In this document: piece after piece, positions 1-64,000 of the stretch
How positions within the stretch are numbered: position 1 is the first letter of the stretch
Layout: each line of letters starts with the position of its first letter
Assembly (NCBI GenBank): GCA_005222975.1
Contig: NJBI01000009.1
Coordinates: forward strand, 1-64,000
DNA length: 64,000 nucleotides
Reading direction: 5' to 3'
From: Promethearchaeota archaeon Loki_b31
GTDB taxonomy: Archaea > Asgardarchaeota > Lokiarchaeia > Sigyniarchaeales > SOKP01
Notes under the pieces: generated by a model
Database searches by the model: none
Told to the model about the DNA's origin: nothing
Seen by the model: only the letters and a program-made list of their open reading frames with translations
Position numbers and translations under genes: made by a program

Positions 1-81
1 CGATCGCCTTCTCAAGACGGTTACCACGATTTCTCAATGAGCCATCTCTCATCCCTCGAGCATATCGAACCTCGAAAGTAA
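1..81 (+). CDS. 3' end of a CDS entering the window (RSPSQDGYHDFSMSHLSSLEHIEPRK*)
   Basis: Frame 1 is open from base 1 to TAA at 79-81; GC-richer than the following intergenic DNA. Confidence 0.5.
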   Translation, partial: RSPSQDGYHDFSMSHLSSLEHIEPRK

Positions 82-100
82 TGCTGAAAACATCTAAAAA

Positions 101-447
101 TCAAGTTTTTACTTTTAAAACCTTTTTGCCGTTAGAATTAACTAATTCCAACGTTTCTACCTCGTTAAAATTAGATTTGAAATAACTTTTTGTTGTTTCT
201 GAACCCAACAATGACGGACTATGTACTTTCATGAGTTTCTTGATGAAAAAATACTTATCTATATAAGAACCTATTGCCCAAATAACAAGTATTCGTGATG
301 TCCTATTTTGAACTTGAAGACACCACTTATCTTTACATATAGGTGAACAAAATCGATGTCTTTTAGTTCTTTGTGCGATATTCACATGCTCTATTTTTTT
401 TTTTCAGAGTCCTTGAATGATTCACCACAGTACTTACATATCATCAT
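101..447 (-). pseudogene. TRASH/YHS-like Zn-binding protein split by a frameshift in an A11 run
   Basis: ATG at 447 gives MMICKYCGESFKDSEKKK*; one extra A in the run at 394-404 joins it to IEHVNIAQRTKRHRFCSPICKDKW, completing CxxC...FCSxxC. Confidence 0.6.
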
Positions 448-600
448 GATACGAAGAAAATCCGTTATTGAGAATATTTTCGTTTTAATTACTTAATAAA
501 ATTGCAATATTTAAAAGAAAAAACACCATATACCATTCTATAAATAGTTTTAATTTCTTATAATATACTTTTAAGAGAGAAAGCATTAAATTTCTTCAAG

Positions 601-1350
601 ATGAAAGAAATTGATAAGATACAATATCTAAATGTTTCAGAGATAAGTGAGATATTTCATCAAAAAATTACCGAAAATGAAATTGAGAAGTATTTTGAAG
701 CTGGTAAAATAAACGGAATAAAAATCGAAAATGAATGGCACACAAATCAAGAAGCGATTGATTATTTTGTTAAAAATGTTATACTTAAGGAAAGAACGTA
801 TAATGTTGGACTTCACACAATTGACTTATCAACTATCAAACTAACAGGAAGGATTTTAGATATTGGAGGAGGAGGACAGGCTATAATTGGTCAATTTAAA
901 GGAGAACAAGTAGTAGCAATAGATCCAAATAGAAATGAGCTTGAAGAGGCTCCAGACAGCAAAGAATTAAAAGTGATAATGGATGCAAAAGAATTAAAAT
1001 TTTTAGATAATACTTTTAATACGGTTACCGCCTTTTTCACATTCATGTATATTCCAGTGGAAGATCATAAAATAATTTTCGAGGAAATTCATAGGGTTTT
1101 AAAAAACGGTGGAGATTTTGTGATTTGGGATGCGATCATGCCGGTTAAAGGTAATGATAAAAGGGATATATTTTATATTGAACTCAGAGTTAAAATATTT
1201 GATAGAATAGAAGAGACGGGTTATGGTGTTTCATGGGATAAAGAGATTAATGTAGATACTTTTACCAACTTGGCTAAAAATATTGGCTTTGAAACTTTAG
1301 AAAGAAAAGTAGATAAGGATACAATTTTTATCAGATTTAGAAAAAATTAA
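601..1350 (+). CDS. Class I SAM-dependent methyltransferase with N-terminal excisionase/MerR-like HTH
   Basis: ILDIGGGG motif I, FLDNTFNTV, EIHRVLKNGG; N-terminal YLNVSEISE...GKINGIKIENEW. Confidence 0.8.
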   Translation: MKEIDKIQYLNVSEISEIFHQKITENEIEKYFEAGKINGIKIENEWHTNQEAIDYFVKNVILKERTYNVGLHTIDLSTIKLTGRILDIGGGGQAIIGQFKGEQVVAIDPNRNELEEAPDSKELKVIMDAKELKFLDNTFNTVTAFFTFMYIPVEDHKIIFEEIHRVLKNGGDFVIWDAIMPVKGNDKRDIFYIELRVKIFDRIEETGYGVSWDKEINVDTFTNLAKNIGFETLERKVDKDTIFIRFRKN

Positions 1351-1451
1351 GTAAGAATTTATCAAAAAAAAAAGCTGAATAGAGATTCTGTCTCATTTCT
1401 AATAAATAGTTAAAGTTCTTTTCATCTTTGATTTGAATGAAATTAAAAAAT

Positions 1452-1712
1452 TCAATCTAATACTCTTACAAATTCATAATCAACGGTAATTGTACTCTTT
1501 GTTTCAATTATTTCTCCAAGTATCAACACTTTTTTATCAATAAATTTGTGTAATATAGGGTCGTTCTCCCATAAGTGGGTTTTTTTCCTCACGAGAATTT
1601 CCGACCATCTATTTGCATAATCATCCAGCGGTTTAATAAAATATTTAGGTCCTTCAGATAATGTTCCGACCCCTGCGGTTTTAGCATAAAGAATTCCCGT
1701 AATTTCATCCAT
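1452..1712 (-). CDS. Hypothetical protein, 86 aa
   Basis: Clean ORF with upstream AGGTG; no recognised family. Confidence 0.65.
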   Translation of the reverse strand: MDEITGILYAKTAGVGTLSEGPKYFIKPLDDYANRWSEILVRKKTHLWENDPILHKFIDKKVLILGEIIETKSTITVDYEFVRVLD

Positions 1713-1851
1713 CTAATCAAAACACCTAAATGAGAAATATAGCAATTATAATGAAAATAAATTGGCGCTTAATAAATTTATACTCTTCATAGAATTCAAT
1801 TAATTCAGATTAGTATGAGTTATTAAAAAAAAAATGAATTTTTTAAATTTT

Positions 1852-2250
1852 TTAAACTTTAGGAGGATTTTTCTCTGCCCACAATGGATATTTCTTAGAA
1901 CAAACTTCATAGTTTTCGTACAATCTAGGCATATTTATTTCTTTTCGCATACCATAAACAATAGGTTCTACTTTTTCCCAAAGCATAGAACCATATAAAT
2001 CAAAGACTAGATCCTCACTAAGAAGTTCCTTGTTAACAAGCACGCCTATAAGTTCCCCATTTCTAGCAAATCTCATGAAGTTTTTATATCCTTCACTTCC
2101 CATTGGATACTTGGTTTTGAAATCATCATAGTTCTTTTCATGAAAATCTGCCCAGATCCAGTTAAAAGCTTTATTATTTTCTTCATCCGCAGCCATTACC
2201 GCCATTAATTGGAGTAATAATGCTGCATCTTCTTTTGTTGGTTTCGACAT
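1852..2250 (-). CDS. DUF4760-like hypothetical protein
   Basis: KPTKEDAALLLQL start; ELIGVLV...W...R...LYENYE pattern. Confidence 0.6.
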   Translation of the reverse strand: MSKPTKEDAALLLQLMAVMAADEENNKAFNWIWADFHEKNYDDFKTKYPMGSEGYKNFMRFARNGELIGVLVNKELLSEDLVFDLYGSMLWEKVEPIVYGMRKEINMPRLYENYEVCSKKYPLWAEKNPPKV

Positions 2251-3144
2251 TTTTGTATCCCCTTTATTGATGATAACTTATTATTTAAATTTTTCTTTAA
2301 ATATCCTCTCACATTTTAAGAATAAAATATTTTAAGATAAACTAAAATAACAGGAAAAAGTGGTGATATGATATTTATAATCCTAAATTAGCACACATTA
2401 TAGGTACAACTTCTGAAGAACATAACACAGAAGGCACTATAAGCACAATAGACGATTATATTTTGGACGGGTGTTCTAGCCCAGATAATTGGGATTCGAT
2501 GGTGCGAAAGTTTAAGCGAAAATAGAACGCTGCAAATAAGAAATAGAGGTAAATAAAATGAAAAAAATACGAAATCTTGAATGGCAAGATTATCGGCACC
2601 CGGAATTTCTCCAATCTTTAAATGTAAGCGTGAACGAGGTAAAATTCATTAGGTTGTTTTTAAAGCGCGGAAGTGTAGCAATCATAAACGAAATGTTAAG
2701 AGAACGTAAAGGTAAACAAAATTCATCTCATAAAGAAGATTTCTCAAATCGATTTCACCAACTCAAAAAAATAAAAGCTTAAATCATAAAATTATTTTTG
2801 AGTTCTTTTTGAACAACGATTTGTTGGTGAACAGGGTTTACAAATAAAGAGTTTTTAAAAGAACTTTCTATGTTCATTGATCAAGGTTTTCCTTAGAGAA
2901 AGGAAGAATCGTAATTGAACACATAATTTTAAATTGGTTTGAATCTCAATTTTATATTAAGTAAAATTAAATTAAGATTCATAAATATTAATCAATTTAC
3001 TTTGAAAATTGAAATCAGAGTACAATTCTTTGAATAGAGAGAAATAAAGAAGTTTTAACCAGAATATTAAAGCAAACGGATGAGAAAAGAAAAGTAAAAC
3101 GAAGTACATTGATAATAAAATTAAATTGCTAGAAGAAGGGTTGA

Positions 3145-3480
3145 ATGCAAGTGAAAAAAAATAAGATGGTAGAGATTAAAGAGATCGAACATGTAATTAG
3201 GGAAGAAATACATAAACTTCGTAATTTAGGAGAACATGCACGAGAAGGAAGCGATCATCTTTATTATAGATCTATTAGTAAATTCAAGTTGGGGAAACTA
3301 AAGAAAACAAAATCTCAAGAAAGATTTTCTTTTGAAGTTATTTGTACATATGATATTTATACTGAAACTGAATTCTTGCATTCTCCAGATATGGACGAAC
3401 TCTATACGGAACATTACAAGGATAAATTTATTATTGATAGAGATTTCAGAATCGTAGAAGTTAATGATATAAATATCTAG
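3145..3480 (+). CDS. Hypothetical protein
   Basis: 111-aa ORF with protein-like composition. Confidence 0.6.
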   Translation: MQVKKNKMVEIKEIEHVIREEIHKLRNLGEHAREGSDHLYYRSISKFKLGKLKKTKSQERFSFEVICTYDIYTETEFLHSPDMDELYTEHYKDKFIIDRDFRIVEVNDINI

Positions 3481-3519
3481 ACGGGATATCTTATTCTGAG
3501 AGATGATAAAAAAAAAAAA

Positions 3520-4695
3520 CTATTTTCTTAAGAGTCGCTTTTGAACTACATAATGCGTTCTTGTTGGGGTCCCGTGCGGAAAGATTGTCTTTATCGCTCG
3601 GTCGTTATTAGCCCAGATTGTAGTTCCTTCGTAGTAGTTAAATCCATAGGAGCTGGACGACAGAAACATTCCGATATTGTGAAGCGCGGAGAAGATTCCC
3701 TTTCCAGCGTATTCTTTTTTTATCATAACCGTGTCTACATTTAAGTGGGTTAACGGTTCTCCGTTCCACAGCTGAAACAAGTTCGGTTGGCACATAATAA
3801 CGCCTACCAGCTCGTTAGTGTTTCGGTCGAAACCGAAGATGGCCATAGGAACGATTTTTTTGAGGTCGCAAGATTTCCAAGTTTCTCGGAATCCAGGCAT
3901 ACCGGCGTAATCTTGGGGAAATTCTTCGCTAACTAATTTTAGTACTTTGCACGCTTGAGCGTACCCGTCCATCATTTCTTCAAATCGAGCTCTACCACCT
4001 GGCGCATCCGCAAGTACGGCGTATAGAGATTGAGATGCTAAACCCATTATTTGTTCCTTTAAATCCCTTATTTCGTCGAGGGGCAAAAACCTGACTGCTA
4101 TGTTTTCGTCTAGATTTTTACCTTTGTCCCACTTTTTTAAGAAAGTGTCAAGGCACGAGTACTTCGAGTCTTTTTTGTAGCCTAATTGTTGCAAGTACTC
4201 CAGAACTTTTGACTCGGGATCGCCGAACGTTACGCCGCTCATCATGGGAGCTTCAAACCCTTCGGTCTGAAAACCGATCCCGCCGACAAATTTCGGGTAA
4301 TTGATTGGACCACGGAGCTTTTTCTTTTTGTTTTCGCGAACGAAATTTTCACACTCATTCATGAGCTTTTTACAAGAAAGAAAATTTTTGGCATGAAGCC
4401 AGCCAAAAGTCGGGCATGACATTCCGTAACTTTTGTAATCACCGTCTATTTGACAAATTACGAATCCCGTTAAGATTCCGTCCTGAGTAGCGTAAGAAAA
4501 TCTAATTTTATAGTCTGGTTCCGAAAATTTCTCTGTAAAATAATCTACAAGTTCTAAAACAATCACGAGTTTTAGCCTTTCATCAGGAACGTATAAAAGC
4601 TCAGTTAAAACAAATTGAATTTCCGAAATATTTCGAGTTGAAGCGACAGTAAGCTCCTTTTTTTTAAAAATTGGTTTTTCTAAACTAATTTCCAC
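3520..4695 (-). CDS. Tandem GNAT-fold acyltransferase (YghO-like)
   Basis: FGWL...KKLRGPIN...GF N-domain; C-terminal MIKKEYAGKGIF acyl-CoA motif and TIWANN. Confidence 0.7.
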   Translation of the reverse strand: MEISLEKPIFKKKELTVASTRNISEIQFVLTELLYVPDERLKLVIVLELVDYFTEKFSEPDYKIRFSYATQDGILTGFVICQIDGDYKSYGMSCPTFGWLHAKNFLSCKKLMNECENFVRENKKKKLRGPINYPKFVGGIGFQTEGFEAPMMSGVTFGDPESKVLEYLQQLGYKKDSKYSCLDTFLKKWDKGKNLDENIAVRFLPLDEIRDLKEQIMGLASQSLYAVLADAPGGRARFEEMMDGYAQACKVLKLVSEEFPQDYAGMPGFRETWKSCDLKKIVPMAIFGFDRNTNELVGVIMCQPNLFQLWNGEPLTHLNVDTVMIKKEYAGKGIFSALHNIGMFLSSSSYGFNYYEGTTIWANNDRAIKTIFPHGTPTRTHYVVQKRLLRK

Positions 4696-4791
4696 TCTTT
4701 AATCAACTTTTTATATTTCTATAATAATTTAAGATAATATCCTTCAAAGAAGAATATATTTAAAGAAAAAAATCTAAATTCAAAAAAAAAA

Positions 4792-5370
4792 CTAGTAAAA
4801 TCCAAAGATTAGAGCTGCAAAACTACTTAAAGTTAATGCTATAGTTAAAGCAATTATTAATTTATATCTGTATACTTTCTTCTGTTTGGCGATTAATTCT
4901 TCTCGTTTTATTCTTTCCTCCATGTTATCTTTAAATAAAAATCGCCGTGAAGCCTTAGTTCTTCCTGCAAAAGCTAACATTGCACCCACTTTTTTATCTC
5001 TAAGAGTAGAAACAGCAGAAAACTTAAACGAAATTATAAGATAAATCCCTGAAGGGAAAAGAAGTAAAGTGTAACCTAATCGACGTCCTGTTAGTATATA
5101 AGAAAGCCTATAAGAGAACAAAATAAGTGCTATAAATGTAAAGAAAAAATTATTAAAAGCAAATGCTCTAATTAGATAGATATTAAATGGGTTCCGAGAT
5201 ATCCACAAAAATAAAACTACAAACGCGATAAGAACAACTATAATGATAAATATTAAAGAAACTATCAAATTGCTTAAAATAAGGATAGCAGTTAAGACCA
5301 TACATAGTGTGTTAAGGAATGTAAAAACTATATCTAGAATTTCATATTTGTTTCTTGGTAAATCATTCAT
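4792..5370 (-). CDS. Integral membrane protein (about 5 TM)
   Basis: Multiple hydrophobic helices; AT-rich relative to neighbours. Confidence 0.7.
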   Translation of the reverse strand: MNDLPRNKYEILDIVFTFLNTLCMVLTAILILSNLIVSLIFIIIVVLIAFVVLFLWISRNPFNIYLIRAFAFNNFFFTFIALILFSYRLSYILTGRRLGYTLLLFPSGIYLIISFKFSAVSTLRDKKVGAMLAFAGRTKASRRFLFKDNMEERIKREELIAKQKKVYRYKLIIALTIALTLSSFAALIFGFY

Positions 5371-5414
5371 ATATTTCCACTATAAAATTCGATATATAAA
5401 TGTTGTTGATTAAG

Positions 5415-6650
5415 TTAAATGTTAATTTGTAGATTTAATATGTTTACTAAATCTTGACCTACTGGAAGAAGGTCAGCTTGTGGAACCTCTCCCTCGAAAT
5501 AATTAAATACTACATAATCTTCGAACTTATTTTCGGTTTTGTTGTAGTTCCAGCAGGGCACGTATCCTCTCGCCCGAAACCCGAATTCGTAAAATAATTG
5601 CTGATCTTCCGGACGAAATGCTGAAATAAACGCTTCGCAATATCGTATTTTGTTAATTTTCATACTCTTTAGGAATTCTTCGAGATATACATACAATTCT
5701 TCTAAAGATTCAACACGATACTTAGTTTTCTCGAAGTTTTGAATTTGAGATGTATGTAAAAAAGTAAAGTAAGATTTTGTGCCCCTAATAAAAAATTGGT
5801 TGTACCCGTACCCGTACTTGTCGGTAATTAAATCCTTTCTGAAAGCTTTTTGTAGCTCGAAAATTTTGTTGTAGTCCAAGTCGAGGTCGGGGGAGGCCAA
5901 CTGAAAGTTCCCAAGTTTGTAAAGTTTGTCGCAGTGCAAAAAACTGTCCAAAGCGTTTTCGATCAATACCGGCGTTTTTCGTTCCCTGTACTTTTTAAGA
6001 GTTTTTTCGTGATAAATTACTCCCATAACATCTGACTCAATTCGGTTGTAGAATACATCTTTATTGGGAAAGAAAGCAACCGTATTTATCCCGCACACGG
6101 AAGTAATGTACTGAGATGCTGCGTGAGCGGTTCTGTTTTCGCAATACCACATCAAAATCTCCTTCTGATAAGTTTTCCACATCCAAGCATACGAACCAAT
6201 TATGGATTTCGTTACGTCTAAGATTCGTTGGTATTTCTTTTTTATCATAAAACCGCCAGAATATCCTTTTTTGTGCTCGAAATCTAATGAACATCGAAAA
6301 CAACCGGCGACCTCTCCGTTTATTTCGAATAAAATAAAGTGGTTGTCGGGACTCTCGATCATCTTCTTAACCATGCGCTCGTCTTCGATCTCTTTATAGG
6401 GATATGTACCATTGTACACCTCTTTACAAATACTTGCGATAATTTTAGCATCTTTAGGCTTAGCAAGTACTAAAGTGGGGCTTATTTTATCGCTTCCCAT
6501 TTTAGTGTCGATTAAAAAGTCAAGATCCATGCCTTTCTCTAAGTCTAAGTCCAATACATCTTCAAAAATTTCTAGAAATTCGTCAATTGAGTTTGGACCA
6601 AGTTTTTTGTATGGTATAATGGGATATTGAATTATTTCTTGGGTTATCAT
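5415..6650 (-). CDS. Multi-domain GNAT-like protein
   Basis: AKPKDAKIIASICKEVYNGTYPY, MIKKKYQR, ENRTAHAASQ, FGFRARGYVP patterns. Confidence 0.65.
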   Translation of the reverse strand: MITQEIIQYPIIPYKKLGPNSIDEFLEIFEDVLDLDLEKGMDLDFLIDTKMGSDKISPTLVLAKPKDAKIIASICKEVYNGTYPYKEIEDERMVKKMIESPDNHFILFEINGEVAGCFRCSLDFEHKKGYSGGFMIKKKYQRILDVTKSIIGSYAWMWKTYQKEILMWYCENRTAHAASQYITSVCGINTVAFFPNKDVFYNRIESDVMGVIYHEKTLKKYRERKTPVLIENALDSFLHCDKLYKLGNFQLASPDLDLDYNKIFELQKAFRKDLITDKYGYGYNQFFIRGTKSYFTFLHTSQIQNFEKTKYRVESLEELYVYLEEFLKSMKINKIRYCEAFISAFRPEDQQLFYEFGFRARGYVPCWNYNKTENKFEDYVVFNYFEGEVPQADLLPVGQDLVNILNLQINI

Positions 6651-6784
6651 TTTTTTTGCGCTATAACTACTTTCTATTAGTTGTATTCAACTAAAAGCGA
6701 GTCTATATAAATAAAAATTTGAAATAGATTTCTTTTTGTGAATTTTTCTTAAATTTTCTTTTAAATAGCTTCGGTAGTTAAGCT

Positions 6785-7675
6785 ATGAAAACACACAAAA
6801 ATGGTTTATTAAAGATGTTTGTCAATCAAAAATTAGATGATTGGTCAAATTCTTATTGGGAGCGCGTTACTCGGAACATTGGCCCCATAACTTATCAAGA
6901 GCAAGAAACGATTAGGACCTCGAGAGTTGCAGTTCTCGGAGTGGGCGGGTTAGGAGGTCCTTTAGCAGAAAACTTGGTTAGAGCTGGCTGCCAAAACTTA
7001 GTAATTTGCGATCACGATGTTTTCGACGAGTCCAACTTGAACCGGCAAATCTGTACCATTGATGATGTTGGTAAAAGAAAAATCGATGTTATGGAAACTT
7101 TCTTGCGAAAGATCGATCCTGAAGTTAATATTAAAAAATATTTTAAAATTATTGAGAGAAACATAGATTCAGTTCTCGAGGATGTGAAAGTTGTAGCCCT
7201 CACTTTAGACGACCCCGCTACCTCAATATTTATCGCTAGAGAGTGTCGAAAAAGAAATATTCCCATGATCGAGTCGTGGGGCGTTCCTTTTTTGTTCACT
7301 TGGTGGTTCACTCATGACAGCGTAGACTACGAAAATTGCTACGGTTTAGACACGTACCATTACAGTTATTCTGAGCTTAGAAACCCGAAAAAAGAAGTAA
7401 ATCTAGCCGTCTACCAAGCCTTATTACCGAAAGTTTTTCGAATGCCAGGAGTCAGAGAAAAGTACGACCGAGAACCGGGAGCTTTCGAAGAGATGATGTC
7501 TGGAAACATCGGAGCTCGTTCTTTTACCCCGTTTGTAAGGATTACTTCTGATTTTCTTTCTGTGGATGTGATTTTTTCCGGCATACTTAAAGTAAAACCT
7601 ATGAATTTAGCCCCCAACCTAAAAGGGTTCGATTATATACAAATGAAAGTTTGCGAAACGATTTTAACGCATTAA
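6785..7675 (+). CDS. ThiF/MoeB/HesA (E1-like) adenylyltransferase
   Basis: RNIGPITYQEQ, VLGVGGLGG, DHDVFDESNLNRQ, VGKRK; lacks the C-terminal CxxC Zn sites. Confidence 0.85.
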   Translation: MKTHKNGLLKMFVNQKLDDWSNSYWERVTRNIGPITYQEQETIRTSRVAVLGVGGLGGPLAENLVRAGCQNLVICDHDVFDESNLNRQICTIDDVGKRKIDVMETFLRKIDPEVNIKKYFKIIERNIDSVLEDVKVVALTLDDPATSIFIARECRKRNIPMIESWGVPFLFTWWFTHDSVDYENCYGLDTYHYSYSELRNPKKEVNLAVYQALLPKVFRMPGVREKYDREPGAFEEMMSGNIGARSFTPFVRITSDFLSVDVIFSGILKVKPMNLAPNLKGFDYIQMKVCETILTH

Positions 7676-7758
7676 ATTTCTATATTTATTTTTAAAAAAA
7701 AAAGCAAATCCTTGAAAGTTAATTCCATAAAATAAAGGTAAATAAAAGAATTTTAAAT

Positions 7759-8676
7759 TCATTTATTAAAGTTGTTAAAAAGCGAGCCTAAACTCCTCTC
7801 TACTTTTTCGAGGAATTTAGGATTGCGTTCCAATCTACTCGAAAAATATTGGTGTAAATTCTTGTAAAACAACTTCTCGTTTCCAACTAAAAGTTGAGCG
7901 TCTAAATTGCTCGTTATTAGGTAAATAAATAGCCGAACAAAAGCGTTATGAGCTATTTCCATATCAGATGGAGTTAAATCGTAATTGTCGTGTTCAGCGT
8001 TGTTTCGGATTGTTATATACTTAATTAATTCTGTGGTTACCTCCTCAGGAAAGTTTAATTTCGCTATTTTTTCAGCCATAATCTCATGTTCTACTTTAGC
8101 GTTTTTGGTATTTTTGGGTTTTTTACCATCGTCTCCAAACTTCTGGCGGTAGAGTGTTTGCAACTTGTTGTATAGTTTTACATAGAACTTATAGTTGTTG
8201 TACCCGCACATATCGAACCATTCATCGATTTTAACAGCTAAAAAGACCCGTTTTATTTCGTTCTTTATTGTGTCTTCCAAACCTAGACTTTCAGTCTCAG
8301 TAGAAGGTATTTTCTTTACTTTTGACACAAGAGTGCTAATCCTTTTTGCTATTACTTCCAACAACTCGTTTCTTTCTGCCATCTCTTGCCGTAATTGGTC
8401 GTTTGCTAAATCACACTGATTTAAGTTAGTAAAATTATTATCAACCGGAGCTTGATCGTTATTTCGCGCACGATCGAGGCAAAAGATTAAGAAGTTCGAT
8501 ATATCTTTTACCATACGACCTCGACTGCGGAGTAGGTTTTGTTTTAGTTGTTTAGGTGTGATTGCTCTCTCGCTAAAGTTTCTGATGGCGATTTTGAGCT
8601 CATCTAACTCTCCCTCGTCAAAAATTATTTTTTCTATCACTTCTTCGAACTCCTCAACTTCTTGCGTTGTTGCCAT
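7759..8676 (-). CDS. Coiled-coil protein with a C-terminal HEPN-like domain
   Basis: IRNNAEH matches RxxxxH at ~7990-8007; start overlaps the upstream stop (TAATG). Confidence 0.55.
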   Translation of the reverse strand: MATTQEVEEFEEVIEKIIFDEGELDELKIAIRNFSERAITPKQLKQNLLRSRGRMVKDISNFLIFCLDRARNNDQAPVDNNFTNLNQCDLANDQLRQEMAERNELLEVIAKRISTLVSKVKKIPSTETESLGLEDTIKNEIKRVFLAVKIDEWFDMCGYNNYKFYVKLYNKLQTLYRQKFGDDGKKPKNTKNAKVEHEIMAEKIAKLNFPEEVTTELIKYITIRNNAEHDNYDLTPSDMEIAHNAFVRLFIYLITSNLDAQLLVGNEKLFYKNLHQYFSSRLERNPKFLEKVERSLGSLFNNFNK

Positions 8677-11600
8677 TAAATCGCCCCCATATCTCCTTCG
8701 ATGTATCGTTTAAACCCATCGAAAATCTTAGAATACATCTCGAAGGTTTCTTTGCTGCGCCTTTCTATGCCTTCCTCTTCGAAAGATATGTTTCCGCATT
8801 TAGTATGGAAATCCGTTAGTTCGTTGGCGGAAAACGGAAATCCCTCTACATCTGATATTGACTTGATAAATTTGTTGATGTCTGCCCTCATAATCGCGTA
8901 ATTAACGCTATAATAAGAGTTATATATTGCGTGAAGGAACTTTTTAAGTAAGTTTTTGCCGATTTTAAGCGCTTTTTCGAATTCTTCGCTTTTAATAGAT
9001 TGATGCATTTTAAAATGTTCGTAGTATAAGATTGGAGCGAAATGCTTGGTAAAAGCGTTCTTTAGGTTTTTAGCGTTAATTTTTTGTACTTGTGAAGAAC
9101 TCTCAGATTTATCGGAGTTTTCGGATTCCACATCTAACGGTTCGTAGGAGATTACCGCATTTCTCTGGGTTTCGTAGTAGTCGTGTAAAACTTCGTCGTA
9201 GTGCGGTCCGACAACGAAAGAAGTTTGTAAGGATTCCGAACCGCTTGCCCTTCTTGGATGACTCTCAACTAAGTATCGATGTCTTACCAAAATTTCGAAA
9301 GTTTTGTTTTTGATCTCTTTTTCTCTTTTTTTATCTTTAGTTATTTTCAGAATGTAAGGATGCAGCCATTCTGTTAGCTCTTTCTTAACTTTTTGTTCGT
9401 AAAGGTTGCCTACTTGGTCCAATTTTTTTAAGTTGTTTAGAAACTTTATTATTCCCTCAATTAACACGCTATAATTTCCGAAATCTTTCTGGAACAAAGT
9501 CTTTTCTGCTCGTTGTATTATTCGTTTTTCAGCGTTTTCCAAATCGTACCCTTGCTTTCCCATGTTGGCTACAATTTCTTCCCAAGACAGCGGTTTTACG
9601 TCCCTTACTTCTTTCAAATCAAATTCTACAGGAAAAGGTTGGTAAATGTCTTCTCGTTTTACCACGGCCTCGTCTTTTTTCATGCTTGCGATGTATTTCA
9701 ATTGGTATCCTTCGTTTCTACTGCGACTATAATACCCTATCCCGTGAAGAGATTCTAAGTTCATTAGAGAGCCAAGCGTCGCGCTATCTCTTTTATCGGT
9801 CGCTTTAAAAGTAACTAAGTTTTCGAAGTAATTGAACGCGTTAGGGTGTATATATCTAATTTGAGAAGCTGAGCAGATCGTTCCAAAACCTTTTTGCTGA
9901 AAAGGTTCGAGAAACTTGTCGATTATACCGTAATTAACTTTTTTATCTATAAAAAACCCGTCAAAAATTACATCTAAATGCGGTACAATTAAGAATTTAG
10001 GGTAATAAGCCTTTTCGGTCTTTAGATAATGGATAAACTTAGAAAGAATAACGAACGTAAAGTAACACTGCTTATCGTAGTTTTTAACTTCCGAAAAATC
10101 GATAATTACCGTTTTGTCGTGCATTATAAGCTCGTAAGAGGGAATAATCTCTTGCTTATCTAATTGTTGGCGTTGCATGAAGCTTATGTCTTGGGAGGTG
10201 AACTCGCTGAAAAACGATAGTAACGAATCGGTAATAGGTGACTTTTCCCACTCTCTCATAGTAGTTAGGTCTAAAGTTAAAGTAGAAACATCTATATTGG
10301 GATTACGCGCGATAGTATTTTTGAAGGCGTCGATCGTCCTCTCGTCTTTTTTGAAGCACAACGCAAAGGCATCGAACATGTAGTCCAAATAGCCTATGTT
10401 GTCTTTATCGTAGGGAAGTTCCGAAAAAAGAGGATTAACTAGAAATGTTTTGCCAACTTTGAGGTACAAAAACTTATCTTCGTATATCGTCCCCTCGAAA
10501 ACACTCATTAATTTAGACCAATTACCGGTGAAATCGAAAATTACAGATGGATATCCCGCTTTCACGAGTTCCGCAACGATTTTTTGACACAACGCTTCTC
10601 TACTCGAATTTGTCCCGTTAGTTATGAATAGGGAGCGTAACTGCTCGAGACTAAACCCCATTGGAACTTCATTTTCTAAGAACTCAGTGTTTATGGTGTG
10701 GCCAATAGTAATAAAGTTAGTTAATTGTAAAGGTGTGTTAAATTCTGCGGCTAACCTAGTCTCGATCCCCTTTTTGAATTGGTCGGAAATTTCGGTTATA
10801 AACATAAGAGTTTTTCCTTGAAACATCAAATAATTCAAATGGGTACCGTTCCTCCTAAAAAACTTGTTTTTGAGCGTTTCGAACAGGAGCCCCGATTCTA
10901 ACTCGTTTTTTCTAAGCTGTTTTAACTCGTAAGTAACAAAAAATTGCTTGAAGCTTTTTCGCAACACCAAACTTTGATTTTTTAACTTTTGCTCTATCTC
11001 GTCAATAATCTCGTAGTCAAGAGTAGGAGCTTTTAAGATTGCCGAAGTGGAATAAGTTATAATAACACTCCAGATGCCCGATCGAGAGCTTAGCCATTTA
11101 TTTCCGTCTATAAATGATTCCGTTCTTGTTAGCAATTTTTGCTGTTCTATGTCTTTTAAGAATTTAAAACCTTCTTTATCGAACTGATGGAAGTTTAAAG
11201 GAGTTAGTTGAATCGTGGTTGTAAAAGGCATTTTTTCGTGGATGAGAGCTTCGTAAAACTTACTCGCAGAGCAATAGGGCGGCGGATGAGTGAAATACGC
11301 GTTATTAATCTTTATTCCCCCGATTATTTTTCCTTCGACTTGGTAAAAAATAGTCTCGGGCGCTTCTGATACCTTGAAAAACTTAATATCAGAAAATGGA
11401 TCCACGACCTGGATGTCGTTCGATTTAAATAACTTGTTTTTGATTAGAAAGAAAAACACCTCACGCCACCAAATTACTATTATTGCTATAAGAATCGTAA
11501 GAGTTGCTAAAAATTGTGCTATTATAGGTAAGTTAAATACTAGAAGCAACCGATCTAGACATATAACAATCGCTAAAATGTAGCTTGCTTTCAATATAAT

Positions 11601-12449
11601 AGGTTTTATTTTAGGTTCTACCGTTTTGCAATTAATTCTTTTCGAATCTTCTTCGATTTTTACGTCCTGCTTCAAAACCAGGATTCTATAGGCGTTTACT
11701 AACTCTTCTCCAGAAAGCTGAACGACCTTAAAGTGGTGGAAGTTGGAAGCAAACGCCGATTTTAAGGAGACCGCGTATTCTCGGAGTGTCTCGATCATTT
11801 TTACCAATTTCGATTCAGTAATTTTTCCTTGAATGTTGTAAAAGGTACTGAAGAAAATAATCGTCTCAAAAGTCGAAGATTCAGAATTATTGCAGTTATT
11901 ACTTGTTTGAAGCGGTCTTTGAATTATTTGATACGAAAACGGCACTTTAAGCGCATGCAATCCTTTATAGAACCGGTTTAAGTTAGCGTGTACATTTTCA
12001 GGAAGAACTTTTATCCTAAAAGTCCTAACCCCTGTAGTATTGAGCTCTTTGTAATTCGTAAAAAATAACACGAATTTGTCGTATTTTGTCTGCCAAAAAA
12101 CAATTTCTCCAAGCGGCTTAAAAGAGCGAAAATCAAATAAGTGGCGCAAGCTAAAAAAATTATTATGGAACGCCATAACAAAACTAATTGATACGATCAC
12201 TGCAATTCCAATGGAAAGCACGAGGTTATAGGTCGTGTATAGCACAGAAGAAAAAAATAACAGCCCAATTACGACTAAAGAAGTCGCTTTAAGAACTGTC
12301 TCCCTCGTGTTAACATCCTTGTAAGAAGGATTTACCTTCCACACATCCAAATACCTGCTATTGTCTTCTTTTTTGCTATCGTCGGTATTTGGTCTAAACC
12401 TATTATTACTGTTTGAATCGTTTAAAAAATCTCTGTATGTTTTTACCAT
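8676..12449 (-). CDS. Large membrane protein with a degenerate HerA/VirB4/TraD-like P-loop domain
   Basis: Two TM pairs, each followed by a similar soluble domain; then LFITNGTNSSREAL (Walker A position), SVIFDFTGNW, VNPL, TVIIDFS, LIVPHLD (Walker B position), SASQIR. Confidence 0.65.
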   Translation of the reverse strand: MVKTYRDFLNDSNSNNRFRPNTDDSKKEDNSRYLDVWKVNPSYKDVNTRETVLKATSLVVIGLLFFSSVLYTTYNLVLSIGIAVIVSISFVMAFHNNFFSLRHLFDFRSFKPLGEIVFWQTKYDKFVLFFTNYKELNTTGVRTFRIKVLPENVHANLNRFYKGLHALKVPFSYQIIQRPLQTSNNCNNSESSTFETIIFFSTFYNIQGKITESKLVKMIETLREYAVSLKSAFASNFHHFKVVQLSGEELVNAYRILVLKQDVKIEEDSKRINCKTVEPKIKPIILKASYILAIVICLDRLLLVFNLPIIAQFLATLTILIAIIVIWWREVFFFLIKNKLFKSNDIQVVDPFSDIKFFKVSEAPETIFYQVEGKIIGGIKINNAYFTHPPPYCSASKFYEALIHEKMPFTTTIQLTPLNFHQFDKEGFKFLKDIEQQKLLTRTESFIDGNKWLSSRSGIWSVIITYSTSAILKAPTLDYEIIDEIEQKLKNQSLVLRKSFKQFFVTYELKQLRKNELESGLLFETLKNKFFRRNGTHLNYLMFQGKTLMFITEISDQFKKGIETRLAAEFNTPLQLTNFITIGHTINTEFLENEVPMGFSLEQLRSLFITNGTNSSREALCQKIVAELVKAGYPSVIFDFTGNWSKLMSVFEGTIYEDKFLYLKVGKTFLVNPLFSELPYDKDNIGYLDYMFDAFALCFKKDERTIDAFKNTIARNPNIDVSTLTLDLTTMREWEKSPITDSLLSFFSEFTSQDISFMQRQQLDKQEIIPSYELIMHDKTVIIDFSEVKNYDKQCYFTFVILSKFIHYLKTEKAYYPKFLIVPHLDVIFDGFFIDKKVNYGIIDKFLEPFQQKGFGTICSASQIRYIHPNAFNYFENLVTFKATDKRDSATLGSLMNLESLHGIGYYSRSRNEGYQLKYIASMKKDEAVVKREDIYQPFPVEFDLKEVRDVKPLSWEEIVANMGKQGYDLENAEKRIIQRAEKTLFQKDFGNYSVLIEGIIKFLNNLKKLDQVGNLYEQKVKKELTEWLHPYILKITKDKKREKEIKNKTFEILVRHRYLVESHPRRASGSESLQTSFVVGPHYDEVLHDYYETQRNAVISYEPLDVESENSDKSESSSQVQKINAKNLKNAFTKHFAPILYYEHFKMHQSIKSEEFEKALKIGKNLLKKFLHAIYNSYYSVNYAIMRADINKFIKSISDVEGFPFSANELTDFHTKCGNISFEEEGIERRSKETFEMYSKIFDGFKRYIEGDMGAI

Positions 12450-12458
12450 TTTTTATTA

Positions 12459-13313
12459 TCACCTATTACCAAAATAAGTTTTATTTACGAAATAAAGCAC
12501 AACGATGGCCCCAAAACAGACGAGCAAGTTGTAGCTAATAGCCACCGACAAGAACCCGTACATTAAGGCCTCAATTAAAGATACACTACCAACCATGGCA
12601 AATAAAATTATAATCCCGATAACTAAAAATTGCCCAACCTGTTCCTTCGATTGCTTGTAAGAAATATTGTCTTTTAACGAGCCTGATATAACGATTTTTC
12701 CGCCTTTTTTTTGCTCAATACTTTTCCTAATGGTTTTGAGTTGTAAAATTTTCTCAAATGTGTTCTTGTCGAATTGTTTATTTAGCTGGTATTGAAGTGC
12801 TTTTTCTTCTTCTTTAAATTTGTGAAGCAAAATTGGATTAAACAAATCTTCTTTTTTACGCTTTGCGTTCTGACCACCCGATAAAAAAGAGAACAAGGAA
12901 ATCGTGCGATTTTTATCAATAATCTCCGAGTTAATGTTGTCGTGTAAGTTGGGAACATCTAACTTGCGAAGCTCGTAATATATTTCGAATATTTCCTTAA
13001 CGTACTCTAAACGAAGCTCCCCTTCTTTTTTCATGAACAAAAGTTCTATTCTCTTTAATACATCGATTAATTCTGGTCTAAACACGTTAACGCTAAAGTT
13101 TACCCTAAAAACTTTGTTTACGAGCTCCATGTATTCAAATATCTTTTCGCCTGAGTTTTTCTCTCTTGGTCGCATTCCTAACTTGATTCCGATTTCGTCG
13201 ACTGTGTTGCTCGTAAGTACGAAGCTTACCACGGCTAGCTTTTTATAGTTGTGAGTTTCTTTACAGAGCTGGATCAACCGCTTGAGCTTTAAGTCGAATA
13301 ATTTTTCCTTCAC
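12459..13313 (-). CDS. Hypothetical protein with two C-terminal TM helices
   Basis: Soluble N-terminal region plus hydrophobic C-terminus; overlaps the upstream gene by 4 nt. Confidence 0.75.
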   Translation of the reverse strand: MKEKLFDLKLKRLIQLCKETHNYKKLAVVSFVLTSNTVDEIGIKLGMRPREKNSGEKIFEYMELVNKVFRVNFSVNVFRPELIDVLKRIELLFMKKEGELRLEYVKEIFEIYYELRKLDVPNLHDNINSEIIDKNRTISLFSFLSGGQNAKRKKEDLFNPILLHKFKEEEKALQYQLNKQFDKNTFEKILQLKTIRKSIEQKKGGKIVISGSLKDNISYKQSKEQVGQFLVIGIIILFAMVGSVSLIEALMYGFLSVAISYNLLVCFGAIVVLYFVNKTYFGNR

Positions 13314-14071
13314 TTTCTTACTTTCGCCCCCCGAAATGTTAAAAACTCGCTGTAAATCTTTTCTGCTTCGCTTTTAGGCATCGAAGCTTCTTCTAAGGAG
13401 TTTTTTGATTCGAGCTTAAACTCCTCTCGAGCTATTAACTTGTCTAAGTCCAAATCTTCTCGAATGCTACCAATATATTGATTTATCTTGTTTTCTACGC
13501 TGGATTGCTCTTTTTCGAATGTATTAATTACTGAATGATTGAACATAGCGTAAGGAAAAGTACAAGCGAACGAGATTAGTTGGAGAAAATATCCAGGACC
13601 TAACGAATAGCATAAGGTAATTTCTAATTCATTATTATAATACACTAAGAAAGGGTAGTACAAACCGTTAGGGAGCAAGAAAAACAACGGGTAGATTAAA
13701 ATGAAAAACCCAATTAAAATCACCAAGGATAAATTAACAAACCCAATCTTCTTTAATTTTGGAAGGTTATCTTTGCGTTCCGCGTCGAGAAATAATACTG
13801 AATACGCGGACAAAAAAATAACGACTAAGAAAGCAATAACAATGGCAACAGGCAGGGAAGCGTTTTTAGGCTCGTAAAAATCGTTAATGACGGCGCCTTG
13901 GGAAAATGGGGAGCTCCAATCGAACAGCGCGCTGTAAACCCAATATATTACTATTTCACCGGAATCGTTTACTCCTTGAAAGTAATACCAGTCCAAAAAC
14001 AACGAAGCAAACCCGAACAACAGACCAATTATAAAAATAATTTTGTATCCTGATTTAAAATTTAGCGTCAT
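13310..14071 (-). CDS. Four-TM membrane protein with a cytosolic C-terminal tail
   Basis: SLFLDWY loop and GPGYFL helix; first gene of a 4-gene coupled operon. Confidence 0.75.
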   Translation of the reverse strand: MTLNFKSGYKIIFIIGLLFGFASLFLDWYYFQGVNDSGEIVIYWVYSALFDWSSPFSQGAVINDFYEPKNASLPVAIVIAFLVVIFLSAYSVLFLDAERKDNLPKLKKIGFVNLSLVILIGFFILIYPLFFLLPNGLYYPFLVYYNNELEITLCYSLGPGYFLQLISFACTFPYAMFNHSVINTFEKEQSSVENKINQYIGSIREDLDLDKLIAREEFKLESKNSLEEASMPKSEAEKIYSEFLTFRGAKVRK

Positions 14072-14181
14072 ATTATACTTAGACTCTATTAATTCCTATT
14101 TATAAAGAAAAAATTAAGAAATTACAAAATCCAGAAATAGTAAATTAAATTCGTAGAAATTTTACTAATAAATTTTAATAT

Positions 14182-16053
14182 TTAATCTTCTAAGAATGAG
14201 CTATATTTTATTTCGTGCTTAGGTTTGTCTTTTCTTATAAAATTATATTCTATTTCAGAATCCAATTCGTATAATTGTGGGACCTCTCTCTCTTGTTGTC
14301 TTACTACGATGTTTTCTTTAATGGTATCCTTTTCGATCTGCTCTAACACCTTAAAATCATTTTCTTTTCCAAAACACTCGTAGCCAAATTGAACCATCTG
14401 CTCGTCTGTGAACTCTTCCTTAATGTATAGCAAATCGGTCTCGCTAAATTGTGCGTTCTGCAAGTAATAAGGGGTTTTAAATTCGGTCGTTAGCTCTTTT
14501 TTAGTCTTGTAAAACTTAAGGTAGAAATATGCGATGACGAAAAGATAAATCCCCATAACAGCAAACCCGATGTTATTGAACAGTCTCAGAAGGAAATGCA
14601 ATTGCGAAAAATAGATAACAAGCAGTACTATAGAGTATCCGAGGAACGGAATCGAAGTCATCCTTAGACTAGAACGAAACTTAATGTCTGCGTTTTGGTA
14701 CATCTCGATCGAATTAGTTCTTTTGTCGCGAGATTCGATTAGTTGGTACTTTTTCTCCAAGAATCGTAGTAAAGTCGCGATGTTATATCGATCGATAACG
14801 TGTAAATTTGTTTTTCTTTGGTATGGGAAAAGAATCGATTTTTCCAGGCATTTCGCGGGAATTTTGGTAACAAAAATGGGTTCAATTAAAACTTTGTATT
14901 GAGTCTGTCCTGAAATGAAAAATAGTTTTTTGTTTTTTGCGCTTTCTTCGGCCGTAAATCTTACTTGTAAGTATTTTTGAAAGAAATTTCGAAACTTCTC
15001 GCCGTTAACGACGTCTTCAAATATAGCGTCTTTAATTCTTAAAAGATCATCTATATAATGGTTCGCTGTAAGTACTGAGTCAGATTTTTGAGTTTTCGAG
15101 TAAGTTTTATAGCCTATTTTCTCTTCGTTTACAAGTATCGTTCCTTCTAAGTCGCAAAGTTTAATTGGTACGAGATATATTAGTTTCAAGTTGTTGTTAA
15201 CGCTTACGAGCTTGAACCCGATGGAATCGATATTCTGGAAAAATGGCATTAAAACATTTAATGTATTTGGAATTACGTAATGTCCTGAATTTTTTAACGA
15301 TTCTTCGATTTTTGATTTAGTTTCTTCCCGCTCATCTCGTATTTTTGATATTTTTGGAACATTTTCAACTTCAAAAATCTCACTTATCTCCGGAACAAAA
15401 GAGGTTTCTTCACGGGAATCTTCTTCTAGCGATTTAGGTTTTTCAACCACAAAAGATTCTTCATTGAATATATTATCAATCTGTTCCTGAAGTTGTTCTT
15501 CGATTTCTTCAATTTCTACTTTAGATTCTTTTGACGATCTTTCTAAGATGGTGGGATGAGAAGCTGTAAGTCGAGAATAATTAAATTTATCACTAAACCA
15601 CTGTTTTTGAATAGTTTCGAAGGGTTTTTCTTCTCTTTGGAACTTTTCCTGCGGGAGTTCCTCCTCAACAATTATGTCAGCAACTTCGAAGGTTTCAATA
15701 TTATCAACTTCGGTTTCTTTTTCTTTCTTTAATATTTCAGTGGTTTTTTCTATTACATGATTCTGTTTATTAACAAAATTTTGTTCTTGAAATTCACCAA
15801 GAAGATTTTTCGCTTCCTCTATAAATTTTCTAGCCGTAGCTATACCAACTCCAGGAACTTCAGATAGTTTCTCAGGCGTTAGTTCGGCAAGCTGTCGATA
15901 AGTGTAAATTTTTCTAGCGTTTAGCTTTTCAGCGGTACCAGGGCCAATGCCTTTAATTTTAGTTAGGTCGTTGGTAGTTTGGGGTAATTTATCCGCTCGT
16001 TCTTCGAGAACTTTGACAATTATTTCCGGCGATTTATGATAAACATTTGTCAT
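14182..16053 (-). CDS. Membrane-anchored helix-hairpin-helix DNA-binding protein
   Basis: N-terminal LTKIKGIGPGTAEKL...LSEVPGVGIATARKFI, acidic linker, two TM helices near the C-terminus. Confidence 0.75.
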   Translation of the reverse strand: MTNVYHKSPEIIVKVLEERADKLPQTTNDLTKIKGIGPGTAEKLNARKIYTYRQLAELTPEKLSEVPGVGIATARKFIEEAKNLLGEFQEQNFVNKQNHVIEKTTEILKKEKETEVDNIETFEVADIIVEEELPQEKFQREEKPFETIQKQWFSDKFNYSRLTASHPTILERSSKESKVEIEEIEEQLQEQIDNIFNEESFVVEKPKSLEEDSREETSFVPEISEIFEVENVPKISKIRDEREETKSKIEESLKNSGHYVIPNTLNVLMPFFQNIDSIGFKLVSVNNNLKLIYLVPIKLCDLEGTILVNEEKIGYKTYSKTQKSDSVLTANHYIDDLLRIKDAIFEDVVNGEKFRNFFQKYLQVRFTAEESAKNKKLFFISGQTQYKVLIEPIFVTKIPAKCLEKSILFPYQRKTNLHVIDRYNIATLLRFLEKKYQLIESRDKRTNSIEMYQNADIKFRSSLRMTSIPFLGYSIVLLVIYFSQLHFLLRLFNNIGFAVMGIYLFVIAYFYLKFYKTKKELTTEFKTPYYLQNAQFSETDLLYIKEEFTDEQMVQFGYECFGKENDFKVLEQIEKDTIKENIVVRQQEREVPQLYELDSEIEYNFIRKDKPKHEIKYSSFLED

Positions 16054-16510
16054 AGGGATCTAATCGAAAAAAATAATCCCAACTATTTAAACAAAAAATT
16101 AGAAGTAGATTAAAATTCTTCTCGTTCCATTTCAAATAGACAAATTTTCGTAATTTTTCATAAAAACAATTTTTTATTTAAATAAGGCTATCGGATTAGT
16201 TAATAGATATACTATTTTAACAAAGTTCTTGCCAAATTAAAGCCCACAAAACACCCAGAGTTGTGATAAACAAGTCTCCCCTTGCTTTTTCTAACGAGTA
16301 AGGCTCTTAATTAGGCAAGAACGACTCTTTTTATTGTTAGCAAGCAATAATAATAATTTTTTTTATTTATATATTTTAAGTCGCACTTTCTAGCAGTTCA
16401 TGAAAAAATGGTTTAACCAGTACTATAGGTGATAAATAATTTCTTTAACAAACTTTACAAGCGCTCCAAAGGATAAGGAAGACTTTAAAGATGAGGAGAT
16501 ATTTCAGTAT

Positions 16511-18961
16511 GTGCAAGACGAAAGGATCCTTCGAGTTTTGCTAGAGCTAAAAATATTTAAATTGCGAGAAATCCAGAAAGAAGCGATTCAGAAAGGGCTA
16601 TTTTTTCGCAAGTCGTTTTTAGTGTGTGCTCCCTCTGGTAGCGGAAAGACTTTAATTGGAGAAGTGTGCGCTGTTAATAATGTGTTTCAAAATTTTGGTA
16701 AATCAATTTATCTAGTGCCATATAAAGCGTTGGCCACCGAGAAATACGTTCACTTTAAAAAAAGCTACGAGCGATTTGGTGTTAAAACCGAGCTGTCGAT
16801 TGGCGATTACGACGTGGACGACGACAAGTTAGAACAAGCGGACATAGTTGTTACCACGTACGAAAAGATGGATTCCATTTTAAGAAATTTTTACGACAAA
16901 GAATGGATTTTTAACATTTCTACTATAATAATAGACGAGATACACATTATCGGAGAGTCCGATCGGGGCCCACGCTTAGAGTCGCTAATAGTAAGATTGA
17001 ACGAATTTTTGCACAACCCGCAAATCATTGGACTTTCGGCAACCATCGCAAACCCCGAGTTTTGTAACGATTGGCTTACTTCTTTAGGAAATCATACGAC
17101 TCTTATTATCTCGGACGAGCGACCGGTACCGCTTCATTATAGAATTGAAGTGACTCAAAACAAAGATTCTACACTTAAAAAAATAATTAAATCCACTCTA
17201 AACGATGGCGGTCAGGCGTTGATTTTTCTAAACAGAAGAAAATCGACTCAAATGACGGCTCAAAACTTAAAAAACCTAATAAAAACACATATTAACGAAA
17301 ACGAGCTAAAAATGTGTAAAAAGATTGGAGATAGACTCAACAAAATTAAGGGAAGGCATAACGAGCTAAAAAAAGTCGTAAAATGCGGTGTTGCGTTCCA
17401 TCACGCGGGGTTGCTTCCTAAAGAGAGAAAGCTCGTCGAGGACGCCTATCGGAAACACACATTAAAGGTTATCTGCAGTACTACCACGTTAAGCGCGGGC
17501 ATAAATGTCCCTGCCCGAGTAGTGATAATAAAAGATTTTAAAAAATATGTTACTTCAGGGCATAACATAAAAAATTTTAAAGGTTTTTACGAAAATGGAG
17601 ACGGATTTTCATACTTTAAAGCGTTTTCAGCCAACGAGGTGTTTCAGATGCTCGGTCGTGCTGGTCGACCCGGTTTAGACGAAGTTGGGTTTGGAGTAGT
17701 GCTAGTAAAGGACGTTAACGAGCGAGATTGGGTCGAAGATCATTACTTTCAAAATTCTTTTACATCTAAAACTTACTTACCGAAATACAACGATCTAACT
17801 TCCGGGTTAAACAGAGTAAACACCTTAAAAGAGCAAGTTCTACTACGGGTGTACGAGGAGAAGCACATAACTCTTGAAAAACTAAAAGAATTCTTTCAGA
17901 AAACTTACTTTTGGTATAGTATAAAAAACAAGATGAAAACGCAAGACATCCCCATAGACCAATTCCTCATGATTAAAGAAATAACTCCGACAAACATTTT
18001 AAAACTTCATTCGGACCCTCAAAAAGTAAAAGAATTGACTAACAACCACCATCAAATAAAAATTACCAAGCTTAATAGTTCAACTATTTCAGGATATGTC
18101 AAAACCGATTTTGGCGTGTTTCTTTGCGAGTTCGACGTGGACCTCGGCATTAGGTGTTCTTGCGGTTTCGAAAACGGAATATCCGATAACTACGCTAACG
18201 ACCAGTTTTCGTTCGAGTTTTGCGACCACATCACTGCCTTTTTGCTTCATCTAATAGAAATACCGGACAAAAACTTTCAAAAATATGTGAATGACATCGT
18301 GCCTAAATCCGTTAAAAACCAATACATTCTCAACTATCTTTTTGAGAAAGGTTTAATTCTAAAAAGGGAGGACGGTACCATCAAGTGCTCGCAGTTTGGT
18401 AAGCTTATAATTCGGCTTTACTTGTACCCCGTATCTGGAGTGTTAATAAGGTATAAGCTCGAGCGAGCCGAGATAGAGTCTTTTCAAGATATCGTAAAAG
18501 CAGCTTACGAAGTGCTGAAAGCAGAAGGGAGAACGAGGAACTACAAGTTGCTCCAACCGGTATTAGAATGGTGCGACGAAGAAACACTCGATGAGATTTT
18601 AGAAAGACACAAAATTATGGCAGGCGACTTGTACTCCGTTCGGGACAACCTTGAAAGAATTATTACGTTTATAGGGATTATCGCGATACACCTAAGCGAA
18701 TCCGACTTCGATTTACAAGATAAACTAATAAACATCGCTGAGATGGCGGAAACCCTCAAAATTAGGATACATTACGGGATCAGAGAAGAACTGTTCGATC
18801 TGGTTGTGAGATTAAACAATGTGGCAAGGGTTCGGGCCCGCATACTTTACAACGCTGGCTACCATACGGCAACCCAAGTTAAGAAAGAAAATCCTTACGT
18901 TTTAAATCGCAAAACGGGGTTAGGAATTAACCTGTGTAAAAAAATTATAGGAAAAAAGTGA
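16511..18961 (+). CDS. hel308: Ski2-like/Hel308 (Hjm) SF2 helicase with an inserted SWIM finger
   Basis: APSGSGKT, DEIH, LSAT, FHHAGL, TLSAGINVPAR, QMLGRAGRP, C-terminal RVRARILYNAG; CSC...CDH insert. Reading frame is open upstream to 16436. Confidence 0.85.
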   Translation: MQDERILRVLLELKIFKLREIQKEAIQKGLFFRKSFLVCAPSGSGKTLIGEVCAVNNVFQNFGKSIYLVPYKALATEKYVHFKKSYERFGVKTELSIGDYDVDDDKLEQADIVVTTYEKMDSILRNFYDKEWIFNISTIIIDEIHIIGESDRGPRLESLIVRLNEFLHNPQIIGLSATIANPEFCNDWLTSLGNHTTLIISDERPVPLHYRIEVTQNKDSTLKKIIKSTLNDGGQALIFLNRRKSTQMTAQNLKNLIKTHINENELKMCKKIGDRLNKIKGRHNELKKVVKCGVAFHHAGLLPKERKLVEDAYRKHTLKVICSTTTLSAGINVPARVVIIKDFKKYVTSGHNIKNFKGFYENGDGFSYFKAFSANEVFQMLGRAGRPGLDEVGFGVVLVKDVNERDWVEDHYFQNSFTSKTYLPKYNDLTSGLNRVNTLKEQVLLRVYEEKHITLEKLKEFFQKTYFWYSIKNKMKTQDIPIDQFLMIKEITPTNILKLHSDPQKVKELTNNHHQIKITKLNSSTISGYVKTDFGVFLCEFDVDLGIRCSCGFENGISDNYANDQFSFEFCDHITAFLLHLIEIPDKNFQKYVNDIVPKSVKNQYILNYLFEKGLILKREDGTIKCSQFGKLIIRLYLYPVSGVLIRYKLERAEIESFQDIVKAAYEVLKAEGRTRNYKLLQPVLEWCDEETLDEILERHKIMAGDLYSVRDNLERIITFIGIIAIHLSESDFDLQDKLINIAEMAETLKIRIHYGIREELFDLVVRLNNVARVRARILYNAGYHTATQVKKENPYVLNRKTGLGINLCKKIIGKK

Positions 18962-19195
18962 AGTAAAAAAACCTTCAAGAAATGAGAAGTTTTAAGATCG
19001 TGAATTACTGATTCTCCATGTTTTAAATATGTAATTTCAACTTATCTTCAAATCACTGGATTTTGTATGGGATGAGGATTTTTTATTTAAATACTATTGT
19101 AATAATGGTTTTTAAAATCGAATTTTTAGGTGTTTTTAAAGATTAAGTCAAAAATAATTAGAGAGAAAAGAATTATAAAAAATTCTGAAAATAAA

Positions 19196-19375
19196 ATGTT
19201 GGAAATAAAAGAAAAAAAATTAGACACTATTCCTAAAAAATGCTATATATGTAACAGCGAGGAAATTAAATTTTGGGACGAAACTAATGAAGAAAAAATA
19301 TACATATGCCGAAGTTGTAAGCATTTCATAGCTATCCCATTTGATGTTGATAAGATAAGATTTTATTTCATATAA
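19196..19375 (+). CDS. Small Zn-ribbon protein
   Basis: CYIC...CRSC; ATG at 19196 preferred over GTG at 19130. Confidence 0.55.
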   Translation: MLEIKEKKLDTIPKKCYICNSEEIKFWDETNEEKIYICRSCKHFIAIPFDVDKIRFYFI

Positions 19376-19537
19376 AGATTCGATTTAAATAATAAATATC
19401 AGGATTCTATTTCAATTTAATAAAAGAAATTATTTTTACATTATTTTTTCTATAATATCATAATAATAAATATGATAATATCATTAATCTAATTAAATAA
19501 TTAACTCTATAAATCCAGATTTGTAAAGTGGAATAAA

Positions 19538-20443
19538 ATGAGTAAGTTTCTAAAAGCCAATGAAATTATTAATAAAGGTTCAGAATCTCGTGATGATTTT
19601 CATTTTTTATCAAAAATGCAAATATTTAGCCAAACTACTAGCACAACTAGGTATGGAAACCCCTATCTTGTTATTTCAATGAGAGATATAACTGGAAATA
19701 TTTCAAATATAAAAAAATGGATTGATAACAATGATGATCTTGAAAAATATCAGGAAATTTTAAAAATTGGAAATGTTGTAGAAATAACCGGGGTATTTAA
19801 TAAGAAACATAAAAGTGTTACAATTATTAGTACGAAAGTAATAGATCCTGATGATTATGAACTTAAAGAATTTGTTGATTTACCTTTTATTGATGAAGAT
19901 CTATTAATCAAACAATTATTTGATACTATTTCAAAAATTCAAAATAAATATCTAAAAAATCTTATAGAAAATATTTTTAATGATGAGGAGATAAAAAGTA
20001 AGTTTTTTGAATGTCCATCTGCGATAAAACATCATCATTCTTATAGATGTGGTAATTTAGAGCATACAATAGGGATGATAAATGTGTTTAGGAATTTTGA
20101 GGATTTTTATAATAGAAACACCGAACTTAATGTTGATTTAATTTATGCCGGAATTATTTTACATGATATAGGTAAAATATATGAATATAAGATATATAAT
20201 GGAATTCCTATGAAGACAATTAATTCATTAATTGGACATCACAGTCTAGGTTTTCAATTAGTCTCAAGATTTATTAATGAAATAAGTGATTTCCCAAATG
20301 ACTTAAAAAACAGAATCTTACACATAATTTTAAGTCACCATGGGCGAAAGGAATGGGGTTCACCTGTAGAACCTCAGTTTTCCGAGGCAGAAATTGTACA
20401 TTACTTAGATATGATTGATTCTAGATTTAAATCACAATCATAA
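19538..20443 (+). CDS. YhaM/Cbf1-family OB+HD 3'-5' exonuclease
   Basis: N-terminal OB fold; HHHSY, LEHT, LHDIGKIYE, LIGH, LSHHG..EWGSP, YLDMIDSR. Confidence 0.85.
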   Translation: MSKFLKANEIINKGSESRDDFHFLSKMQIFSQTTSTTRYGNPYLVISMRDITGNISNIKKWIDNNDDLEKYQEILKIGNVVEITGVFNKKHKSVTIISTKVIDPDDYELKEFVDLPFIDEDLLIKQLFDTISKIQNKYLKNLIENIFNDEEIKSKFFECPSAIKHHHSYRCGNLEHTIGMINVFRNFEDFYNRNTELNVDLIYAGIILHDIGKIYEYKIYNGIPMKTINSLIGHHSLGFQLVSRFINEISDFPNDLKNRILHIILSHHGRKEWGSPVEPQFSEAEIVHYLDMIDSRFKSQS

Positions 20444-20512
20444 GCTTTCTCTAATTTTGTATCTTATCAAAATTTTTCTTTTTTAAACGCTTGATTTGAT
20501 ATCAAAGGTATA

Positions 20513-20800
20513 ATGGACTCTAAGACCGAAAAAGATCCGTTTGACCTCAACTTCAAAAAAAAAGTTAGGATGAAGGATTTTTTAGTCTTTAAAGAATCGA
20601 ACGACGACCAAGACAATTATAAAATCATAGAGTTCGAAAAAACAAAAGAGCAGAACCTTGAAGTTCTACAATTCATCCAAAGAATGATTAAAAGCAATCC
20701 GGACTTGAATTCGAGTCAAGTAAAAGATTATTTAAAGCGCCAGCGGTACTTTATTAAGCTATACTTGAAAGAAATTAATAAAGATCGTGTTGATGAATAA
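20513..20800 (+). CDS. Hypothetical protein
   Basis: 95-aa ORF, probably leaderless behind a TATA box. Confidence 0.6.
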   Translation: MDSKTEKDPFDLNFKKKVRMKDFLVFKESNDDQDNYKIIEFEKTKEQNLEVLQFIQRMIKSNPDLNSSQVKDYLKRQRYFIKLYLKEINKDRVDE

Positions 20801-20857
20801 TTTTTTTTTATATAAGATCGCGGTTTTTGGTAGTAAAACCTTAAAAAAACCAGTAAA

Positions 20858-21118
20858 ATGAGTTTAGAAGCAGATAAAAAAAATAAGCAAGAGCCAGTGA
20901 TTGTAGAAGTCCAAGAGTACGACAACATCAAAATTATCCTTTCGAAAATAATAGTTCCCTTTTCTGAGATCGCGAAAGAATTAAGTGCGCCCGATGTATA
21001 TTCTGGTTGCAAAAACATCCCTTTTGAAAATCGCGATCCGTTCTATAAAAGCGTAATAAGGAATGAATTTGCCGATGCGATGCGTTCTTTTAGAAAGGAA
21101 AACGAACTTAAAGTGTAA
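20858..21118 (+). CDS. Hypothetical protein
   Basis: 86-aa ORF downstream of TTTATATA. Confidence 0.55.
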   Translation: MSLEADKKNKQEPVIVEVQEYDNIKIILSKIIVPFSEIAKELSAPDVYSGCKNIPFENRDPFYKSVIRNEFADAMRSFRKENELKV

Positions 21119-21668
21119 AACTTAATCTTTTTTTATTTAGTTTATAGTAATAGTTCTCGTCTTTTGACACGGTTAGAAGCCCAGCTTTTTTTGATCCTCT
21201 AACAAGCTCCGTTAATTTGGAGGTCGGGATCCCGTAATTTTCTGCCATAATCTTGAGCATGTACATTGGAAACTTCCCGTAAAGGTTAGATAGCTTTAAC
21301 AACATTTCTTTAAATTTCACCTCATAACTTTTGTCCTCGTCGTTGTTTTTCTCTGATAAAGTTATTCTTTTACTTTTAGGCTCGGTAGCACGGTCTTTAA
21401 AATTATTCGTAGCGACTACAAAATCGCTTTCCGACCTGAACTCTGGTACGCTCAATTCGCTTTGTTTCTGTTTTACGGTGTCTACAGCAGCCGTCATCCC
21501 ATAAACGATCTCCCCTAAGCTTAAAATATCTTTTACTTGGTGGGTGCGACCGCAGCGCAAACATTTCTTAGTTTTTTGAACTATCTTAACGTAGGAATAT
21601 TGCCGACACTTTTTACAAGCAAACACCAAGTAAGGAGTCTCGTCATTTCGAAAAGTTAATTCTTCCAT
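21108..21668 (-). CDS. DUF1922-like Zn-ribbon protein with a C-terminal winged-helix-like domain
   Basis: YLVFACKKCRQYSY...TKKCLRCG; coupled to the hef stop. Confidence 0.65.
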   Translation of the reverse strand: MEELTFRNDETPYLVFACKKCRQYSYVKIVQKTKKCLRCGRTHQVKDILSLGEIVYGMTAAVDTVKQKQSELSVPEFRSESDFVVATNNFKDRATEPKSKRITLSEKNNDEDKSYEVKFKEMLLKLSNLYGKFPMYMLKIMAENYGIPTSKLTELVRGSKKAGLLTVSKDENYYYKLNKKRLSFTL

Positions 21669-21669
21669 T

Positions 21670-23850
21670 TTAAAGACTCATACCTTCTTTTTCTTTTTTC
21701 GCGTGTAAATATATGTTTTTTAAGATAAAATATAGTTCTTCGGAGTTATCAATCGGAATCGCTTGAAGATCGTTCTTCTGCCCCCAATTCATAACTTTTT
21801 GTTTAAGCAACCTTTCTTCTTCTCGAAATTCTTCATTAAAATCGACAAAATCGAAAATCGAAACTATTAAGTGGTATTTTTTGCTTAATAAAATAATTTT
21901 TTTTAAAAGCGCATCCTCTATGAATTGGTGAGGATCGATAACTTGGATTATTACTCGATCAAGCAAATTTAAGTGAATTATCGATTTAGCTATTTCAAAA
22001 GGGATTTGGTCGCGTTGGAGCTTCTTTCTTACGCCAAATTTAACTGGAAACGACTGACTTATCTTGATCTCGGTAGCAATATGTTTTTTTTCTTCGTTAA
22101 TTGTAGTTTTTTGAAAGTACCTTAGCAAATTAGCTTGTTTTTTGGTGCCTTTAATCTTTTTCATGTCTGCGAGGGGTACTTCTGCTATTAATCTCGCATC
22201 AATAATAGTTTCTACAGGAGATTGTGAATGATTATAAGACGTTTTTAATTGCTTCCCGCTTTTAAGGTTAAGGTTCATCTTTTTTAGCTTGTTCAGAGCG
22301 ATGTGCATGTAAATTTCGTCGTGTGTGTCCTTACAATAAAGGATAATTACTTTTCCTTCTCGATGTCGCGCAGTCCTTCCTTTTCTCTGGATAAACCTAA
22401 TTTCTGAGGCCACCACGTCGTAAAATATTACCAAATCGCACTCTGCTATGTCGAGACCTTCTTCACCTACGTTAGTGCTTACTAAAACGTTGTATTGGCC
22501 TTGTTTGAATTGCTCTAGTATTTCGAGTTGTTTTTTCTGAGACAGTCCTTTGTCGTCTTTTGATTTGGTTGATTGTCCAACGAATCGAGCGGGTTGGATT
22601 AAATTTTTTCCGTTTAATTTAAGTTTGTTTGTTATGTTTTTTACCGAGTCCCGAAGCTTTACAAATACTAAAACCCTCGAGGGTGGGTTATTTTCAAACT
22701 CTTGGACCAACAATTTTTCTAACACGTAAAATTTTGGGTGAATCAAACGTTCAGGATAGTAATCTTCGTTTTTTTTAAGCTCAATAAATATTTGGTTTAT
22801 TCTATGATCTGAGGCTAGTATTTTTACCGCTTTCGAGCTATTTTTTTTACGAGCGTTTTGCTTTATCTTAGTTAGATAGATTAACAACACATCCAAACCT
22901 TGTTGTTCGATTAGTTCGAGCATGTGAAAAAGAATTAGCCCTTGTGCATTCACCGAAATAGCGCTATAAACCCCTGTTTTATCGCCATCTCCTTGAACTA
23001 ACCTCACCAATTCGGCATTGAGCTTTAGCAAGTCCTTACGGATCACCTTAGTATATAACTTGTCAGCTTTAACGCTCAAGAAACCTAATTGCGAAAGATA
23101 CTGCAACCTCTCTTCTAAAAGGTTTTGAACGGCGATGTAGGCTTCCTCCATTAATTCGGTTAGATTAACGCCGATTTTATAAACATCCATCGGTTTCAAA
23201 TATGTTTTTACATCAACATCTTTTCTCGTGCGCGTGTGTATGTTTTCCAGAGGAACGTGTAGGTTTTTACATAGAACTCTGATTTTTTCTTTAGTCGCTC
23301 CAGGGCTAGCGGTCAACCCCAAAATAGTTCCGTCCGGGTTTTGATCTGTATATTCGTCCGCTATTAAAGTGTAAGCGTAATCGCCAGAAGCGTGATGAGC
23401 TTCGTCAAAAATTATTAAACACACTCTTTCTAAAGTGTATTTTCTATTAGCGAGGTCGTTTCTCAATGTCTGGGGCGTGTAAAAAATGATTTGATTTTCT
23501 CGAAAAAAATCTACTCTTTTTTCAGGAGGAATTTTACCAGTTAAAACAACGAATTGTTCTTCTGGGATCGTCATTAAGGTTCTAAAAGAATCGTAGTGTT
23601 GGTTAATTAACGGTCGCGTAGGGGCTAATACTATAACTTTAGTTTTAGTGGGAAACTTTTCTAAGATTTTTGCGGCAACATAGACTCCGATTATAGTTTT
23701 TCCGAGTCCGGTTGGAAGCACCACCAGCGAATTTTTAGACGCGCACGCTTGAGCTATCTTTAGTTGGTATTCCCTATGCTCGATCTGTTTTTCTCGCAAG
23801 TATTTATTTTTCGAATTTTTATTACTGTTTCTTTCTTCTATTTCAATCAC
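21670..23850 (-). CDS. hef: Hef/FANCM-like DEAH helicase with a degenerate ERCC4 domain
   Basis: REYQ, LPTGLGKT, DEAHHA, LTASPG, HPKF, RFVGQ, EEGLDI, IQRKGRTAR. Confidence 0.85.
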   Translation of the reverse strand: MIEIEERNSNKNSKNKYLREKQIEHREYQLKIAQACASKNSLVVLPTGLGKTIIGVYVAAKILEKFPTKTKVIVLAPTRPLINQHYDSFRTLMTIPEEQFVVLTGKIPPEKRVDFFRENQIIFYTPQTLRNDLANRKYTLERVCLIIFDEAHHASGDYAYTLIADEYTDQNPDGTILGLTASPGATKEKIRVLCKNLHVPLENIHTRTRKDVDVKTYLKPMDVYKIGVNLTELMEEAYIAVQNLLEERLQYLSQLGFLSVKADKLYTKVIRKDLLKLNAELVRLVQGDGDKTGVYSAISVNAQGLILFHMLELIEQQGLDVLLIYLTKIKQNARKKNSSKAVKILASDHRINQIFIELKKNEDYYPERLIHPKFYVLEKLLVQEFENNPPSRVLVFVKLRDSVKNITNKLKLNGKNLIQPARFVGQSTKSKDDKGLSQKKQLEILEQFKQGQYNVLVSTNVGEEGLDIAECDLVIFYDVVASEIRFIQRKGRTARHREGKVIILYCKDTHDEIYMHIALNKLKKMNLNLKSGKQLKTSYNHSQSPVETIIDARLIAEVPLADMKKIKGTKKQANLLRYFQKTTINEEKKHIATEIKISQSFPVKFGVRKKLQRDQIPFEIAKSIIHLNLLDRVIIQVIDPHQFIEDALLKKIILLSKKYHLIVSIFDFVDFNEEFREEERLLKQKVMNWGQKNDLQAIPIDNSEELYFILKNIYLHAKKEKEGMSL

Positions 23851-23866
23851 TATCCTCGAACTCCCT

Positions 23867-24442
23867 CTAAACGATTTTTACGAAGTATTCTCCTATTTGT
23901 AGTTTGGAAACCAATTTTTTGGTTCTCTCGTAAGACAAGATTAAGTTACCCGCGTCTACCGCTAATTCTGAAGGGTACACGAGACCGTTACTTTTACTCT
24001 CGAAAAAGTACGGGTGAGCCTTCTTTAGCTCTTTTACCTTTCTCGCAAGCTCGGTACCGTTTCTTTTCACATCGAACCCTTTTCCGATTTTTACGCGTTG
24101 AAAAAAGTAGACGATGTCGCTTAACAATTTAACTTGGTCTCGATCAATTTCTATTTCTTTTAGCTCGAGAACGCTCCCGTCTTTAACTTCAGATTTTGGC
24201 TTTAAAATTAAGTAAGTTTTGTCGTTTTTCCATTTTTTACAGAGAACATAGCCTTCGAAAACACAATTAAATAACTTTTGGAAGCGAAAAATTACCTCTA
24301 AAACCGCGTCTAATTCGCTCGCAGATAGTTTGAGGTACTCAGCTAACTTGTCGAGACTAAATAGATTATTTTTTCGGACTTGGAACATCTCCAACGCTGA
24401 TAGGATCTGATTTAACTGCTTAATTTTTACGCTCTGAGCCAT
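23867..24442 (-). CDS. Hypothetical protein, possible winged-helix DNA-binding
   Basis: FSLDKLAEYLKLSASEL HTH-like segment; first gene of the hef operon. Confidence 0.55.
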   Translation of the reverse strand: MAQSVKIKQLNQILSALEMFQVRKNNLFSLDKLAEYLKLSASELDAVLEVIFRFQKLFNCVFEGYVLCKKWKNDKTYLILKPKSEVKDGSVLELKEIEIDRDQVKLLSDIVYFFQRVKIGKGFDVKRNGTELARKVKELKKAHPYFFESKSNGLVYPSELAVDAGNLILSYERTKKLVSKLQIGEYFVKIV

Positions 24443-24537
24443 TACTACCTAAATTTATCGAGAGAATAAAAAGGAAAAATCTTAGACATATTAAGAAAAA
24501 AAAGAAAAACAAAATTTATTTAATATATAGTCAGATG

Positions 24538-27483
24538 TTATTGTGGAGCGGAGCGACTCAACCTAGATTTGAATTTTAATTTATTTTTCTTTTTAGCGAA
24601 TTCTTTGTTAAAGTGCCCTTTTTTTAAGGTGCTGAAAATTACTCCTGAGCCTACAACCCCAATAATTATGGCCAAAGGAGGCGTTAAGTTTGCGTCGCTT
24701 TCGTAACTTGGAATAAGATCCTCTAAATCCGTATAAGTGTAAGTAATGGCGATCACAAATTGCGAACTCGAATGGAAGGGATCTTCCATGAATATTTCAA
24801 AACGATAATTTCCGAAGTAAGAAGGTCGATAGACGAAAGTAAATGTGGTGCTTTTCAAATCGTTTTTCGAAGCAAAAAATATAGTGTCAATTAAAATACC
24901 GTTCCTATACACTTCAGCGCGCATAAGTCCATCGTACACGGGCTGTTCTCCGGAAGCGAATCGTAAGGACGCGATAACAGTGATTTCGATTTTAGATTCA
25001 GTTTTTGAGACTAAAGTGTTGTAAATCGAATCGAAAGTGGTTTGAAACGAAATCGGAAATTGTGCGACCTTAAGGCTACCGTCGTACACGCACAATTCTC
25101 CTTCGATTAGAGGGTAATTCTGAGGGTCAATAGGAACATTTATTTCTTTCTGGTGAGTATGGTTATCCATTTTATCTAATAGAATGGTTCCGAGTTGCTC
25201 GCTTTCTAGTTTAACCGTCATGTATAGTCCGAAATCAGACAAAATTATATTGCACAACTCGACAGAAATTAAGTTGTTTCCTCCTAATTGGATGGAGTTA
25301 GAGTACTGGGCGTTAATTCTTATGGGATCGTTTTTAGCCATTTCGCAGATCCACGCGAAAGCTTCTTGCTCCAACGCGTTCCTTTCCGTAGACTCAAAAA
25401 ACTCGTGGTGAGAGCCAGAATAAATCGATTGTATTAGCGAGTGCGATTGTTCCACATCGAAAACTGCCGATAAGTTTAAAATCTCGGATATTTTGTAGCT
25501 GAAATAGAGATTTTTGACGTTTGAGTAATTAAGGTGGTTAAAAACGAAGTTCTCTATTTTGGTACTATCCAAATTGTACTCGTCAATTGCCTTCAAGATA
25601 TAAATCGCGTAGTAAGTGTTTTCTAAAGCGATCTCGATCGAGTTAGAGTATTTTACATCAAAATAAAGTTCTGTCGGAGATCCTATTATATTTCTAATGA
25701 TATAAGTCGCTAAAGCTGATTCATCGAAGCCTAAGTTTGTGATAGGTCCCAACCCTAAATAATCGGCAATAAGTTCCATAACTTTTACCGCGTAAAAAGA
25801 GTACTGCAAGTAAATAAATCGACTCTTCCATTCTGAAGAGGAGAATATGTTATCGAACTGAAAAGCTCCAAAACTTTCTTGGTATTCTGGGTCCATAAAT
25901 TGCGAATCGATTACATCCTGCAACTCGGAATTAAGGTCGTGAGATGAAGCAAAATCGTTCAATTTAAATATTTTCTGAAGAGAATTAAGGATGAGATATG
26001 TTTCTTTGTGTGAGTACAACGCGTTTATTTTGTCGATGTGTTTATGAAAACCTAAAGTATAATAGTCGAGTTGTTTGGAACGGAAACGCGTAACAATTGG
26101 GTCCAGCTTAGTACATGCGAAAAAATCGTATTGTCCGCCCATATACAGCGCGCTACCTTCTAAAAGGTTGTATAATCCTTGTATGTCTAAGTCCACGATT
26201 CGGTCGAAATAATCGTACGAAGAAATAATCGAGTGGATAAGCTCTATTGAAGTGTAATCTTCCGAGAGCAATGAATACCCGTTAAATTGAGGGAAGAGCC
26301 GAATATAAGAGGCAATTTCGTTTTTTGTGCTCAGAGTCAATTCTGAGATCGCTCCTGTGCTTGCGAGAGACCTTACGATTTGAAAAGTGTCTATTAATTC
26401 GTGGTATTTGATCGTAGTCGAAGCGTCCCAACCGCCCAAAGCGTTTCTATTATTAATTATGAAGCTAATTACTTCGTTTCTGTTAATACCTGTAAAGCCC
26501 GTAATGCCTGACAATTCTAAATTTATGGCAGTTGCGACGATGTTAGTGTAATTAGTGAACAAAATGACCGAAGATATATCGAAGAAAAAGTCTTCGGGGT
26601 GATAAAGGTCGTTCAGATCTTGGTGAAACCTAGCCGTGTCAATAACATCGACATAGCTACTCCCAAAAGTTTCTAAGGTTTTTATGGCGTAAAAAGACGC
26701 GAATTGATTCGGTCCTAACTCTAACAAAGAATCAAATAATGGCTCGTTATCATTATAGAAGCCTGCGTGAGAGCCAACCGATTGCAACCCGTCTATATAG
26801 CTTACGATGTCGCTCCTTTCTTGAGAGTAGCTGCTCCAATCAGATATAAGAAGATCGAGTGTTATCACCGCATAATATGTATTATCTGCAGTAGGAATTT
26901 TAAGACCTTCGTCTAGCGAAGCGTCGTATGGCTGACCTATAAATCCATGTAGGTTAGGATTGTAACACTCCCAAATAAAATCGATGGTTTCAGCAGTATC
27001 GATAAAACTTAAAGCATTTAGAATGTCTAAAGATAGCACAGCGTAGCAATTAACCTCCAACAAAGTAGTTAGCGGCATATACAACCCCGGTATTATAGAA
27101 GACAAGTATCTTTTCGCGCTTGAATCTACGAACTGGTGAGAGCTTGAGTTGTAAAACGACATTACATAATTAGAAACTTCTCCTTGGTCGATTTCGCTTA
27201 GTTTTCCGATGGAGTCTAAAACTGAAAGCGCGTAATAAGTGGCTTGAAGCGAATCGGAGTAAAACTGAGGGTAATAACCGTAGGTAGAATAATCATCGTT
27301 TTTGGAGTCGAATATAGATTCGATAATTTCGAGGTTTGTCGCATTGGAAGATTTCAAAGTATCGAACTTGACGTCGGTTACGATATCAGGAGCGGCTATA
27401 GACTTGTTGCCAATAATCAAAAAACAAGCTAAAAATACGATTGATACAATTCCAATTATAACTATAGTTTTTTTCGATCGCAT
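24538..27483 (-). CDS. Large surface protein with alpha/alpha-toroid (prenyltransferase-like) repeats, beta-sandwich domains and a C-terminal TM
   Basis: N-terminal signal/TM; repeated TYYA/SFYA helices; C-terminal TM plus basic tail. Confidence 0.7.
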   Translation of the reverse strand: MRSKKTIVIIGIVSIVFLACFLIIGNKSIAAPDIVTDVKFDTLKSSNATNLEIIESIFDSKNDDYSTYGYYPQFYSDSLQATYYALSVLDSIGKLSEIDQGEVSNYVMSFYNSSSHQFVDSSAKRYLSSIIPGLYMPLTTLLEVNCYAVLSLDILNALSFIDTAETIDFIWECYNPNLHGFIGQPYDASLDEGLKIPTADNTYYAVITLDLLISDWSSYSQERSDIVSYIDGLQSVGSHAGFYNDNEPLFDSLLELGPNQFASFYAIKTLETFGSSYVDVIDTARFHQDLNDLYHPEDFFFDISSVILFTNYTNIVATAINLELSGITGFTGINRNEVISFIINNRNALGGWDASTTIKYHELIDTFQIVRSLASTGAISELTLSTKNEIASYIRLFPQFNGYSLLSEDYTSIELIHSIISSYDYFDRIVDLDIQGLYNLLEGSALYMGGQYDFFACTKLDPIVTRFRSKQLDYYTLGFHKHIDKINALYSHKETYLILNSLQKIFKLNDFASSHDLNSELQDVIDSQFMDPEYQESFGAFQFDNIFSSSEWKSRFIYLQYSFYAVKVMELIADYLGLGPITNLGFDESALATYIIRNIIGSPTELYFDVKYSNSIEIALENTYYAIYILKAIDEYNLDSTKIENFVFNHLNYSNVKNLYFSYKISEILNLSAVFDVEQSHSLIQSIYSGSHHEFFESTERNALEQEAFAWICEMAKNDPIRINAQYSNSIQLGGNNLISVELCNIILSDFGLYMTVKLESEQLGTILLDKMDNHTHQKEINVPIDPQNYPLIEGELCVYDGSLKVAQFPISFQTTFDSIYNTLVSKTESKIEITVIASLRFASGEQPVYDGLMRAEVYRNGILIDTIFFASKNDLKSTTFTFVYRPSYFGNYRFEIFMEDPFHSSSQFVIAITYTYTDLEDLIPSYESDANLTPPLAIIIGVVGSGVIFSTLKKGHFNKEFAKKKNKLKFKSRLSRSAPQ

Positions 27484-27731
27484 AATATTTCACGTGAATA
27501 TGTTTTTAAAAAAGCTTTTAGACTAGATTAGTCGTAAGTTTATAAAAGAAAAAAAGAAGTTTCCGACAGATTTATGAATGCCAAATTAACTTGTTTTAAT
27601 TTAACTTCTATGGGTAATTTCATTATGGTAAAAATTAAAATAAATCTCGAAAACTAACTTTTCTTACCAGAGCGCTTCTCTCTTAAAAAAAGATATAACT
27701 TAATCCAACAAAAAATGTCAGTAAAGAATAT

Positions 27732-28124
27732 ATGTTTAATTGTCTTTATATTTTTCTTGAAAATACTATGAAAAAAAAAATTCAAAATATTATTTTTCTT
27801 ATTATTGGTTTCATTTTTATGTCAATTGCAATCTTCCCAATAGTTTATTTTCATGTAATTTTTTTCGATAAAACTAATAGTTTTGCTTATTACCTATTTA
27901 AGGGGGAACCATATTACAATTTAATCTTATTTACATTTATATTCTTTCTTTTAAGCTTCTTTTTTATAGTTCCTGGAATAAGTTTGTTCCAACATGAAAA
28001 AGAAGAGAAACCATTCTCATTTAAACGAAGCTTTTATATTCTTGTATTTGTATCGTTAATTGAATTTTTTATAATGAATCTTCTTTTCCCAGGAGTAATC
28101 ATAACTATGCCCCCTCCAAATTAA
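27732..28124 (+). CDS. Small membrane protein (3 TM)
   Basis: Hydrophobic ORF; start probably at the second ATG. Confidence 0.6.
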   Translation: MFNCLYIFLENTMKKKIQNIIFLIIGFIFMSIAIFPIVYFHVIFFDKTNSFAYYLFKGEPYYNLILFTFIFFLLSFFFIVPGISLFQHEKEEKPFSFKRSFYILVFVSLIEFFIMNLLFPGVIITMPPPN

Positions 28125-28179
28125 TTTTATAATTTATAAAGTCATCTTTAAAATACTACTGATATCGGTAATTTCATTT

Positions 28180-28199
28180 AAAGGGTTATACAACCCTTT
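28180..28199. promoter_or_regulatory. Inverted repeat AAAGGGTT-ATAC-AACCCTTT (operator or terminator)
   Basis: Perfect 8-bp arms in the intergenic region. Confidence 0.4.
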
Positions 28200-28286
28200 T
28201 GAAATCATTTCAATCGCTAAACTTGATTGACATAATTATTAATTATTTACAAATTATTAATTACTTACAAATCATATCTTACAATT

Positions 28287-29744
28287 ATGGTGAAAATGAA
28301 ATCGAAATCAAAATTAAAAATATTAATTTTAATCGCTTTAGGAATCTTTTTCGCTTTATCACCAATGATTACCGTCAATTTTAGTTTTATTACAGGTAAT
28401 AGCAACAAATATTTGGAATATAGCGATGATATTAATTTAGATAATAAAAATCTAAAAATCTCAGCAGTTTCGGAAAGAATTCATATAATCAATAATTCCG
28501 GATGGGTTGCTTTTAAAAACGCTGGAAATTGTACGGGAGAAGGCACTTATTCCGACCCTTATGTCATAGAAGATTTGGTAATAGATGGCGGAGGTTCGGA
28601 AAATTGCATCTGGATTGAAAACTCTAGCGTTTATTTTAGGATTGAAAATTGTTCCATTTCTTATTCCATGATAGGAATACAATTATCAAATGTAAACAAT
28701 TCTCTGATAATCACGAATAATTGTTCGCCGAATAATTGTGCGATATATTTATTGGAATGTAATAATAACACCCTTTCGGGGAACACCGCAAATAACAACT
28801 TTCATGGGATATATTTATTCGATAGTAATAATAACACCATTTCGGGGAACACCGCAAATGATAATACTATGAATGGGATATCTGTAAACTATTTTACGGG
28901 GATACCTGTAAGCGGGAATAATATCATTATTTCGGGAAACACCGCAAATAACAACGAAAATGGTATATTCTTATATAATAGTAACTATAGCACCATCTCG
29001 GGAAACACCGCTAACGATAATACTTATAGTGGAATATTTTTAAGCGGGAATAATAACATTATTTCAGAAAACAACGCAATTAATAATAGCGGTGGGATAT
29101 TAAATAGCGTTGGGATAGTAGTGGGGATGATAAGTAATTATAACAATACTATTTCGGGAAACACCGCAAGCAACAACGACTATGGGATATTTTTACGCGG
29201 TAATAACAACACTATTTCGGGAAACACCGCTAACGATAATACTGATTATGGAATATGTATAAGTGAGTCTAGTAATAACACAATTTTGAGAAACACAGCA
29301 AATAACAACAACTATGGTATATGCTTAGAAGAAGCTAGTGATAATAACAACATTACGGAAAATATCGTAAATTACAATTATTTGATAGGCATTTATTTAG
29401 ACTCCAGTAATGGGAATATTATATATTTTAATTGCTTTAATAATTACCTCAATGCTATTGATGATGGTTCGAATAATCATTGGGATAATGGAATTAAGGG
29501 GAATTATTGGAGTGATTATACAGGTTCAGACGCAGATGGCGACGGAATTGGTGATGTGCCATATAAAATTACTGGTTCTGCAGGAAGTCAAGACAACTTT
29601 CCATTAATGAAATGTCCATTTTCAGCTCAAGATGATGGAGGAATTCCAATCGAACTGGTTATTTTTATTTCGGTTATTAGTGGAGCAGCATTGGTAAGCG
29701 TTGTATCCATATTGTTAATTAGACATAAAAGGAAGAGAATATAA
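28287..29744 (+). CDS. NosD/CASH right-handed beta-helix surface protein
   Basis: Repeated NNTISGNTANNN.GI.L; GNYWSDY, DGDGIGDVPY, DNFPL; C-terminal GGIP-TM-basic tail. Confidence 0.85.
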   Translation: MVKMKSKSKLKILILIALGIFFALSPMITVNFSFITGNSNKYLEYSDDINLDNKNLKISAVSERIHIINNSGWVAFKNAGNCTGEGTYSDPYVIEDLVIDGGGSENCIWIENSSVYFRIENCSISYSMIGIQLSNVNNSLIITNNCSPNNCAIYLLECNNNTLSGNTANNNFHGIYLFDSNNNTISGNTANDNTMNGISVNYFTGIPVSGNNIIISGNTANNNENGIFLYNSNYSTISGNTANDNTYSGIFLSGNNNIISENNAINNSGGILNSVGIVVGMISNYNNTISGNTASNNDYGIFLRGNNNTISGNTANDNTDYGICISESSNNTILRNTANNNNYGICLEEASDNNNITENIVNYNYLIGIYLDSSNGNIIYFNCFNNYLNAIDDGSNNHWDNGIKGNYWSDYTGSDADGDGIGDVPYKITGSAGSQDNFPLMKCPFSAQDDGGIPIELVIFISVISGAALVSVVSILLIRHKRKRI

Positions 29745-29783
29745 TTATTAAAAAACAAGAGAAAAAAAAGTAGGAAAGTAGCG

Positions 29784-31067
29784 CTAACAAGTCAAAGGGG
29801 GTCCCGTGGGGTTGTAATACCTCCACAATTCCAGCTTAACAAATTTTTTGTTTTCACATTTTTCTACTTTTCCAACGCTTTTGACATTTGCAAATTTTCT
29901 ATTGTTATTAATGTAAGTGTTATGATTCTGAATGATGGTTGCAAATAAGTACCCGTTAATGTTTTTTAAGAATAGGTAAAAATCTTTGCTCTCGTTTAAG
30001 TTGTTAAATACCTGGGTTGCATTTCCTAAGACTACTTGGACTATGTCTGCGCCATCAACGAGCGAATCTTCGTAATCGCCTGACTCTCCATCTACACAGA
30101 CAAAAGCAGGGTCGAGCACACCTAATTTAGACATTACTTTCTTTAACAAGCCGGCGGATTTTACTAAGCTCCTAAAACCTGAAACCCTAAATCGTTCTAT
30201 AACTCTCCTCTCTACTTGCCTGTGGATCGTTGACATTTTGATCCCTAACCTCTCGCAAAGAGCTGAAACGCTCACTCCATTGGGCTGAGAACAGAGCAGA
30301 GTGATGGAGGTTACGAGCCCCACGATAACATCGTCCTTCGTGTTTTTAATTTTCTCGTAAAACCGAGACAAAATCTTGTATGACTGGTAATAAAAAGACA
30401 TTCCCAAATCGAAGTGTTCGGTAATTTCTAAAATTCTTTGGATTATATATTCCTTGCGGTCTCTTTCTTTGTATTGCGGCCATAAACTTGCCATAGGAAT
30501 CTTGAATTCGTTAAAATCCTTTTTGGAAATCTTCGAAACTTCTAACAATTCTCTCTCGCTTATTGGTGTATTGTTGTGCTTATAATAAAAATAAATCACG
30601 CAAGGCACTAACATTTCAGTGCTCCGAAATTTCGTGCCTTTGCCTAATTGAGCTCGAATCTTTTTAAAAACTTCCAAAATACTAACAGAGTCGCTCAGAG
30701 GAAAGTCAAGATTCGTTAAAATGCTTTTTATCGCTATTTTTGCCGAAATTACAACGTTTTCCTCGCTCGTACGGTGAGAATCTAGCCTGTTTAAACCTTC
30801 GAGTCTAACCGAGTTTTTTGTTGCGCGCCTTTCGCTTTTGTACCCCATCTGAGTTTTACCCAAGACGGCGTACTGAACGATATCGGCGTCGTACGGTCTG
30901 TGGTACTCTAATTTCTGAACTTCTAGAACGATACCACAGTCTCGGCAGGTGTAGCACTCGCGAGTTTCGACAATGTTGCAAGATCCGCAAACATCGCAGC
31001 GCTCCAAAGGGTTTTGAACGGAGTCTACTACTATCGAATCGATTTTTACTAATTCGTGGGTTGCCAT
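29784..31067 (-). CDS. Divergent transcription initiation factor TFB/TFIIB paralog
   Basis: Zn ribbon CDVCG...CRDCGIV, two cyclin-like repeats, C-terminal HTH SVSALCERLGIKMSTI, extra C-terminal domain. Confidence 0.75.
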   Translation of the reverse strand: MATHELVKIDSIVVDSVQNPLERCDVCGSCNIVETRECYTCRDCGIVLEVQKLEYHRPYDADIVQYAVLGKTQMGYKSERRATKNSVRLEGLNRLDSHRTSEENVVISAKIAIKSILTNLDFPLSDSVSILEVFKKIRAQLGKGTKFRSTEMLVPCVIYFYYKHNNTPISERELLEVSKISKKDFNEFKIPMASLWPQYKERDRKEYIIQRILEITEHFDLGMSFYYQSYKILSRFYEKIKNTKDDVIVGLVTSITLLCSQPNGVSVSALCERLGIKMSTIHRQVERRVIERFRVSGFRSLVKSAGLLKKVMSKLGVLDPAFVCVDGESGDYEDSLVDGADIVQVVLGNATQVFNNLNESKDFYLFLKNINGYLFATIIQNHNTYINNNRKFANVKSVGKVEKCENKKFVKLELWRYYNPTGPPLTC

Positions 31068-31718
31068 TTTTTTATAATCACTAACTTTATTTTTAGTATT
31101 TTTTAATATTTTAATTCTGTAATTATTTTTAAACTAAGAAATGAAGATCACCAGTATGCTATTTTAAGATTTGGAATTAGGTAAAAAATAGCGTAGAAGT
31201 TCAAAAAGAAAACGCATAAAAGCGTAAATAGTGAAAATTGATGCGGAACCTAATAATTATTCTTCTAAAATTCATCAATCTATAGTGGAGGGTTTCATAT
31301 TTAGAAGATAAAATTAACAATTTTTTGTGAAAAACACAATTTTGCAATTCTAATCCCAACTAGTAAAATTATTTTTTCACAACCGTCGTAGTTACAGATT
31401 AAACTGGGAATATAAAAACAATCCTAATAGAAAAATTGATTTAAAATAATCGTGGATATATGTCAAAATAGAATTATGACAATATTCTTAATAAGATAAA
31501 AACCCCTATAAAATCTATGCATAAATCAAATATTATTAGAATTGGGTTTTAAATTTTCGACTTTTCTTAAGTCTCCCGTTGAAATTACATGTTAATTATT
31601 ATATTTGTCATAAATTTGTGAGAATTGTCCTATTTAAACCCCATTTTTTTATATAAAAGTCAAAGAAATTAAATAATTAAAATAAGACTATTAATTAAAG
31701 GAAATTCGAAAAAAAGAG

Positions 31719-31949
31719 TTGGAGCATGTGCAGAAAGACGATGATTTTCGGTTCGAAAAGTTAGATTGCCCGCGATGTAAGTCCAAGAAGATGATTAGGT
31801 TTGCGTGGGAGTCTGAAGCCGAACTCGAATGCACGGAGTGCGGAGAGCGATTTGACGAGAAAGACCTGTTAACTATCGACGACCCCTCGAACATTTTAAC
31901 TGTCAAAGAAAAGTTAGCGTTCATTCGCGCTTTCAAAGAAAGCGATTAG
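31719..31949 (+). CDS. Small Zn-ribbon protein
   Basis: CPRC...CTECG. Confidence 0.7.
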   Translation: MEHVQKDDDFRFEKLDCPRCKSKKMIRFAWESEAELECTECGERFDEKDLLTIDDPSNILTVKEKLAFIRAFKESD

Positions 31950-32023
31950 TCCTGATTTATTGAAGTCTCCTGTTTGAAGAAATCTAATTTTTTCTTTATA
32001 AATTCTCGCCATATATTGATTTT

Positions 32024-32785
32024 ATGTTGGATCTATTCTTTTGGCTGTTCTTAATGCTATTAATTTCCATCGGAGTTCAAACTTGGTATAGACGCGTTCA
32101 CACCCGGGGTCTCAAAGCGTTTCTGCACATTTTAGCCTTCGTTGGGGTTTTTGTTCACGAAGTGGCTCATTACGCCTTCAATGTTTTGTTTGGCGTCAAA
32201 ACCGGCAAAGTAAAAGTTAAATACCGTAGCGAAGATAAAATGAGGGTCGCCCCTCACGGATCGGTCGGTTTACCTGAGTTCGAGCGAAACTCTTTTCTAC
32301 AAACGTTTGTTGGCAGCGTAGCCCCGTTGTTTGTGTCGACTTTCCTTTTTCTTTTTTGCGTAGACATCATTTTCAACATACAAACTGATGCTTGGGTAAA
32401 TGTAGTTGCCATCGTTTTCTGCGTATCGCTTTTTATCGGTTCCGAACCTTCGGGGCAAGACATGAAACTAATTGGCGAGACTTTTAAAAGAGACCCGAAA
32501 TATTCCATTTACCAAATAGCTTTAGTCGTCGCGTCAGGGCTCATCGTGTGGTTTTTCGTAGACCTCTATTTTATCTACCTACCATTTGAAGTTCTATACT
32601 ACATCGAATACTTCTTTTTCGTGATATTGGTCTATTTCGTTTTGAAAACTGCCTTTTGGATTATCAGCAGTTGTTTCAGTGCTTTAAAAAGGCCTAAATT
32701 TCCAAGTATAAAGTTGTTGACTCGAAGGAGAAGGTTTAAAATGTTTGCTCCAAGAAAATTAAAAGAAAAAGAGGCGCAATGGTAA
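32024..32785 (+). CDS. Membrane metallopeptidase (M50/site-2-protease-like)
   Basis: GVFVHEVAH within a TM segment, SVAP, PSGQD. Confidence 0.75.
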   Translation: MLDLFFWLFLMLLISIGVQTWYRRVHTRGLKAFLHILAFVGVFVHEVAHYAFNVLFGVKTGKVKVKYRSEDKMRVAPHGSVGLPEFERNSFLQTFVGSVAPLFVSTFLFLFCVDIIFNIQTDAWVNVVAIVFCVSLFIGSEPSGQDMKLIGETFKRDPKYSIYQIALVVASGLIVWFFVDLYFIYLPFEVLYYIEYFFFVILVYFVLKTAFWIISSCFSALKRPKFPSIKLLTRRRRFKMFAPRKLKEKEAQW

Positions 32786-33136
32786 GTGAAAGGTTTTTGT
32801 TTAGTGGCGGTCGTAGTCGCAATGTTGATGTTTTACCAAAAAGAACCCGTATACACCCTAGTTATTATCGGTGTAGGATTATTCTTCTATTTGTTCTACA
32901 AAGCGAGAAAGAGCGGAAATGGAAACGGTCTACTGGGGGCTTTTTTGAGCAGAAATCAGACTTCGCAAGATAGAAACTTCGACGATTTAATGGCATTAAT
33001 AATGCTCCAACAACTACTCTCCAACAATCCTCAAGGCTCGAGCGCTTCAAGGGAAATATCCGAAGAGAGCCAGAAGCGTCGAGAAGAGATAGATAAAATT
33101 CAGCGAGAAGTTTTAGACTTGCTGGATAGCGATTAA
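32786..33136 (+). CDS. Small membrane protein
   Basis: Two N-terminal hydrophobic segments; starts directly after the peptidase stop. Confidence 0.7.
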   Translation: MKGFCLVAVVVAMLMFYQKEPVYTLVIIGVGLFFYLFYKARKSGNGNGLLGAFLSRNQTSQDRNFDDLMALIMLQQLLSNNPQGSSASREISEESQKRREEIDKIQREVLDLLDSD

Positions 33137-33165
33137 TCTTTTTATTTTTAGATGGTAATTAAATC

Positions 33166-33876
33166 ATGATCGAGCTCGAAGAATCGGCAATTATTTCTCA
33201 TATTTTCGATTTAGCTAAGAAAAACGGTCTTATATCGATCGCCGGCAAATCTGGTACGGGAAAAACCACCTTGGCTCTGCAATTTGTTAGCACACTTATG
33301 ACGCTCGAAAAAACTTACCGAGACCAGTGCGTCTGGATACAAGCAAGCGAACAATTTCCTAAAAAAAGGTTAAGAACGCTTTTTGAAAGTTATTCTGATA
33401 AAGTCAATTACGTTCTGAAAAACATATTTATTGCCCCTGGAATAAAACCTTTTTCTAACTACCAAGAGCAATCTTCTTACTTTAGAAAATTAAAGACCAC
33501 GATTTTTCCAAGTAACGCTAAAATCATCGTTATCGACAATATTTCCCATTTTTTGCGCTTTAACATCGCTTCTAACTCGGACTTTAAAAAACGGGGAGCT
33601 ATCATGGACGAATTTTTCAGCGTACAGTTGTTTCCCTTAATAATGCGTTGCCTAAGAGAGAAAATAATTCTTATCTTGGTCCACGAGGTTTCTTTCGATC
33701 CTACCTCAGGCAAGACAAAACCTTTTTTTAGCAAGTTATACGATAGAATTGACTCGATAAACATCAACCTCTCGAAGACTATGGGTTCGGGTCTAAAACA
33801 GATGGAAATTAGTTCGAAAGGTACCTCTACGAAGTTTGTCTACGAAATTGCAGAATCTGGAATCGTAAATTTGTAA
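33166..33876 (+). CDS. RadB/Rad51-paralog-like RecA-fold ATPase
   Basis: GKSGTGKT, WIQASEQFPKKRL, IIVIDNIS, YEIAESGI; no N-terminal HhH. Confidence 0.75.
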   Translation: MIELEESAIISHIFDLAKKNGLISIAGKSGTGKTTLALQFVSTLMTLEKTYRDQCVWIQASEQFPKKRLRTLFESYSDKVNYVLKNIFIAPGIKPFSNYQEQSSYFRKLKTTIFPSNAKIIVIDNISHFLRFNIASNSDFKKRGAIMDEFFSVQLFPLIMRCLREKIILILVHEVSFDPTSGKTKPFFSKLYDRIDSININLSKTMGSGLKQMEISSKGTSTKFVYEIAESGIVNL

Positions 33877-33969
33877 TAAGGGTTAGCGTTTCCGATTATA
33901 TAAAGGCAAAATTTTAATGTGCCAATTTTCCTTTTCCTTTAAATACATTGGTGAAGAAGATAATTTACG

Positions 33970-34344
33970 ATGAATGCGCCAAATACCACGATCACGAACG
34001 AAATAAAATGTTCGATCTGTCGAGCCGACATAAAACACCGCAAGATGTACCAAACAAGTTTGAAGCTCGGTGTGATTTGTAGGATGTGTAGGCAGCGCTT
34101 CTCAGACGAGGACATCGAGATGATTATAAACATGTTTTTCGCGTTTGGGGGATTCTTTGGGGCACTCGATAGGTCCAAATTCTCCATCGAGGATACTATC
34201 CTTGAATTTGCCAAAAATTTAGATAAAGAAAAGGTTGATTTTCATTCGCAAAACATCAGAATGTGGCATAAAGTATTAACTCACGGTATTACCCCAAAAG
34301 AGTTTTTAAAAGAATTATCAGCTTTTTCTGAGCAAGAACTGTGA
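33970..34344 (+). CDS. Zn-finger hypothetical protein
   Basis: CSIC...CRMC, FFAFGGFFG. Confidence 0.7.
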   Translation: MNAPNTTITNEIKCSICRADIKHRKMYQTSLKLGVICRMCRQRFSDEDIEMIINMFFAFGGFFGALDRSKFSIEDTILEFAKNLDKEKVDFHSQNIRMWHKVLTHGITPKEFLKELSAFSEQEL

Positions 34345-34531
34345 ATGCTTAGTATTTAGGGAATTAATATAGAAAGAATTTTAAACTTAGCTCTTCGTTT
34401 TTGTTATTTCTTATAAATATTATTATTATCCGTTATTTCATGACTTTGATACAAACAAACTATTTTTGAATTAATTCTTTAAAGATTATTTTTATGTTAT
34501 GAGTATATATCGTTAGAAGTTAGATTATTGT

Positions 34532-34654
34532 ATGAGAAAATTAGCAGAAAAACTCAAAAAAGTAGACATAGAATTATCTAAATGGACCAGAGAAGTTCTA
34601 TTTGAGCATTTAGTAGAAGTATGTCAAGATATTAAACAACATGGGAAATTATAA
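34532..34654 (+). CDS. Possible 40-aa protein (MRKLAEKLKKVDIELSKWTREVLFEHLVEVCQDIKQHGKL)
   Basis: Below the ORF-track cutoff; ATG about 28 nt after TATATAT; amphipathic, RHH-like. Confidence 0.35.
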   Translation: MRKLAEKLKKVDIELSKWTREVLFEHLVEVCQDIKQHGKL

Positions 34655-34821
34655 AGAGCCTAATACTATTTTTATTTTCCAATTTCAATTTAGTTTAAAG
34701 AGTTAGAATTTTTAATCCAATTTTTTATGAATAAATGAAATTGTGTACAATTTTTTTCTTTATTAGTAACCGTGTCTAATCTGAATTAATTTAAATTACA
34801 TTATGGAGTTGATACAAAAAA

Positions 34822-36088
34822 ACGTCAGATTTAGACCAAGTAAAAGGGATCAACGCTCGACAGATAAAGCTCTTGCAAGAGAGCGGTATTAGCACGGCGG
34901 AAGCTTTAGCAATGTCCCCACATAACATCATATCGGAGATCGACGGGTTAGGCGATAAAACAGCCAAGAAACTGATTTGGAATGCGCGAAACGCGTTAGG
35001 TATGACTGAGTTCATAACTGCCGATGACATCGACGAGAACACCGAGTACATTACCACTGGCTCTTCCGAATTAAACAGAATTTTAGGCGGCGGATTCCAA
35101 ACCGGAAAACTTACCGAAGTGTACGGACCCTTTAAGTCCGGTAAAACCAATTTAGCTCATACGATCGCTGTAACCATCCAGCTTCCTAAAAAAAAAGGAG
35201 GTTTAGGTTCCACAGTAGCCTACATCGACACCGAAAATACTTTTGCTAAGGAAAAAATCAAAAGAATCGCCAAAAGGTTTGGACTGGATCCGAAGAAGGT
35301 TCTATCGCAAATTTATCACGCCAGGATTTATTCATCGGACCACCAATCGCAAATGATTCAAAAAGCTGAAACTTTATGCAAAACTCGAAATGTGCGTTTA
35401 ATTGTAGTAGACAGTTTGATGGCGCTTTTGCGGGCCGAATATGTGGGTATTGGCATGTTAGCTCGTCGACAAAGCTTTTTGAACAATATGATACACGCCC
35501 TTTCCCGGGTTGCAGAGACATACAATTGTGCTGTTCTTCTTACCAATCAAGTTTCGACTAAGATGATGGGAATGTTTTCAGGAAACGACGCAATTGGCGG
35601 AAATAGTGATAAGATATTTCATCAATCACTTCTAAATCGTAGCCCATGGCTGCCACTTTCGTGTGATGTTTAAAACTAAAGGTTTCTCTTCCAATAATTC
35701 GTTAAAGCGGAGAGCTATAATAGTGGATGCGCCAGACTTGCCACCTGAAGAAGCAGAGTTTTACATAACGAGTGTAGGAATTGCCGACACGGAAAAGGGA
35801 GAGGTTCCCGAAGCTCAAGGCTTAGATTTCGAAGTCGAGACATTGTACGAAGAAGAGAGTAACGCCGAAGAGAGCGAAGTTTCCGATAATGGTAATGGTA
35901 ACCATTCGCTCATTGATGTTAAAGGAATTGGAGCCGGCACCGCAAAGAACTTAATAAAGGTCGGAGTAGGCTCTGTAAAAGAGTTGGTAAGTTCTGACCC
36001 CGAAAAAGTGGCTTCTAAAATTAACGGAGTCTCTTCTAAAATGGTCCTTGAATGGCAAACCAACGCAAAGACCTTGTTGAGCGTTTAA
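34822..36088 (+). CDS. radA: RadA/Rad51-family recombinase, two exons (34822-35604 + 35636-36088), 411 aa if spliced, extra C-terminal HhH
   Basis: N-terminal HhH, ITTGS..L..ILGGG, GPFKSGKT, YIDTENTF, LIVVDS, LTNQV; joining ORFs 34873-35673 and 35663-36088 restores IGGNIVAH...DAPDLPPEEAEFYITSVGI. Confidence 0.85.
35605..35635 (+). other. Candidate 31-nt BHB/BHL-type intron in radA
   Basis: Removal restores frame and motif; GTGAT/ATCAC stem, GGAA/TTCT central helix, ATA and AAA bulges. Confidence 0.7.
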
Positions 36089-36213
36089 AAATTAATAATT
36101 ATTACTATTTTTTTTTTCCTATCTACTTACTATTAGTGTTCTCTATTATCAGTGGCTTAGTTCCAGTAACTTTAGTTCTTATTTTTATATCTTTACTTAT
36201 TCGAAGAAAGAAG

Positions 36214-36441
36214 TTAAAGAACTTCGTCATAAAAATAGTACATGATTACGGCTGAAAAAATCCCTGCGGCAATAAAAGACATCGCTGACCACTCGGATGT
36301 AAACAATACAACCCAGAAATTCTTTTGAACTTGAGAAAAAGTTGTATATGCGCCCCAAATCGCTAAATTTATGGCACATGCTAAAAGAAATGCAATTACC
36401 ATCCAGATAGCAAAAATTATTATTACTTTTATAATCCACAT
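36214..36441 (-). CDS. Small 2-TM membrane protein
   Basis: Hydrophobic 75-aa ORF. Confidence 0.5.
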   Translation of the reverse strand: MWIIKVIIIFAIWMVIAFLLACAINLAIWGAYTTFSQVQKNFWVVLFTSEWSAMSFIAAGIFSAVIMYYFYDEVL

Positions 36442-36559
36442 CTTTTATGTAAAATGCTTATTTTTATCATAGTTAACGCAGATTATCTATTTATATGTAT
36501 ATGGAACGATTTTTTACAAAAAATGAAGCAATTATTAAATTAAGATTTTAGTAAAAAAG

Positions 36560-37591
36560 TTAATTGGTCCGCAAACTGACAGAGTTCTTTTTCCTGCGAA
36601 CGCTTCCTATAACGATCAAAGCTCCAACTACGAGTCCCGCGCTGAGGATAAACCCGAGAGTCCATTCTATCGGCACATAAAAGTAGCCTTGAATAGTTCC
36701 GTTGGTTGGTTCGGGGTCTGGCTCGGTTCCGTTTATACCGGTGCTTATAGAATAGTCTTCAGCTATCGCGTAAGCTATGTTTACCACGTCGACCTTGCAA
36801 TAGATTTTGATTTTAACAGTGTAAACTCCGCCAACCGCGGTCCCGAAGTTAAAGTGCAAGACCGTTCCAACGTTTCCAACGGTGTCGTTTCTGTAGATAA
36901 TAAAGTTGATGTCGTCGGGGTCGGTTAGATCGTAATCAATGCCGACTTCTTGACTAATTGGCTCGCCTCCAATCGCAGAAACTCTTCCGAGATAAAATTT
37001 GTAAGACACATCGGTTTTAAGCATTACGTTGTGTTCAATAATCGATCCGGCGAGAAACTTGTTGACTTGATATAACTCTAGATTGGCGATGAATTCAGGA
37101 GACATGATGTCGTACAGGCATTTGTCTTCCTTATCAAAAGAGATTTTAATGTATAAATTTAAGTTCAGCTCGGCAATAACCGAAAAAATAAGAGTGTAGT
37201 TTCCGTCAATCGCCGTCCCGAACGGTATTTCGAACCACTGGTCGCCGTGCGACACGTTGACTTCGGTTTTGAATATTTGATAAATGTCTGAGTCGGGATC
37301 TACCACCGTAACGTTGATCTCGCAATCGTGTGGCGTTACGATTTCTACTAAGATGTAATAATTGAGCTCTTCGTACAAGTACAAGTCGTCGAACTGTTGA
37401 ATATCGCTCGGAGCTAGAAATGTGAACACTTTGTCTACGAGCAATTCTTCGGAGCTCGCGTTAGGCGCGTCTATAAGTGCTAACTCGATATTTTCGTTGC
37501 CATTGAAGATAATTCGAAATTTATTAGTTAACAACCCAATAGTTAATCCTGATACGACCAAAAAAGCAAAAAGTATCGCTTTTGTATGCAA
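36560..37591 (-). CDS. Surface protein with two beta-sandwich-like repeats and a C-terminal TM anchor
   Basis: N-terminal signal/TM; repeated DPD...FGTA..G.YT; TM plus RRKK. Confidence 0.75.
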   Translation of the reverse strand: MHTKAILFAFLVVSGLTIGLLTNKFRIIFNGNENIELALIDAPNASSEELLVDKVFTFLAPSDIQQFDDLYLYEELNYYILVEIVTPHDCEINVTVVDPDSDIYQIFKTEVNVSHGDQWFEIPFGTAIDGNYTLIFSVIAELNLNLYIKISFDKEDKCLYDIMSPEFIANLELYQVNKFLAGSIIEHNVMLKTDVSYKFYLGRVSAIGGEPISQEVGIDYDLTDPDDINFIIYRNDTVGNVGTVLHFNFGTAVGGVYTVKIKIYCKVDVVNIAYAIAEDYSISTGINGTEPDPEPTNGTIQGYFYVPIEWTLGFILSAGLVVGALIVIGSVRRKKNSVSLRTN

Positions 37592-37592
37592 T

Positions 37593-37910
37593 TTAATAGC
37601 CGTACACCTCCAATTCTTTGAACTCCGAGATTAATTCCTTAACGATGGGACATCTGTCGTAATCGATGCAGGTAAAACACGGTTGGTCCGACCAGAAATA
37701 CGCTTTTTGGTCCGGTCTTTCGACTATAAGTAGCGGGAACTTGCTTTTTGGACATTCCAGAGCCGAATTGTTTATTTTACCTCTTTTAGGTAGCGCGTAC
37801 GAGAGTCCGCACACCTCGCACTTAACGAACCGTTTGTAATTGTTCGTCTTAAAAACGATTAGAGAGCACTCGCAACTAGGGCAAGCGCCTATTTCATCTA
37901 GTTTTTTCAA
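37593..37910 (-). CDS. Stand-alone topoisomerase IA C-terminal-type Zn-ribbon protein
   Basis: IGACPSC...KRFVKCEVC..SYALPKRG....CPK. Confidence 0.65.
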   Translation of the reverse strand: MKKLDEIGACPSCECSLIVFKTNNYKRFVKCEVCGLSYALPKRGKINNSALECPKSKFPLLIVERPDQKAYFWSDQPCFTCIDYDRCPIVKELISEFKELEVYGY

Positions 37911-38317
37911 CTGAAAAACTCCTTTAATTTAATTTTAAAGGGAAAAATAGCTTGGGCTATTTAAAGAAAAAAAGGCTTTCCGACAAAAAATCAGAAATCA
38001 AGGAAAGAGGTTTCTTTTAAATGAAACGATGTTCCTTTTAAATTTTGAAACTCCTTTATTTTTTTTTTAGATTGGTTAGGGTTTTTAATTCTAACCTTTC
38101 TTTTTTATTACATTAATCAAGTCTAAAAGCATTCGCCAATTTCTCCACTAAACAATTTTACTACTTTTAAAAATCCCTGTAAATTTTTAATAAATAATAT
38201 TCTATACCTTTTTTTTTAAAAAACTAATATCTAATGCTTCTATTTTTATATTTTAAATTATAAAAGATATTGTATAAGTAGAAACATTTAAAAAAAAGCC
38301 AAAAAAGAGGTAAGAAA

Positions 38318-38617
38318 ATGAATAAAATATTGCAATTTTTATTTGCATTTTTCTTTTGTCTTTGTGTTATAGTTATATTTTTTATTGGTTGGAGTATAAT
38401 AGATGAGTGGATAATATTTTTCGATTACGGTTGGAATTGGCACGAATATACCGCCACTCCTATAATTTTATGGGATATTTTTTTCGATAATATATTGACA
38501 ATACTTGTTATTACTACATGTATTACTTCAATTGGATTTTTTTTATATCATTATTATTATCATTATAGAGAAAAAAAAATAAAAAGTGAATTATCGAAGC
38601 ATCAAATAGCGATTTAA
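38318..38617 (+). CDS. Small 2-TM membrane protein
   Basis: Two hydrophobic helices; GAGGT upstream. Confidence 0.6.
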   Translation: MNKILQFLFAFFFCLCVIVIFFIGWSIIDEWIIFFDYGWNWHEYTATPIILWDIFFDNILTILVITTCITSIGFFLYHYYYHYREKKIKSELSKHQIAI

Positions 38618-38881
38618 ACAATTTTTCTTTTAGCACTTTAAAAGTACTTTTCTTTTCTTCAATGGCTAATATGTTCGAATTGCCAAACTTCTCTAAATCC
38701 TCTTTACCAAATTTTAAATTCTATTCAGCACGTTCGAAAGTGCCGCTATAATTTTCTTTCCATTATATCGGGGGCACGGAGATCTGTCGTTTTTCAATTA
38801 CCGATCGCATTCTTTAAAAGTAATAGTATCTTAATATTTAAACGATATCTTTAAAAAAATTAAAGATAGTGGTGTAAATCA

Positions 38882-40084
38882 ATGAAGAAATCAAAAAAAA
38901 AATCAAAAAAAATCAAAAAAATAAATATCTTGCTGATTATTCTACTTATTTCAATGTTTATCGTAATTCCAAATTTGTTAATAAGTATACAGAGAGAGAT
39001 CGAAATTCCCATTGAAGAGAAGAATCCTAACGAGATTATTAATATACGACCACCCCAAGAATCTTCTGTTTACTACGAAGATACGACAGGATCTGCACGT
39101 GGTGTTTATGTGAGCGGAGATTACGCCTATGTGGCAGATGATACTTCCGGTTTGGCGGTTATCGACATTTCCGATCCGACAAACCCGGGAACGCCCATCT
39201 ACGAAAACACGATAGGATCTGCACGTGGCGTTTACGTGAGCGGAGATTACGCCTATGTGGCAGATACTTTCTCGGGCTTGGCGGTCATCGACATTTCCGA
39301 CCCGACAAACCCGGGAACGCCCGTCTACGAAGACACGACCGGAGAGGCACATTGTGTTTACGTGAGCGGAGATTACGCCTATGTGGCGGATAGTACTTCT
39401 GGCTTGGGTGTCATCGACATTTCCGACCCGACAACCCCTGGAACGCCCGCCTACGCAGACACGACCAAATATGCATATGATATTTACGTGAGCGGAGATT
39501 ACGCCTACTTGGCGGATCTTGAATCGGGCTTAGCAATCATCGATATTTCAGATCCGACAAACCCGGGAACGCCCGTCTACGAAGACACGAGCGGAGGTGC
39601 AATTGGCGTTTACGTGAGCGGAGATTACGCCTATGTGGCGGATGGTCCTTCCGGCTTGGCGGTCATTCAAGTCAGAAAGAGGGTTGCTATGGAAAACCCG
39701 ATAATATCAAACGCCCCAAGCGATCTTACTGTGGAAGCGGGATATACCGGACAGAGCTTGTCGTGGACGGCAACTGATGCAAATCCAGATACTTATACGA
39801 TCGAACTGAATGGAACTGGTATAGTAGTATCGTCTACACCTTGGGCTAATAATGCGCCGGTCGTATATAATAACCCCGATGGCTTTTCTCCTGGTGTTTA
39901 TGCATATACAATAACTTTTACAGACGAAGGTGGAAATTCTATCTCGAACACAGTTACGGTAACTATTAAATCAATCCCTGAAGGAGGAATTCCATTTGGT
40001 AATTTCTTCTTGATATTCATTGGATTTAGCGTAATTTGCTTAATTTTTGCCAAAAAACGCCAAATTGTTCGCGAATCTAGATAA
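38882..40084 (+). CDS. LVIVD-repeat surface protein with an Ig-like domain and C-terminal TM
   Basis: Five VYVSGDYAYVAD..GLAVIDISDPTNP repeats; GGIPFG-TM-KKR tail. Confidence 0.85.
   Translation: MKKSKKKSKKIKKINILLIILLISMFIVIPNLLISIQREIEIPIEEKNPNEIINIRPPQESSVYYEDTTGSARGVYVSGDYAYVADDTSGLAVIDISDPTNPGTPIYENTIGSARGVYVSGDYAYVADTFSGLAVIDISDPTNPGTPVYEDTTGEAHCVYVSGDYAYVADSTSGLGVIDISDPTTPGTPAYADTTKYAYDIYVSGDYAYLADLESGLAIIDISDPTNPGTPVYEDTSGGAIGVYVSGDYAYVADGPSGLAVIQVRKRVAMENPIISNAPSDLTVEAGYTGQSLSWTATDANPDTYTIELNGTGIVVSSTPWANNAPVVYNNPDGFSPGVYAYTITFTDEGGNSISNTVTVTIKSIPEGGIPFGNFFLIFIGFSVICLIFAKKRQIVRESR
39071..39668 (+). repeat. Coding tandem repeat, 126-bp unit, about 5 copies
   Basis: GTGAGCGGAGATTACGCCTA recurs every 126 bp. 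Confidence 0.9.
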
Positions 40085-40110
40085 TAAATCAAAAATCCAA
40101 CAAATTAACG

Positions 40111-40145
40111 TTAACACCTTTTAGGTGTTAAGAATTTTTTTTTCT
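40111..40145 (+). terminator. Hairpin plus T-tract after the LVIVD gene
   Basis: TTAACACCT-TTT-AGGTGTTAA followed by a T-run. Confidence 0.55.
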
Positions 40146-40532
40146 TTTACTTAATTTGTAAAAATTTAGATTGATATCATTGTATCTATTAATTTTTAGT
40201 TTAGAGACTATCAATCTCTTTGTTGTTTGGGCGTTCCACCTTAAGGAAAACATTAAAATAAAAGCTCTTCCAAATATTAAATAATTTCCAGTTTAGAAAA
40301 AGAGGAATTATTAAAATTATTTCTATTATCGAAAAAAGAAAAACTGATTATCAAATTTTTTAATTGATTACTGTTTTCTTACAGAGATCAAAAACGAAAA
40401 AGTGGGAAAACTTTCGGAAAATAAGATTTTCATAACTTTACGCTTAGGAATACAACCATAACATTTAAAAATAAACATATCCATTAATGATCTAATCAAG
40501 TTTTATTTGTATAGAAAAGTATTTAATTAAAA

Positions 40533-40754
40533 GTGATAGTAAAAATGATTGATAGTACACCAGAATACTTGAAATTCTTTGGTGAAATTAAATTTGCAGA
40601 AGAAAAAAGTTTAAGCGCAAGCGATTTTGAAAGCTCTCTTAAGAGTTATTTTTCGAAAGAGAAAAGACTTCCACAAGGGCGCTATAAATTTGCTGAACTT
40701 AACAATTCTAGCATTAAGGATTTCGAAGATTCCTTCTATAGTTATTTTGAATAA
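40533..40754 (+). CDS. Hypothetical protein
   Basis: 73-aa ORF. Confidence 0.45.
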   Translation: MIVKMIDSTPEYLKFFGEIKFAEEKSLSASDFESSLKSYFSKEKRLPQGRYKFAELNNSSIKDFEDSFYSYFE

Positions 40755-41004
40755 AGAATTAAAGATTTTTTTAAAATTCTCTTTATATATTAATTTTTAT
40801 TTATATTCTCTTTTATTTCATCATTTGATACTCCTTATCAATAACCTTATTTATTAATAGATAGCCTCTATTATCGTTATTTTCAGAATTAAACATAATT
40901 GTGTATAATAATTGTAATTTTAAATATAAGGCTTTAATTTATAATCAAAGAAAATCAATTGAAAATAAGGTATTTATTACAAGAAATTATTTTAGTCAAA
41001 TATT

Positions 41005-41850
41005 ATGGAATTATTTAATATTGGCGAAGAGAAATTCGTCGAAACAAACGGTATAAAACTCCATACTGTTATAAGCGGGGAAGGTGAGCCCTTAATCTTG
41101 CTTCACGGTTTTCCAGATTTTTGGTTTGGTTGGAAAAACGTTATTCTTGGGCTTAAAAAAGAATATAAGCTAATTATCCCTGATATGCGCGGCTATAACT
41201 TATCTGACAAACCTGAAGGCGTTAATAATTATAAAATGGATGTTTTAGTTGAGGATATTAAAGGATTAATTGAGGCTTTAAACTTAGGTGGCGTTTTTCT
41301 TGCAGGACACGATTGGGGCGGCGTAGTAGCGTGGGCATTCGCCGAAAAATATCCTAAATTAGTACGAAAGTTAGCAATTTTAAATGCTCCTCACATGAAG
41401 ATATTCCAAGAAAGGTTGCGCTCAGATAAAAAACAACAAAAAGCTAGTTTTTACATCTTTGAATTTCTTAAACCCGATGGAGAAAAATTTCTTTTTAAGG
41501 ACGACTTTAAGTGGTTAAAATTCGCAGTTTTTGAAGGATTAATAAATAAAAAAGGTTTTACTGATTTTGACAAGAAAAAATATTTAGAAGCGTGGGCAAA
41601 ACCGGGCGCAATTTTAGGAGGGGTGAATTATTACAGGGCCAACATAAGTTTTAGCAATTGGACAGGGAAAATAACAGTCCCCACTTTAGTCATCCATGGA
41701 ATGAAAGATATAGCCGTGTTACCGTCTGTCTTGGATGGACTACCTAATTATGTAGCTGACCTAAAAATAATCCGTGCTGAAAATTCTTCACATTGGGTTA
41801 TGCACGACGAGCCCGAATTAATTATTTCATCATTTAAAGAATTCTTCTAA
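41005..41850 (+). CDS. Alpha/beta hydrolase (epoxide hydrolase-like)
   Basis: HGFP, DMRGYNLS, GHDWGG, NYYRA, SHWV. Confidence 0.9.
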   Translation: MELFNIGEEKFVETNGIKLHTVISGEGEPLILLHGFPDFWFGWKNVILGLKKEYKLIIPDMRGYNLSDKPEGVNNYKMDVLVEDIKGLIEALNLGGVFLAGHDWGGVVAWAFAEKYPKLVRKLAILNAPHMKIFQERLRSDKKQQKASFYIFEFLKPDGEKFLFKDDFKWLKFAVFEGLINKKGFTDFDKKKYLEAWAKPGAILGGVNYYRANISFSNWTGKITVPTLVIHGMKDIAVLPSVLDGLPNYVADLKIIRAENSSHWVMHDEPELIISSFKEFF

Positions 41851-42042
41851 TTTTTTGCTGCTTAATCTTCAAAAAAACTACTTAAAATTAATTTTGATTA
41901 AACTATTCTTTTGTAATATCTACTAATGTTTCAATATTTCGATTTGATATAACAAAAAACATAGATTTAAATGTTAACGTTTTTTGTTAAAAATATAACA
42001 TAAAGGTTTAACTTTTATCCGAAATTATATTAATAGAAAAAC

Positions 42043-42501
42043 TTGATTTTTAATAACATGTCAGAAAAAGAAGCTTGGGCTTATCAACTTGATTGGTTGA
42101 ATATTCTTCATCTTATAGGTTTAGATTCAATCTACCAAATCCCAGAACATAAGAGAGAAAAGGTAGTAAAGAAATTGACTAAACTATATGATACAGAATT
42201 GTTATTATCTTTTACACCTAGTGAATTGGACGAATTAGTAGCAAATGAGTTAAATATCCTTATGAAAAAGGAATTAATTTTGCACGACAGACAGAAAAAG
42301 AGAATTGAAAAGCAATTAAGAAGTCAAATGGGGCCTTTAAGAAAACGGATAATCCCAATCGATATGAACGACTTAAAAGATTTAGATCCAAAAGATATAA
42401 TGAAATTTTTCTCTAAAAAGCTAATGGGCAAAGAAGACGAAGACGATAACGACGATGACAACGATACGAACGTAGACGATAAAACGGGATATTATATTTA
42501 A
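42043..42501 (+). CDS. Hypothetical protein with an acidic C-terminus
   Basis: 152-aa ORF; start probably at ATG 42058. Confidence 0.7.
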   Translation: MIFNNMSEKEAWAYQLDWLNILHLIGLDSIYQIPEHKREKVVKKLTKLYDTELLLSFTPSELDELVANELNILMKKELILHDRQKKRIEKQLRSQMGPLRKRIIPIDMNDLKDLDPKDIMKFFSKKLMGKEDEDDNDDDNDTNVDDKTGYYI

Positions 42502-42530
42502 ACTAATTTTATTAATATTAAAAAAAGAAT

Positions 42531-44129
42531 TTAATAAATTTTAACCTTTAACCATTTTAATTCTACTTTTTTTGCCTTCCTGTAAAATAGGGCGAATGTT
42601 AGATAGACTATAGATGACCAAATAATCCAAGATAGGGCTTGATAAATATCTATGTTTAAGAGATAATTAATAAATTCTTCTACGATGTAAAGTCCTGAAT
42701 CGTTCGAATCTCCGGGAAACTTGAAAGTTTCAGAAAAAAATTGAATGGCGACAGCTTCATGTGTATTATTCTTTAAGTTTTTGAAAATATTTTCAATCGT
42801 TTTATTATTTGGATCATCTAATTTTAATTTGATAAAAGTGTTTAAGTCTTCATTAGTGTGAATGTCAGACCCCGCTATGCAAATTAAATTGTTATCCAAG
42901 CAAAATTGACGTATCTCTATATACTTGGTATAACCCCCACCATTGATGATTTCAAAACCATCGACGCCCCAATCGCGCAATTCTTCAAGGTTATGTGGCG
43001 CTCCAGACCCGTCTTCATAATTATAATGGTTTACCGTTATAAAACCACCGTTAGCTTTTACATAACTGATTAAATCAGAGGCATTCATCGCTTTAGGACC
43101 TCCTGGTGTATAAGATTCGAGAGGTACTAATTCTTCTTCTATCCCAAAGTAATTCATATGAATTTCTGGATCTGGTTCGTGATTTGTCCATTCTTCTGCT
43201 ATCCAGACTGTAAAATCCAGTCCATTCTTCTCAACAAATTCTCGAGCTGCTAAAGCCCCTCTTATGTTATCGTGATCGGAAAATGCCGCTCCAGAAATCC
43301 CGTGTTCAATATACCATAAAACTCTCTCTTCGGGAGTTAGCCAACCGTCAGAAAAGGTCATGTGGACATGAAAGTCAAACAAAAACTCATCGTCGTCAAG
43401 AGGAGTAATTGGGATTATTTTATGCGTTGGAAATTGAATTGACAATAAAATAACATTAGAACCAAGTAATAGCAATAAAATTCCGGCAAAATAAACAAAT
43501 TCTTTCTTCAAATCCGCAGTAATTTTTCTCTTTCCTTTTTCTATTTTAGCAGCAAAATTAAATTTAAGCCTTGGATGGAATAATTTTAAAAGAGAATGCC
43601 CAGCTTTAATTGAAATTAATATAACACCAAATTGTATTCCAATTTGAACTGGGACCATAAAGTATCTATTAACAAAGAAAAATCCTTGAATTAAGTATCC
43701 TACTAGTATTATTAATAAAATTGCTACAAGTGTTATAGAAAAGACTTTAAACGAAAAATAAATGAAATCTGTTAACAAATGTTTTAAATGATTGTATTTA
43801 CTTGAGTTTAATTTGCCCGATTTTCTTAAGAACACATAAATAACGCGTAGAATAGGGTATATTATCAAATACAGGAAAAGCCAAGTGAATCGGTATTCTA
43901 AAATAAAAGCAATTGTTGCAAAGGGTTCAAAAATGTACCTTAAAAACGGCAAAAAGCTAAAATAATCAGAAGAAACATCTCTTTGTCCAAGAGGTCCAAG
44001 AGCATCCCAAAAAACTACTTCCCTACGACTAAATATTGCCAACAAAACTAAAATAATTATCCAAATTGAAAAGAATAGAGTTCCTATTGAAAATATTTTG
44101 TTTTTATAAAATAGAGTCTTTAAACGCAT
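42531..44129 (-). CDS. Membrane-anchored PHP-domain phosphoesterase
   Basis: DFHVH...SDG, SDHD, NH, GSDIH; several N-terminal TMs. Confidence 0.85.
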   Translation of the reverse strand: MRLKTLFYKNKIFSIGTLFFSIWIIILVLLAIFSRREVVFWDALGPLGQRDVSSDYFSFLPFLRYIFEPFATIAFILEYRFTWLFLYLIIYPILRVIYVFLRKSGKLNSSKYNHLKHLLTDFIYFSFKVFSITLVAILLIILVGYLIQGFFFVNRYFMVPVQIGIQFGVILISIKAGHSLLKLFHPRLKFNFAAKIEKGKRKITADLKKEFVYFAGILLLLLGSNVILLSIQFPTHKIIPITPLDDDEFLFDFHVHMTFSDGWLTPEERVLWYIEHGISGAAFSDHDNIRGALAAREFVEKNGLDFTVWIAEEWTNHEPDPEIHMNYFGIEEELVPLESYTPGGPKAMNASDLISYVKANGGFITVNHYNYEDGSGAPHNLEELRDWGVDGFEIINGGGYTKYIEIRQFCLDNNLICIAGSDIHTNEDLNTFIKLKLDDPNNKTIENIFKNLKNNTHEAVAIQFFSETFKFPGDSNDSGLYIVEEFINYLLNIDIYQALSWIIWSSIVYLTFALFYRKAKKVELKWLKVKIY

Positions 44130-44226
44130 AATTATAAATCTGCTTTCATCCTTTAAAATATTTTTAATTAATTTAATAGCTCTTCAAATTTTCTTTGATA
44201 AAGGAATTATTCCATAAAAAATAATT

Positions 44227-45420
44227 TTAAACAAACGCCTCTATTGTTTTTAGAAAATTTGAAAACTTTTGATAAATCCTCACATCTACTACAGGTAGAT
44301 TTTCACATAATAATTTCGATAATTCTTTTTCGTTAATTTTGCCTTTAGTAAAAGGTCTCCGACCTTTTAGTGTAAGAAGAAGCACAGGAATTTGAACATT
44401 AGAAGGTTTTAAATCAAAATAGCTAACTGAACTCAAAGATTTTCTTAATTTCTGAGTAATATAGGCATATAATTTTTCTTTATCCCTAAATTGCCTTTGA
44501 AAATAAATACTTTCCCATCGGAATGTCCTATTAGATAACTGAATTTTCTTAACTTTTTTGAAATATTTATCTTCTTTTGAAATTGAAACTAGAAATACGC
44601 CCCGATTGAACGAAAAATCCATGGTACACGCCGATTCAGAAGATCCAGGGTTATAAACCCAATCGTCTAAAATAAACTGCAAATGGTAATGCCCAAGTGC
44701 CAAGTAATTTACTCTATCTTTCAAGGGAATAAGTTTCTCGTAGCGCACTCCTGGTACTCTTTTCATTTGCCCCTCAATACCAAAATGCTGTAGAAGAATG
44801 TGGAAATAACCATCATCTTTTATTATTCCTTTCCTTATTTTTAATAAATCGTCCTCGGGGTTTTCTCCTAGATATCCCGTACCATAAATCAGCGCATTTT
44901 TTATTTGGATTTTACCACCTTTTCTTGTTTGGAAATTATAACTCTTAAATATTTCTTCAGGTGCTCCATCTAATTCCGCGTCAAGTAATACAATTAACCC
45001 TAAACGGGCTAGTAGCTTTAACCACGATTGTCCACGCTTTTTAAACCTAACACCTCTTGAAAACTTTCGAATATCGTGGTTTCCTTCAATTGCTATTATT
45101 AAAATTTGGTTTTTCGTGACTTTTTTGAAACTCGTCAAGAGATTAATTATTTTGGTTAATTTCCCAGGTAGCATTTCTAAGGATGTAAAAACATCTCCCC
45201 CCAATAACAAAAAATCCACTCGATGGATAACTGCTAAAGATAAAATTTCTTCAAAAGCAAAAATAAAATCGTTCGCACGATAATCGTTACGATATTGGTG
45301 ACTACCTAGATGAATGTCGCTAGCGTGGATAAACTTTATTGAGTGATTATAACCATATTGATTTTTTGTTAGATGCTCTAGATTTGTTTCAAATACTTTG
45401 GCACTCGTCATTAACATCAA
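44227..45420 (-). CDS. Mre11/SbcD-like metallophosphoesterase nuclease
   Basis: SDIHLG, GGDVF, GNHD, ALGHYH, YNPGS. Confidence 0.85.
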   Translation of the reverse strand: MMLMTSAKVFETNLEHLTKNQYGYNHSIKFIHASDIHLGSHQYRNDYRANDFIFAFEEILSLAVIHRVDFLLLGGDVFTSLEMLPGKLTKIINLLTSFKKVTKNQILIIAIEGNHDIRKFSRGVRFKKRGQSWLKLLARLGLIVLLDAELDGAPEEIFKSYNFQTRKGGKIQIKNALIYGTGYLGENPEDDLLKIRKGIIKDDGYFHILLQHFGIEGQMKRVPGVRYEKLIPLKDRVNYLALGHYHLQFILDDWVYNPGSSESACTMDFSFNRGVFLVSISKEDKYFKKVKKIQLSNRTFRWESIYFQRQFRDKEKLYAYITQKLRKSLSSVSYFDLKPSNVQIPVLLLTLKGRRPFTKGKINEKELSKLLCENLPVVDVRIYQKFSNFLKTIEAFV

Positions 45421-45519
45421 TTAAAAGACTTTATTTTACAATAAGAATAAAGTGTCAATAAAAACATATAAACCAAAAAGGGCTATAAAAATAGTAAAAA
45501 AAAGAGGTATAAGTTTATT

Positions 45520-46779
45520 TCAAGTAAAATACAGCTTTTCTTTTAAAGAACTATTTATTTGTTTAAGCAGTTGTCGTTTAACTCCGTTATCGAACTCATA
45601 GTGTTTCGTATTTAAAAAATCCTCAAGCAACTCCTTATTCATGTTTGGATAATTGTTACTTTTTACCCAGCTAATTGCTTCTTCTATTAACTTACCATCT
45701 CCACCACCAATAAAAGGGGGTAAGTAAAAGTCTGCAATTATTTTTGAAGAATAGAGCGTTCTAACGTATAAGCCCTTATGCTCTAAATTACGATATAAAT
45801 GAGGTACTTTCTCCGAAAGTGTATCTATTACAATGTTTTTACCTGCTTTTTGGATTTTTTTGTATAGAGGGATCCACTCTTCTGATCCTTGTGGTTGCCG
45901 ACCTGCTCCTGATACCCATTGGATACCTGTTAAGTGTGAGATTGATAAAAAATCGTCTAAAAAGGGGATTTGATAAGGTCCATCCATATGATAAATTGAG
46001 TAATCCATATGTTCGATTTGAGTAATTATATCTGGTAACACAAACCTTTTAAACCATTTTGGGTTAAGCATCGCGATAAAGTCACATTGAACGGGATACC
46101 AACTTTTCCTACACCAGACATTTAGCCAAGCATTGAAGCCTTTGCAATCCTTCTTAATTATTTCATAAAGCTTATCGTAGATTTTTATTAACTTTTCAAG
46201 AATTATTTCTCGACAAGTGTCTATTATGTGTGGTTTACGTTTCATAGTTAGTATTAGATTAGTTGGCCCTAAGAACGAGGAAAGAATATCTAAAACCCCT
46301 CCTAGATCTGTAATTGAAATCTGATAATTTTCTTTCGCTCTTTTCACAGCATACTCTGTGATTCTAAGAATCCTCGAATACCATTCGTTATTCTGGTTTA
46401 ATTTTACGCTTTCAAGTAGAGATATTATTTCTTCTGGTTTGGTTGGGCGACTAAACCAAATAGTTTCAGATTGAAATTTAGGTTCAACGCCAAAAATAGC
46501 CGCAACTATGCCCGGGCCGTAATTTGGTAAATAAGAAGGTATTGCTTCTCCACCATAAAAAGTTTTTTCCGCTTTTTTCTCAAAACTATCAAGAGCTTCC
46601 TCGATACCCTCTGGGTTTTTTGCTAACTTCCAATCTTGCCCCAAGGCGTCTAAATAACCTCCAATGGCTGCCCTTTTCTTCGAAAAATAGTACGATATAA
46701 CCGGACGATCAATTACCTCGTGATCCCACCACGCATCCATGCGTTCTTTCGATTCTTCGATATCCTCTTTTAGTAACAT
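45520..46779 (-). CDS. Uroporphyrinogen decarboxylase/MtaA-like TIM-barrel protein
   Basis: NYGPG, QCDF, YHMDG, IQWV pattern. Confidence 0.7.
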   Translation of the reverse strand: MLLKEDIEESKERMDAWWDHEVIDRPVISYYFSKKRAAIGGYLDALGQDWKLAKNPEGIEEALDSFEKKAEKTFYGGEAIPSYLPNYGPGIVAAIFGVEPKFQSETIWFSRPTKPEEIISLLESVKLNQNNEWYSRILRITEYAVKRAKENYQISITDLGGVLDILSSFLGPTNLILTMKRKPHIIDTCREIILEKLIKIYDKLYEIIKKDCKGFNAWLNVWCRKSWYPVQCDFIAMLNPKWFKRFVLPDIITQIEHMDYSIYHMDGPYQIPFLDDFLSISHLTGIQWVSGAGRQPQGSEEWIPLYKKIQKAGKNIVIDTLSEKVPHLYRNLEHKGLYVRTLYSSKIIADFYLPPFIGGGDGKLIEEAISWVKSNNYPNMNKELLEDFLNTKHYEFDNGVKRQLLKQINSSLKEKLYFT

Positions 46780-46879
46780 AATAATAAACCTATCGTCAAA
46801 TTGAATAATTTATATGGCAAAATTATTAATCTTTTTTGAATTATTCGAATTATTTTATAGCGACAAATAATTAACTAGA

Positions 46880-47461
46880 ATGAAGCAAGTTAAAGGAACA
46901 CAGTACGAAACAGGCGTAATTCACGGAAGACTCCAAATACTCCACAACGATCATGTGAAATTTCTCCTAGCAGGAAAAAAACTATGTAATCATTTAATCG
47001 TGGGAATTACCAATCCTGATCCTACCCTAACTAAAGTCCACGATTCAAATCCTCATCGCAGTACGCTTATCGCTAACCCTTTGACTTACTATGAACGCTA
47101 TGTAATGGTAAGAGAAACTTTATTAGAAAAAGGTTTGGAATTGTCAGAATTCTCTATTGTACCGTTCCCTATAAATGTACCTGAGTTATTAAAATATTAC
47201 GTTCCAATAGATATGGTGTTTTTCCTCTCGATTTACGACGATTGGGGCCGACAAAAGAAAAAATACCTAGAATCTTTAGGATTGAATGTTCATGTTTTAT
47301 GGGAAGTCCCTTTAGAAAAAAAAGGGCTCAGTGGAAGCGATGTACGCGAATCTATGCTCAAGGGTGGAGAATGGGAACATTTGGTACCCCCAGTTGTAGC
47401 AAAGTTAGTAAAGAAATGGGATGTAATAAAGCGACTTAAAAATCTAAGTGAAACTAAATAG
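46880..47461 (+). CDS. Nicotinamide/nicotinate-nucleotide adenylyltransferase-like (cytidyltransferase family)
   Basis: HGRLQILHNDH, VGITNP, NPLTYYER, SGSDVR. Confidence 0.8.
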   Translation: MKQVKGTQYETGVIHGRLQILHNDHVKFLLAGKKLCNHLIVGITNPDPTLTKVHDSNPHRSTLIANPLTYYERYVMVRETLLEKGLELSEFSIVPFPINVPELLKYYVPIDMVFFLSIYDDWGRQKKKYLESLGLNVHVLWEVPLEKKGLSGSDVRESMLKGGEWEHLVPPVVAKLVKKWDVIKRLKNLSETK

Positions 47462-47500
47462 AAATAAAATTTTTGAAATTCAATAAAATAAAAAATAAAA
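47392..47500 (+). repeat. Direct repeat, copy 1 (3' end of the adenylyltransferase gene plus downstream DNA)
   Basis: Near-identical to 51994-52102, e.g. CGACTTAAAAATCTAAGTGAAACTAA. Confidence 0.85.
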
Positions 47501-47529
47501 AACCAAAAAAATAAGCTTAAATTAGGTAA

Positions 47530-47994
47530 TTATCGCATAAAACTCCTATCTTTATGTTTTAATTCAAAATAATTCTTGTCTCTTTGAATGTCTTCGTGTA
47601 TTTCTGCTAAACTCTCGTTTTGCAATAATTTCTTAAAAAAAGACAATATAGACTCATGTGCTTCTTTGACATAAGTATTTGTTTGAGAGAATTCAAAAGA
47701 AATCTCTTTTAGTAGATCAAAATCTAATTTAATATCAACTTCCCTTGTCCTTTCAATTTTGATCCTTAATCGTTTGTCGTGATAATTAGTCCATATTGCT
47801 TCATAGAAAAAATAATTAATAAATTGAACTGTTTCTGTGACCATTCCAATAGAAAAAGCAGCAATCATATCCCCTGTAATTGTAAAAATAACTAGCATTC
47901 CAAGAAAGATTGTTATTATCCTATATAATACGCTTTTAAAGAAACTTTCCTTGAGAATTTCCTTATTTTTTATTAACTTTTGTATTAATTTCAT
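47530..47994 (-). CDS. DUF2061-like membrane protein
   Basis: SFFKSVLYRII...YFFYEAIW. Confidence 0.7.
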   Translation of the reverse strand: MKLIQKLIKNKEILKESFFKSVLYRIITIFLGMLVIFTITGDMIAAFSIGMVTETVQFINYFFYEAIWTNYHDKRLRIKIERTREVDIKLDFDLLKEISFEFSQTNTYVKEAHESILSFFKKLLQNESLAEIHEDIQRDKNYFELKHKDRSFMR

Positions 47995-48266
47995 TTGATA
48001 ATGGAGAAATAAACTAAATATTTATTTGTTTACTGGATTTAAATAAGAAATATCATGAAACTTGAATTATTAACTTGAAAAGATTTGTTGAGAATGTAAT
48101 AAATTTACACTGCTGGAATTTTTCGCCATCTACATAAATATAATCTAAAAGCGAGCAAAAACTATGCTATAATATAATAATATAAAAAATAGAATAAAAA
48201 AAAAAGGGGCAGCGTCATATTTGTAGGTTTTAAATTTATTAATTGATTTGAAAGAGATTACCTATG

Positions 48267-48989
48267 TTATTTGGTGTTTAATTCTTTTTGAGCTAAAGAT
48301 GAATCTGTTAATGAATTTTCTAATTTATTCAAAATATAATTTCGAAAATCTTTTCTAGAAAAGTCTGCTTGACCAAACTGGATTATTTCACTTGCAAGAT
48401 TACCATTAAAGTCTTCACTTTGCTCGATTATTCTCATATGTCTATCTACAATAGCAGCACCCAAAATTAGACTATAAGTATAGAAAGAAAGTATTCCTGC
48501 ATTAGACTCTTTAATTTTTCCATCATTAATTCCATTCTGTATAACTTTTGCTGTACCCTTTAAAAAATTGAATTTTCGATATTCCTTTTCAAAAGGACCC
48601 ATTTTATCAGAAGAAGGAGCCTCAATAAGATGCATCATACTAAAAGCTCCAAAATCTTTATCAGCAAACTGTAAAAAGTTTTCAAAAATCTTCATTAAAA
48701 GATTGATTATTGATGTATTATGATTTTTAATAATTTCAATATTTTCATCTCTATATTGCTTAAAAAATTTATTTCGAATAGCAATCCACAATTCTCTCTT
48801 ACTTTCTACATAATTATATAAATTATTTTGGTTCATATCAAGGCTTTTTGCTAAGCCTCGTAGACTAAAACCGTCTCTTCCTTTTTCCAAAAATAAGTCC
48901 TTTCCTGTTTTCAAAATTCGTTCAAATTGAGCTGCTTTTTTCTTAGGTGAACGACTTCGAGTCTTTTTTTTTTTTTCCATTACACTCAT
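48267..48989 (-). CDS. TetR/AcrR-family regulator
   Basis: LFLEKG..GFSLRGLAKSL...LYNYVESK.EL. Confidence 0.9.
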   Translation of the reverse strand: MSVMEKKKKTRSRSPKKKAAQFERILKTGKDLFLEKGRDGFSLRGLAKSLDMNQNNLYNYVESKRELWIAIRNKFFKQYRDENIEIIKNHNTSIINLLMKIFENFLQFADKDFGAFSMMHLIEAPSSDKMGPFEKEYRKFNFLKGTAKVIQNGINDGKIKESNAGILSFYTYSLILGAAIVDRHMRIIEQSEDFNGNLASEIIQFGQADFSRKDFRNYILNKLENSLTDSSLAQKELNTK

Positions 48990-49160
48990 CTTAAACTTCC
49001 ATAAATTTCATTTAGAAAGATTCAATTAACAAAATAATCGAACATAAGTTAAATTACATTTTTAATTAATTCATAACAAATTATTAAAAGATTTACACAT
49101 TGAAAAGAATATTTTCAGTATCTTCCAAGTTATGTTTATAGATTTATTAAATTAGATTAC

Positions 49161-49640
49161 TTTTTTTAATAACTCAGATTAAATCAAATATTGCTTCTAC
49201 TTTGATTTTGATGGCCTTATGCAAATTAATTTTAATTTATTTAATAAATTTCTATAACCATTAAAGATCACACTTAATAATCATATTAAGTATACACATT
49301 ATATTAATCCAGATGAATTGATTAAACTTAAATATGATGTAGATGATTCAACTAGATATCTATTAAATTAAATAAAACCTGTATCGAATAGATAGATTTC
49401 TTTTTTTAATAACCCCAATTAAGCCAAATATTGCTTCTACTTTGATTTTAAGAAACCTACGCGAATCAAATTTAATATTTTTAATAAATTTCTTTGTCAA
49501 TTAAAGATTATGCTTAATGATCATATTTAATATACACCTTATATTAATCCAGACGAATTGGTTAAACTTATATAAGATGCAGATTATTCAACTAAATATC
49601 TATTAAGTCAAATAAATATTGTATCTAATAGATGAATATT
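49161..49640. repeat. Diverged non-coding tandem duplication, 240-bp period, 2 copies
   Basis: CAAATATTGCTTCTACTTTGATTTT and TATATTAATCCAGA recur exactly 240 bp apart. Confidence 0.85.
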
Positions 49641-49684
49641 TATTAAAAAATAAAGAAAAATTTAATAAAAAAAGGTTGGAAAAA

Positions 49685-50710
49685 ATGGTTATAAAGACGA
49701 ATGTAGCTGAAATGTTAGGTATTAAACATCCAATAGTTGCAGCACCCATGGGACCCTTCTACACGACAAAACTAACAATTGCGGTCTCAGAAGCAGGGGG
49801 TTTAGGTGTTTTAAGCCATGTAACATTAAGTGAAGGAATTACTTTAAATCAGATTCAAGAAAGCATGAAAACAGTAGTTGAGTATACTGATAAGCCTTTT
49901 GGGTTGAATATTAGAACAGCCTCACTGCAACCTGATGCGATAAAATTATGTAGGCGAATTCCAAGATTTATAATGGACAATCCTAAAATCAAAGACCAAT
50001 GTACCTATTTAATTACGAGCGCAGGCTCTCCAAAAATGTTATATAACAAGCATTTTATGGCTCTAAAAGAAACATCAAATATCAAACATTTTCATGTAAT
50101 ACCTTCTTTAAAGCTAGCTAAAAAAGTGATAAAAAATGGTGTTGATGGAATAGTCGCAACCGGGCATGAAGGTGGAGGGCATCAATCTTATGAAAATACA
50201 AGCACTTTAATTCTCTTACAACAAATTAGACAAGAATTCCCAAATATCCCTATGATTGCTTGTGGAGGCTATGCTACTGGAGAGGGATTAGCTTCCGCTT
50301 TAGCTATGGGTGCAGGGGCAATTGCTATGGGAACCAGACTTATTGCATCAAAGGAATGTGAATTTCATGAAAATTACAAAAATGAGGTCAAAAATTCAAC
50401 TATATCTGATACTAAATTAGTTACAGGTGTTTTTGGGCCTGCCCGAGTATTTAAGAATAGTTATGCAGAAAATGCCACTGCTGTTTTAAATAAAGCAGAA
50501 AAAAGAGCTGAAGAAACTTCTATGTCAGTAATAAGAGACGGCGTAATAAAATTAGAGAAAGCATATAATGGAGATGTTGATAATGGTATTATTCTCTTAG
50601 GACAGAGTTGTGGACTAGTAGAGGAAATTGAGAGCGTCTCAGATATTATTAATTCAATTGTAAGTAGTGCTGAGAAATGTCTAAAGAGTGCATATTGCAT
50701 GATAAATTGA
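49685..50710 (+). CDS. Nitronate monooxygenase / FabK-like flavoenzyme
   Basis: LGIKHPIVAAPM, VSEAGGLGVL, GHEGGGH, MGTR, GQSCG; ATG at 49685. Confidence 0.9.
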   Translation: MVIKTNVAEMLGIKHPIVAAPMGPFYTTKLTIAVSEAGGLGVLSHVTLSEGITLNQIQESMKTVVEYTDKPFGLNIRTASLQPDAIKLCRRIPRFIMDNPKIKDQCTYLITSAGSPKMLYNKHFMALKETSNIKHFHVIPSLKLAKKVIKNGVDGIVATGHEGGGHQSYENTSTLILLQQIRQEFPNIPMIACGGYATGEGLASALAMGAGAIAMGTRLIASKECEFHENYKNEVKNSTISDTKLVTGVFGPARVFKNSYAENATAVLNKAEKRAEETSMSVIRDGVIKLEKAYNGDVDNGIILLGQSCGLVEEIESVSDIINSIVSSAEKCLKSAYCMIN

Positions 50711-51021
50711 GGCAATAATCAAAAATAACGGTGGATTTAAAAAAATGTTTGATTCCGTAATTCTATCAATTTTTCAAAAAACTAATATCGCAGAAATAAG
50801 TAGCTTGAAATTATACGATTATGAAAATTCTCATACTAATTATTTTAGTAATAGTATTAATTCAAACTTTTATCAACGATATTTTAAATGGTTTGACCAT
50901 ACTAAATTTGAAAAAACCAATAATTCTTTCTTAAAGGATTATAAAAAATGGTTTTGTGAATTTTTTTTTTAATTTGATTTTTTAATTGAAGAACACCTTA
51001 ATATAAAAATTGCTATAAAAT

Positions 51022-51936
51022 ATGTTGAAAGTTAAATCTATGTTAAGTAAAAAAGATTATAAATTAGGAATTTTTTATGGTAAAGATCCTGAAACTGAAG
51101 AATTAGCAACTAAATTCATTGGGCATTTAATAAATGACTTAAAATTTTGCTATGCTTGTCAAATATCAAAAAATAAAATAGATTGCATTCAATGTCGTAA
51201 ACATCTAAAAAGTCATGCTAGTAAAATTTATTTCTATATAAAAGTTAGAGGGGCTTTTAATAGCGCTGAAGAAGATAAAATCAATCTTTTACCAAAAGAA
51301 ATTCCTCCTATTGACTTTTTATTAGTGATTGGCATCCATAAAAATTTACTTGTCAAATTACCTGAATATTTGAAAGATAAAGGAGTGAAAGCCGTAATTG
51401 TTCCCATTGAAAATCCTAAGTGGGTTTCTCCAGAACTTCAAGTTAAGGTTTTATTTGAGTTTGAACGATATAATATTCAAGCAGCATTTCCAAAACCTTT
51501 CTGTTCACTAAGTAAAGAAGAAGACCAATATAATAAAGTAGGATTTCATATAACAAAACAACGGAATTATATTGATGAGTTCATAGATTATTTTCAGATA
51601 GGTGTACCAATTATATCTATTTTAATGAGTAGTGATGGGAGATCAATAGAGGATGCATGTATATTACAGAGTGCTCCATGTGGATCCACTAACTATATTA
51701 TTCAAAAATTAAAATTGAAATGCTTTAATAAAGAAAATCAAGATGAATTTAGCTTAATTGAGGAAATAAATAAAGCTCATTATTCATATCCTTGTAGAGC
51801 ATCAATGTATCACGATCATATTCTAGAAGATTCGATTTTTCAAAAAAGTGGTTATATCGTCAGAAACTCTATTCGTTGCGAATTATATCAAGCTCGTTAT
51901 AAAAGAAAATTATATGTGAAATTAGAAGAAAGTTAA
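51022..51936 (+). CDS. DUF166-family protein
   Basis: FPKPFCSL, SAPCGST, YPCRAS. Confidence 0.7.
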   Translation: MLKVKSMLSKKDYKLGIFYGKDPETEELATKFIGHLINDLKFCYACQISKNKIDCIQCRKHLKSHASKIYFYIKVRGAFNSAEEDKINLLPKEIPPIDFLLVIGIHKNLLVKLPEYLKDKGVKAVIVPIENPKWVSPELQVKVLFEFERYNIQAAFPKPFCSLSKEEDQYNKVGFHITKQRNYIDEFIDYFQIGVPIISILMSSDGRSIEDACILQSAPCGSTNYIIQKLKLKCFNKENQDEFSLIEEINKAHYSYPCRASMYHDHILEDSIFQKSGYIVRNSIRCELYQARYKRKLYVKLEES

Positions 51937-51993
51937 AATAAAATTAGAAAGAAAGTTGAATAATTTTTAAATTATTATTGCGTTTATGTTCAT

Positions 51994-52102
51994 AGTTGTA
52001 GCAGAGTTAGTAAAAAAATGGGATATAATAAGACGACTTAAAAATCTAAGTGAAACTAAGAAGTAATAATATTTTTAAAATTCAATAAAATAAAAAATAA
52101 AA
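51994..52102 (+). repeat. Direct repeat, copy 2 (orphan gene-end remnant VVAELVKKWDIIRRLKNLSETKK*)
   Basis: Matches 47392-47500 at an offset of 4602 bp. Confidence 0.85.
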
Positions 52103-52121
52103 ATAAAGTAGAATAAGTTTC

Positions 52122-53531
52122 TTATTTCTTCTTGCGTTTAGGTTCAATTTTTTTAATGATAATTGCCTCGGCGTGGATCTTGCAGTTCTTTAAGATAACC
52201 CTGAATCCGCCTGTGCCACCTACTCCAGGAATAGTCATCCCAACAGTTCCCATTGGAACCATCGCGCCTTCTGCTTCCCATTCTTCTTCCTCTTCCTCCT
52301 CTTCCGCTAACGCCTCTGCCCATGTTTCGACTATGGGATGGTTAACATCCTGTAACCATTGTTTTAATGCGTTAATATCAATAACTTCTTCTTCAGTTGC
52401 GATTTTAGGTAAAAGGTCTTTCGGAAGGAACTCGCCAACGCGATCTTTTACTCCCTTGTTCATCCACACGATAGTCTCAATTCCACCATCGTATTGCTGG
52501 TATTTCGGTGATACGATGTATTGGATGCTGATGCCATTAAAACCGGGCATCTGCTTGCCTCCACCAGTTTGATTTGCCATCGCGGTGAACGGAAGCCCGT
52601 TAATTGCTACGTCGCCGTAGTTTCGATCTACAATTCCGTGTCCGTTTACTTCAGGGATGTAAAAATCGATAGCTTCGAAACAACCGCACGATGTATGTGG
52701 GAATTCCATGCCCGAAAATAGATAAATTCTATCAATTTCTCCTAACGAACGTTTCTTGATCATCTCATTTATACCGGTATATTCGCCAGCAAGTTCGTTT
52801 AAGCAATCGCCTGGGGGAATTTCGAATAAAGGTCCCTTAGGATCGACTTTCGCAGCTGCCCTTGCATCGAACCAATTAATTGAACCGCATAAACTTGTTC
52901 GATCAGGTGTAATGCAACATGCGTGAGTCGGGGCGAAGGATTGGCATAATACACATCCATAGAACATATCCACATCATCATCGTGGATTGTTCTGGCTCT
53001 CTCGTCTCTTTTATCGTAAATTCCTATTGCCATCTCATAAGGTTTTTCAACTTCTTTTTCATTTGTATAAAAAGTGACTTGAGCTTGTTCGATGATCGGT
53101 AGTTCAGCTTTGTAAAGTCTAATAAGAACTGTTCCTAGTAGTTGAAACGAATTGAAGCCCTTTTCCACTGCTGTCTTAGAGATTCTTAGCCAGTTTGTAT
53201 ATCTCTGGTTAAGGTGCATAATTCCGTTGACGAAATTGCAGAATTCGTGGATCCTTCTTTCAAAAACGGCTTCTAAGTCCACTTCTAATTCTGGTCCGGC
53301 GACCTCTACTAATATTCCGATTGGATGGGTTGATCCTTCTTCCATGTCTTTTAAATCGGGTCCGTGGATTGTTATTTGACCATCTTTAATATCTTTTGCT
53401 GATTTGACTCTGCAAAGTTCAAAGTGTTTTTCCATTTTGGGGCCGCCTAATTCTACATACATTTGTTTTGCCCTAATACGTTCACCCTCGTATACAGGTC
53501 CAATTGGAACAGGAATATCTTCAAAACTCAT
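52122..53531 (-). CDS. cdhC: Acetyl-CoA decarbonylase/synthase beta subunit
   Basis: YEGERIR, CVLCQSFAPTH, LCGSINW, HTSCGCFE, archaeal-type C-terminal tail. Confidence 0.95.
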   Translation of the reverse strand: MSFEDIPVPIGPVYEGERIRAKQMYVELGGPKMEKHFELCRVKSAKDIKDGQITIHGPDLKDMEEGSTHPIGILVEVAGPELEVDLEAVFERRIHEFCNFVNGIMHLNQRYTNWLRISKTAVEKGFNSFQLLGTVLIRLYKAELPIIEQAQVTFYTNEKEVEKPYEMAIGIYDKRDERARTIHDDDVDMFYGCVLCQSFAPTHACCITPDRTSLCGSINWFDARAAAKVDPKGPLFEIPPGDCLNELAGEYTGINEMIKKRSLGEIDRIYLFSGMEFPHTSCGCFEAIDFYIPEVNGHGIVDRNYGDVAINGLPFTAMANQTGGGKQMPGFNGISIQYIVSPKYQQYDGGIETIVWMNKGVKDRVGEFLPKDLLPKIATEEEVIDINALKQWLQDVNHPIVETWAEALAEEEEEEEEWEAEGAMVPMGTVGMTIPGVGGTGGFRVILKNCKIHAEAIIIKKIEPKRKKK

Positions 53532-53572
53532 ATTGTATAATTCTCCTCTTAGTATTTTTCCTTTTTTAATTT

Positions 53573-54103
53573 TTATAAATTTTCAATTAATTTTTCTAAA
53601 AATTCTTTCCAATCGTTGTCGCTAAAATTCGGAAGACTAAATCGAGCGTTAGGATGTGAATATTTATCCAGTTCAACGGTTCGCAGGTGATTTTGAAAGT
53701 TCTTCAATCGACTTAAAGTCTGACTTACATAATAGACAACATGTCCACCAAAAATAGCCATTCTATATTGTCCTTCGCCATCTAAGCCTTTCCAATCTTT
53801 ATCTACTAGTCTACCGGTAATATTAATCAACGACATATCCCATAATTTATCGTCTGGTATTTTACCTTTTACATACTTATATGTATGACCCGTAGTAAGG
53901 ACGTGACAATCTAGTTTCTTTGCTATTTCAATAAAATAGTCAGCAACATTTTTTCCATCAAGTTCCCAAGTTAAAGACTCTGAGCCTATGACAAAAAGCT
54001 TCTTTTTATCGTCCTTCAAGAAGTTTGCCATGACTTTTGGATCAAAAACGGTCGTACCTTGTTCAGGTCCTGGGATATTCGCTTTTTGATATGGTCTTGT
54101 CAT
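53573..54103 (-). CDS. cdhB: CO dehydrogenase/ACDS epsilon subunit
   Basis: PYQKANIPGP, WKGLDGEGQY, YYVSQTLS.LKNF, HPNARFS; ATG at 54103. Confidence 0.9.
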   Translation of the reverse strand: MTRPYQKANIPGPEQGTTVFDPKVMANFLKDDKKKLFVIGSESLTWELDGKNVADYFIEIAKKLDCHVLTTGHTYKYVKGKIPDDKLWDMSLINITGRLVDKDWKGLDGEGQYRMAIFGGHVVYYVSQTLSRLKNFQNHLRTVELDKYSHPNARFSLPNFSDNDWKEFLEKLIENL

Positions 54104-54256
54104 ATTTACATCAATTTCCTCTGTTAAAGATTTTAGCTGTAAGTTTAAAATAATTACTATATTTTTATTTATTAAGCGTATTTTAAAAAAGTTGGTTTTA
54201 TTTAAATTGACCAAACTTATATGTATAAACATTAGAATTAAAGTGAAATATTAGAT

Positions 54257-54556
54257 ATGTGCGAGTTTAAGATAATAAAGAAAAACGATGGCTCCCAAAT
54301 ATTAGAAGATATTGTAATTCTATCTTATACCGAAGATAGTGAATTATTATTCAAGGATGTGATCGGAATGGGGGAGATATTAGAATCAGCCCTCATTTTA
54401 GATGTTAACACGTTAAATCAAACTTGTGTTGTACTGGAACATCCTCTGATTAGGGGTTTTATTGACATAATTCAAAAAGTTAATAATAAAACAATTTCCA
54501 AATCCGAAGTTGAAAGTTTCGAAAAACAATTAGACGATCTCAAAAAGAACCTTTAA
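54257..54556 (+). CDS. CooT-like nickel-binding protein
   Basis: MCE start, LEDI, DVIG; adjacent to cdh genes. Confidence 0.7.
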   Translation: MCEFKIIKKNDGSQILEDIVILSYTEDSELLFKDVIGMGEILESALILDVNTLNQTCVVLEHPLIRGFIDIIQKVNNKTISKSEVESFEKQLDDLKKNL

Positions 54557-54609
54557 TTAGTACTGACATTCCCACACGCGTTAATTTTTTAATTAGTGAA
54601 TCTTCTTAT

Positions 54610-55482
54610 ATGATTATGGAAGCAAGATTTTATGAAGAAGTAGATGATTTTTATGATATCGCATATCCTTTTTTATTAGCGCGAGAGGCTGAAAACAACC
54701 TCCTTTTATCTCTTCTTAACTCTCTCAAAGAAAATATTCACCGTTATGGAAAAGAGGTGCCACTTTTATTTTCATTAACGGACCATGATGATGTAAAATT
54801 AATTGCTTTAAGAACCCCCCCGCGTGATATAATTATTTCCTATGTAGATGATTTAAATTTTATCGAAGTATTAGTGGAAGAACTTTTAAAACGAAACGAG
54901 AAATTACCTGGCGTATTGAGTTTTAAAGAGGCGGCAGACAAATTTGCTGAGTTATGGTGTGAAGAAAATTCATTAAAACCTAATTTATTTAGGAAAGAAA
55001 GGATTTATAAATTAGAAGAAGTCTCAAAAGATACAATTGGTACTAAGAAGTTTTCTGTTGCATCAAAAACTCATCAAACAATAGTACTTAAATGGGCAGA
55101 GGATATGATAAAAGAAGCATTAGCGGATACAACAGAAGAAGATATTGAACGGATGACTACTAATTTGAAAAATGAATTTGAAGAGAATAAAAGTAAAATG
55201 TTTCTTTTATTTGATAATAACGAACCCGTTTCAATGGTGAGAAAGGCTGGTAGAACTCCAAATGGTAATTTTGTTAACTTAGTTTACACCCCACCGTCCT
55301 TAAGAAGAAACGGATACGCAACTGAGTGCGTTGCAAAATTGAGCAAACAGCTTTTAGAAGAAGGAAATAAGTACTGTTTCTTGTTTACGGATTTAAGTAA
55401 TCCAACTTCAAATAGTATTTATAAAAAAATAGGTTATAGACCTGTTATTGACGAAAATCACTATAAATTTTTAACAAAATAG
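54610..55482 (+). CDS. GNAT acetyltransferase
   Basis: VYTPPSLRRNGYA, LFTDLSNPTSNSIYKKIGY. Confidence 0.9.
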   Translation: MIMEARFYEEVDDFYDIAYPFLLAREAENNLLLSLLNSLKENIHRYGKEVPLLFSLTDHDDVKLIALRTPPRDIIISYVDDLNFIEVLVEELLKRNEKLPGVLSFKEAADKFAELWCEENSLKPNLFRKERIYKLEEVSKDTIGTKKFSVASKTHQTIVLKWAEDMIKEALADTTEEDIERMTTNLKNEFEENKSKMFLLFDNNEPVSMVRKAGRTPNGNFVNLVYTPPSLRRNGYATECVAKLSKQLLEEGNKYCFLFTDLSNPTSNSIYKKIGYRPVIDENHYKFLTK

Positions 55483-55502
55483 TATTTTGTTAAGGGGATA
55501 TT

Positions 55503-57191
55503 TTATGGGGCGTCCCAGCCTCCATTTACTCTAGCATTATCGATATCTGCTTGAATACGCTCTCTTAAAGTCACATAATCTGTTTTTGCTACACGATTTA
55601 AAGGAAATTCGTCTAGAAAAACAACCAGTGAAGGTCTTTTAAACGCAGCCATTCCTTTGCAATGTTCCATAACATTTTTTTCTGTTAACTTTTCTCCTTC
55701 CTTCAATTTGATGTATGCAACGATACCTTCTGAAAAAACTTCATGTTTTGCTCCTACAACGCCAACAAACTCAACTTGTGGTAATTCTCCGATAAAAACC
55801 TCTACTTCAGGTGGGAAAACTTGATATCCTTTTGGTTTAATAAGAAATTTCCTCCGACCTGCTAGATGGAGCCAATTATTATTACCTTTAAACCCCATAT
55901 CTCCTGTGTATAATATTCCATCGACAGAAATGGTATTTCGAGTAGCTTCTTCATTGTTAAAATATCCCACAAATAATTGTGGTCCAGAATAACAAATCTC
56001 TCCAATTTCACCATTAGCCAATTCTTCTCCTGCTGTTCTATCTTCTTTCATTTGACTTCGAATTGTAAGAGGTGTTATGGGATAATCGTGTCCTAAGCTT
56101 TCTAAAATATCGTCAACTGTACCATCTAAAGGAGTATAACTGCAAAAACCAGAGACTTCGGTTAAACCTAAACCAGATCCAAATTTAGGTGCCATACTCG
56201 AGAGTTTCTCTAGAAATGGACGGTCAACTGACTGTCCTCCATAAATAGCATATTTTAACGAACTTAGATCGTAGTTATTATAATTTGGTAATCGCCATTC
56301 CATAACGAACAATGCAGGTATTTGACCAAAAATCGTGACTTTATATTTTTGAATGGCGTCCAGAGTATTTGTGGGATTAAAGATATGTAAAACAACACAT
56401 GTACCTCCTTTAAACAAAGTCGTCATAAGTTGCTCGGTAGTTCCGCCTACATGAGAGGGTGGAAGGTTAACAAGCATGAGATCATCATCTTCTACATGAA
56501 TCCCTTTGGCTAAGCACAAATTTTGGCAAGTAATACCTATATTTGTTATCATTGCTGGTTTTGGAAATCCCGTGCTTCCAGTTGTAAAAATTATTAAAAT
56601 AGGATCTTTTTCGTCAACTTTAGAACATTCTTCCAAAAAATCCTTCATAGTATCTGGATTTTTAATGGCTTCTAAATATTCATTTTTTGCTTCCTCCGCA
56701 ATTTGAAAAGCAGGAATAATTCCATTCCGATACTTATCTTCTGGGGTGCTAAACTGCACGACATATTTCAACCATGTAACTTCTTTTTTAATAGCTGCTC
56801 CAATCATTCCAAAATTTGCCGCTGATGTTTTTCCTAAATGGCAATACATTTTTGCTTTCTCTTTTAACAATTCCAAACTTCTCATGATTTCTGCTGGCTT
56901 TAAGCGTAGGTCTAAAGGAGTCCACATTACCCCAAGCTTAGCGCAAGCGTAACCTAATACAATATGTTCATAGAGAAAAGGTAAAGATGTTACGAGTATA
57001 TTTCCTTTTCTAAATCCCATATTGTATAGTTTTAACGCCATAGCCATGATATTACCATTAAATTCTTTGTAAGTAACTTGTTTTTCAGTATTATATATAA
57101 TTAAAGCTATTTTATCTGGAGTTTCTTTCGCCCATTTTTCGATAACTCCGCAAATAGTGTGAGGATATTTATCAAATTCTTCCCAAGACAT
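55503..57191 (-). CDS. Acyl-CoA synthetase (AMP-forming)
   Basis: FTTGSTGFPK, GLTE, GEI, YTGD. Confidence 0.9.
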   Translation of the reverse strand: MSWEEFDKYPHTICGVIEKWAKETPDKIALIIYNTEKQVTYKEFNGNIMAMALKLYNMGFRKGNILVTSLPFLYEHIVLGYACAKLGVMWTPLDLRLKPAEIMRSLELLKEKAKMYCHLGKTSAANFGMIGAAIKKEVTWLKYVVQFSTPEDKYRNGIIPAFQIAEEAKNEYLEAIKNPDTMKDFLEECSKVDEKDPILIIFTTGSTGFPKPAMITNIGITCQNLCLAKGIHVEDDDLMLVNLPPSHVGGTTEQLMTTLFKGGTCVVLHIFNPTNTLDAIQKYKVTIFGQIPALFVMEWRLPNYNNYDLSSLKYAIYGGQSVDRPFLEKLSSMAPKFGSGLGLTEVSGFCSYTPLDGTVDDILESLGHDYPITPLTIRSQMKEDRTAGEELANGEIGEICYSGPQLFVGYFNNEEATRNTISVDGILYTGDMGFKGNNNWLHLAGRRKFLIKPKGYQVFPPEVEVFIGELPQVEFVGVVGAKHEVFSEGIVAYIKLKEGEKLTEKNVMEHCKGMAAFKRPSLVVFLDEFPLNRVAKTDYVTLRERIQADIDNARVNGGWDAP

Positions 57192-57338
57192 TTTTTATCC
57201 TTTCTCATTTATATTTCAAAATATAATAATATAATTTTAGTTCATTATTGCTATAAAATTATTCTATTATTGCGAATAAAATTTGGCATACAATACAAAA
57301 AGAAAGCTTTTTAGGTTAAATAGGAAGCATTATTTCGC

Positions 57339-58115
57339 CTATTCAAATTTCTTTCGCAAATCTAAGATAAATTTTTTTTTATCTTCGTGTTCATACCATC
57401 CAGAAGCAATTTTTTCTATTTCATATGCATCCTTATAAGATTTATCAAGGAAATGATTGCTGCATAGTTTAATCGCGTTCAATACAGTTTGATTTTTTGA
57501 AAAGAGAAAACTCGCTTTTTTCATAGATTCTTCGATTAATTCCTCTCTACTACCTACAATCTCATCAATTAACCCGATTTCTAAAGCTTTTTCCGCGCTT
57601 ACTTTTTCACCAAACATAAGCATCTTTTTCGTCCATGGAATCCCTATAATTTTTGAAAATAGAACTACACAACCAGTGCCAGGGAAGATTCCAGAGCGTA
57701 TTTCTGGCATTTGAAAAAAACTATCTTTAACGGCGATTCGATAATCGCAACATATTGTGAACACAACACCTTCGCCCATCGTTCTACCATTTATAGCACA
57801 AATAACCGGTTTTCCGTTAAATAACAATTTACAAATATCTGCAGCAGTAACTTCGAGATCTCTAACAGCTGCATTATTGCTACCATCAATAGCATCTAAA
57901 TCCATTCCTGTACTGAACGAATAGCCGCTGTTTGTTAAAATTAAACCTCTAATTTTATCGTTGTTTTGGCAGTATTCAATCGCTTTTTTTAAATATCTTA
58001 ATTGATCAATAGTAAAAGCATTCGACCGATGAACTCTATTGAGTGTAATCGTGCCAAATCTTTTTTTTACAGAAAACTCAATATACTCTCCAAAATCTAA
58101 ATTATTAATAGACAT
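57339..58115 (-). CDS. Enoyl-CoA hydratase/isomerase
   Basis: FSTGMDL, KPVICAING, CDYRIA, MPE. Confidence 0.9.
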   Translation of the reverse strand: MSINNLDFGEYIEFSVKKRFGTITLNRVHRSNAFTIDQLRYLKKAIEYCQNNDKIRGLILTNSGYSFSTGMDLDAIDGSNNAAVRDLEVTAADICKLLFNGKPVICAINGRTMGEGVVFTICCDYRIAVKDSFFQMPEIRSGIFPGTGCVVLFSKIIGIPWTKKMLMFGEKVSAEKALEIGLIDEIVGSREELIEESMKKASFLFSKNQTVLNAIKLCSNHFLDKSYKDAYEIEKIASGWYEHEDKKKFILDLRKKFE

Positions 58116-58206
58116 AAATAAAATTTATTTTCTTTCAATAAAAAGTAATTATTATTAAAAATCCCTTCTAACTAATAATAAGAATAATTTTAAATAGCTG
58201 AAGAAA

Positions 58207-59148
58207 ATGGAACTTGATAAAATAAAGCGCATATTGGTTGTAGGTGCTGGCACGATGGGACACGCCATTGCACAAGTCTATGCTACTGCCGGGTTTGAAG
58301 TAGATCTTGTAGATTTAAATCAAGAGGTTCTTGATAATGCCATAAATAAGATTAAATCAAACCTTTCTTTGTTGGTAGAGTATAAGCATGTAAAAAGTGG
58401 TGAAATTTCAAATATTTTGAATCGTATCCATCCATCTACCGATTTAAAAGTTGCTGCCCAAAATTGCGATTTAGTTTTAGAAGCAGTTTCTGAAGATCGT
58501 AACATAAAGCGAGATGTTTTTTCTCAATTAAATGAATTCTGTTCTGAAGATATTATTTTAGCAAGCAATACTTCTGAATTAAATATATTCAATGTCGCAA
58601 AAGTTAAAAATCCGAAACGCTTGGTAATCCACCATTGGTTTCATCCACCATACATTATTCCTTTAGTTGAAATAGTAGCTGGGCGTAAAACTTCTTCTGA
58701 AGTCATTGATATTTCGTTTAAATTATTAGAAAAAATTGGCAAAAAACCTTTAATCTTGAAAAAGTTCACGAATGCTTTTATTGTCAATAAAATCCAGCAA
58801 GCAATTAATTCTGCGGTCTTTGCTCTTTTAATACAAGGCATAGCTTCTCCAGAAGAAATTGACATGGCGATTAAGAACAGTGTAGGTATACGTCTGCCGT
58901 TTGCCGGAGTAGCACAAAATCTTGATTTTGTAGGACTCGATGTTGTATATGATATTATCAAGAATATGGGCATGGATCTCGCGCTACTTAAAAATAAAGT
59001 GAAGAATGGGCAATTAGGGGCTAAAACATCAAAAGGTTTTTACGATTACCAAGGTCGAACTGAAGAAGAAATCCTTACTAAGAGGGATAAACTTTACTTA
59101 CAAATGCTCGATTTTCTTAAACAAATGAACGCATTTAAACCAATTTAA
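58207..59148 (+). CDS. 3-hydroxyacyl-CoA dehydrogenase
   Basis: GAGTMG, EAVSE, ASNTS, HWFHPP, LGAKTSKGFY. Confidence 0.9.
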   Translation: MELDKIKRILVVGAGTMGHAIAQVYATAGFEVDLVDLNQEVLDNAINKIKSNLSLLVEYKHVKSGEISNILNRIHPSTDLKVAAQNCDLVLEAVSEDRNIKRDVFSQLNEFCSEDIILASNTSELNIFNVAKVKNPKRLVIHHWFHPPYIIPLVEIVAGRKTSSEVIDISFKLLEKIGKKPLILKKFTNAFIVNKIQQAINSAVFALLIQGIASPEEIDMAIKNSVGIRLPFAGVAQNLDFVGLDVVYDIIKNMGMDLALLKNKVKNGQLGAKTSKGFYDYQGRTEEEILTKRDKLYLQMLDFLKQMNAFKPI

Positions 59149-59219
59149 AGAAAAACATTTAATTCAATAATTTTCATTTAATAATAAAATTATAATATTG
59201 AAACTGTAATGAAATTAAA

Positions 59220-61337
59220 ATGCCCAAAACACTAGATGCTTTTATCGAGGATAAAAATATCAATTTAATTAGAAAAAGGGATTTAAAAAGATCTTCAAAT
59301 CTGAAAAAGGAATTTAATGAAATCAATCAACACCTTTATGCGAAATTAAAACACACGGAAACTGATACAAGAGCTCGTTCAAATGAAATTTTAAAACTTA
59401 TTTTATGTAAATTAGTTGATGAAATAAGTAATTCTTTACCTGATTCTATCATGTCGTTTAGCATTAAACAGGGTGAAACAGAAAAAAAATTATTCGATCG
59501 GCTTCAGAATTTCTTTAAGGAGAATCTAAAAGATAAATATAAGAATCTCATTGATGAAAATGAAAAAATCAATTTAAACAAAGAGTTGGTATTTTTAATT
59601 GTTGAAAAATTACAAAGAATATCTCTTCTTGAATCTTCTAAAGATGTTTTGGCTGATACTTTTGAGATCTTTGTAAGTAGATTATTAAAAGAAGAAGGAG
59701 GGCAATTCTTTACTCCCACGAGTATAATTAAATTTATGGTGCGCTATTTAAATCCCGAGACGGATTCTAAGATTATAGATCCTGCGTGTGGGCATGGTGG
59801 TTTTCTATTAGAATGCAAAGACCTCTTATGGTCAAAAATTGAACAGAAATACGGAGCTCAAATAGATATTTTTAAAAAAAAGAAAATCGAAGTTATATCC
59901 AATCTCTATGGGATTGATAAGGATTCATATCTAGCAAAAATCTGTAATTTATACTTAGATATAATAAGTCAGGGTAAATCTAATATATTTTGCGATAATT
60001 CTCTGGATCCTAATAACTATAGTAAAGAATCTTCAGATGCAATAAAAAATAACCATTTCGATTTTGTGGTTACTAACCCCCCTTTTGGCGCAAAAATACC
60101 CATTGATAATAAGGAAATTTTAAAAAAGTATGCTTTAGCACATAAGTGGGACTACAAAGATAATATATGGGTTAAACAAAATAAGTTAGTTAAAAAACAA
60201 CCACCTCAGATTCTATTTATAGAAAGATGTGTACAACTATTAAAAGACAGTGGAAAATTAGGAATTGTTTTACCTGAAGGTCTTTTTGGAAATCCTTCAA
60301 ATAGATATATCTGGGAGTATTTACGGAGTAAAGGTAAGATAGTAGGAATTATTAGTTTAGATCAGAACACATTTCAGCCTTACACATGTAATAAGACAAG
60401 TATTCTTTTCTTTCAAAAATTAAAAGAAATCCCCAAGAACTATAAAATTGATTTTGGAATTGTTGACAATGTTGGCCACGATAAAGACGGAAAAGTTTTG
60501 TATAAATTAAATAAGGATGGAAGTATAAAATATGATCAGTATAAAAAACCGATTGTCAATAATGAATTAATTAATTTACACCTTAAAATTAATGAAAGTG
60601 CTGAATTCAGCTACTTAGAAAACCAAAAAGTTTTCAAATTAAGTTTAAATCAGATAAAAAACAATATTTTCATACCTAACTATTACACAGGCGTAGAAAA
60701 AACTCTAAAATCTTTAGAAAATAATAAGGACTTTCAATTAGTATCTATAGGTGATTTAGTTAAAAAAGGAATAATCTACACAAAAAATAAAGGGTACTTA
60801 CCAAGAGGAGACGAAATTGGCTCACACGTTTATGGTTTAGGAGATATTCCGTTTATCCGTACTAGCGAAATTAATAAATGGGAAGTCGATCTAAATTCAC
60901 ATAAAAAAACTTCCAACGAAGTATACGACCAATTTAAAGACAAACAGAATATCAAAATTGGAGACATTCTGTTAGTAAAGGATGGCGGGCCAAATCTAAT
61001 TGGAAATACAGCATTTATTACTGAGTTAGATACAAGAATTATTATCCAGAGTCATATATTTCAGATAAAAACTCTTAAAAATAACGATTATATTGATTCG
61101 CACCTTTTATTATACCTTCTAAATCTTGACATTGTTCAAAAGCAAATAAAAGCAATAACCTTCGTTCAAGGCACTATTGCTACAATTGGTAATAGAATAA
61201 TGGATGTAATTTTACCAATTCCATCTGAGATTAATAAAAGAAAAGTAATTTCAAAATATATTAAAGAAATTATTGATAATAAAACAGAAATAAGAAAGAA
61301 AATAAATAAACTCTCTATTAACTATTTCAGTGATTAA
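59220..61337 (+). CDS. N6-adenine DNA methyltransferase fused to one HsdS-like target-recognition domain
   Basis: GQFFTP, DPACGHGGFL, TNPPFG, LFIERC; C-terminal IPFIRTSEI, GDILLVKDG, LPIP. Confidence 0.85.
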   Translation: MPKTLDAFIEDKNINLIRKRDLKRSSNLKKEFNEINQHLYAKLKHTETDTRARSNEILKLILCKLVDEISNSLPDSIMSFSIKQGETEKKLFDRLQNFFKENLKDKYKNLIDENEKINLNKELVFLIVEKLQRISLLESSKDVLADTFEIFVSRLLKEEGGQFFTPTSIIKFMVRYLNPETDSKIIDPACGHGGFLLECKDLLWSKIEQKYGAQIDIFKKKKIEVISNLYGIDKDSYLAKICNLYLDIISQGKSNIFCDNSLDPNNYSKESSDAIKNNHFDFVVTNPPFGAKIPIDNKEILKKYALAHKWDYKDNIWVKQNKLVKKQPPQILFIERCVQLLKDSGKLGIVLPEGLFGNPSNRYIWEYLRSKGKIVGIISLDQNTFQPYTCNKTSILFFQKLKEIPKNYKIDFGIVDNVGHDKDGKVLYKLNKDGSIKYDQYKKPIVNNELINLHLKINESAEFSYLENQKVFKLSLNQIKNNIFIPNYYTGVEKTLKSLENNKDFQLVSIGDLVKKGIIYTKNKGYLPRGDEIGSHVYGLGDIPFIRTSEINKWEVDLNSHKKTSNEVYDQFKDKQNIKIGDILLVKDGGPNLIGNTAFITELDTRIIIQSHIFQIKTLKNNDYIDSHLLLYLLNLDIVQKQIKAITFVQGTIATIGNRIMDVILPIPSEINKRKVISKYIKEIIDNKTEIRKKINKLSINYFSD

Positions 61338-61782
61338 GATGAAGATAGAACTTTTTACTATGCGATACTACCACGATATTATTAATCTATGGAAAAGATC
61401 GGGAATAGAAGTAAGCTCATCAGACACCCAAGACGAGATAGCTAAGATACTAAAGCGAAATCCCGATCTATTTCTAATCGGTAAGGAAGGTGAAAATGTT
61501 GTAGCAGTAGGAATAGGTGCTTTTGATGGAAGAAGAGGTTATGTGCATCATCTTGCTATAGATCCAGATTATCAAAAAAAAAAGTACGGCAAAATGATGA
61601 TGGACGATTTAATAGAAAGATTTCGCAAAAAAAAAGTACACAAAGTTCACTTATTTATCGAGAAACATAATGAAGAAGTAGTAGATTTTTATAAGAAATT
61701 AGGATGGGATATTAGAGACGATTTAATTATGATGAGCTTTGTCCCGGATAAAAGTTTGTATAAAAGAGACGTTGAAATTTAA
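61330..61782 (+). CDS. GNAT acetyltransferase (YpeA-like)
   Basis: DGRRGYVHHLAIDPDYQ, FYKKLG. Confidence 0.9.
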   Translation: MIKMKIELFTMRYYHDIINLWKRSGIEVSSSDTQDEIAKILKRNPDLFLIGKEGENVVAVGIGAFDGRRGYVHHLAIDPDYQKKKYGKMMMDDLIERFRKKKVHKVHLFIEKHNEEVVDFYKKLGWDIRDDLIMMSFVPDKSLYKRDVEI

Positions 61783-61889
61783 ATATCCTATTTTTAACTA
61801 TCATCATACTTTTTTTTAGTTTATATTAAAATTTTATATATTATTGGAAGAATATAATCATACTTACAACTATTCAATTGTGATCAAAA

Positions 61890-63662
61890 ATGAGTGACGA
61901 AATTAACGAATATTGGATGCAAAATTGGCCTGAGGAAACCCCTAGACATGTTGAGTATGATGACATTTCTTTAGGTCAAATGTTAAGAAACACAACAGAA
62001 ACTTACCCCGAAAGTGAAGTTATTTACTTTGAAGGGTTTAGGATGAAATATAAGGAATTAGATGTTTTCGTAGATCAGTTTGCTACAGCTCTATACTATA
62101 TGGGAATAAAAAAAGGCGATGTTGTTCTTATAAATTTGCCAAATACACCTCAATTTGTAATTGCTTACTTTGCTCTTGTAAGAATTGGGGCTATAGCTAA
62201 CCCGATTATTCCATTAAATAGATTCTCAGAGATTGTACATCAAGCGAACGACTCTAAAGGTAAAATGATGATTATTTTAGATGTTCTATATGAAGAGCAT
62301 CTACACGGTAAGGATTTAAGTAAGATGCCTACTTTAAAGGACATCATTCTAACAGGTGTTGCAGAATATCTGCCAAAAATCAAGGCAAAATTAGGAACAG
62401 CTTTAGGTAAGGTTCCTAGAATGAAAAAGTGGCCCACTAAAGTTGGAGATGTAAATTTTCATAAATTTCAAGATGTTTTACAAAATGGGCTTCCGATTAA
62501 TTTACCGGATGTGAAAATAAATCCTAAAGAAGATGTTTCTACGCTAATTTATACGGGTGGGACAACTGGTTTACCTAAAGGTTGTATGATGTCTCATTCG
62601 AATTTTGTTGTAAACGCTCAGCAAGGGAACACTTGGGTTCAAACCCAATTGCCGGAGATACAAGATGTTATGGGTAAAGGGGGAATGTTTGTAGTTTTAC
62701 CTTTAGCACACGAATTTGCATTATCAATAGCTATGAATATTGGCATTTCAAATGGTTATAAATTAATACTATTTATTAAGCCTCCAGAAAAGCTTTCAAA
62801 AATATTAGACCTTATTCAGAAAGAAGGAGCAACTTTTGGACCCGGCGTACCCACATTATGGAATAAAATTAGCCAAGACCCTGACTCTAAAAAGTACAAA
62901 AATAAGCTTCCAACGCTTGTAGCCTGTTTGAGTGGGGCTGCTCCTCTTCCTTTAGAAGTTAAACAGGAATTTGAGGATTTAACGGGATCTTTAATAATCG
63001 AGGGCTTTGGTATGAGCGAGACGAGTCCTATTTTAACAGTAACACCCTTCCATAAATATAAAGAAAACACAGTTGGGTTTCCCGTTTCAGATACATTAAT
63101 AAAAATTGTGGATGCTGAGGATGGTATCAAAATCCTACCTCAATGCCAAAACGAAAGCTGCGAAAATTGTGGCGTCGATGAGTCACAATATATTGGAGAA
63201 ATTTGCGGTTCTGGGCCTCAAGTTTTTATGGGTTATTTAAATAGACCTGAAGCGACTGAATATGCGCTAAGAAAAGACTCTAAGGGAAGAACATGGTATT
63301 ACACCGCCGATATCGGATGTATTGATAAGGATGGTTATTTACGCATCAAAGATCGAAAAAGAGATATGATCAAATACAAGGGACACTCAGTATTTCCAAG
63401 AGAAGTAGAGGATTTATTATACCAACTCGAATATATTAACGAAGTTGGCGTTATAGGCGTTCCAGATCCAGAAGTTGGAGAAAATATTAAAGCGTATATA
63501 TCCTTAAAACCAGAATTTCAAGGTAAAGTTACTGAGGAAGATATTACGAAATGGGCTAAAGAAAATATTTCTGCTTTCAAATACCCTCGAATAATTGAAA
63601 TCATACCAGAGTTGCCAAAATCCGTAGTGGGTAAAATTTTGAGAAGAGAACTTCGAGAATAA
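61890..63662 (+). CDS. Long-chain fatty acid-CoA ligase
   Basis: YTGGTTGLPKG, EGFGMSE, GPQVF.GY, DRKRDMI, LPKS.VGK. Confidence 0.92.
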   Translation: MSDEINEYWMQNWPEETPRHVEYDDISLGQMLRNTTETYPESEVIYFEGFRMKYKELDVFVDQFATALYYMGIKKGDVVLINLPNTPQFVIAYFALVRIGAIANPIIPLNRFSEIVHQANDSKGKMMIILDVLYEEHLHGKDLSKMPTLKDIILTGVAEYLPKIKAKLGTALGKVPRMKKWPTKVGDVNFHKFQDVLQNGLPINLPDVKINPKEDVSTLIYTGGTTGLPKGCMMSHSNFVVNAQQGNTWVQTQLPEIQDVMGKGGMFVVLPLAHEFALSIAMNIGISNGYKLILFIKPPEKLSKILDLIQKEGATFGPGVPTLWNKISQDPDSKKYKNKLPTLVACLSGAAPLPLEVKQEFEDLTGSLIIEGFGMSETSPILTVTPFHKYKENTVGFPVSDTLIKIVDAEDGIKILPQCQNESCENCGVDESQYIGEICGSGPQVFMGYLNRPEATEYALRKDSKGRTWYYTADIGCIDKDGYLRIKDRKRDMIKYKGHSVFPREVEDLLYQLEYINEVGVIGVPDPEVGENIKAYISLKPEFQGKVTEEDITKWAKENISAFKYPRIIEIIPELPKSVVGKILRRELRE

Positions 63663-63735
63663 TTAAAAAAACATATTTTATTCCTTTTTTTTTTGTTAAT
63701 ATTAAATAAAAAAAAATTATTATTGTAATAGACTT

Positions 63736-63993
63736 TTACTGGATATTGCGAAATGGAACTAATCTAATTGCTTTATTAGGACATCTATGGTAACATACAG
63801 AACAACCCCCACAATAAGATTCAGTTATAATTGTTATAGCTTTTCCCTCGTCGTTAAATTTTCTAATATTGAGTGGACAATATATTACGCAAGTTCCACA
63901 TGATTTACACTTAGATAATTCTGTTATCGCTTTATACGATAATTTGGATAATTCTCTGATTTTTTTTTGTAATTTAGGTAAGGCTGTTTTCAT
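63736..63993 (-). CDS. 2x[4Fe-4S] ferredoxin-like protein
   Basis: CKSCGTCVIYCP and CGGCSVCYHRCP. Confidence 0.85.
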   Translation of the reverse strand: MKTALPKLQKKIRELSKLSYKAITELSKCKSCGTCVIYCPLNIRKFNDEGKAITIITESYCGGCSVCYHRCPNKAIRLVPFRNIQ

Positions 63994-64000
63994 TATTTAA

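Follow-up and report, generated by a model that had tools for sequence, protein, structure and literature searches.

A conserved chromosomal island in Lokiarchaeia combines a VirB4-like membrane protein, recombination enzymes and a divergent TFB: a candidate DNA-exchange module

Results

Gene content of the island

The window analysed here, 64,000 nucleotides of contig NJBI01000009.1 from Promethearchaeota archaeon Loki_b31 (genome G000; other G and L labels denote relatives' genomes and loci compared), contains one discrete block of genes at 3520-37910, whose borders agree with the 3520-37985 of the original prediction. Its features are:

3520..6650, minus: left module; 391-aa and 411-aa proteins with weak GNAT-like matches, on either side of a 192-aa 5-TM protein
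6785..7675, plus: ThiF/E1-type adenylyltransferase (PF00899, 126 bits), divergent from the left module
7759..16053, minus: membrane operon of five genes (next five lines)
14182-16053, minus: HhH-2TM protein, 623 aa (HHH_5, 50 bits)
13310-14071, minus: polytopic 253-aa protein (TM prediction)
12459-13313, minus: 284-aa protein with a predicted 2-TM hairpin at its C-terminus
8676-12449, minus: VirB4-like 1257-aa protein with 4 TMs (predicted structure)
7759-8676, minus: 305-aa protein, last of the five
16511..18961, plus: Hel308-type helicase (DEAD and Helicase_C) with a CxC...CxH insert
19130..20443, plus: variable non-core insert; 81-aa protein and HD/YhaM-like OB-HD nuclease (HD 52 bits, YhaM model 139 bits)
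20513..21118, plus: two small conserved proteins, 95 and 86 aa, with collinear orthologs in relatives
21108..27483, minus: operon of four genes (next four lines)
24538-27483, minus: 981-aa acidic surface protein with an alpha/alpha-toroid (prenyltransferase-like) match
23867-24442, minus: 191-aa protein
21670-23850, minus: Hef-type helicase (NF010337)
21108-21668, minus: DUF1922 Zn-ribbon protein
27732..29744, plus: variable non-core insert; 130-aa membrane protein and NosD/beta-helix surface protein (NosD 142 bits)
29784..31067, minus: divergent TFB/TFIIB paralog, 427 aa (hhalign and Foldseek)
32024..34344, plus: operon; 6-TM HExxH protein (32024-32785), 1-TM 116-aa protein, 236-aa RecA-superfamily P-loop ATPase (33166-33876), Cys-rich 124-aa protein
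34822..36088, plus: radA' (N-terminal HhH, RecA core, acidic linker, extra C-terminal HhH)
36560..37910, minus: right border operon (next two lines)
37593-37910, minus: 105-aa Zn-ribbon protein
36560-37591, minus: 343-aa acidic surface-anchored protein

The 391-aa gene forms the conserved left border, and orthologs of the left module are collinear in G008_C12, G008_C49, G012, G016 and G017_C68; the GNAT-like Pfam matches of its 391-aa and 411-aa products reach 18-20 bits, under the cut-off. The ThiF/E1-type protein is 49-86% identical across all island copies, the operon at 32024..34344 is collinear in all of them, and homologs of the right border operon also occur in the G038 and L069 islands. 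Both surface proteins (981 and 343 aa) have a signal or N-terminal TM plus a C-terminal TM. The putative "membrane protease" at 32024-32785 has its HExxH motif as sole basis for that name, and the 95-aa and 86-aa proteins gave no family match. The insert at 19130..20443 is present solely in the closest relative among the loci compared (G017_C32), and that at 27732..29744 has no collinear ortholog in G008, G012 or G016.

Conserved linkage in the genus and beyond

The 34-kb block is collinear in seven loci fetched from four other genomes of the same genus (G008, with three copies, G012, G016 and G017), and outside the block conservation was seen in G012 only among the same-genus genomes fetched. 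In 13 genomes, all of this genus and G000 among them, TFB-like and VirB4-like genes lie on one contig at a spacing of <1 to 26 kb. The core genes also lie together, in rearranged form, in the complete genome G038, which belongs to a different family (RpoB 75% identical) and has Hel308', a RecA-like ATPase, RadA', a Zn-ribbon protein, TFB', an HExxH protein, a 343-aa-like protein and VirB4' within 31 kb; in the rearranged island of L068 the VirB4 operon is 2.2 kb from TFB, and in L069 the island genes remain linked despite rearrangement. Even a second VirB4-like type, in G009 and G004, lies 0.8-4.5 kb from a short TFB' that belongs to the subfamily of the island TFB. The synteny and co-occurrence proposed as a check by the original prediction are present in these genomes, the clustering of the genes is far above chance expectation, and the island is a conserved multi-gene module with defined borders.

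Per-gene trees of nine island proteins were broadly congruent, with three groups recurring and the long G016 branch shifting position. The VirB4-like family occurs in 31 of the 40 family genomes sampled and its identity drops in step with RpoB, to which island divergence is broadly parallel.

A divergent TFB and a shared promoter

The 427-aa protein comprises a Zn ribbon, two cyclin folds and a C-terminal extension of ~140 aa. Pfam TFIIB gave no match; hhalign against the five canonical TFBs of the same genome, all encoded outside the island, gave 96.9% (E 2e-10, columns 22-285), and the best Foldseek matches of its model, for which pLDDT is only 51, were TFIIB, Brf and TFB (E 1.5e-7). By profile alignment and predicted fold, it is the TFB-family paralog that had been proposed. 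Its recognition helix reads KMSTIHRQV versus TEATIRNRY in the canonical TFBs, the rewritten helix is invariant across the TFB' subfamily, and the B-reader is also rewritten. A non-coding stretch of ~950 bp (31068-32023) lies upstream of the gene.

Most transcription units of the island are preceded by a T-tract that is followed by C or G and a TATA box (about TTTTTTCTTTAWATA), with sites over the range 4756..37971, near 4770(-), 6716(-), 14112(-), 16096(-), 27553(-), 31989(+), 34753(+) and 37971(-). Weaker variants stand before ThiF, Hel308 and 33970, the insert gene 19130 has a good site, and none was found before the TFB' gene itself, NosD and the 27732 gene. The orthologous genes of G008, G012, G016 and G017 are preceded by such sites at an unchanged distance. 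The motif TTTTTTCTT occurs in 7/19 island upstream regions versus 63/2407 genome-wide (p 2e-7), an enrichment that exceeds all 470 control sets; TTTTTCTT shows no forward bias genome-wide, and the TATA core has one. When all 2407 upstream regions were ranked with a matrix trained exclusively on sites from G008, G012 and G016, island promoters took 4 places in the top 10, 7 in the top 30 and 12 in the top 100, and those of a paralogous VirB4 operon on contig C97 ranked 2 and 10. The predicted shared promoter architecture is hence real and its motif rare in the genome, and the island promoters are the most motif-coherent neighbourhood in the genome. The motif also occurs outside the island, where good sites precede the main RPA gene, aIF5A and an epimerase, as well as an RNase-H-fold exonuclease and a family of five uncharacterised 200-aa proteins. 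The T-tract lies at the BRE position and is the candidate cognate element, most likely read by the island TFB.

These data bear on one alternative, an old syntenic neighbourhood whose genes hitch-hike together with no joint function. Although the evidence is solely computational and some motif sites stand at unrelated genes, this option appears highly improbable, as linkage survives extensive rearrangement at family and order level, the genes relocate as one block between genomic sites, and their promoters are so coherent.

Recombination enzymes

The radA' reading frame is broken at 35605-35635 by an insert of exactly 31 nt. The first part of the gene (34873-35673) matches Rad51 of Pfam with 204 bits and NF003301 with 267 bits (cut-off 259), it carries on in the next frame into an ORF at 35663-36088, which adds the C-terminal HhH, and an ACG at 34822 is the homologous start position. 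RadA' is the most conserved island protein (87-94% identical among copies), and two full-length RadA genes lie elsewhere in the genome. Hef' scores 563 bits against NF010337 (cut-off 610), covering model positions 5-566 only, and ERCC4 was not detected in it; contig C75 encodes a canonical Hef that has both ERCC4 and HhH2.

The island had been proposed to consist of paralogs distinct from the housekeeping genes. This holds for RadA', Hef' and TFB, which are extra copies, but not for the Hel308-type helicase: a role as spare copy was rejected, since it is the sole Hel308-type gene found in G000 and all same-genus genomes searched. It has a weak archaeal domain 4 and a SWIM-like CxC...CxH insert at residues 549-573, and relatives' reading frames suggest that its true start lies near 16439-16475. 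The proposed RadB-like ATPase is a RecA-superfamily P-loop protein with an intact Walker A, whereas RadB proper was rejected (40 bits versus a model cut-off of 172).

Some of these proteins recall anti-virus or anti-plasmid defence. The Hel308 protein matches Hachiman HamB models with 145 bits over the helicase core only, the ThiF protein matches E1-E2 (Cap2-like) models, the window's copy carries an inserted HD nuclease, and HerA-fold proteins are frequent in defence systems. However, the helicase and E1 matches are generic and at domain level, the HD gene is a variable insert, neither HamA, Sir2, DUF4297 nor another partner was found, PADLOC gave no match for the VirB4-like or uncharacterised island proteins, and collinearity over 34 kb throughout a genus is unusual for defence islands, which makes a defence island very unlikely.

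A VirB4-like protein with degenerate Walker motifs

The membrane operon of the original prediction is present (16053-7759), with five genes and not four, and its gene order is kept in all relatives. For its 1257-aa product, an AF2 model (pLDDT 79) matched TrwK/VirB4 in Foldseek (E 1.6e-16); superposition on TrwK aligned 632 residues and covered both NTD and CTD (VIA Z 27.1), and comparison with the VirB4 CTD 4ag5 gave Z 25 and rmsd 3.9 A. Judged by this model, the membrane protein has the full VirB4 fold, so that the HerA/VirB4-like assignment stands on the VirB4 side, with the canonical Walker A/B missing. The P-loop position reads NGTNSSRE, of which N611, G612 and R617 are invariant, TVIIDFS takes the place of Walker B, and neither a GK[ST] P-loop nor a DE Walker B is present in any of 39 VirB4-like homologues. 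The protein is consequently a full-length, probably non-catalytic VirB4 homologue, which is probably unable to power transport itself and would require a separate motor. A small 2-TM protein is encoded directly upstream, the HhH-2TM protein has two TMs without a signal peptide and its HhH domain is predicted to be cytosolic, and none of the island proteins could be recognised as a VirB6-like channel, a VirB2-like pilin, a coupling protein or a DNA-nicking enzyme.

The loss of the Walker motifs, like the predicted cytosolic HhH domain, would also suit a programme co-regulated by an alternative TFB but without intercellular transfer, in which a VirB4 homologue devoid of ATPase activity and the membrane-bound HhH protein tether the chromosome to the membrane, be it for repair, for segregating or resolving chromosomes, or for a step in development or the cell cycle. 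Such a role would fit an island holding the sole Hel308 of the genus and a strongly conserved RadA', and a motif shared with the main RPA and an exonuclease; moreover, TFB paralogs can drive non-damage programmes, as with the cyclic TFB2 of Sulfolobus (bioRxiv 10.64898/2026.09.06.749720). We nevertheless regard it as rather unlikely, because the best structural match, NTD included, is the VirB4 of a conjugation machine and not FtsK or HerA, and the fast-evolving surface-anchored and many membrane proteins better fit an envelope-spanning, partner-recognising apparatus.

Genomic context, copy number and composition

The island occurs in at least four distinct genomic contexts. Two genes that are neighbours in G000, C18:48789 and C18:48901, have their orthologs on either side of the G016 island; the flanks of G008_C20 are C82-like, the G000 and G012 islands have a flank in common, and G008_C12 and C49 share a different one. 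G008 carries three copies (75-86% DNA identity, contig coverage 14.3-15.0) with one RpoB, and G017 carries two. The island is also the most GC-rich 34-kb stretch of its genome (35.5% versus a mean of 31.7%, sd 1.1, max 34.6), and divergence is faster in its proteins than in the genes flanking it. Relocation, multiple copies in some MAGs and distinct composition were absent from the original prediction.

These three features keep alive the reading as an integrated ICE-like, or formerly self-transmissible, element, whose VirB4-like apparatus would move the element itself and whose recombinases would insert it by homologous recombination instead of an integrase; relaxases are not recognisable in archaeal conjugative elements (PMC9905601). 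Against it, searches of the window proteins in Pfam, NCBIfam and PHROGs gave zero matches to integrase, relaxase, replication or capsid families, as the original prediction had noted, or to terminases, and coupling protein and partition genes, tRNA genes and terminal direct repeats were not found in the window either. No relative was found in IMG/VR or PLSDB, the island lies on chromosomal contigs of up to 998 kb and on one complete chromosome, it is near-universal in the genus with identity tracking RpoB, copies inside one MAG are mutual nearest relatives, and it contains the genus's sole Hel308. We consider a mobile element unlikely.

Discussion

The observations of the original prediction were confirmed and its interpretation is partly supported. 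Our favoured reading, which we hold possible rather than probable, is a T4SS-derived module for DNA transfer, located in the chromosome, that carries dedicated recombination enzymes and is controlled by the island's own TFB. Its membrane part, with the probably non-catalytic VirB4 homologue, small membrane partners, the DNA-binding HhH protein tethered to the membrane and the fast-evolving surface proteins as its core, would carry DNA across the envelope. Transferred DNA would then enter homologous recombination through the enzymes packaged with it, namely RadA', the RecA-like ATPase, a Hef-type helicase without nuclease and the genus's Hel308, to which relatives' islands add an XPG/FEN1-like nuclease and an RPA-like OB protein. 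Joint activation of the units probably occurs via the T-tract/TATA promoter, most likely read by the divergent TFB in the style of an alternative sigma factor; this pairing, the co-expression, and the function and induction of the island are what we infer.

Ced of Sulfolobales and Ted of Thermoproteales are domesticated T4SS DNA-import systems (PMC9905601, PMC6101594); Ted loci adjoin HR genes, and TFB3 co-regulates Ced, Ups and HerA (PMC9905601). The analogy to Ced and TFB3 drawn originally is apt because the large membrane protein has a VirB4 fold. The island likewise is a chromosomal relative of conjugation systems with a VirB4-type protein and small membrane partners, lies beside homologous-recombination genes, as Ted does with Rad50 and HerA, lacks a relaxase and has a linked TFB paralog. 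In contrast, its lineage is Asgard, its VirB4 homologue shows no sequence similarity to CedB/TedB beyond the fold, is 1257 aa long and carries both degenerate Walker motifs and two fused TM-pair modules, CedA/VirB6-like and CedA1/VirB2-like proteins were unrecognised in the island, and its enzymes are RadA', Hef' and Hel308 versus HerA, NurA, Mre11 and Rad50.

With the bacterial T4SS of R388 (TrwK/VirB4 with VirB3, VirB6 and VirB8; PDB 8rtd, 7o42) the island shares the fold of both VirB4 domains and a 2-TM gene immediately upstream, as virB3 before virB4. It differs in the missing GxxGxGK[ST] and DE motifs, the fused TM helices, the unrecognised VirD4, relaxase, VirB2, VirB6, VirB8 and VirB10, and its chromosomal, mostly vertical inheritance. 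Archaeal ICEs such as Sulfolobus pNOB8-type plasmids and thaumarchaeal iMGEs (PMC6563490) resemble it as relaxase-free, compositionally distinct, relocatable and sometimes multi-copy blocks with a VirB4-type gene, whereas the island has no integrase, TraG/VirD4, replication genes or att repeats, is near-universal in its genus and broadly co-diverges with RpoB.

Like the alternative TFBs of haloarchaeal families and Sulfolobus (TFB2, TFB3), the island TFB is an extra copy beside the housekeeping ones, five here, and tied to a gene set. It is far more divergent, falling outside Pfam TFIIB, with B-reader and BRE-reading helix rewritten, the C-terminal extension and a T-tract at the BRE position as candidate cognate element. 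TFB3 is a truncated co-activator, whereas the island TFB is full-length, island-encoded and, as we infer, paired with a distinctive promoter. If the favoured reading as a DNA-transfer module is true, the island may represent a possible route of DNA exchange and recombination in Asgard relatives of eukaryotes.

Content, borders and conservation of the island

The MAG in which the window forms contig C16 (here G000; other G numbers denote related genomes, C numbers contigs and L numbers fetched loci) comprises 3.5 Mb in 99 contigs, with 92% completeness, 6% contamination and 31.5% GC. Named relatives are MAGs that carry the label Promethearchaeota, Promethearchaeia or Lokiarchaeota and come from cold seeps and marine sediments; all holders of this DNA were DNA contigs of such metagenomes. 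On the basis of an ORF map and family scans, the block at 3520–37910 was divided into the following units:

Left module: two GNAT-like proteins flanking a 5-TM protein
ThiF/E1 enzyme, divergent from the GNAT-like/5-TM module
Membrane operon, five genes, minus strand: HhH-2TM protein (623 aa), polytopic protein (253 aa), 284-aa protein with a C-terminal 2-TM hairpin, 1257-aa protein with 4 TMs (VirB4-like, here VirB4'; 8676–12449, minus strand), 305-aa protein
Hel308-type helicase carrying a CxC...CxH insert, followed by two small proteins
Operon: 981-aa acidic surface-anchored protein, 191-aa protein, Hef-type helicase (Hef'), DUF1922 zinc-ribbon protein
29784–31067, minus strand: 427-aa TFB paralog (TFB'), with a non-coding stretch of ~950 bp ahead of the gene
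Operon: 6-TM HExxH protein, 1-TM protein, 236-aa RecA-superfamily ATPase, Cys-rich protein
radA'
Zinc-ribbon protein gene, then the gene of a 343-aa surface-anchored protein
19130–20443: variable insert, non-core, with an 81-aa protein and an HD nuclease
27732–29744: variable insert, non-core, with a membrane protein and NosD

The membrane operon had originally been predicted with four genes; it stands as an operon, but five minus-strand genes were found.

In tblastn searches with all window proteins, the block was collinear in 7/7 fetched loci from four same-genus genomes. No conservation was detected in these seven loci to the right of 38318, and to the left neighbouring genes were common to G012 only. 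As the flanks are unconserved except on the left in G012 and the block is collinear, the coordinates of the original prediction (3520–37985) reflect true borders, with collinearity in the relatives ending at 3520 and 37910. Just beyond the right border lies a gene for an LVIVD-repeat surface protein (38882–40084, within 38623–40151) with an internal tandem periodicity of 126 bp, copies of which (80–86% DNA identity) are present on C43, C18, C37 and C51 of the same genome. Further to the right, a tandem duplication of ~240 bp (49153–49633, 82% identity) is located directly upstream of a 363-aa gene (49619) with further family members on C16, C38 and C91 as paralogs.

Among the first 24 same-genus genomes searched, TFB' was found in 23 and VirB4' in 21, and in 13 genomes, including G000, both are encoded on one contig at a distance of <1 to 26 kb. 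Protein identity across the island copies is very uneven, ranging from 87–94% for RadA', 67–93% for Hel308 and 52–86% for Hef' to 27–70% for the membrane and surface proteins. The trees of nine island proteins are broadly congruent with three recurring groups, with the long branch of G016 shifting its position. Rearranged versions that keep the genes linked were also encountered: on the 793-kb contig L068 the VirB4 operon is located 2.2 kb from a TFB-like gene, and in L069 the island genes are together in yet another order. The complete 4.3-Mb chromosome G038 belongs to another family (RpoB 75% identical) and has eight of the island genes as homologs inside 31 kb, encoding the Hel308', RecA-like ATPase, RadA', zinc-ribbon, TFB-like, HExxH, 343-aa and VirB4-like proteins. 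Linkage that is kept despite shuffling at family depth argues for a joint function, and we are confident that the island represents a real functional module.

A rewired TFB paralog and a shared promoter

TFB' gave no match to the Pfam TFIIB-repeat model PF00382 at an E value of 0.01; the same model scores all five canonical TFBs of G000, which are encoded outside the island, at 60–89 bits. A profile of TFB' (12 rows), however, aligned to a profile of these five TFBs with an hhalign probability of 96.9% (E 2e-10, 248 columns), spanning the zinc ribbon and both cyclin repeats. The ribbon cysteines (CxxC...CxxC; C24, C27, C41, C44) are invariant in 12 homologues and align to the canonical ribbons; the ribbon matches 1pft weakly (E 1.8). 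The AF2 model is of low confidence overall (pLDDT 51; 70–85 in the core), and its top 30 Foldseek matches are TFIIB, Brf and TFB (best E 1.5e-7). The 427-aa protein hence very probably belongs to the TFB family, in line with the divergent paralog originally proposed. Apart from an extension of ~140 aa, it features a rewritten B-reader (EYHRPYD vs GPEWRAF in the canonical copies) and a BRE-recognition helix, KMSTIHRQV, which is invariant in the TFB' subfamily and replaces the canonical TEATIRNRY. These residues are consistent with a changed specificity.

Upstream of most island units lies a T-tract, followed by C or G and a TATA box (about TTTTTTCTTTAWATA). When 9-mers were tested without bias, TTTTTTCTT occurred in 7/19 island upstream regions vs 63/2407 genome-wide (p 2e-7), an enrichment beating 470/470 control sets of 19 neighbouring promoters, and the orthologous genes in G008, G012, G016 and G017 have the sites at an unchanged distance. 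A matrix trained exclusively on sites of G008, G012 and G016 and scored on the 2407 upstream regions of G000 put 4 island promoters among the 10 best-scoring regions, 7 among the best 30 and 12 among the best 100, which supports the shared promoter architecture of the original prediction. In G038, the genes of VirB4' and of the 343-aa-like protein are also preceded by T8-G(C)-TTTTATAA. A general promoter consensus was considered as an explanation and rejected, as only 2.6% of upstream regions contain the motif and the T-tract lacks a forward bias across the genome (78 vs 100). The TATA core, in contrast, shows an orientation (241 vs 168), which marks the T-tract as a special element at the BRE position. 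The variable insert at 19130 carries a good site; no site precedes the TFB' gene itself, the NosD gene or the gene at 27732.

Beyond the island, high scores were obtained ahead of the main RPA, an RNase-H-fold exonuclease, aIF5A, an epimerase and a radical-SAM protein, and the promoters of a paralogous VirB4 operon on C97 of G000 rank 2 and 10. A high-scoring island-type promoter also precedes all members of a five-member paralogous family of ~200–220 aa with unassigned function and the shared motif ELSRQLRTFFNYK (G000; C46:4518–5129, C46:28712–29326, C87:3671–4282, C45:4707–5366, C38:30372–31028), which may consequently belong to the same regulon.

Altogether, we predict that the island units are likely co-regulated through this motif. 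That TFB' is the factor reading the T-tract element is a more tentative proposal, suggested by its co-location with the motif and its rewritten recognition helix.

VirB4' and the membrane operon

VirB4' was assigned to no Pfam, NCBIfam, PHROG or PADLOC family, and a 14-row profile matched no PDB sequence. As a lead only, its feature neighbours in the ESM Atlas were DUF87, HerA_C and CedB clusters (0.90–0.91). An AF2 model of residues 58–1257 built on a 39-row alignment (pLDDT 79, pTM 0.62) matched TrwK/VirB4 of the R388 conjugation machine in Foldseek with E 1.6e-16 over ~970 columns. In the VIA comparison, residues 52–911 of the model superimposed on residues 13–804 of the TrwK chain (Z 27.1, 632 residues), with both the N-terminal and the ATPase domain covered, and the VirB4 CTD 4ag5 (Z 25.0, rmsd 3.9 Å) scored above HerA (Z 23.6) and TrwB (Z 21.9). 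The protein had been described as HerA/VirB4-like; with VirB4 as best structural match, the predicted model makes a VirB4 fold highly probable.

Its nucleotide-binding site is degenerate. Walker A (GxxGxGK[ST]) is absent, with ITNGTNSSRE at the place of the P-loop (N611, G612 and R617 invariant), and so is Walker B (hhhhDE), the corresponding strand reading TVIIDFS (D784 and S786 invariant); this was seen across both 14 and 39 homologues. Since these degenerate sites are invariant in the family, VirB4' is probably a non-catalytic scaffold. In the island, the 236-aa RecA-like protein is the only ATPase with an intact P-loop for which no role is known.

Partners resembling VirB6, VirB2 or VirB3 were not recognised by sequence, neither with profiles against PDB sequences nor in the ESM Atlas. 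Candidates for channel or pilin proteins are the 253-aa polytopic protein, the 284-aa protein with its 2-TM hairpin and a 192-aa 5-TM protein. Family profiles of the 253-aa and 284-aa proteins returned nothing useful from PDB sequences, ESM Atlas neighbours of the former were unnamed clusters only, and the profile of the 981-aa family matched a weak prenyltransferase repeat only.

A second, simpler type of VirB4-like locus occurs on C97 of G000, C32 and C78 of G009, C227 of G004 and C67 of G005, and in two of these genomes it adjoins a short TFB' of the same subfamily. The copy in G000 (C97:24606–31982) encodes, in this order, a TPR protein, a 298-aa protein, a 1291-aa VirB4-like protein (41% identity) and a protein cut by the contig end, the relatives of which have 650–690 aa. 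This operon features island-type promoters, sits among housekeeping genes and adjoins a 232-aa Rad51-like ATPase; a third copy (C66:3–482) is truncated where its contig ends. In other Asgard families, the VirB4' profile matches adjacent split genes of ~300 aa (N-domain) and ~535 aa (ATPase domain), e.g., G068:C348:16809–18937 and also in G078, G087, G103, G109, G126 and others, which may be unfused, less derived relatives of VirB4'.

Recombination enzymes

radA' encodes the HhH N-domain and the RecA core with Walker A and B of the RadA/Rad51 family; its first ORF alone exceeds the cut-off of NF003301 (267.2 vs 259 bits), and Pfam Rad51 is matched at positions 7–197 (204 bits). The C-terminal block absent from this ORF is encoded in a different frame beyond an insert of exactly 31 nt (35605–35635), located after GGN codons. 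This insert is present in the window, C63, G017_C32, G008_C12 and G008_C49 and absent from G012, G008_C20 and G016, where the ORF is whole (382–417 aa). Its stem AGTGAT...ATCACT is changed to AGTGAC...GTCACT in G008_C12, i.e., a compensatory change, and the MFE fold is a local hairpin (z -1.4) with no clear bulge-helix-bulge. The insert may represent either a mini-intron that is spliced out or an element that is bypassed. At the homologous start codon (34803–34825), the window and G017_C32 have ACG, G008_C20 and G012 ATT, and G008_C12, G008_C49 and G016 ATG; GGAGTTGATA or a close variant is found upstream in all copies except G016. These codons suggest near-cognate initiation, which would throttle translation.

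Besides radA', G000 contains two full-length RadA genes (C50, C13), further Rad51-like ATPases on C97 and C67, and a solitary second radA' with an HhH tail (C63:17425–18579; 89% DNA identity, same 31-nt insert), around which the rest of the island is absent. Two RadA clades have been published for some Asgard groups (PMC12722695), and radA' is a further RadA copy. The 236-aa ATPase, originally described as RadB-like, belongs to the RecA/KaiC superfamily and has an intact Walker A, but falls far below the cut-off for RadB proper (TIGR02237; 40.4 vs 172 bits).

The helicase part of Hef' is present including the helical-bundle insert (NF010337, 563 bits, model positions 5–566; PF21210, 51 bits), and its last 140 aa match neither ERCC4 nor HhH. 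A canonical Hef with helicase, ERCC4 (94 bits) and HhH2 is encoded on C75 and a third copy on C56. The island Hel308 reaches 302–412 bits with Hel308 models (cut-offs 887–1216), with the main aligned stretch restricted to residues 3–478 and domain 4 at 24.5 vs 27 bits. As the Hel308 search matched nothing else in G000 and every same-genus genome but a DUF5814-type helicase, it represents the only Hel308-type gene found in the genus; a second one is present in more distant families. The view that the island holds paralogs of housekeeping genes thus applies to RadA, Hef and TFB, which are extra copies, but not to Hel308.

In G016 (L047:7192–11883), G008_C12 and G008_C20 the island extends rightwards with genes for an XPG/FEN1-like nuclease, a 313-aa RPA-like OB protein, a 177-aa protein, an Arf-like small GTPase and a 399-aa protein. 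These genes are not located beside the island in G000, where homologs of the nuclease and OB protein are distant (about 28–35% identity; C8 and C88) and those of the GTPase module, some of them close, are found on C65 and C82.

Inheritance of the island

Several observations would fit an ICE-like element, past or present, which the island may be. In G016, the island together with its right extension of 7–8 kb is flanked by orthologs of two genes that are direct neighbours on C18 of G000, and the flanks of G008_C20 differ again, giving at least four genomic contexts. G008 harbors three copies (75–86% DNA identity) and G017 two. Moreover, no other 34-kb stretch of G000 is as GC-rich as the island (35.5% vs a mean of 31.7%, sd 1.1, max 34.6; 250 windows). 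The extra copies in G008 and G017 could alternatively derive from co-binned strains, in line with a MAG contamination of 8–9%; this reading is weakened by a single RpoB in both genomes and by equal contig coverage (14.3–15.0 in G008).

However, no mobility or replication genes were found in the island. As originally noted, integrase, relaxase, replication and capsid genes had no match in Pfam, NCBIfam and PHROGs, and neither did terminase; a coupling protein was likewise not found. The PHROGs scan returned no virion, terminase or integrase family, PADLOC gave generic helicase, E1 and HD matches only, and scanning the window for tRNAs and Rfam families gave no match. A search for att sites or terminal direct repeats at the island ends in the window and G016 yielded only AT-rich chance words of ≤14 nt. 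Relatives of VirB4' are absent from IMG/VR and PLSDB, and chromosomal contigs of up to 998 kb carry the island. Also, its distribution is not patchy: in addition to the near-universal occurrence of TFB' and VirB4' in the genus, the VirB4-like family is present in 31/40 sampled genomes of the family, while matches outside are weak or partial, with split forms in several families and a diverged full-length form in G038. Identity of VirB4' drops from ~90% to 58% and 37% as RpoB identity declines from 99% to 96% and 94%. We therefore read the island as mostly vertically inherited, occasionally relocating and duplicating.

Possible function and implications

The closest known systems are Ced and Ted, domesticated T4SS importing DNA, of which Ted adjoins HR genes; in Sulfolobales, TFB3 co-regulates Ced, Ups and HerA (PMC9905601). 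The island resembles them on paper, yet it is no member of those families: its proteins lack sequence similarity to theirs, the VirB4 homologue seems to have lost ATPase activity, neither a channel nor a pilin was recognised, the TFB paralog has its full length and is rewired, and the set of recombination enzymes is a different one. In the literature consulted, conjugation-derived DNA importers are described for Thermoproteota only, with Asgard archaea unmentioned in the Ced/Ted paper, and we found no publication describing the island.

DNA transfer plus recombination is a conceivable function of the island, which we put forward with reservation. Still more speculative is the candidate reading of a chromosomal, sigma-factor-like switch in Lokiarchaeia (Promethearchaeia) driving DNA exchange and a private recombination toolkit. 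Here, the rewired TFB would read a T-tract BRE and thereby switch on a T4SS-derived apparatus for cell-to-cell DNA exchange, along with a toolkit of RadA', a nuclease-less FANCM-like Hef and Hel308. RadA' would be under regulated translation and splicing, XPG-like and RPA-like proteins would join the toolkit in relatives, and the fast-evolving surface parts could set partner specificity.

To our knowledge, nothing is known on how Asgard archaea exchange or recombine DNA. The island combines a membrane complex of the VirB4 type with a FANCM-like helicase, additional RadA recombinases and a private TFB that has a promoter of its own. It thereby offers a concrete candidate, open to testing, for how DNA exchange and recombination may be regulated in the lineage nearest to eukaryotes, with a bearing on debates over the origin of sex and meiosis. 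TFB' would also provide a clean example from nature of an archaeal TFB in the role of an alternative sigma factor of bacteria, and the predicted BRE change is testable in vitro. If the switch reading is true, the closest relatives of eukaryotes known to date would possess a programme of mating plus recombination.

Follow-up and report, generated by a model that had tools for sequence, protein, structure and literature searches.

A T-rich element at the BRE position marks promoters of a conserved Asgard gene island and may be read by a divergent TFB paralog

Loki-type Asgard archaea possess a conserved gene island of ~30 kb, most of whose transcription units are preceded by a TATA-like box with a T-rich element where a purine-rich BRE would be expected. 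From 4.7 to 38 kb of the stretch of DNA analysed here (64,000 nucleotides, hereafter the window), 13-14 of the ~19 transcription units have this T-type element ahead of them in sense orientation, compared with ~1/200 upstream regions outside the island (Fisher p about 1e-9). The island encodes Hel308- and Hef-like helicases, a RadA paralog, a KaiC/RadB-like ATPase, a HerA/VirB4-like protein in a membrane operon, a membrane-tethered HhH protein, a ThiF-like enzyme and GNAT-like proteins, together with a divergent TFB. On balance, we favour a model in which the island units and a handful of outside genes form a regulon that has its own core promoter and is switched by this TFB much as by a sigma factor. 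Such a switch probably belongs to the island itself, and the TFB paralog plausibly reads the T-type element.

The shared element, aaTTTTT(T/C)C, directly adjoins a TTTAWAWA box. In the 75-78 sites underlying the position weight matrix (PWM), T4-Y-C lies immediately 5' of TTTAWAWA in a fixed register, with T4, C and TTT invariant. If the TATA box spans -30 to -23, the element covers about -31 to -38; it fills the 6-7 bp immediately upstream of TATA that a BRE occupies, but its coding strand is T-rich instead of purine- or A-rich. This bears out the original prediction of a T-rich element in place of the BRE: all 16 quoted strings are present as expected, and 12 of the 13 upstream of cluster genes are in sense orientation, 17-138 nt 5' of the named start codon. 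Some entries needed correction (Table 1). The list lacked the box before gene 20513 (20470-20489, +); gene 24442 does have a T-type promoter, but the conserved box is 24465-24480 (-) and not the proposed 24489-24503; and the boxes before 6650, 16511 and 31719 exist only as weaker variants without the C. For gene 23867-24442, 22 nt separate the end of the TATA box from the ATG in 10/10 species. The same distance measures 20-27 nt for the orthologs of genes 33970 and 32024, whereas for gene 20513 it is 20-27 nt in 5/9 orthologs and 45-47 nt in three others. Such short, fixed spacing fits leaderless mRNAs started ~23 nt downstream of the TATA box.

Table 1. Promoters of the island and the gene of the divergent TFB (positions counted from the first nucleotide of the window)
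Feature	Position	Strand	Gene or operon; remarks
T-type promoter TTTTTTTCTTTAAATA	4757..4772	-	GNAT-like gene 3520-4695; 16.9 bits; G015 ortholog with same box
T-type variant without C TTTTTATTTATATA	6704..6717	-	Gene 5415-6650; full motif in orthologs
T-type promoter	6754..6767	+	ThiF/E1-like gene 6785-7675, divergent from 6650
T-type promoter	14099..14114	-	Membrane operon 13310-14071, 12459-13313, 8676-12449, 7759-8676; 17.8 bits; box kept in G015, G008, G002
T-type promoter, G replacing C	16084..16098	-	Membrane-tethered HhH protein gene 14182-16053
T-type variant, far upstream	16358..16373	+	Hel308-like helicase gene 16511-18961; orthologs with full motif 52-69 nt from start
T-type promoter	20470..20489	+	Small gene 20513-20800; kept in 8 relatives
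T-type promoter	24465..24480	-	Operon 23867-24442, 21670-23850 (Hef-like helicase), 21108-21668
T-type promoter	27539..27555	-	981-aa alpha/alpha-toroid surface protein gene 24538-27483
Divergent TFB paralog, 427 aa	29784..31067	-	Zn ribbon, two cyclin repeats, predicted HTH, C-terminal extension
Paralog's own promoter	31140..31168	-	TATA-like box, then conserved ACTGGTGATCTTCATT box; no T-type element
Weak T-run/TATA string	31645..31657	+	Small Zn-ribbon ORF 31719-31949
T-type promoter	31987..32002	+	Operon 32024-32785, 32786-33136, 33166-33876 (KaiC/RadB-like ATPase); 17.8 bits
T-type promoter TTTTCCTTTAAATA	33930..33945	+	Gene 33970-34344; 17.9 bits; box 20-24 nt from ATG in 11 sequences
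T-type promoter	34749..34766	+	Island's split RadA paralog, 34873-35673 and 35663-36088
T-type promoter	37958..37973	-	Operon 37593-37910 (Zn-finger protein) and 36560-37591; right edge of syntenic block

Comparison of cluster and genome-wide upstream regions revealed enrichment in the cluster by regular expression and by PWM alike. A strict expression (at least four T, C, two to four T, AWAWA) has 57 intergenic matches in 3.52 Mb; the window's initial 38.1 kb account for 8 of these versus 0.6 expected (Poisson 3e-7). The PWM scan, which counts intergenic sense matches of at least 16 bits within 120 nt of an ORF, yielded 17 matches with 6 in the island, as against 4 and 2 for the reversed and complemented control matrices (Fisher p 2e-9); a PWM built solely from 55 sites of 8 distant relatives gave 18 matches, 6 again in the island (controls 5 and 0). 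Promoter-proximal sense matches thus exceed the controls 4- to 8-fold and are concentrated in 1% of the genome. Restriction to such positions is essential for the signal to emerge: an exact 15-mer pattern counted across the whole genome, coding DNA included, occurs 21 times versus 17 for the reversed control in G000, and in most genomes these counts barely surpass the control. Plain 8-mer counts were uninformative in this AT-rich DNA, and a first EM run seeded with TATA only ended in a T-rich model of low information, which was set aside. Confinement of the motif to the cluster is not strict: ~7-10 more promoters in other parts of the genome carry it. A few matches outside the island are repeats.

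The exact-pattern counts and these repeats are what might be expected if the motif were a chance or compositional artefact of a genome with 31.5% GC, or a recent duplication of one promoter. We consider such an origin exceedingly improbable and discarded it on the strength of the control matrices and of orthologous conservation. The spacers flanking the T-type boxes are unrelated to one another, and the boxes are conserved at orthologous positions across the genus and, in variant form, across genera. Orthologous promoters retain the element in at least 10 related genomes. Across 11 such promoter groups, each compared in 8-10 genomes with protein identities of 35-90%, the C (or G) keeps its position and its register to the TATA box, while the surrounding spacer diverges between genomes.

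Ordinary promoters of this genome look different and have the A-rich flanks predicted for housekeeping genes. Three observations agree on this point: tRNA genes display A5-7 followed by TTTA, the genome-wide EM promoter model has A at -3 with a frequency of 0.77, and A-rich flanks of TATA-like boxes number 70 in sense versus 35 in antisense. T-rich flanks are distributed evenly (76 sense versus 80 antisense), which means that T-runs do not mark promoters in general in this genome. We also considered the T-type element as an inverted canonical BRE. Although the A-run and T-run are complementary, the base preceding canonical A-runs is only weakly G/C (28% versus 18% in antisense), and therefore the invariant C lacks a clear canonical counterpart.

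In archaea, oligo-T tracts signal termination, and nucleosomes form less readily on poly(dA:dT). The T-run might accordingly be a structural or chromatin feature, namely histone-excluding poly(dA:dT), bent UP-like DNA or a neighbour's terminator located beside TATA, and about half of the T-type boxes do follow a co-directional gene. Seven boxes, however, are situated in divergent intergenic regions (6650/6785, 16053/16511, 27483, 32024 and 37910), as had been proposed for several cases, and so do not terminate a preceding gene on the same strand. Together with the conserved C and TATA register, this placement led us to reject an oligo-T intrinsic terminator. Preservation of both features across genomes, the missing sense bias of T-rich flanks genome-wide and the fact that the motif travels with particular genes make any structural reading improbable.

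The motif also accompanies genes located outside the island. Genes flanking the island in G015 carry it, and so do the corresponding G000 genes C9_4945 and C82_39822, which lie on other contigs; in other genera, the protein of C9_4945 was not detected. In G038, the Roadblock-like gene is part of the island and likewise has a T-rich promoter. Within the genus the island is syntenic but resides in different flanks, and some genomes (G008) contain several copies. No integrase was found on checking whether the island is a mobile element, and Rfam has no family in the window. A search with the paralog profile detected no TFB paralog in two genus-g2 genomes, and in G032 the 80 kb around a homolog of the Zn-finger protein hold no other island gene. 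In the fragmented genome G035, an orthologous gene has a T-rich promoter, yet no paralog was found. Part of the co-occurrence of paralog and motif is trivial, since the island includes the gene of the paralog.

By profile and fold comparison, the protein encoded at 29784-31067 is a TFB, as the original prediction had it, with Zn ribbon, two cyclin repeats and a predicted terminal helix-turn-helix (HTH). The cysteines C24, C27, C41 and C44 are invariant in 10 orthologs and align to the TFB Zn ribbon, which in the paralog weakly matches the 1pft TFIIB ribbon. Comparison by hhalign with the five canonical TFBs gave a probability of 97.2% (E 4.2e-11) over 249 columns from Zn ribbon to HTH, covering both cyclin repeats. 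The top six PDB profile matches are all TFIIB, and the top Foldseek matches comprise TFIIB, Brf2 and P. woesei TFB (1d3u_B among the matches; E down to 1.5e-6). Identity to canonical archaeal TFBs is ~15-18%, and the Pfam TFIIB repeat PF00382, which all five canonical TFBs of the genome match, failed to match the paralog even at E 10, only weak HTH matches being returned. The structure model has a mean pLDDT of 52.5 and is confident only for residues 100-260; the HTH region 263-305 aligns to the TFB HTH but remains below 50, so that the helix correspondence rests on the profile alignment. The B-reader/linker region is kept within the paralog family and is not confidently alignable to canonical TFBs.

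The predicted recognition helix of the HTH is rewritten. All five canonical TFBs read VTEVTLRSRYKE (V-T-E-V/A-T-L/I-R in 5/5), whereas the paralog has KMSTIHRQVE, with K-M-S-T-I-H invariant in 10 orthologs. We provisionally equate the changed residues with TFIIB positions V283 and R286, which reportedly contact bases (Lagrange 1998; Tsai & Sigler 2000). In another genus, the paralog carries the helix T-A-S-T-V-Y and the promoters of its island read T8-G-Y-TTTTATAAA; a second paralog subfamily with the helix S-P-S-S-L-Q is located behind and beside T-type promoters. This covariation of helix and motif spans only 2-3 lineages.

These features are compatible with the following plausible mechanism. 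TBP, for which the genome has a single gene, would occupy the TATA box, and T-type promoters would stay silent where canonical TFBs meet no A-rich BRE. The divergent TFB may bind TBP, contact the T-rich element via its altered C-terminal HTH and recruit RNA polymerase via the retained Zn ribbon. Given that the promoter of the paralog gene is of another type, its presumed start being covered by a conserved box, an upstream signal would turn on the paralog first and the paralog would then turn on the regulon, like a bacterial alternative sigma factor. The original proposal, an alternative BRE recognised by the TFB paralog encoded nearby, is thus partly supported: the sequence-level predictions that could be checked agreed with it, although the motif also spreads beyond the cluster.

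The closest known system is the TFB3/Orc1-2 DNA-damage regulon of Sulfolobales (Ups pili, Ced DNA importer) with its element A(N)TTTC. Like that regulon (PMC5817253, PMC6101591, PMC6061795), the Asgard system links a TFB paralog to a dedicated set of genes, among them those for a membrane VirB4/HerA-like protein and for DNA handling, and its promoters have a short non-palindromic T-rich element ending in C, with a weak or absent BRE. A separate sequence-specific activator at the T-type element, recruiting canonical TFB and TBP to a deliberately weak BRE, would create the same picture, the pairing of paralog and element being deduced by sequence comparison; in that case, the divergent TFB would act as a TFB3-like co-activator or in some other capacity. 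Precedents are Orc1-2 on A(N)TTTC of Sulfolobales DNA-damage promoters, likewise T-rich with C at the end, and Ptr2/PF1088-type activators; archaeal activators are known to bind just 5' of weak BREs. The island, moreover, encodes other small Zn-ribbon or possible DNA-binding proteins as candidates. We nevertheless grant this possibility limited credence. The Sulfolobus element sits at -44 to -39, 5' of the BRE, and is linked to Orc1-2, whereas the Asgard element abuts TATA and leaves no space for a BRE between; on this location we rejected the Sulfolobales UV/DDR hexanucleotide as its identity. Unlike TFB3, the paralog retains both cyclin repeats and a predicted HTH in addition to the Zn ribbon, and its changes are located in the recognition helix and invariant within the family. 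The further small proteins of this kind are 21108-21668 (DUF1922), 37593-37910 and 31719-31949.

The favoured model, a dedicated TFB with its own element, can be compared with other systems. In Sulfolobus acidocaldarius, TFB2 drives a cell-division regulon, and TFB1 and TFB2 promoters share near-identical TATA boxes and similar BREs, differing in spacing only (bioRxiv 10.64898/2026.09.06.749720). The Asgard paralog resembles TFB2 as a full-length TFB with a specific promoter subset and a putative role in a transcriptional programme, but the sequence at the BRE position is the complement of the canonical one (T-run versus A-run). The Pyrococcus woesei TBP/TFBc/BRE-TATA complex (PDB 1D3U) is alike in fold, domain order and element position relative to TATA; the Asgard protein differs in its helix and in its pyrimidine-rich instead of purine-rich coding-strand element, and it extends ~110 aa further at the C terminus. 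Bacterial alternative sigma factors for competence or stress offer an analogy only: one factor paralog, a private promoter code and one regulon, with the factor's own gene under a different promoter, although here the protein system is TFB/TBP. Haloarchaea reportedly have expanded TFB paralogs with partly distinct target sets (Facciotti 2007; Turkarslan 2011). No haloarchaeal TFB is known to us to have a clearly distinct BRE sequence of its own; the Asgard promoter class, by contrast, is sharply distinct.

The literature searched yielded no description of an Asgard promoter, BRE or TFB paralog, and no archaeal TFB paralog tied to a clearly different BRE sequence. TFB paralogs are often likened to alternative sigma factors; here a sharply distinct promoter class goes together with a TFB that has an altered putative DNA-reading helix, offering a directly testable candidate for promoter-code switching by a basal factor. 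Asgard archaea are the archaeal lineage closest to eukaryotes, in which TFIIB paralogs (Brf, Rrn7/TAF1B) later defined separate polymerase systems. The ~20 promoters of the regulon, mostly of uncharacterised Asgard genes, are probably co-expressed, which would provide a handle on gene function.

A broader reading, which we regard as rather doubtful, is that the inverted-looking T-rich BRE and its full-length TFB constitute a true second core-promoter code of Lokiarchaeia, which would turn on as one unit an inducible membrane DNA-handling programme, an Asgard counterpart of competence or DNA exchange. Its content would be the HerA/VirB4-like membrane complex, the membrane HhH DNA binder, the spare RadA/RadB, the Hel308- and Hef-type helicases and a Roadblock-small GTPase pair.

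Upstream of most transcription units in the 4.7-38 kb region of the window lie five to seven T, a C and then TTTAWAWA, as read from a coding-strand printout of all upstream regions; the C is replaced by G once and is absent at some promoters. We refer to this arrangement, aaTTTTT(T/C)C abutting a TTTAWAWA TATA box, as T-type, and to the conserved recombination-and-membrane gene block that carries it as the island. The original prediction had taken the T-run for an alternative BRE read by a local TFB paralog, and all sixteen strings quoted in its support were found in the window. A further box, before gene 20513, had been overlooked. Seven of the boxes lie in divergent intergenic regions and, as had been argued, therefore cannot be terminators belonging to a preceding gene.

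The contrast with ordinary promoters also holds. In the source genome (G000; 3.52 Mb, 31.5% GC, 99 contigs), which protein names in public databases assign to Loki-type Asgard archaea, tRNA genes carry A5-7 followed by TTTA 40-50 nt 5' of the mature 5' end, and an EM model of promoters, started from an A-rich BRE, settles on aaAaa-TTTwwawa (A at -3, 0.77). A-rich flanks at TATA-like boxes are found 70 times in sense versus 35 times in antisense orientation, whereas T-rich flanks display no orientation bias (76 versus 80). The canonical BRE of this genome is thus A-rich, like that of other archaea. Ordinary genes are additionally preceded by a Shine-Dalgarno-like, G-rich signal at -8 to -12. 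At the A-type promoter of gene 1852-2250 (-), GAAAAATTTAAATA, the plus strand presents a T-type-looking string that is the same palindromic DNA (TATA, A5/T5, TATA), so that isolated T-type matches can arise by chance.

A strict regular expression gave 57 intergenic matches genome-wide; the first 38.1 kb of the window contain 8 of these, where 0.6 would be expected (p = 3e-7). For a genome scan we used a weight matrix of 16 columns derived from 89 orthologous upstream regions, with its reversed and complemented forms as controls, and counted intergenic, sense matches of at least 16 bits within 120 nt of an ORF. The T-type matrix yielded 17 matches in the genome, 6 of which fall in the island (Fisher p = 2e-9); the control matrices produced 4 and 2, with none in the island. 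To avoid circularity, a second matrix was confined to 55 sites taken from eight distant relatives; it likewise returned 18 matches, 6 of which are island sites (control, 5 and 0). By both approaches the T-rich element is enriched in the island and is not equally frequent at promoters genome-wide. When coding DNA is included and the entire genome counted, the exact pattern is no more frequent than its reversed control (21 versus 17), which identifies the signal as a property of promoters rather than of composition.

At least ten genomes of the genus share the block from 8676 to 37910 in synteny, with proteins that are 35-95% identical, and differ in its flanks; the right flank of the window holds metabolic genes (alpha/beta hydrolase, acyl-CoA synthetases, CdhC). 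The T-type motif is kept at 11 orthologous promoter groups while the remaining spacer has diverged. Its matrix columns comprise four invariant T, T/C, C (0.82), an invariant TTT and then A-W-A-W-A. At +6 after the TATA box a purine, often preceded by C, is present in 92% of 75 T-type sites and may mark a second, downstream contact. For gene 23867-24442, to which a wrong T-run had been assigned, the conserved box ends 22 nt from the ATG in ten out of ten species. The corresponding distances are 20-24 nt for gene 33970, 21-27 nt for 32024 and 25-30 nt for 14182; for 20513, they amount to 24-29 nt in six of nine orthologs and to 45-47 nt in the other three. Such a spacing is what would be expected for transcription starting at or just before the ATG, and it gives an indirect answer to the condition set with the original prediction, that start sites should map ~25-30 nt downstream of the boxes. 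Sequencing runs containing 28101-38100 include marine sediment and cold-seep samples; no RNA run was among them. Two genes inside the island, coding for an HD-domain protein and a NosD/beta-helix surface protein, have no T-type promoters and for this reason look like later insertions. Of the relatives compared, only the closest ones gave matches to them, and 27732-28124 matched none.

Coordinates of promoter elements, genes and loci (window positions refer to G000 contig C16; other G numbers denote related genomes)
Feature	Sequence	Position
TFB paralog gene	window	29784-31067 (-)
Paralog gene promoter	window	31140-31168 (-)
T-type box of gene 23867-24442	window	24465-24480
T-type box before gene 20513	window	20470-20489
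A-type promoter of gene 1852-2250 (-)	window	2276-2303
HD-domain gene	window	19538-20443
NosD/beta-helix surface protein gene	window	27732-29744
RadA paralog, overlapping frames	window	34873-35673 and 35663-36088
105-aa Zn-finger protein gene	window	37593-37910
Zn-finger homolog with in-frame TGA	G032:C1	1594788-1595105
Zn-finger homolog with in-frame TGA	G028:C360	6195-6512
Zn-finger homolog with in-frame TGA	G036:C183	2036-2368
Roadblock-like gene, T-type promoter	G000 C82	39142-40355
Roadblock-like gene, T-type promoter	G000 C65	40572-41105
Roadblock-like gene, T-type promoter	L067 (G038)	873-2016
Ortholog of G015 flank gene, T-type box	G000 C9	4945-6072
Ortholog of G015 flank gene, T-type box	G000 C82	39822-40355
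Second mini-island	L068 (G004:C109)	9139-10047
Second mini-island	L069 (G017:C53)	6508-7245
Near-identical ~31-nt stretch	G000 C19	22870
Near-identical ~31-nt stretch	G000 C97	25519
Near-identical ~31-nt stretch	G000 C44	14916

The 427-aa product of the paralog gene has no Pfam TFIIB match, whereas the five canonical TFBs of the genome match strongly. Profile-profile comparison of an alignment of ten paralog orthologs with an alignment of these five TFBs nevertheless gave a probability of 97.2% (E 4.2e-11) over 249 columns spanning the Zn ribbon, both cyclin repeats and the terminal helix-turn-helix. The six best PDB matches of the paralog profile are all TFIIB (E 0.016), and the best Foldseek matches of its AlphaFold model, which is poor overall (pLDDT 52.5) and good for residues 100-260, are TFIIB, Brf2 and P. 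woesei TFB (E 1.5e-6). On these grounds, the protein is a genuine TFB, though a highly divergent one that bears an additional tail at its C terminus. Its family forms 329 clusters at 90% identity in public databases, almost always annotated as 'hypothetical protein' in MAGs labelled Lokiarchaeota or Hermodarchaeota, and sometimes by JGI as TFIIB/Brf1.

The recognition helix reads G-V-T-E-V/A-T-L/I-R-x-R-Y/V-K in all five canonical TFBs and G-I-K-M-S-T-I-H-R-Q-V-E in the paralog, with M to H invariant in ten orthologs. It is I-T-A-S-T-V-Y-S-H-I-K in the paralog of G038, a complete genome from another genus of the order, and I-S-P-S-S-L-Q-K-S-I-Q in a shorter paralog subfamily (G004, G017). We take the canonical V and R to be the counterparts of V283 and R286 of human TFIIB, which contact BRE bases; at these two positions, S and H/Y/Q occur in all three lineages associated with T-type promoters. 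Since the genome encodes a single TBP (237 aa, contig C44), an alternative TBP is ruled out as an explanation of these promoters. On balance, we regard a T-rich alternative BRE, with the local TFB paralog as its predicted reader, as the best available explanation and as slightly more likely than not. The main rival, binding of the T element by a separate activator, appears possible but rather unlikely. The nearest functional analogue of the island regulon is the UV response of Sulfolobales; its element at -44 to -39 is located upstream of a weak BRE, unlike the TATA-abutting element of the island (PMC5817253, PMC6101591, PMC6061795). For S. acidocaldarius TFB2, BREs are similar and spacing differs (bioRxiv 10.64898/2026.09.06.749720). 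Our literature search found no paper on a T-rich BRE or on the island TFB paralog.

The T-type element is absent from the promoter of the paralog gene itself. Here, a TATA-like box is directly followed by a ACTGGTGATCTTCATT box, conserved in ten species; G012 has a canonical A-run and TTTTTAAATA as TATA-like box. Archaeal repressors typically bind directly after the TATA box, and the ACTGGTGATCTTCATT box may serve as an operator or coincide with the transcript's 5' end. This differing promoter would fit a two-step cascade, in which the paralog gene would be expressed first, under separate control, and the T-type regulon next.

Beyond the island, some 7-10 promoters of the source genome belong to the T-type class after subtraction of the control rate, most of their genes being without a Pfam family; in all, the class numbers roughly 20 transcription units. 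The island of G015 is flanked by further T-type genes, whose orthologs in the source genome reside on other contigs and also have T-type boxes. T-type promoters thus probably define a regulon rather than a regional property. In G038, a rearranged homologous island (Hel308-like, RadA, Zn-finger, paralog, HerA-like, Hef-like and GNAT-like genes) has T8-G-(C/T)-TTTTATAAA promoters. It includes a 177-aa Roadblock-like gene that adjoins the paralog behind a T-rich promoter and, as in G035, precedes a small GTPase-like gene. The complete genome of a third genus, G032, contains no paralog, even by profile search; a single island gene was detected in it, and no second one occurs within the surrounding 80 kb. 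In some members of the genus, the shorter TFB-like paralog (302 aa, 34% identity) is encoded in a second mini-island, where a 19-bit T-type box precedes its gene; this mini-island also encodes two large proteins (655 and 1360 aa) and a membrane protein homologous to that of 32024. Neither mini-island nor shorter paralog was found in the source genome, which encodes homologs of the two large proteins on contig C13.

In other genera, genes homologous to that of the 105-aa Zn-finger protein have one or two TGA codons in frame; these could either specify selenocysteine in place of a Cys or indicate broken genes. A near-identical stretch of ~31 nt with a T-type box, GTCATTTTTTCTTTAAATACTCAGTGAAATA, recurs on three contigs of the source genome and may represent a repeat element or a promoter that was duplicated. 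The island RadA paralog is divided between two overlapping frames. Strong Rad51-family matches number at least four in the genome, and one of them, on contig C63, shows the same truncated match.

What the first reader, a model, noticed from the sequence alone, without database searches (positions are those of the whole stretch)
35590..35650. Candidate tRNA-type (bulge-helix-bulge) intron interrupting radA: a possible splicing switch on a recombinase
Seen: RadA reads ...AIGGN then drifts into nonsense, while the conserved continuation IVAHGCHFRVMF...DAPDLP resumes in another frame. Deleting 35605-35635 (AGTGATAAGATATTTCATCAATCACTTCTAA, 31 nt) gives GGA AAT ATC GTA GCC CAT = G-N-I-V-A-H, the Rad51/RadA GGNIIAH-type motif. 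The insert folds independently: intron stem GTGAT(35606-10)/ATCAC(35625-29) plus GAT/ATC; 4-bp central helix GGAA(35599-602)/TTCT(35630-33, one G-U pair); bulges ATA(35603-05) and AAA(35634-36). Established: the archaeal splicing endonuclease EndA cuts after the second nt of each bulge. That predicts cuts after 35604 and 35635, exactly the boundaries implied by the protein. The exon-exon helix is imperfect (GCAATTGGC/GCCCATGGC, leaving a larger 3' loop), so the motif is a relaxed BHL-like form. The only well-established archaeal mRNA intron of this kind I know is in crenarchaeal cbf5. Inference: EndA/RtcB splicing gates production of active RadA, conceptually like XBP1 frame-switch splicing.
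Basis: partly seen in the sequence, partly recalled or inferred. Interest (0 to 1): 0.95.

Follow-up and report, generated by a model that had tools for sequence, protein, structure and literature searches.

The report
tRNA-type mini-intron splits Asgard radA paralogue
A 31-base insert shaped like an archaeal tRNA intron breaks an extra RadA recombinase gene of an Asgard (Promethearchaeota) archaeon, and comparison with relatives shows the gene only makes sense if the insert is cut out of the mRNA, which papers report inside a coding sequence for only one archaeal gene (cbf5).

Summary
Removing window 35605-35635 (31 nt) joins ...DAIGGN to IVAHGCHF... in a RadA-family gene.

- **Distribution:** the same 31-nt insert sits at the same site in 15 distinct sequences from separate assemblies. 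68 distinct orthologue sequences lack it, and the 22 aligned ones show an exact 31-nt gap.
- **Selection:** the first 58 codons after the insert have dN/dS 0.01-0.06 at dS of 0.5 or more, so this is not a pseudogene.
- **Structure:** the 4-bp central helix is paired in 15 of 15 sequences, with A-U to G-C compensation between an exon Gly codon and the intron. The intron stem has compensatory changes at 5 of 8 pairs. Cuts after the second base of each 3-nt bulge give exactly the frame-restoring junction.
- **Outer helix:** the exon-exon helix is poor, so the motif is relaxed (HBh'/BHL).
- **Other genes:** I found the same 30-32-nt architecture in three more genes of this genome (MoxR-like, ChlI-like, ABC ATPase).
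- **Limits:** no RNA data could be obtained, so splicing is inferred. Nothing supports a regulated XBP1-like switch.

This scan has noted the same class, including radA, on other Asgard DNA.

The parts
34752..34766 (+). Promoter-like motif TTTTTTCTTTATTAG (BRE/TATA-like), about 55 nt upstream of the start
   Evidence: It is conserved upstream of the orthologues. The motif TTTTTTCTTTAWWWA occurs 14 times in the window against 3.45 expected.
34805..34813 (+). Shine-Dalgarno-like GGAGTTGAT
   Evidence: Conserved in nearly all genus orthologues at a fixed distance from the start position. Complementarity to the archaeal 16S 3' end is from my own knowledge.
34822..35604 (+). Exon 1 of the RadA-family gene (HhH_5 domain plus most of the Rad51/RecA core), with an inferred near-cognate ACG start at 34822-34824
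   Evidence: Translation P0001. Orthologues have ATG, ATT, ATA or ACG at this codon. Pfam and NCBIfam results on the intron-less orthologue.
35599..35602 (+). 5' strand of the central helix H (GGAA, exon)
   Evidence: Pairs with 35630-35633. It is paired in 15 of 15 sequences, with A-U to G-C and G-U variants. The Gly codon third base is a purine in 15 of 15 intron-bearing alleles against 41 of 68 intron-less ones.
35603..35605 (+). 5' bulge AUA; predicted cut after 35604
   Evidence: Geometry. The third bulge base varies (A or T) in LW40_87.
35605..35635 (+). 31-nt intron. It contains the h' stem 35606-10/35625-29, the inner stem 35613-15/35621-23, and the 3' strand of H at 35630-33.
   Evidence: Exact 31-nt indel against orthologues. 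Compensatory changes at 5 of 8 stem pairs. No copy elsewhere in the genome except the second radA-like copy on C63.
35634..35636 (+). 3' bulge AAA; predicted cut after 35635
   Evidence: Invariant in 15 sequences. The cut position gives the in-frame junction.
35636..36088 (+). Exon 2: the end of the Rad51 core (IVAHGCHF...DAPDLPPEEAEF), an acidic linker, a second HhH domain, and the stop at 36086-36088
   Evidence: Translation P0002. dN/dS is 0.01-0.06 over the first 58 codons among intron-bearing copies. A second HhH match at residues about 349-410 of the orthologue.

Best explanation
Window 35605-35635 is a 31-nt tRNA-type (bulge-helix-bulge) intron in the pre-mRNA of an accessory RadA-family recombinase of a Promethearchaeota (Asgard) archaeon.

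In the transcript, exon bases GGAA pair with intron bases UUCU to form the 4-bp central helix. A covarying intron hairpin forms the inner helix, and AUA and AAA form the two 3-nt bulges. The host's (alpha-beta)2 splicing endonuclease would cut after the second base of each bulge, and RtcB would join the exons. This restores GGN|IVAH, and the full protein of about 411 aa is translated.

The exon-exon outer helix is weak, so this is a relaxed HBh'/BHL substrate. That fits the broad-specificity EndA type.

Shown here: the exact indel, selection on the post-splice frame, covariation of both helices, and presence of the enzymes.

Inferred: the actual cleavage and ligation, and that splicing is constitutive rather than regulated.
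For: 1. Exact 31-nt presence/absence at one site. 15 distinct intron-bearing sequences come from separate assemblies and metagenomes, and all inserts are 31 nt. 68 distinct orthologue sequences have no insert.
2. Among intron-bearing copies the first 58 codons after the insert have dN/dS 0.01-0.06 with dS from 0.5 to more than 2. The frame that needs removal of the 31 nt is therefore the one translated.
3. Structure counts on 15 sequences: helix H is 100% paired and 3 of its 4 pairs vary, including A-U to G-C in 3 sequences and a G-U intermediate. Helix h' is 96.7% paired with compensatory changes at 5 of 8 pairs. None of 500 shuffles reaches the observed covariation score, and slid registers give only 28-53% paired.
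4. The exon base inside H (Gly codon third position) is a purine in 15 of 15 intron-bearing alleles against 41 of 68 intron-less ones (Fisher p = 0.0018, not corrected for phylogeny).
5. The rule of cutting after the second base of each bulge gives exactly the junction required by the protein.
6. Enzymes. There are two EndA paralogues of about 200 aa. One has the Tyr/His/Lys triad. The other has the His replaced and matches the structural half of two-domain enzymes. The catalytic one aligns end to end with the A. pernix alpha subunit, including SKPR against EKPR in what I take, from my own knowledge, to be the crenarchaeal-specific loop. RtcB is present. [quoted passage not shown]
7. The same architecture in three other genes of this genome, each with an exact indel against congeners: a MoxR-like ATPase (30 nt, with U-A/C-G compensation in H), a ChlI-like ATPase (32 nt) and an ABC ATPase (31 nt). 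A structure-plus-ORF scan shows a length peak at 30-32 nt.
8. ARAGORN finds only 14 tRNA genes in 3.5 Mb. This fits the heavily interrupted tRNA genes reported for Asgard (bioRxiv 10.64898/2026.10.13.758758).
Against:
- The canonical exon-exon helix next to the 3' bulge is absent. At best a GGC/GCC helix forms 5 nt away.
- The single-sequence minimum-energy fold forms the hairpin but not helix H.
- The sequences in the covariation counts are related, so the shuffle statistics overstate independence.
- Three of the four genome examples were found with a scan that required the motif. The ChlI junction and the ABC split were defined independently of it.
Confidence: 0.85

Rival explanations
1. Translational recoding. 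The ribosome either hops over the 31 nt (as in T4 gene 60 or mitochondrial byp elements), or reads the insert in frame and makes a +1 shift at CUA-A.
For: The insert is open in the upstream frame in all variants seen, and a hairpin is present, as in gene 60.
Against: - There is no matched take-off and landing pair. Take-off would be AAU and the triplet before AUC is UAA.
- There is no stop after the take-off codon.
- Substitutions inside the insert follow base pairing, not codon synonymy. The peptide SDKIFHQSLL becomes NDFMHHESFL in G015.
- Helix H between exon and intron covaries, which bypassing does not need.
- The MoxR-like insert is in frame and carries TGA, so a frameshift model cannot cover the class.
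Confidence: 0.04
2. An RNA-level intron removed by machinery other than EndA/RtcB, for example another structure-specific nuclease acting on the hairpin.
For: The outer helix is non-canonical, and no cleavage assay was possible.
Against: - The conserved features are exactly those that define the EndA substrate: a 4-bp helix, two opposed 3-nt bulges and the cut register.
- The enzyme type fits.
- No Rfam family matches the region.
Confidence: 0.06
3. A DNA-level element: a tiny palindromic mobile insertion that inactivates the gene or is excised from DNA, so that the intron-bearing alleles are dead or only transient.
For: It carries an inverted repeat (AGTGAT/ATCACT), its distribution on the gene tree is patchy with at least 7 changes, and an AAAT direct repeat flanks it.
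Against: - The downstream exon is under strong purifying selection across dS greater than 2 within intron-bearing lineages.
- No other copy exists in the genome apart from the radA-like duplicate.
- Removing the element plus one AAAT repeat (33 nt) does not restore the frame.
- Covariation includes exon-intron pairs that a DNA palindrome does not explain.
Confidence: 0.03
4. An assembly or sequencing artefact (31 is a common k-mer size), or a plain pseudogene.
For: The length is 31 nt and the genome is a MAG with 6% contamination.
Against: - The insert occurs, with sequence variants, in many assemblies by different groups and assemblers.
- Truncated-ORF clusters of the length an intron-bearing allele gives, with 63 and 31 members, exist in the protein collection.
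- dN/dS is 0.01-0.06 downstream of the insert.
Confidence: 0.02

Closest known systems
BHB intron in the cbf5 (pseudouridine synthase) pre-mRNA of Crenarchaeota (Watanabe 2002; Yoshinari 2006; Yokobori 2009, PMC2738675)
   Same: - A short intron inside a coding sequence, bounded by an often relaxed bulge-helix-bulge motif.
- It interrupts a highly conserved, functionally critical motif.
- The host has a hetero-oligomeric, broad-specificity EndA.
- Distribution is patchy, with inferred precise secondary losses.
   Different: - The phylum differs (Asgard/Promethearchaeota), and so does the gene (an accessory RadA paralogue).
- The length is strictly 31 nt.
- It is one of several 30-32-nt introns in unrelated genes of the same genome.
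- Splicing of cbf5 was shown experimentally; here it is inferred.
Non-canonical archaeal tRNA introns with relaxed HBh'/BHL motifs cut by (alpha-beta)2 or epsilon2 EndA (PMC6379350, PMC5829648)
   Same: A 4-bp helix, 3-nt bulges, an intron-side helix, a missing or weak exon-side helix, and the same enzyme type in the host.
   Different: The substrate is an mRNA with no tRNA body, and the exon half of the motif is constrained by codons (GGR AAU).
BHB intron in the 5' UTR of Haloferax volcanii HVO_1309 mRNA (PMC7714728)
   Same: An EndA substrate within an mRNA.
   Different: That intron is 46 nt, lies in the untranslated leader, and does not interrupt a reading frame. It was shown by circRNA-seq and in vitro cleavage.
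XBP1/HAC1 unconventional cytoplasmic splicing (IRE1 plus RtcB or Trl1)
   Same: A short, non-spliceosomal, frame-changing mRNA intron whose exons are joined by a tRNA ligase.
   Different: - In XBP1/HAC1 the cut is made by a stress-activated IRE1, not EndA.
- Both isoforms there are functional parts of a signalling switch.
- Here there is no evidence of regulation, and the intron is dispensable in most orthologues.

Membership tests
Archaeal BHB intron (EndA/RtcB-spliced) | A 4-bp central helix flanked by two 3-nt bulges on opposite strands | tested here: met
   GGAA/UUCU with bulges AUA and AAA. The helix is paired in 15 of 15 sequences, with compensatory and wobble variants.
Archaeal BHB intron (EndA/RtcB-spliced) | Cuts after the second base of each bulge yield the functional junction | tested here: met
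   Predicted cuts at 35604|35605 and 35635|35636 equal the exact 31-nt indel against intron-less orthologues and restore GGN|IVAH. The cut rule itself is from my own knowledge. The papers I read confirm only that there is one cut in each bulge.
Archaeal BHB intron (EndA/RtcB-spliced) | An intron-side helix h' next to the motif | tested here: met
   GUGAU/AUCAC plus an inner stem. It is 96.7% paired, and 5 of 8 pairs have changes on both sides.
Archaeal BHB intron (EndA/RtcB-spliced) | An exon-exon outer helix h directly next to the bulges (strict hBHBh') | tested here: not met
   C35598/U35637 and G35596/G35639 do not pair. Only GGC/GCC forms, 5 nt away. The motif is therefore the relaxed HBh'/BHL form, which is still within the family as defined for (alpha-beta)2 hosts (PMC6379350).
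Archaeal BHB intron (EndA/RtcB-spliced) | The host encodes an EndA type able to cut relaxed motifs, plus an RNA ligase | tested here: met
   Catalytic and structural paralogues of about 200 aa. The alpha subunit aligns with A. pernix 3P1Z_B, including the loop lysine. RtcB is on C84.
Archaeal BHB intron (EndA/RtcB-spliced) | Spliced mRNA and an excised (circular) intron observed | not testable with these tools
The intron-less JGI contigs that encode an identical exon 1 are only about 92% identical in DNA and lie in a different context, so they are not transcripts of this allele.
Programmed translational bypass (T4 gene 60 / byp elements) | Matching take-off and landing codons, and a stop or hungry codon after take-off | tested here: not met
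   Take-off would be AAU and the landing triplet is UAA, and the next codon AGU is not a stop.
Pseudogene | Relaxed selection and decay downstream of the lesion | tested here: not met
   dN/dS is 0.01-0.06 over 58 codons after the insert, at dS of 0.5 or more. The frame is open in all copies.
Regulated unconventional splicing switch (XBP1/HAC1-like) | Signal-dependent cleavage and a functional role for both isoforms | not tested
   No expression data are available. The intron is absent from 61 of 71 orthologues, and the same intron type occurs in unrelated genes. Both points argue against a gene-specific switch.
RadA/Rad51 recombinase family | An N-terminal HhH domain plus a Rad51/RecA ATPase core, scoring above the curated RadA threshold | tested here: met
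   For the intron-less orthologue L029: PF08423 at 6.7e-70, PF14520 at 6.6e-19, and NF003301 at 331 bits against a cut-off of 259. It also has an extra C-terminal HhH. It is one of three RadA-family genes in G000.

The most novel reading that the evidence does not exclude
The radA intron belongs to a genome-wide, evolutionarily mobile population of about 30-nt BHB mini-introns in Promethearchaeota protein-coding genes. These introns are gained and precisely lost repeatedly, possibly by reversal of the EndA/RtcB reaction followed by retro-insertion. Removal of this particular intron is rate-limiting or condition-dependent, so that tRNA-type splicing gates production of an accessory recombinase.
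Probability: 0.15. Interest if true: 0.95.

Novelty: new member of a known kind. Interest (0 to 1): 0.8.

Why it matters
- **Rarity in print.** Papers document EndA-type splicing inside an archaeal coding sequence for one gene only, crenarchaeal cbf5. A 2020 paper (PMC7714728) says so explicitly.
- **What this case adds.** The same mechanism is implied in the closest archaeal relatives of eukaryotes, in a Rad51-like gene, and alongside at least three further mini-introns in unrelated genes of the same genome.
- **If transcripts confirm it.** Messenger RNA splicing by the tRNA-splicing machinery would then be routine in Asgard archaea. This bears on how split genes and mRNA processing looked before the spliceosome.
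- **Practical consequence.** Gene callers truncate these genes. Database clusters of 266-291 aa correspond to the broken form, so Asgard proteomes, pseudogene counts and RadA/Rad51 phylogenies are affected.

Tried and rejected
- **Metagenome pattern scan.** The pattern was too loose. The scan reported 120 matching stretches; only 6 of the 80 fetched loci were radA-like.
- **Full-length proteins 100% identical to exon 1 (P0003, P0004).** I tested these as possible spliced transcripts. Their contigs are DNA-like, with flanking genes on both strands. They are about 92% identical in nucleotides to the window and lie in another context. They are intron-less alleles of a relative, not RNA evidence.
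- **Suspected frameshift in the A7 run at 34816-34822.** Rejected. Orthologues show a conserved Shine-Dalgarno-like motif followed by ATG, ATT, ATA or ACG at the same position.
- **Repeated DNA element.** Rejected. The insert occurs only in the two radA-like copies.
- **Known RNA family.** No Rfam match.
- **First genome-wide BHB-plus-ORF scans.** They returned hundreds of AT-rich chance hits at gene boundaries. Only after stricter structure filters, paralogue support and orthologue checks did three further cases stand.
- **My first BHB call for the ChlI-like gene.** It was wrong. The orthologue alignment placed the 32-nt insert 14 nt downstream.
- **C17 HdrA-like candidate.** This is an in-frame TGA inside the conserved FPTxDC motif, most likely selenocysteine, not an intron.
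- **C58 MvhD/MvhG junction.** Left unresolved; it is probably a gene boundary.

Full report
**What is there.** The window comes from a Promethearchaeota (Asgard, Loki-type) MAG. It has 3.52 Mb in 99 contigs, 31.5% G+C, 92% completeness and 6% contamination.

On the + strand a RadA-family gene runs from about 34822 to 36088. Read in one frame it gives ...MGMFSGNDAIGGN and then 22 unrelated residues and a stop. The conserved continuation IVAHGCHFRVMFKTKGF...DAPDLPPEEAEF starts at 35636 in another frame. Removing 35605-35635 (31 nt) joins them as GGN|IVAH.

**Start of the gene.** I suspected a second frameshift near the start, because the ATG at 34803 is out of frame and precedes an A7 run. It is not real. 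In 29 orthologues a conserved GGAGTTGAT-type Shine-Dalgarno-like motif is followed at a fixed distance by ATG, ATT, ATA or ACG. Here the start is ACG at 34822.

**Gene identity.** An intron-less orthologue (L029, 412 aa) scores as follows:
- Rad51 (PF08423), E = 6.7e-70.
- HHH_5.
- The NCBIfam RadA equivalog NF003301, 331 bits against a cut-off of 259.
- An additional C-terminal acidic linker and a second HhH domain.

The genome has two other RadA-family genes at 41-42% identity, on C13 and C50. This one finds no match in 17 of the 42 genus genomes, some of them incomplete. It is therefore an accessory paralogue, not the housekeeping radA. The neighbours include a RadB/KaiC-like ATPase and several proteins with no family match. 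Nothing marks a mobile element.

**The insert is real and precise.** Within the genus, orthologues fall into two classes.
- Seven copies in five genomes carry an insert at this exact site: G000 C16 and C63, G017, G021, G008 C12 and C49, and G015.
- The others show an exact 31-nt gap.

Species representatives outside the genus add three more carriers: LW40_87, Loki_b32 and co228_481. A metagenome scan added six more radA-like contigs. That gives 15 distinct intron-bearing sequences, all with a 31-nt insert. 68 distinct sequences have no insert.

The protein collection holds clusters of truncated 266-291-aa products, with 63 and 31 members in the largest two. That is the length the broken frame gives, so the broken form has probably been assembled many times independently. 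The insert sequence occurs nowhere else in the genome except the second radA-like copy.

**Not a pseudogene.** Among intron-bearing copies the 58 codons after the insert have dN/dS 0.01-0.06, while dS ranges from about 0.5 to saturation. Exon 1 gives 0.02-0.06. Every copy keeps the downstream frame open for 145-151 codons. The frame that can only be reached by removing 31 nt is therefore the translated one.

**Structure.**
- *Central helix H* (exon GGAA with intron UUCU) is paired in all 15 sequences. Three of its four pairs vary: G-U or G-C, G-C or G-U, and A-U, G-U or G-C. The A-U to G-C change couples a synonymous GGA to GGG change in the exon with a U to C change in the intron.
- *Intron helix h'* is 96.7% paired, and 5 of 8 pairs changed on both sides. 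G015 has a completely different inner hairpin but the same outer stem.
- *Controls.* No shuffle of 500 reaches the observed covariation score. Sliding the partner by 1-3 columns drops pairing to 28-53%.
- *Bulges.* AUA and AAA are conserved, except the third base of the 5' bulge.
- *Exon constraint.* The exon base inside H is a purine in 15 of 15 intron-bearing alleles but in only 41 of 68 intron-less ones. These counts are not phylogenetically independent.

With the usual EndA rule (one cut in each bulge, after its second base, from my own knowledge), the cuts fall after 35604 and 35635. These are the boundaries given by the orthologue gap.

The exon-exon outer helix is not canonical. The bases next to the bulges do not pair, and only GGC/GCC can form, 5 nt away. 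The motif is therefore the relaxed HBh'/BHL kind. The single-sequence minimum-energy fold shows the hairpin but not H. RNAalifold recovers three of the four H pairs.

**Host machinery.** Two EndA paralogues of 200 and 201 aa are present.
- The one on C13 has the Tyr/His/Lys catalytic pattern and matches the catalytic half of two-domain enzymes.
- The one on C79 has the His replaced by Asp and matches the structural half.

The catalytic subunit aligns over its full length with the A. pernix alpha subunit (3P1Z_B, E = 2.8e-34). The alignment includes SKPR opposite EKPR, which I take, from my own knowledge, to be the crenarchaeal-specific loop whose lysine is needed for relaxed substrates (PMC6379350). 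RtcB is present.

[quoted passage not shown] A 2026 preprint reports heavily interrupted Asgard tRNA genes (10.64898/2026.10.13.758758). Consistent with this, ARAGORN finds only 14 tRNA genes in this genome.

**The same thing in other genes.** I scanned the genome for the H / bulge / h' geometry combined with long open frames on both sides. Orthologue alignments then confirmed three further cases.

| Gene | Position in G000 | Length | Junction | Genomes with / without (exact gap) | Notes |
|---|---|---|---|---|---|
| MoxR-like AAA ATPase | C45:8619-8648 | 30 nt, in frame, carries TGA | ...GTFE \| LSHPFLDRFG | 3 / 19 | H is UUCG/CGAA, changing to UUUG/CAAA in G041. The outer helix is near-canonical (read by eye). 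|
| ChlI/BchI-like ATPase | C12:13923-13954 | 32 nt | MNPE(E) \| GELRPQ | 7 / 19 | H is CCGA/UCGG. |
| ABC-transporter ATPase | C98:16601-16631 | 31 nt | LDEPT(T) \| GVDAS | 6 / 15 | The second base of the 3' bulge varies freely. |

Two of these junctions were defined independently of the motif. The ABC case was also recovered by a motif-independent screen for split ORFs that hit one paralogue. In the ChlI case my motif-based call was wrong, and the junction came from the orthologue gap.

In the strict scan, candidate lengths peak at 30-32 nt: 4, 10 and 6 candidates, against 1-4 at neighbouring lengths. These cases make a gene-specific recoding trick unlikely and support a general splicing activity.

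**History.** On a tree of 71 species-level orthologues the 10 intron-bearing ones are scattered, needing at least 7 parsimony changes (genus tree). The inserts are clearly homologous, sharing the same site, length and outer stem. The pattern therefore means either one old gain with many precise losses, as proposed for cbf5 (PMC2738675), or spread by recombination or re-insertion. I cannot tell which.

**Rivals.**
- *Translational bypass or frameshifting* lacks matched take-off and landing codons. Substitutions follow pairing rather than codons, and it cannot explain the in-frame, stop-carrying MoxR insert.
- *A DNA element or pseudogene* is contradicted by selection on exon 2 and by the lack of other copies.
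- *An artefact* is excluded by the many independent assemblies.
- *Another nuclease* cannot be excluded without an assay, but the conserved features are those of an EndA substrate.

**What is not shown.** I could obtain no RNA data. Proteins 100% identical to exon 1 but intron-less (P0003, P0004) sit on contigs about 92% identical in nucleotides and in a different gene context. They are alleles of a relative, not transcripts.

The intron is dispensable in most orthologues, the gene is accessory, and the intron type is not specific to radA. Constitutive splicing, perhaps with some cost to expression, is the default reading.

**Comparison with the known.** In the papers I could search, EndA-type introns inside archaeal coding sequences are documented only for crenarchaeal cbf5 (PMC2738675). 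PMC7714728 states this explicitly. One further mRNA intron lies in a Haloferax 5' UTR (PMC7714728). I found no paper on such introns in Asgard protein genes.

Earlier notes of this scan report the same class on other Asgard DNA. They include radA in two other genomes, an ABC ATPase gene, and one cold-shock gene for which RNA evidence is claimed. I treat these as leads only. My conclusions rest on the calls cited above.

Noticed in passing
G000:C45:8619-8648 (locus L251:720-749): A 30-nt in-frame insert carrying TGA in a MoxR-like AAA ATPase, between GTFE and LSHPFLDRFG. It is present in 3 genus genomes and is an exact 30-nt gap in 19. It has BHB geometry with a compensatory change in the central helix and a near-canonical exon-exon helix.
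   Followed up: yes
G000:C12:13923-13954 (locus L252, about 724-755): A 32-nt insert in a ChlI/BchI-like Mg-chelatase ATPase, between MNPE(E) and GELRPQ. It is present in 7 genus genomes and is an exact 32-nt gap in 19. H is CCGA/UCGG. A competing intron hairpin CGAAU/AUUCG overlaps the 3' strand of H.
   Followed up: yes
G000:C98:16601-16631 (locus L315:702-732): A 31-nt insert in an ABC-transporter ATPase, between LDEPT(T) and GVDAS (Walker B / D-loop). It is present in 6 genus genomes and is an exact gap in 15. It was also found by a motif-independent split-ORF screen.
   Followed up: yes
G000:C63:17784-18584, minus strand (locus L254:1457-2612): A second copy of the radA-like gene, about 89% identical in nucleotides, with an identical 31-nt intron. 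Homology to the window gene begins only at codon 47 or so (KKLIWNARN), and unrelated sequence lies upstream. It may be a 5'-truncated duplicate, or a strain variant joined to other sequence in the bin.
   Followed up: partly
window 34803-34824 and the orthologous loci L021-L049: The start codon of this gene family sits at a fixed distance after a GGAGTTGAT Shine-Dalgarno-like motif. It is ATG, ATT, ATA or ACG depending on the species (ACG here), so near-cognate starts seem tolerated or used to keep expression low.
   Followed up: partly
window 4757, 14099, 27540, 31988, 34752, 37958 (and others): The promoter-like motif TTTTTTCTTTAWWWA occurs 14 times in the window against 3.45 expected from shuffles. 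Copies lie upstream of the radA-like gene and of the operon that holds the RadB/KaiC-like ATPase.
   Followed up: partly
G000: C17(-) 58767-60707, C23(-) 15829-17730, C61(-) 3785-5515, C90(+) 7140-8855 (strand-oriented coordinates; minus-strand values count on the reverse complement): Several HdrA-like genes are split by one in-frame stop. In the copy I read (C17) it is TGA, inside the conserved FPTxDC motif. This is most likely selenocysteine, and ARAGORN also calls a tRNA-SeC on C59. About ten other same-frame single-stop splits were not examined.
   Followed up: partly
G000, whole genome: ARAGORN detects only 14 tRNA genes in 3.5 Mb, 6 of them with introns. Most tRNA genes are probably too interrupted to be recognised.
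   Followed up: no
G000:C58:7862-7892, minus strand: A 31-nt stretch with a GC-rich hairpin (GAGGC/GCCUC) and BHB-like register lies between an HdrA/MvhD-like ORF and an MvhG-like ORF. It could be a gene boundary with a chance motif, or an intron that fuses the two. Not resolved.
   Followed up: no
loci L346-L348 (JGI samples 3300040951-53): An intron-less allele in a different gene context encodes an exon 1 that is 100% identical in protein to the window's, although the DNA differs at about 8% of sites. All exon-1 differences are therefore synonymous, which points to very strong constraint on this accessory recombinase.
   Followed up: partly
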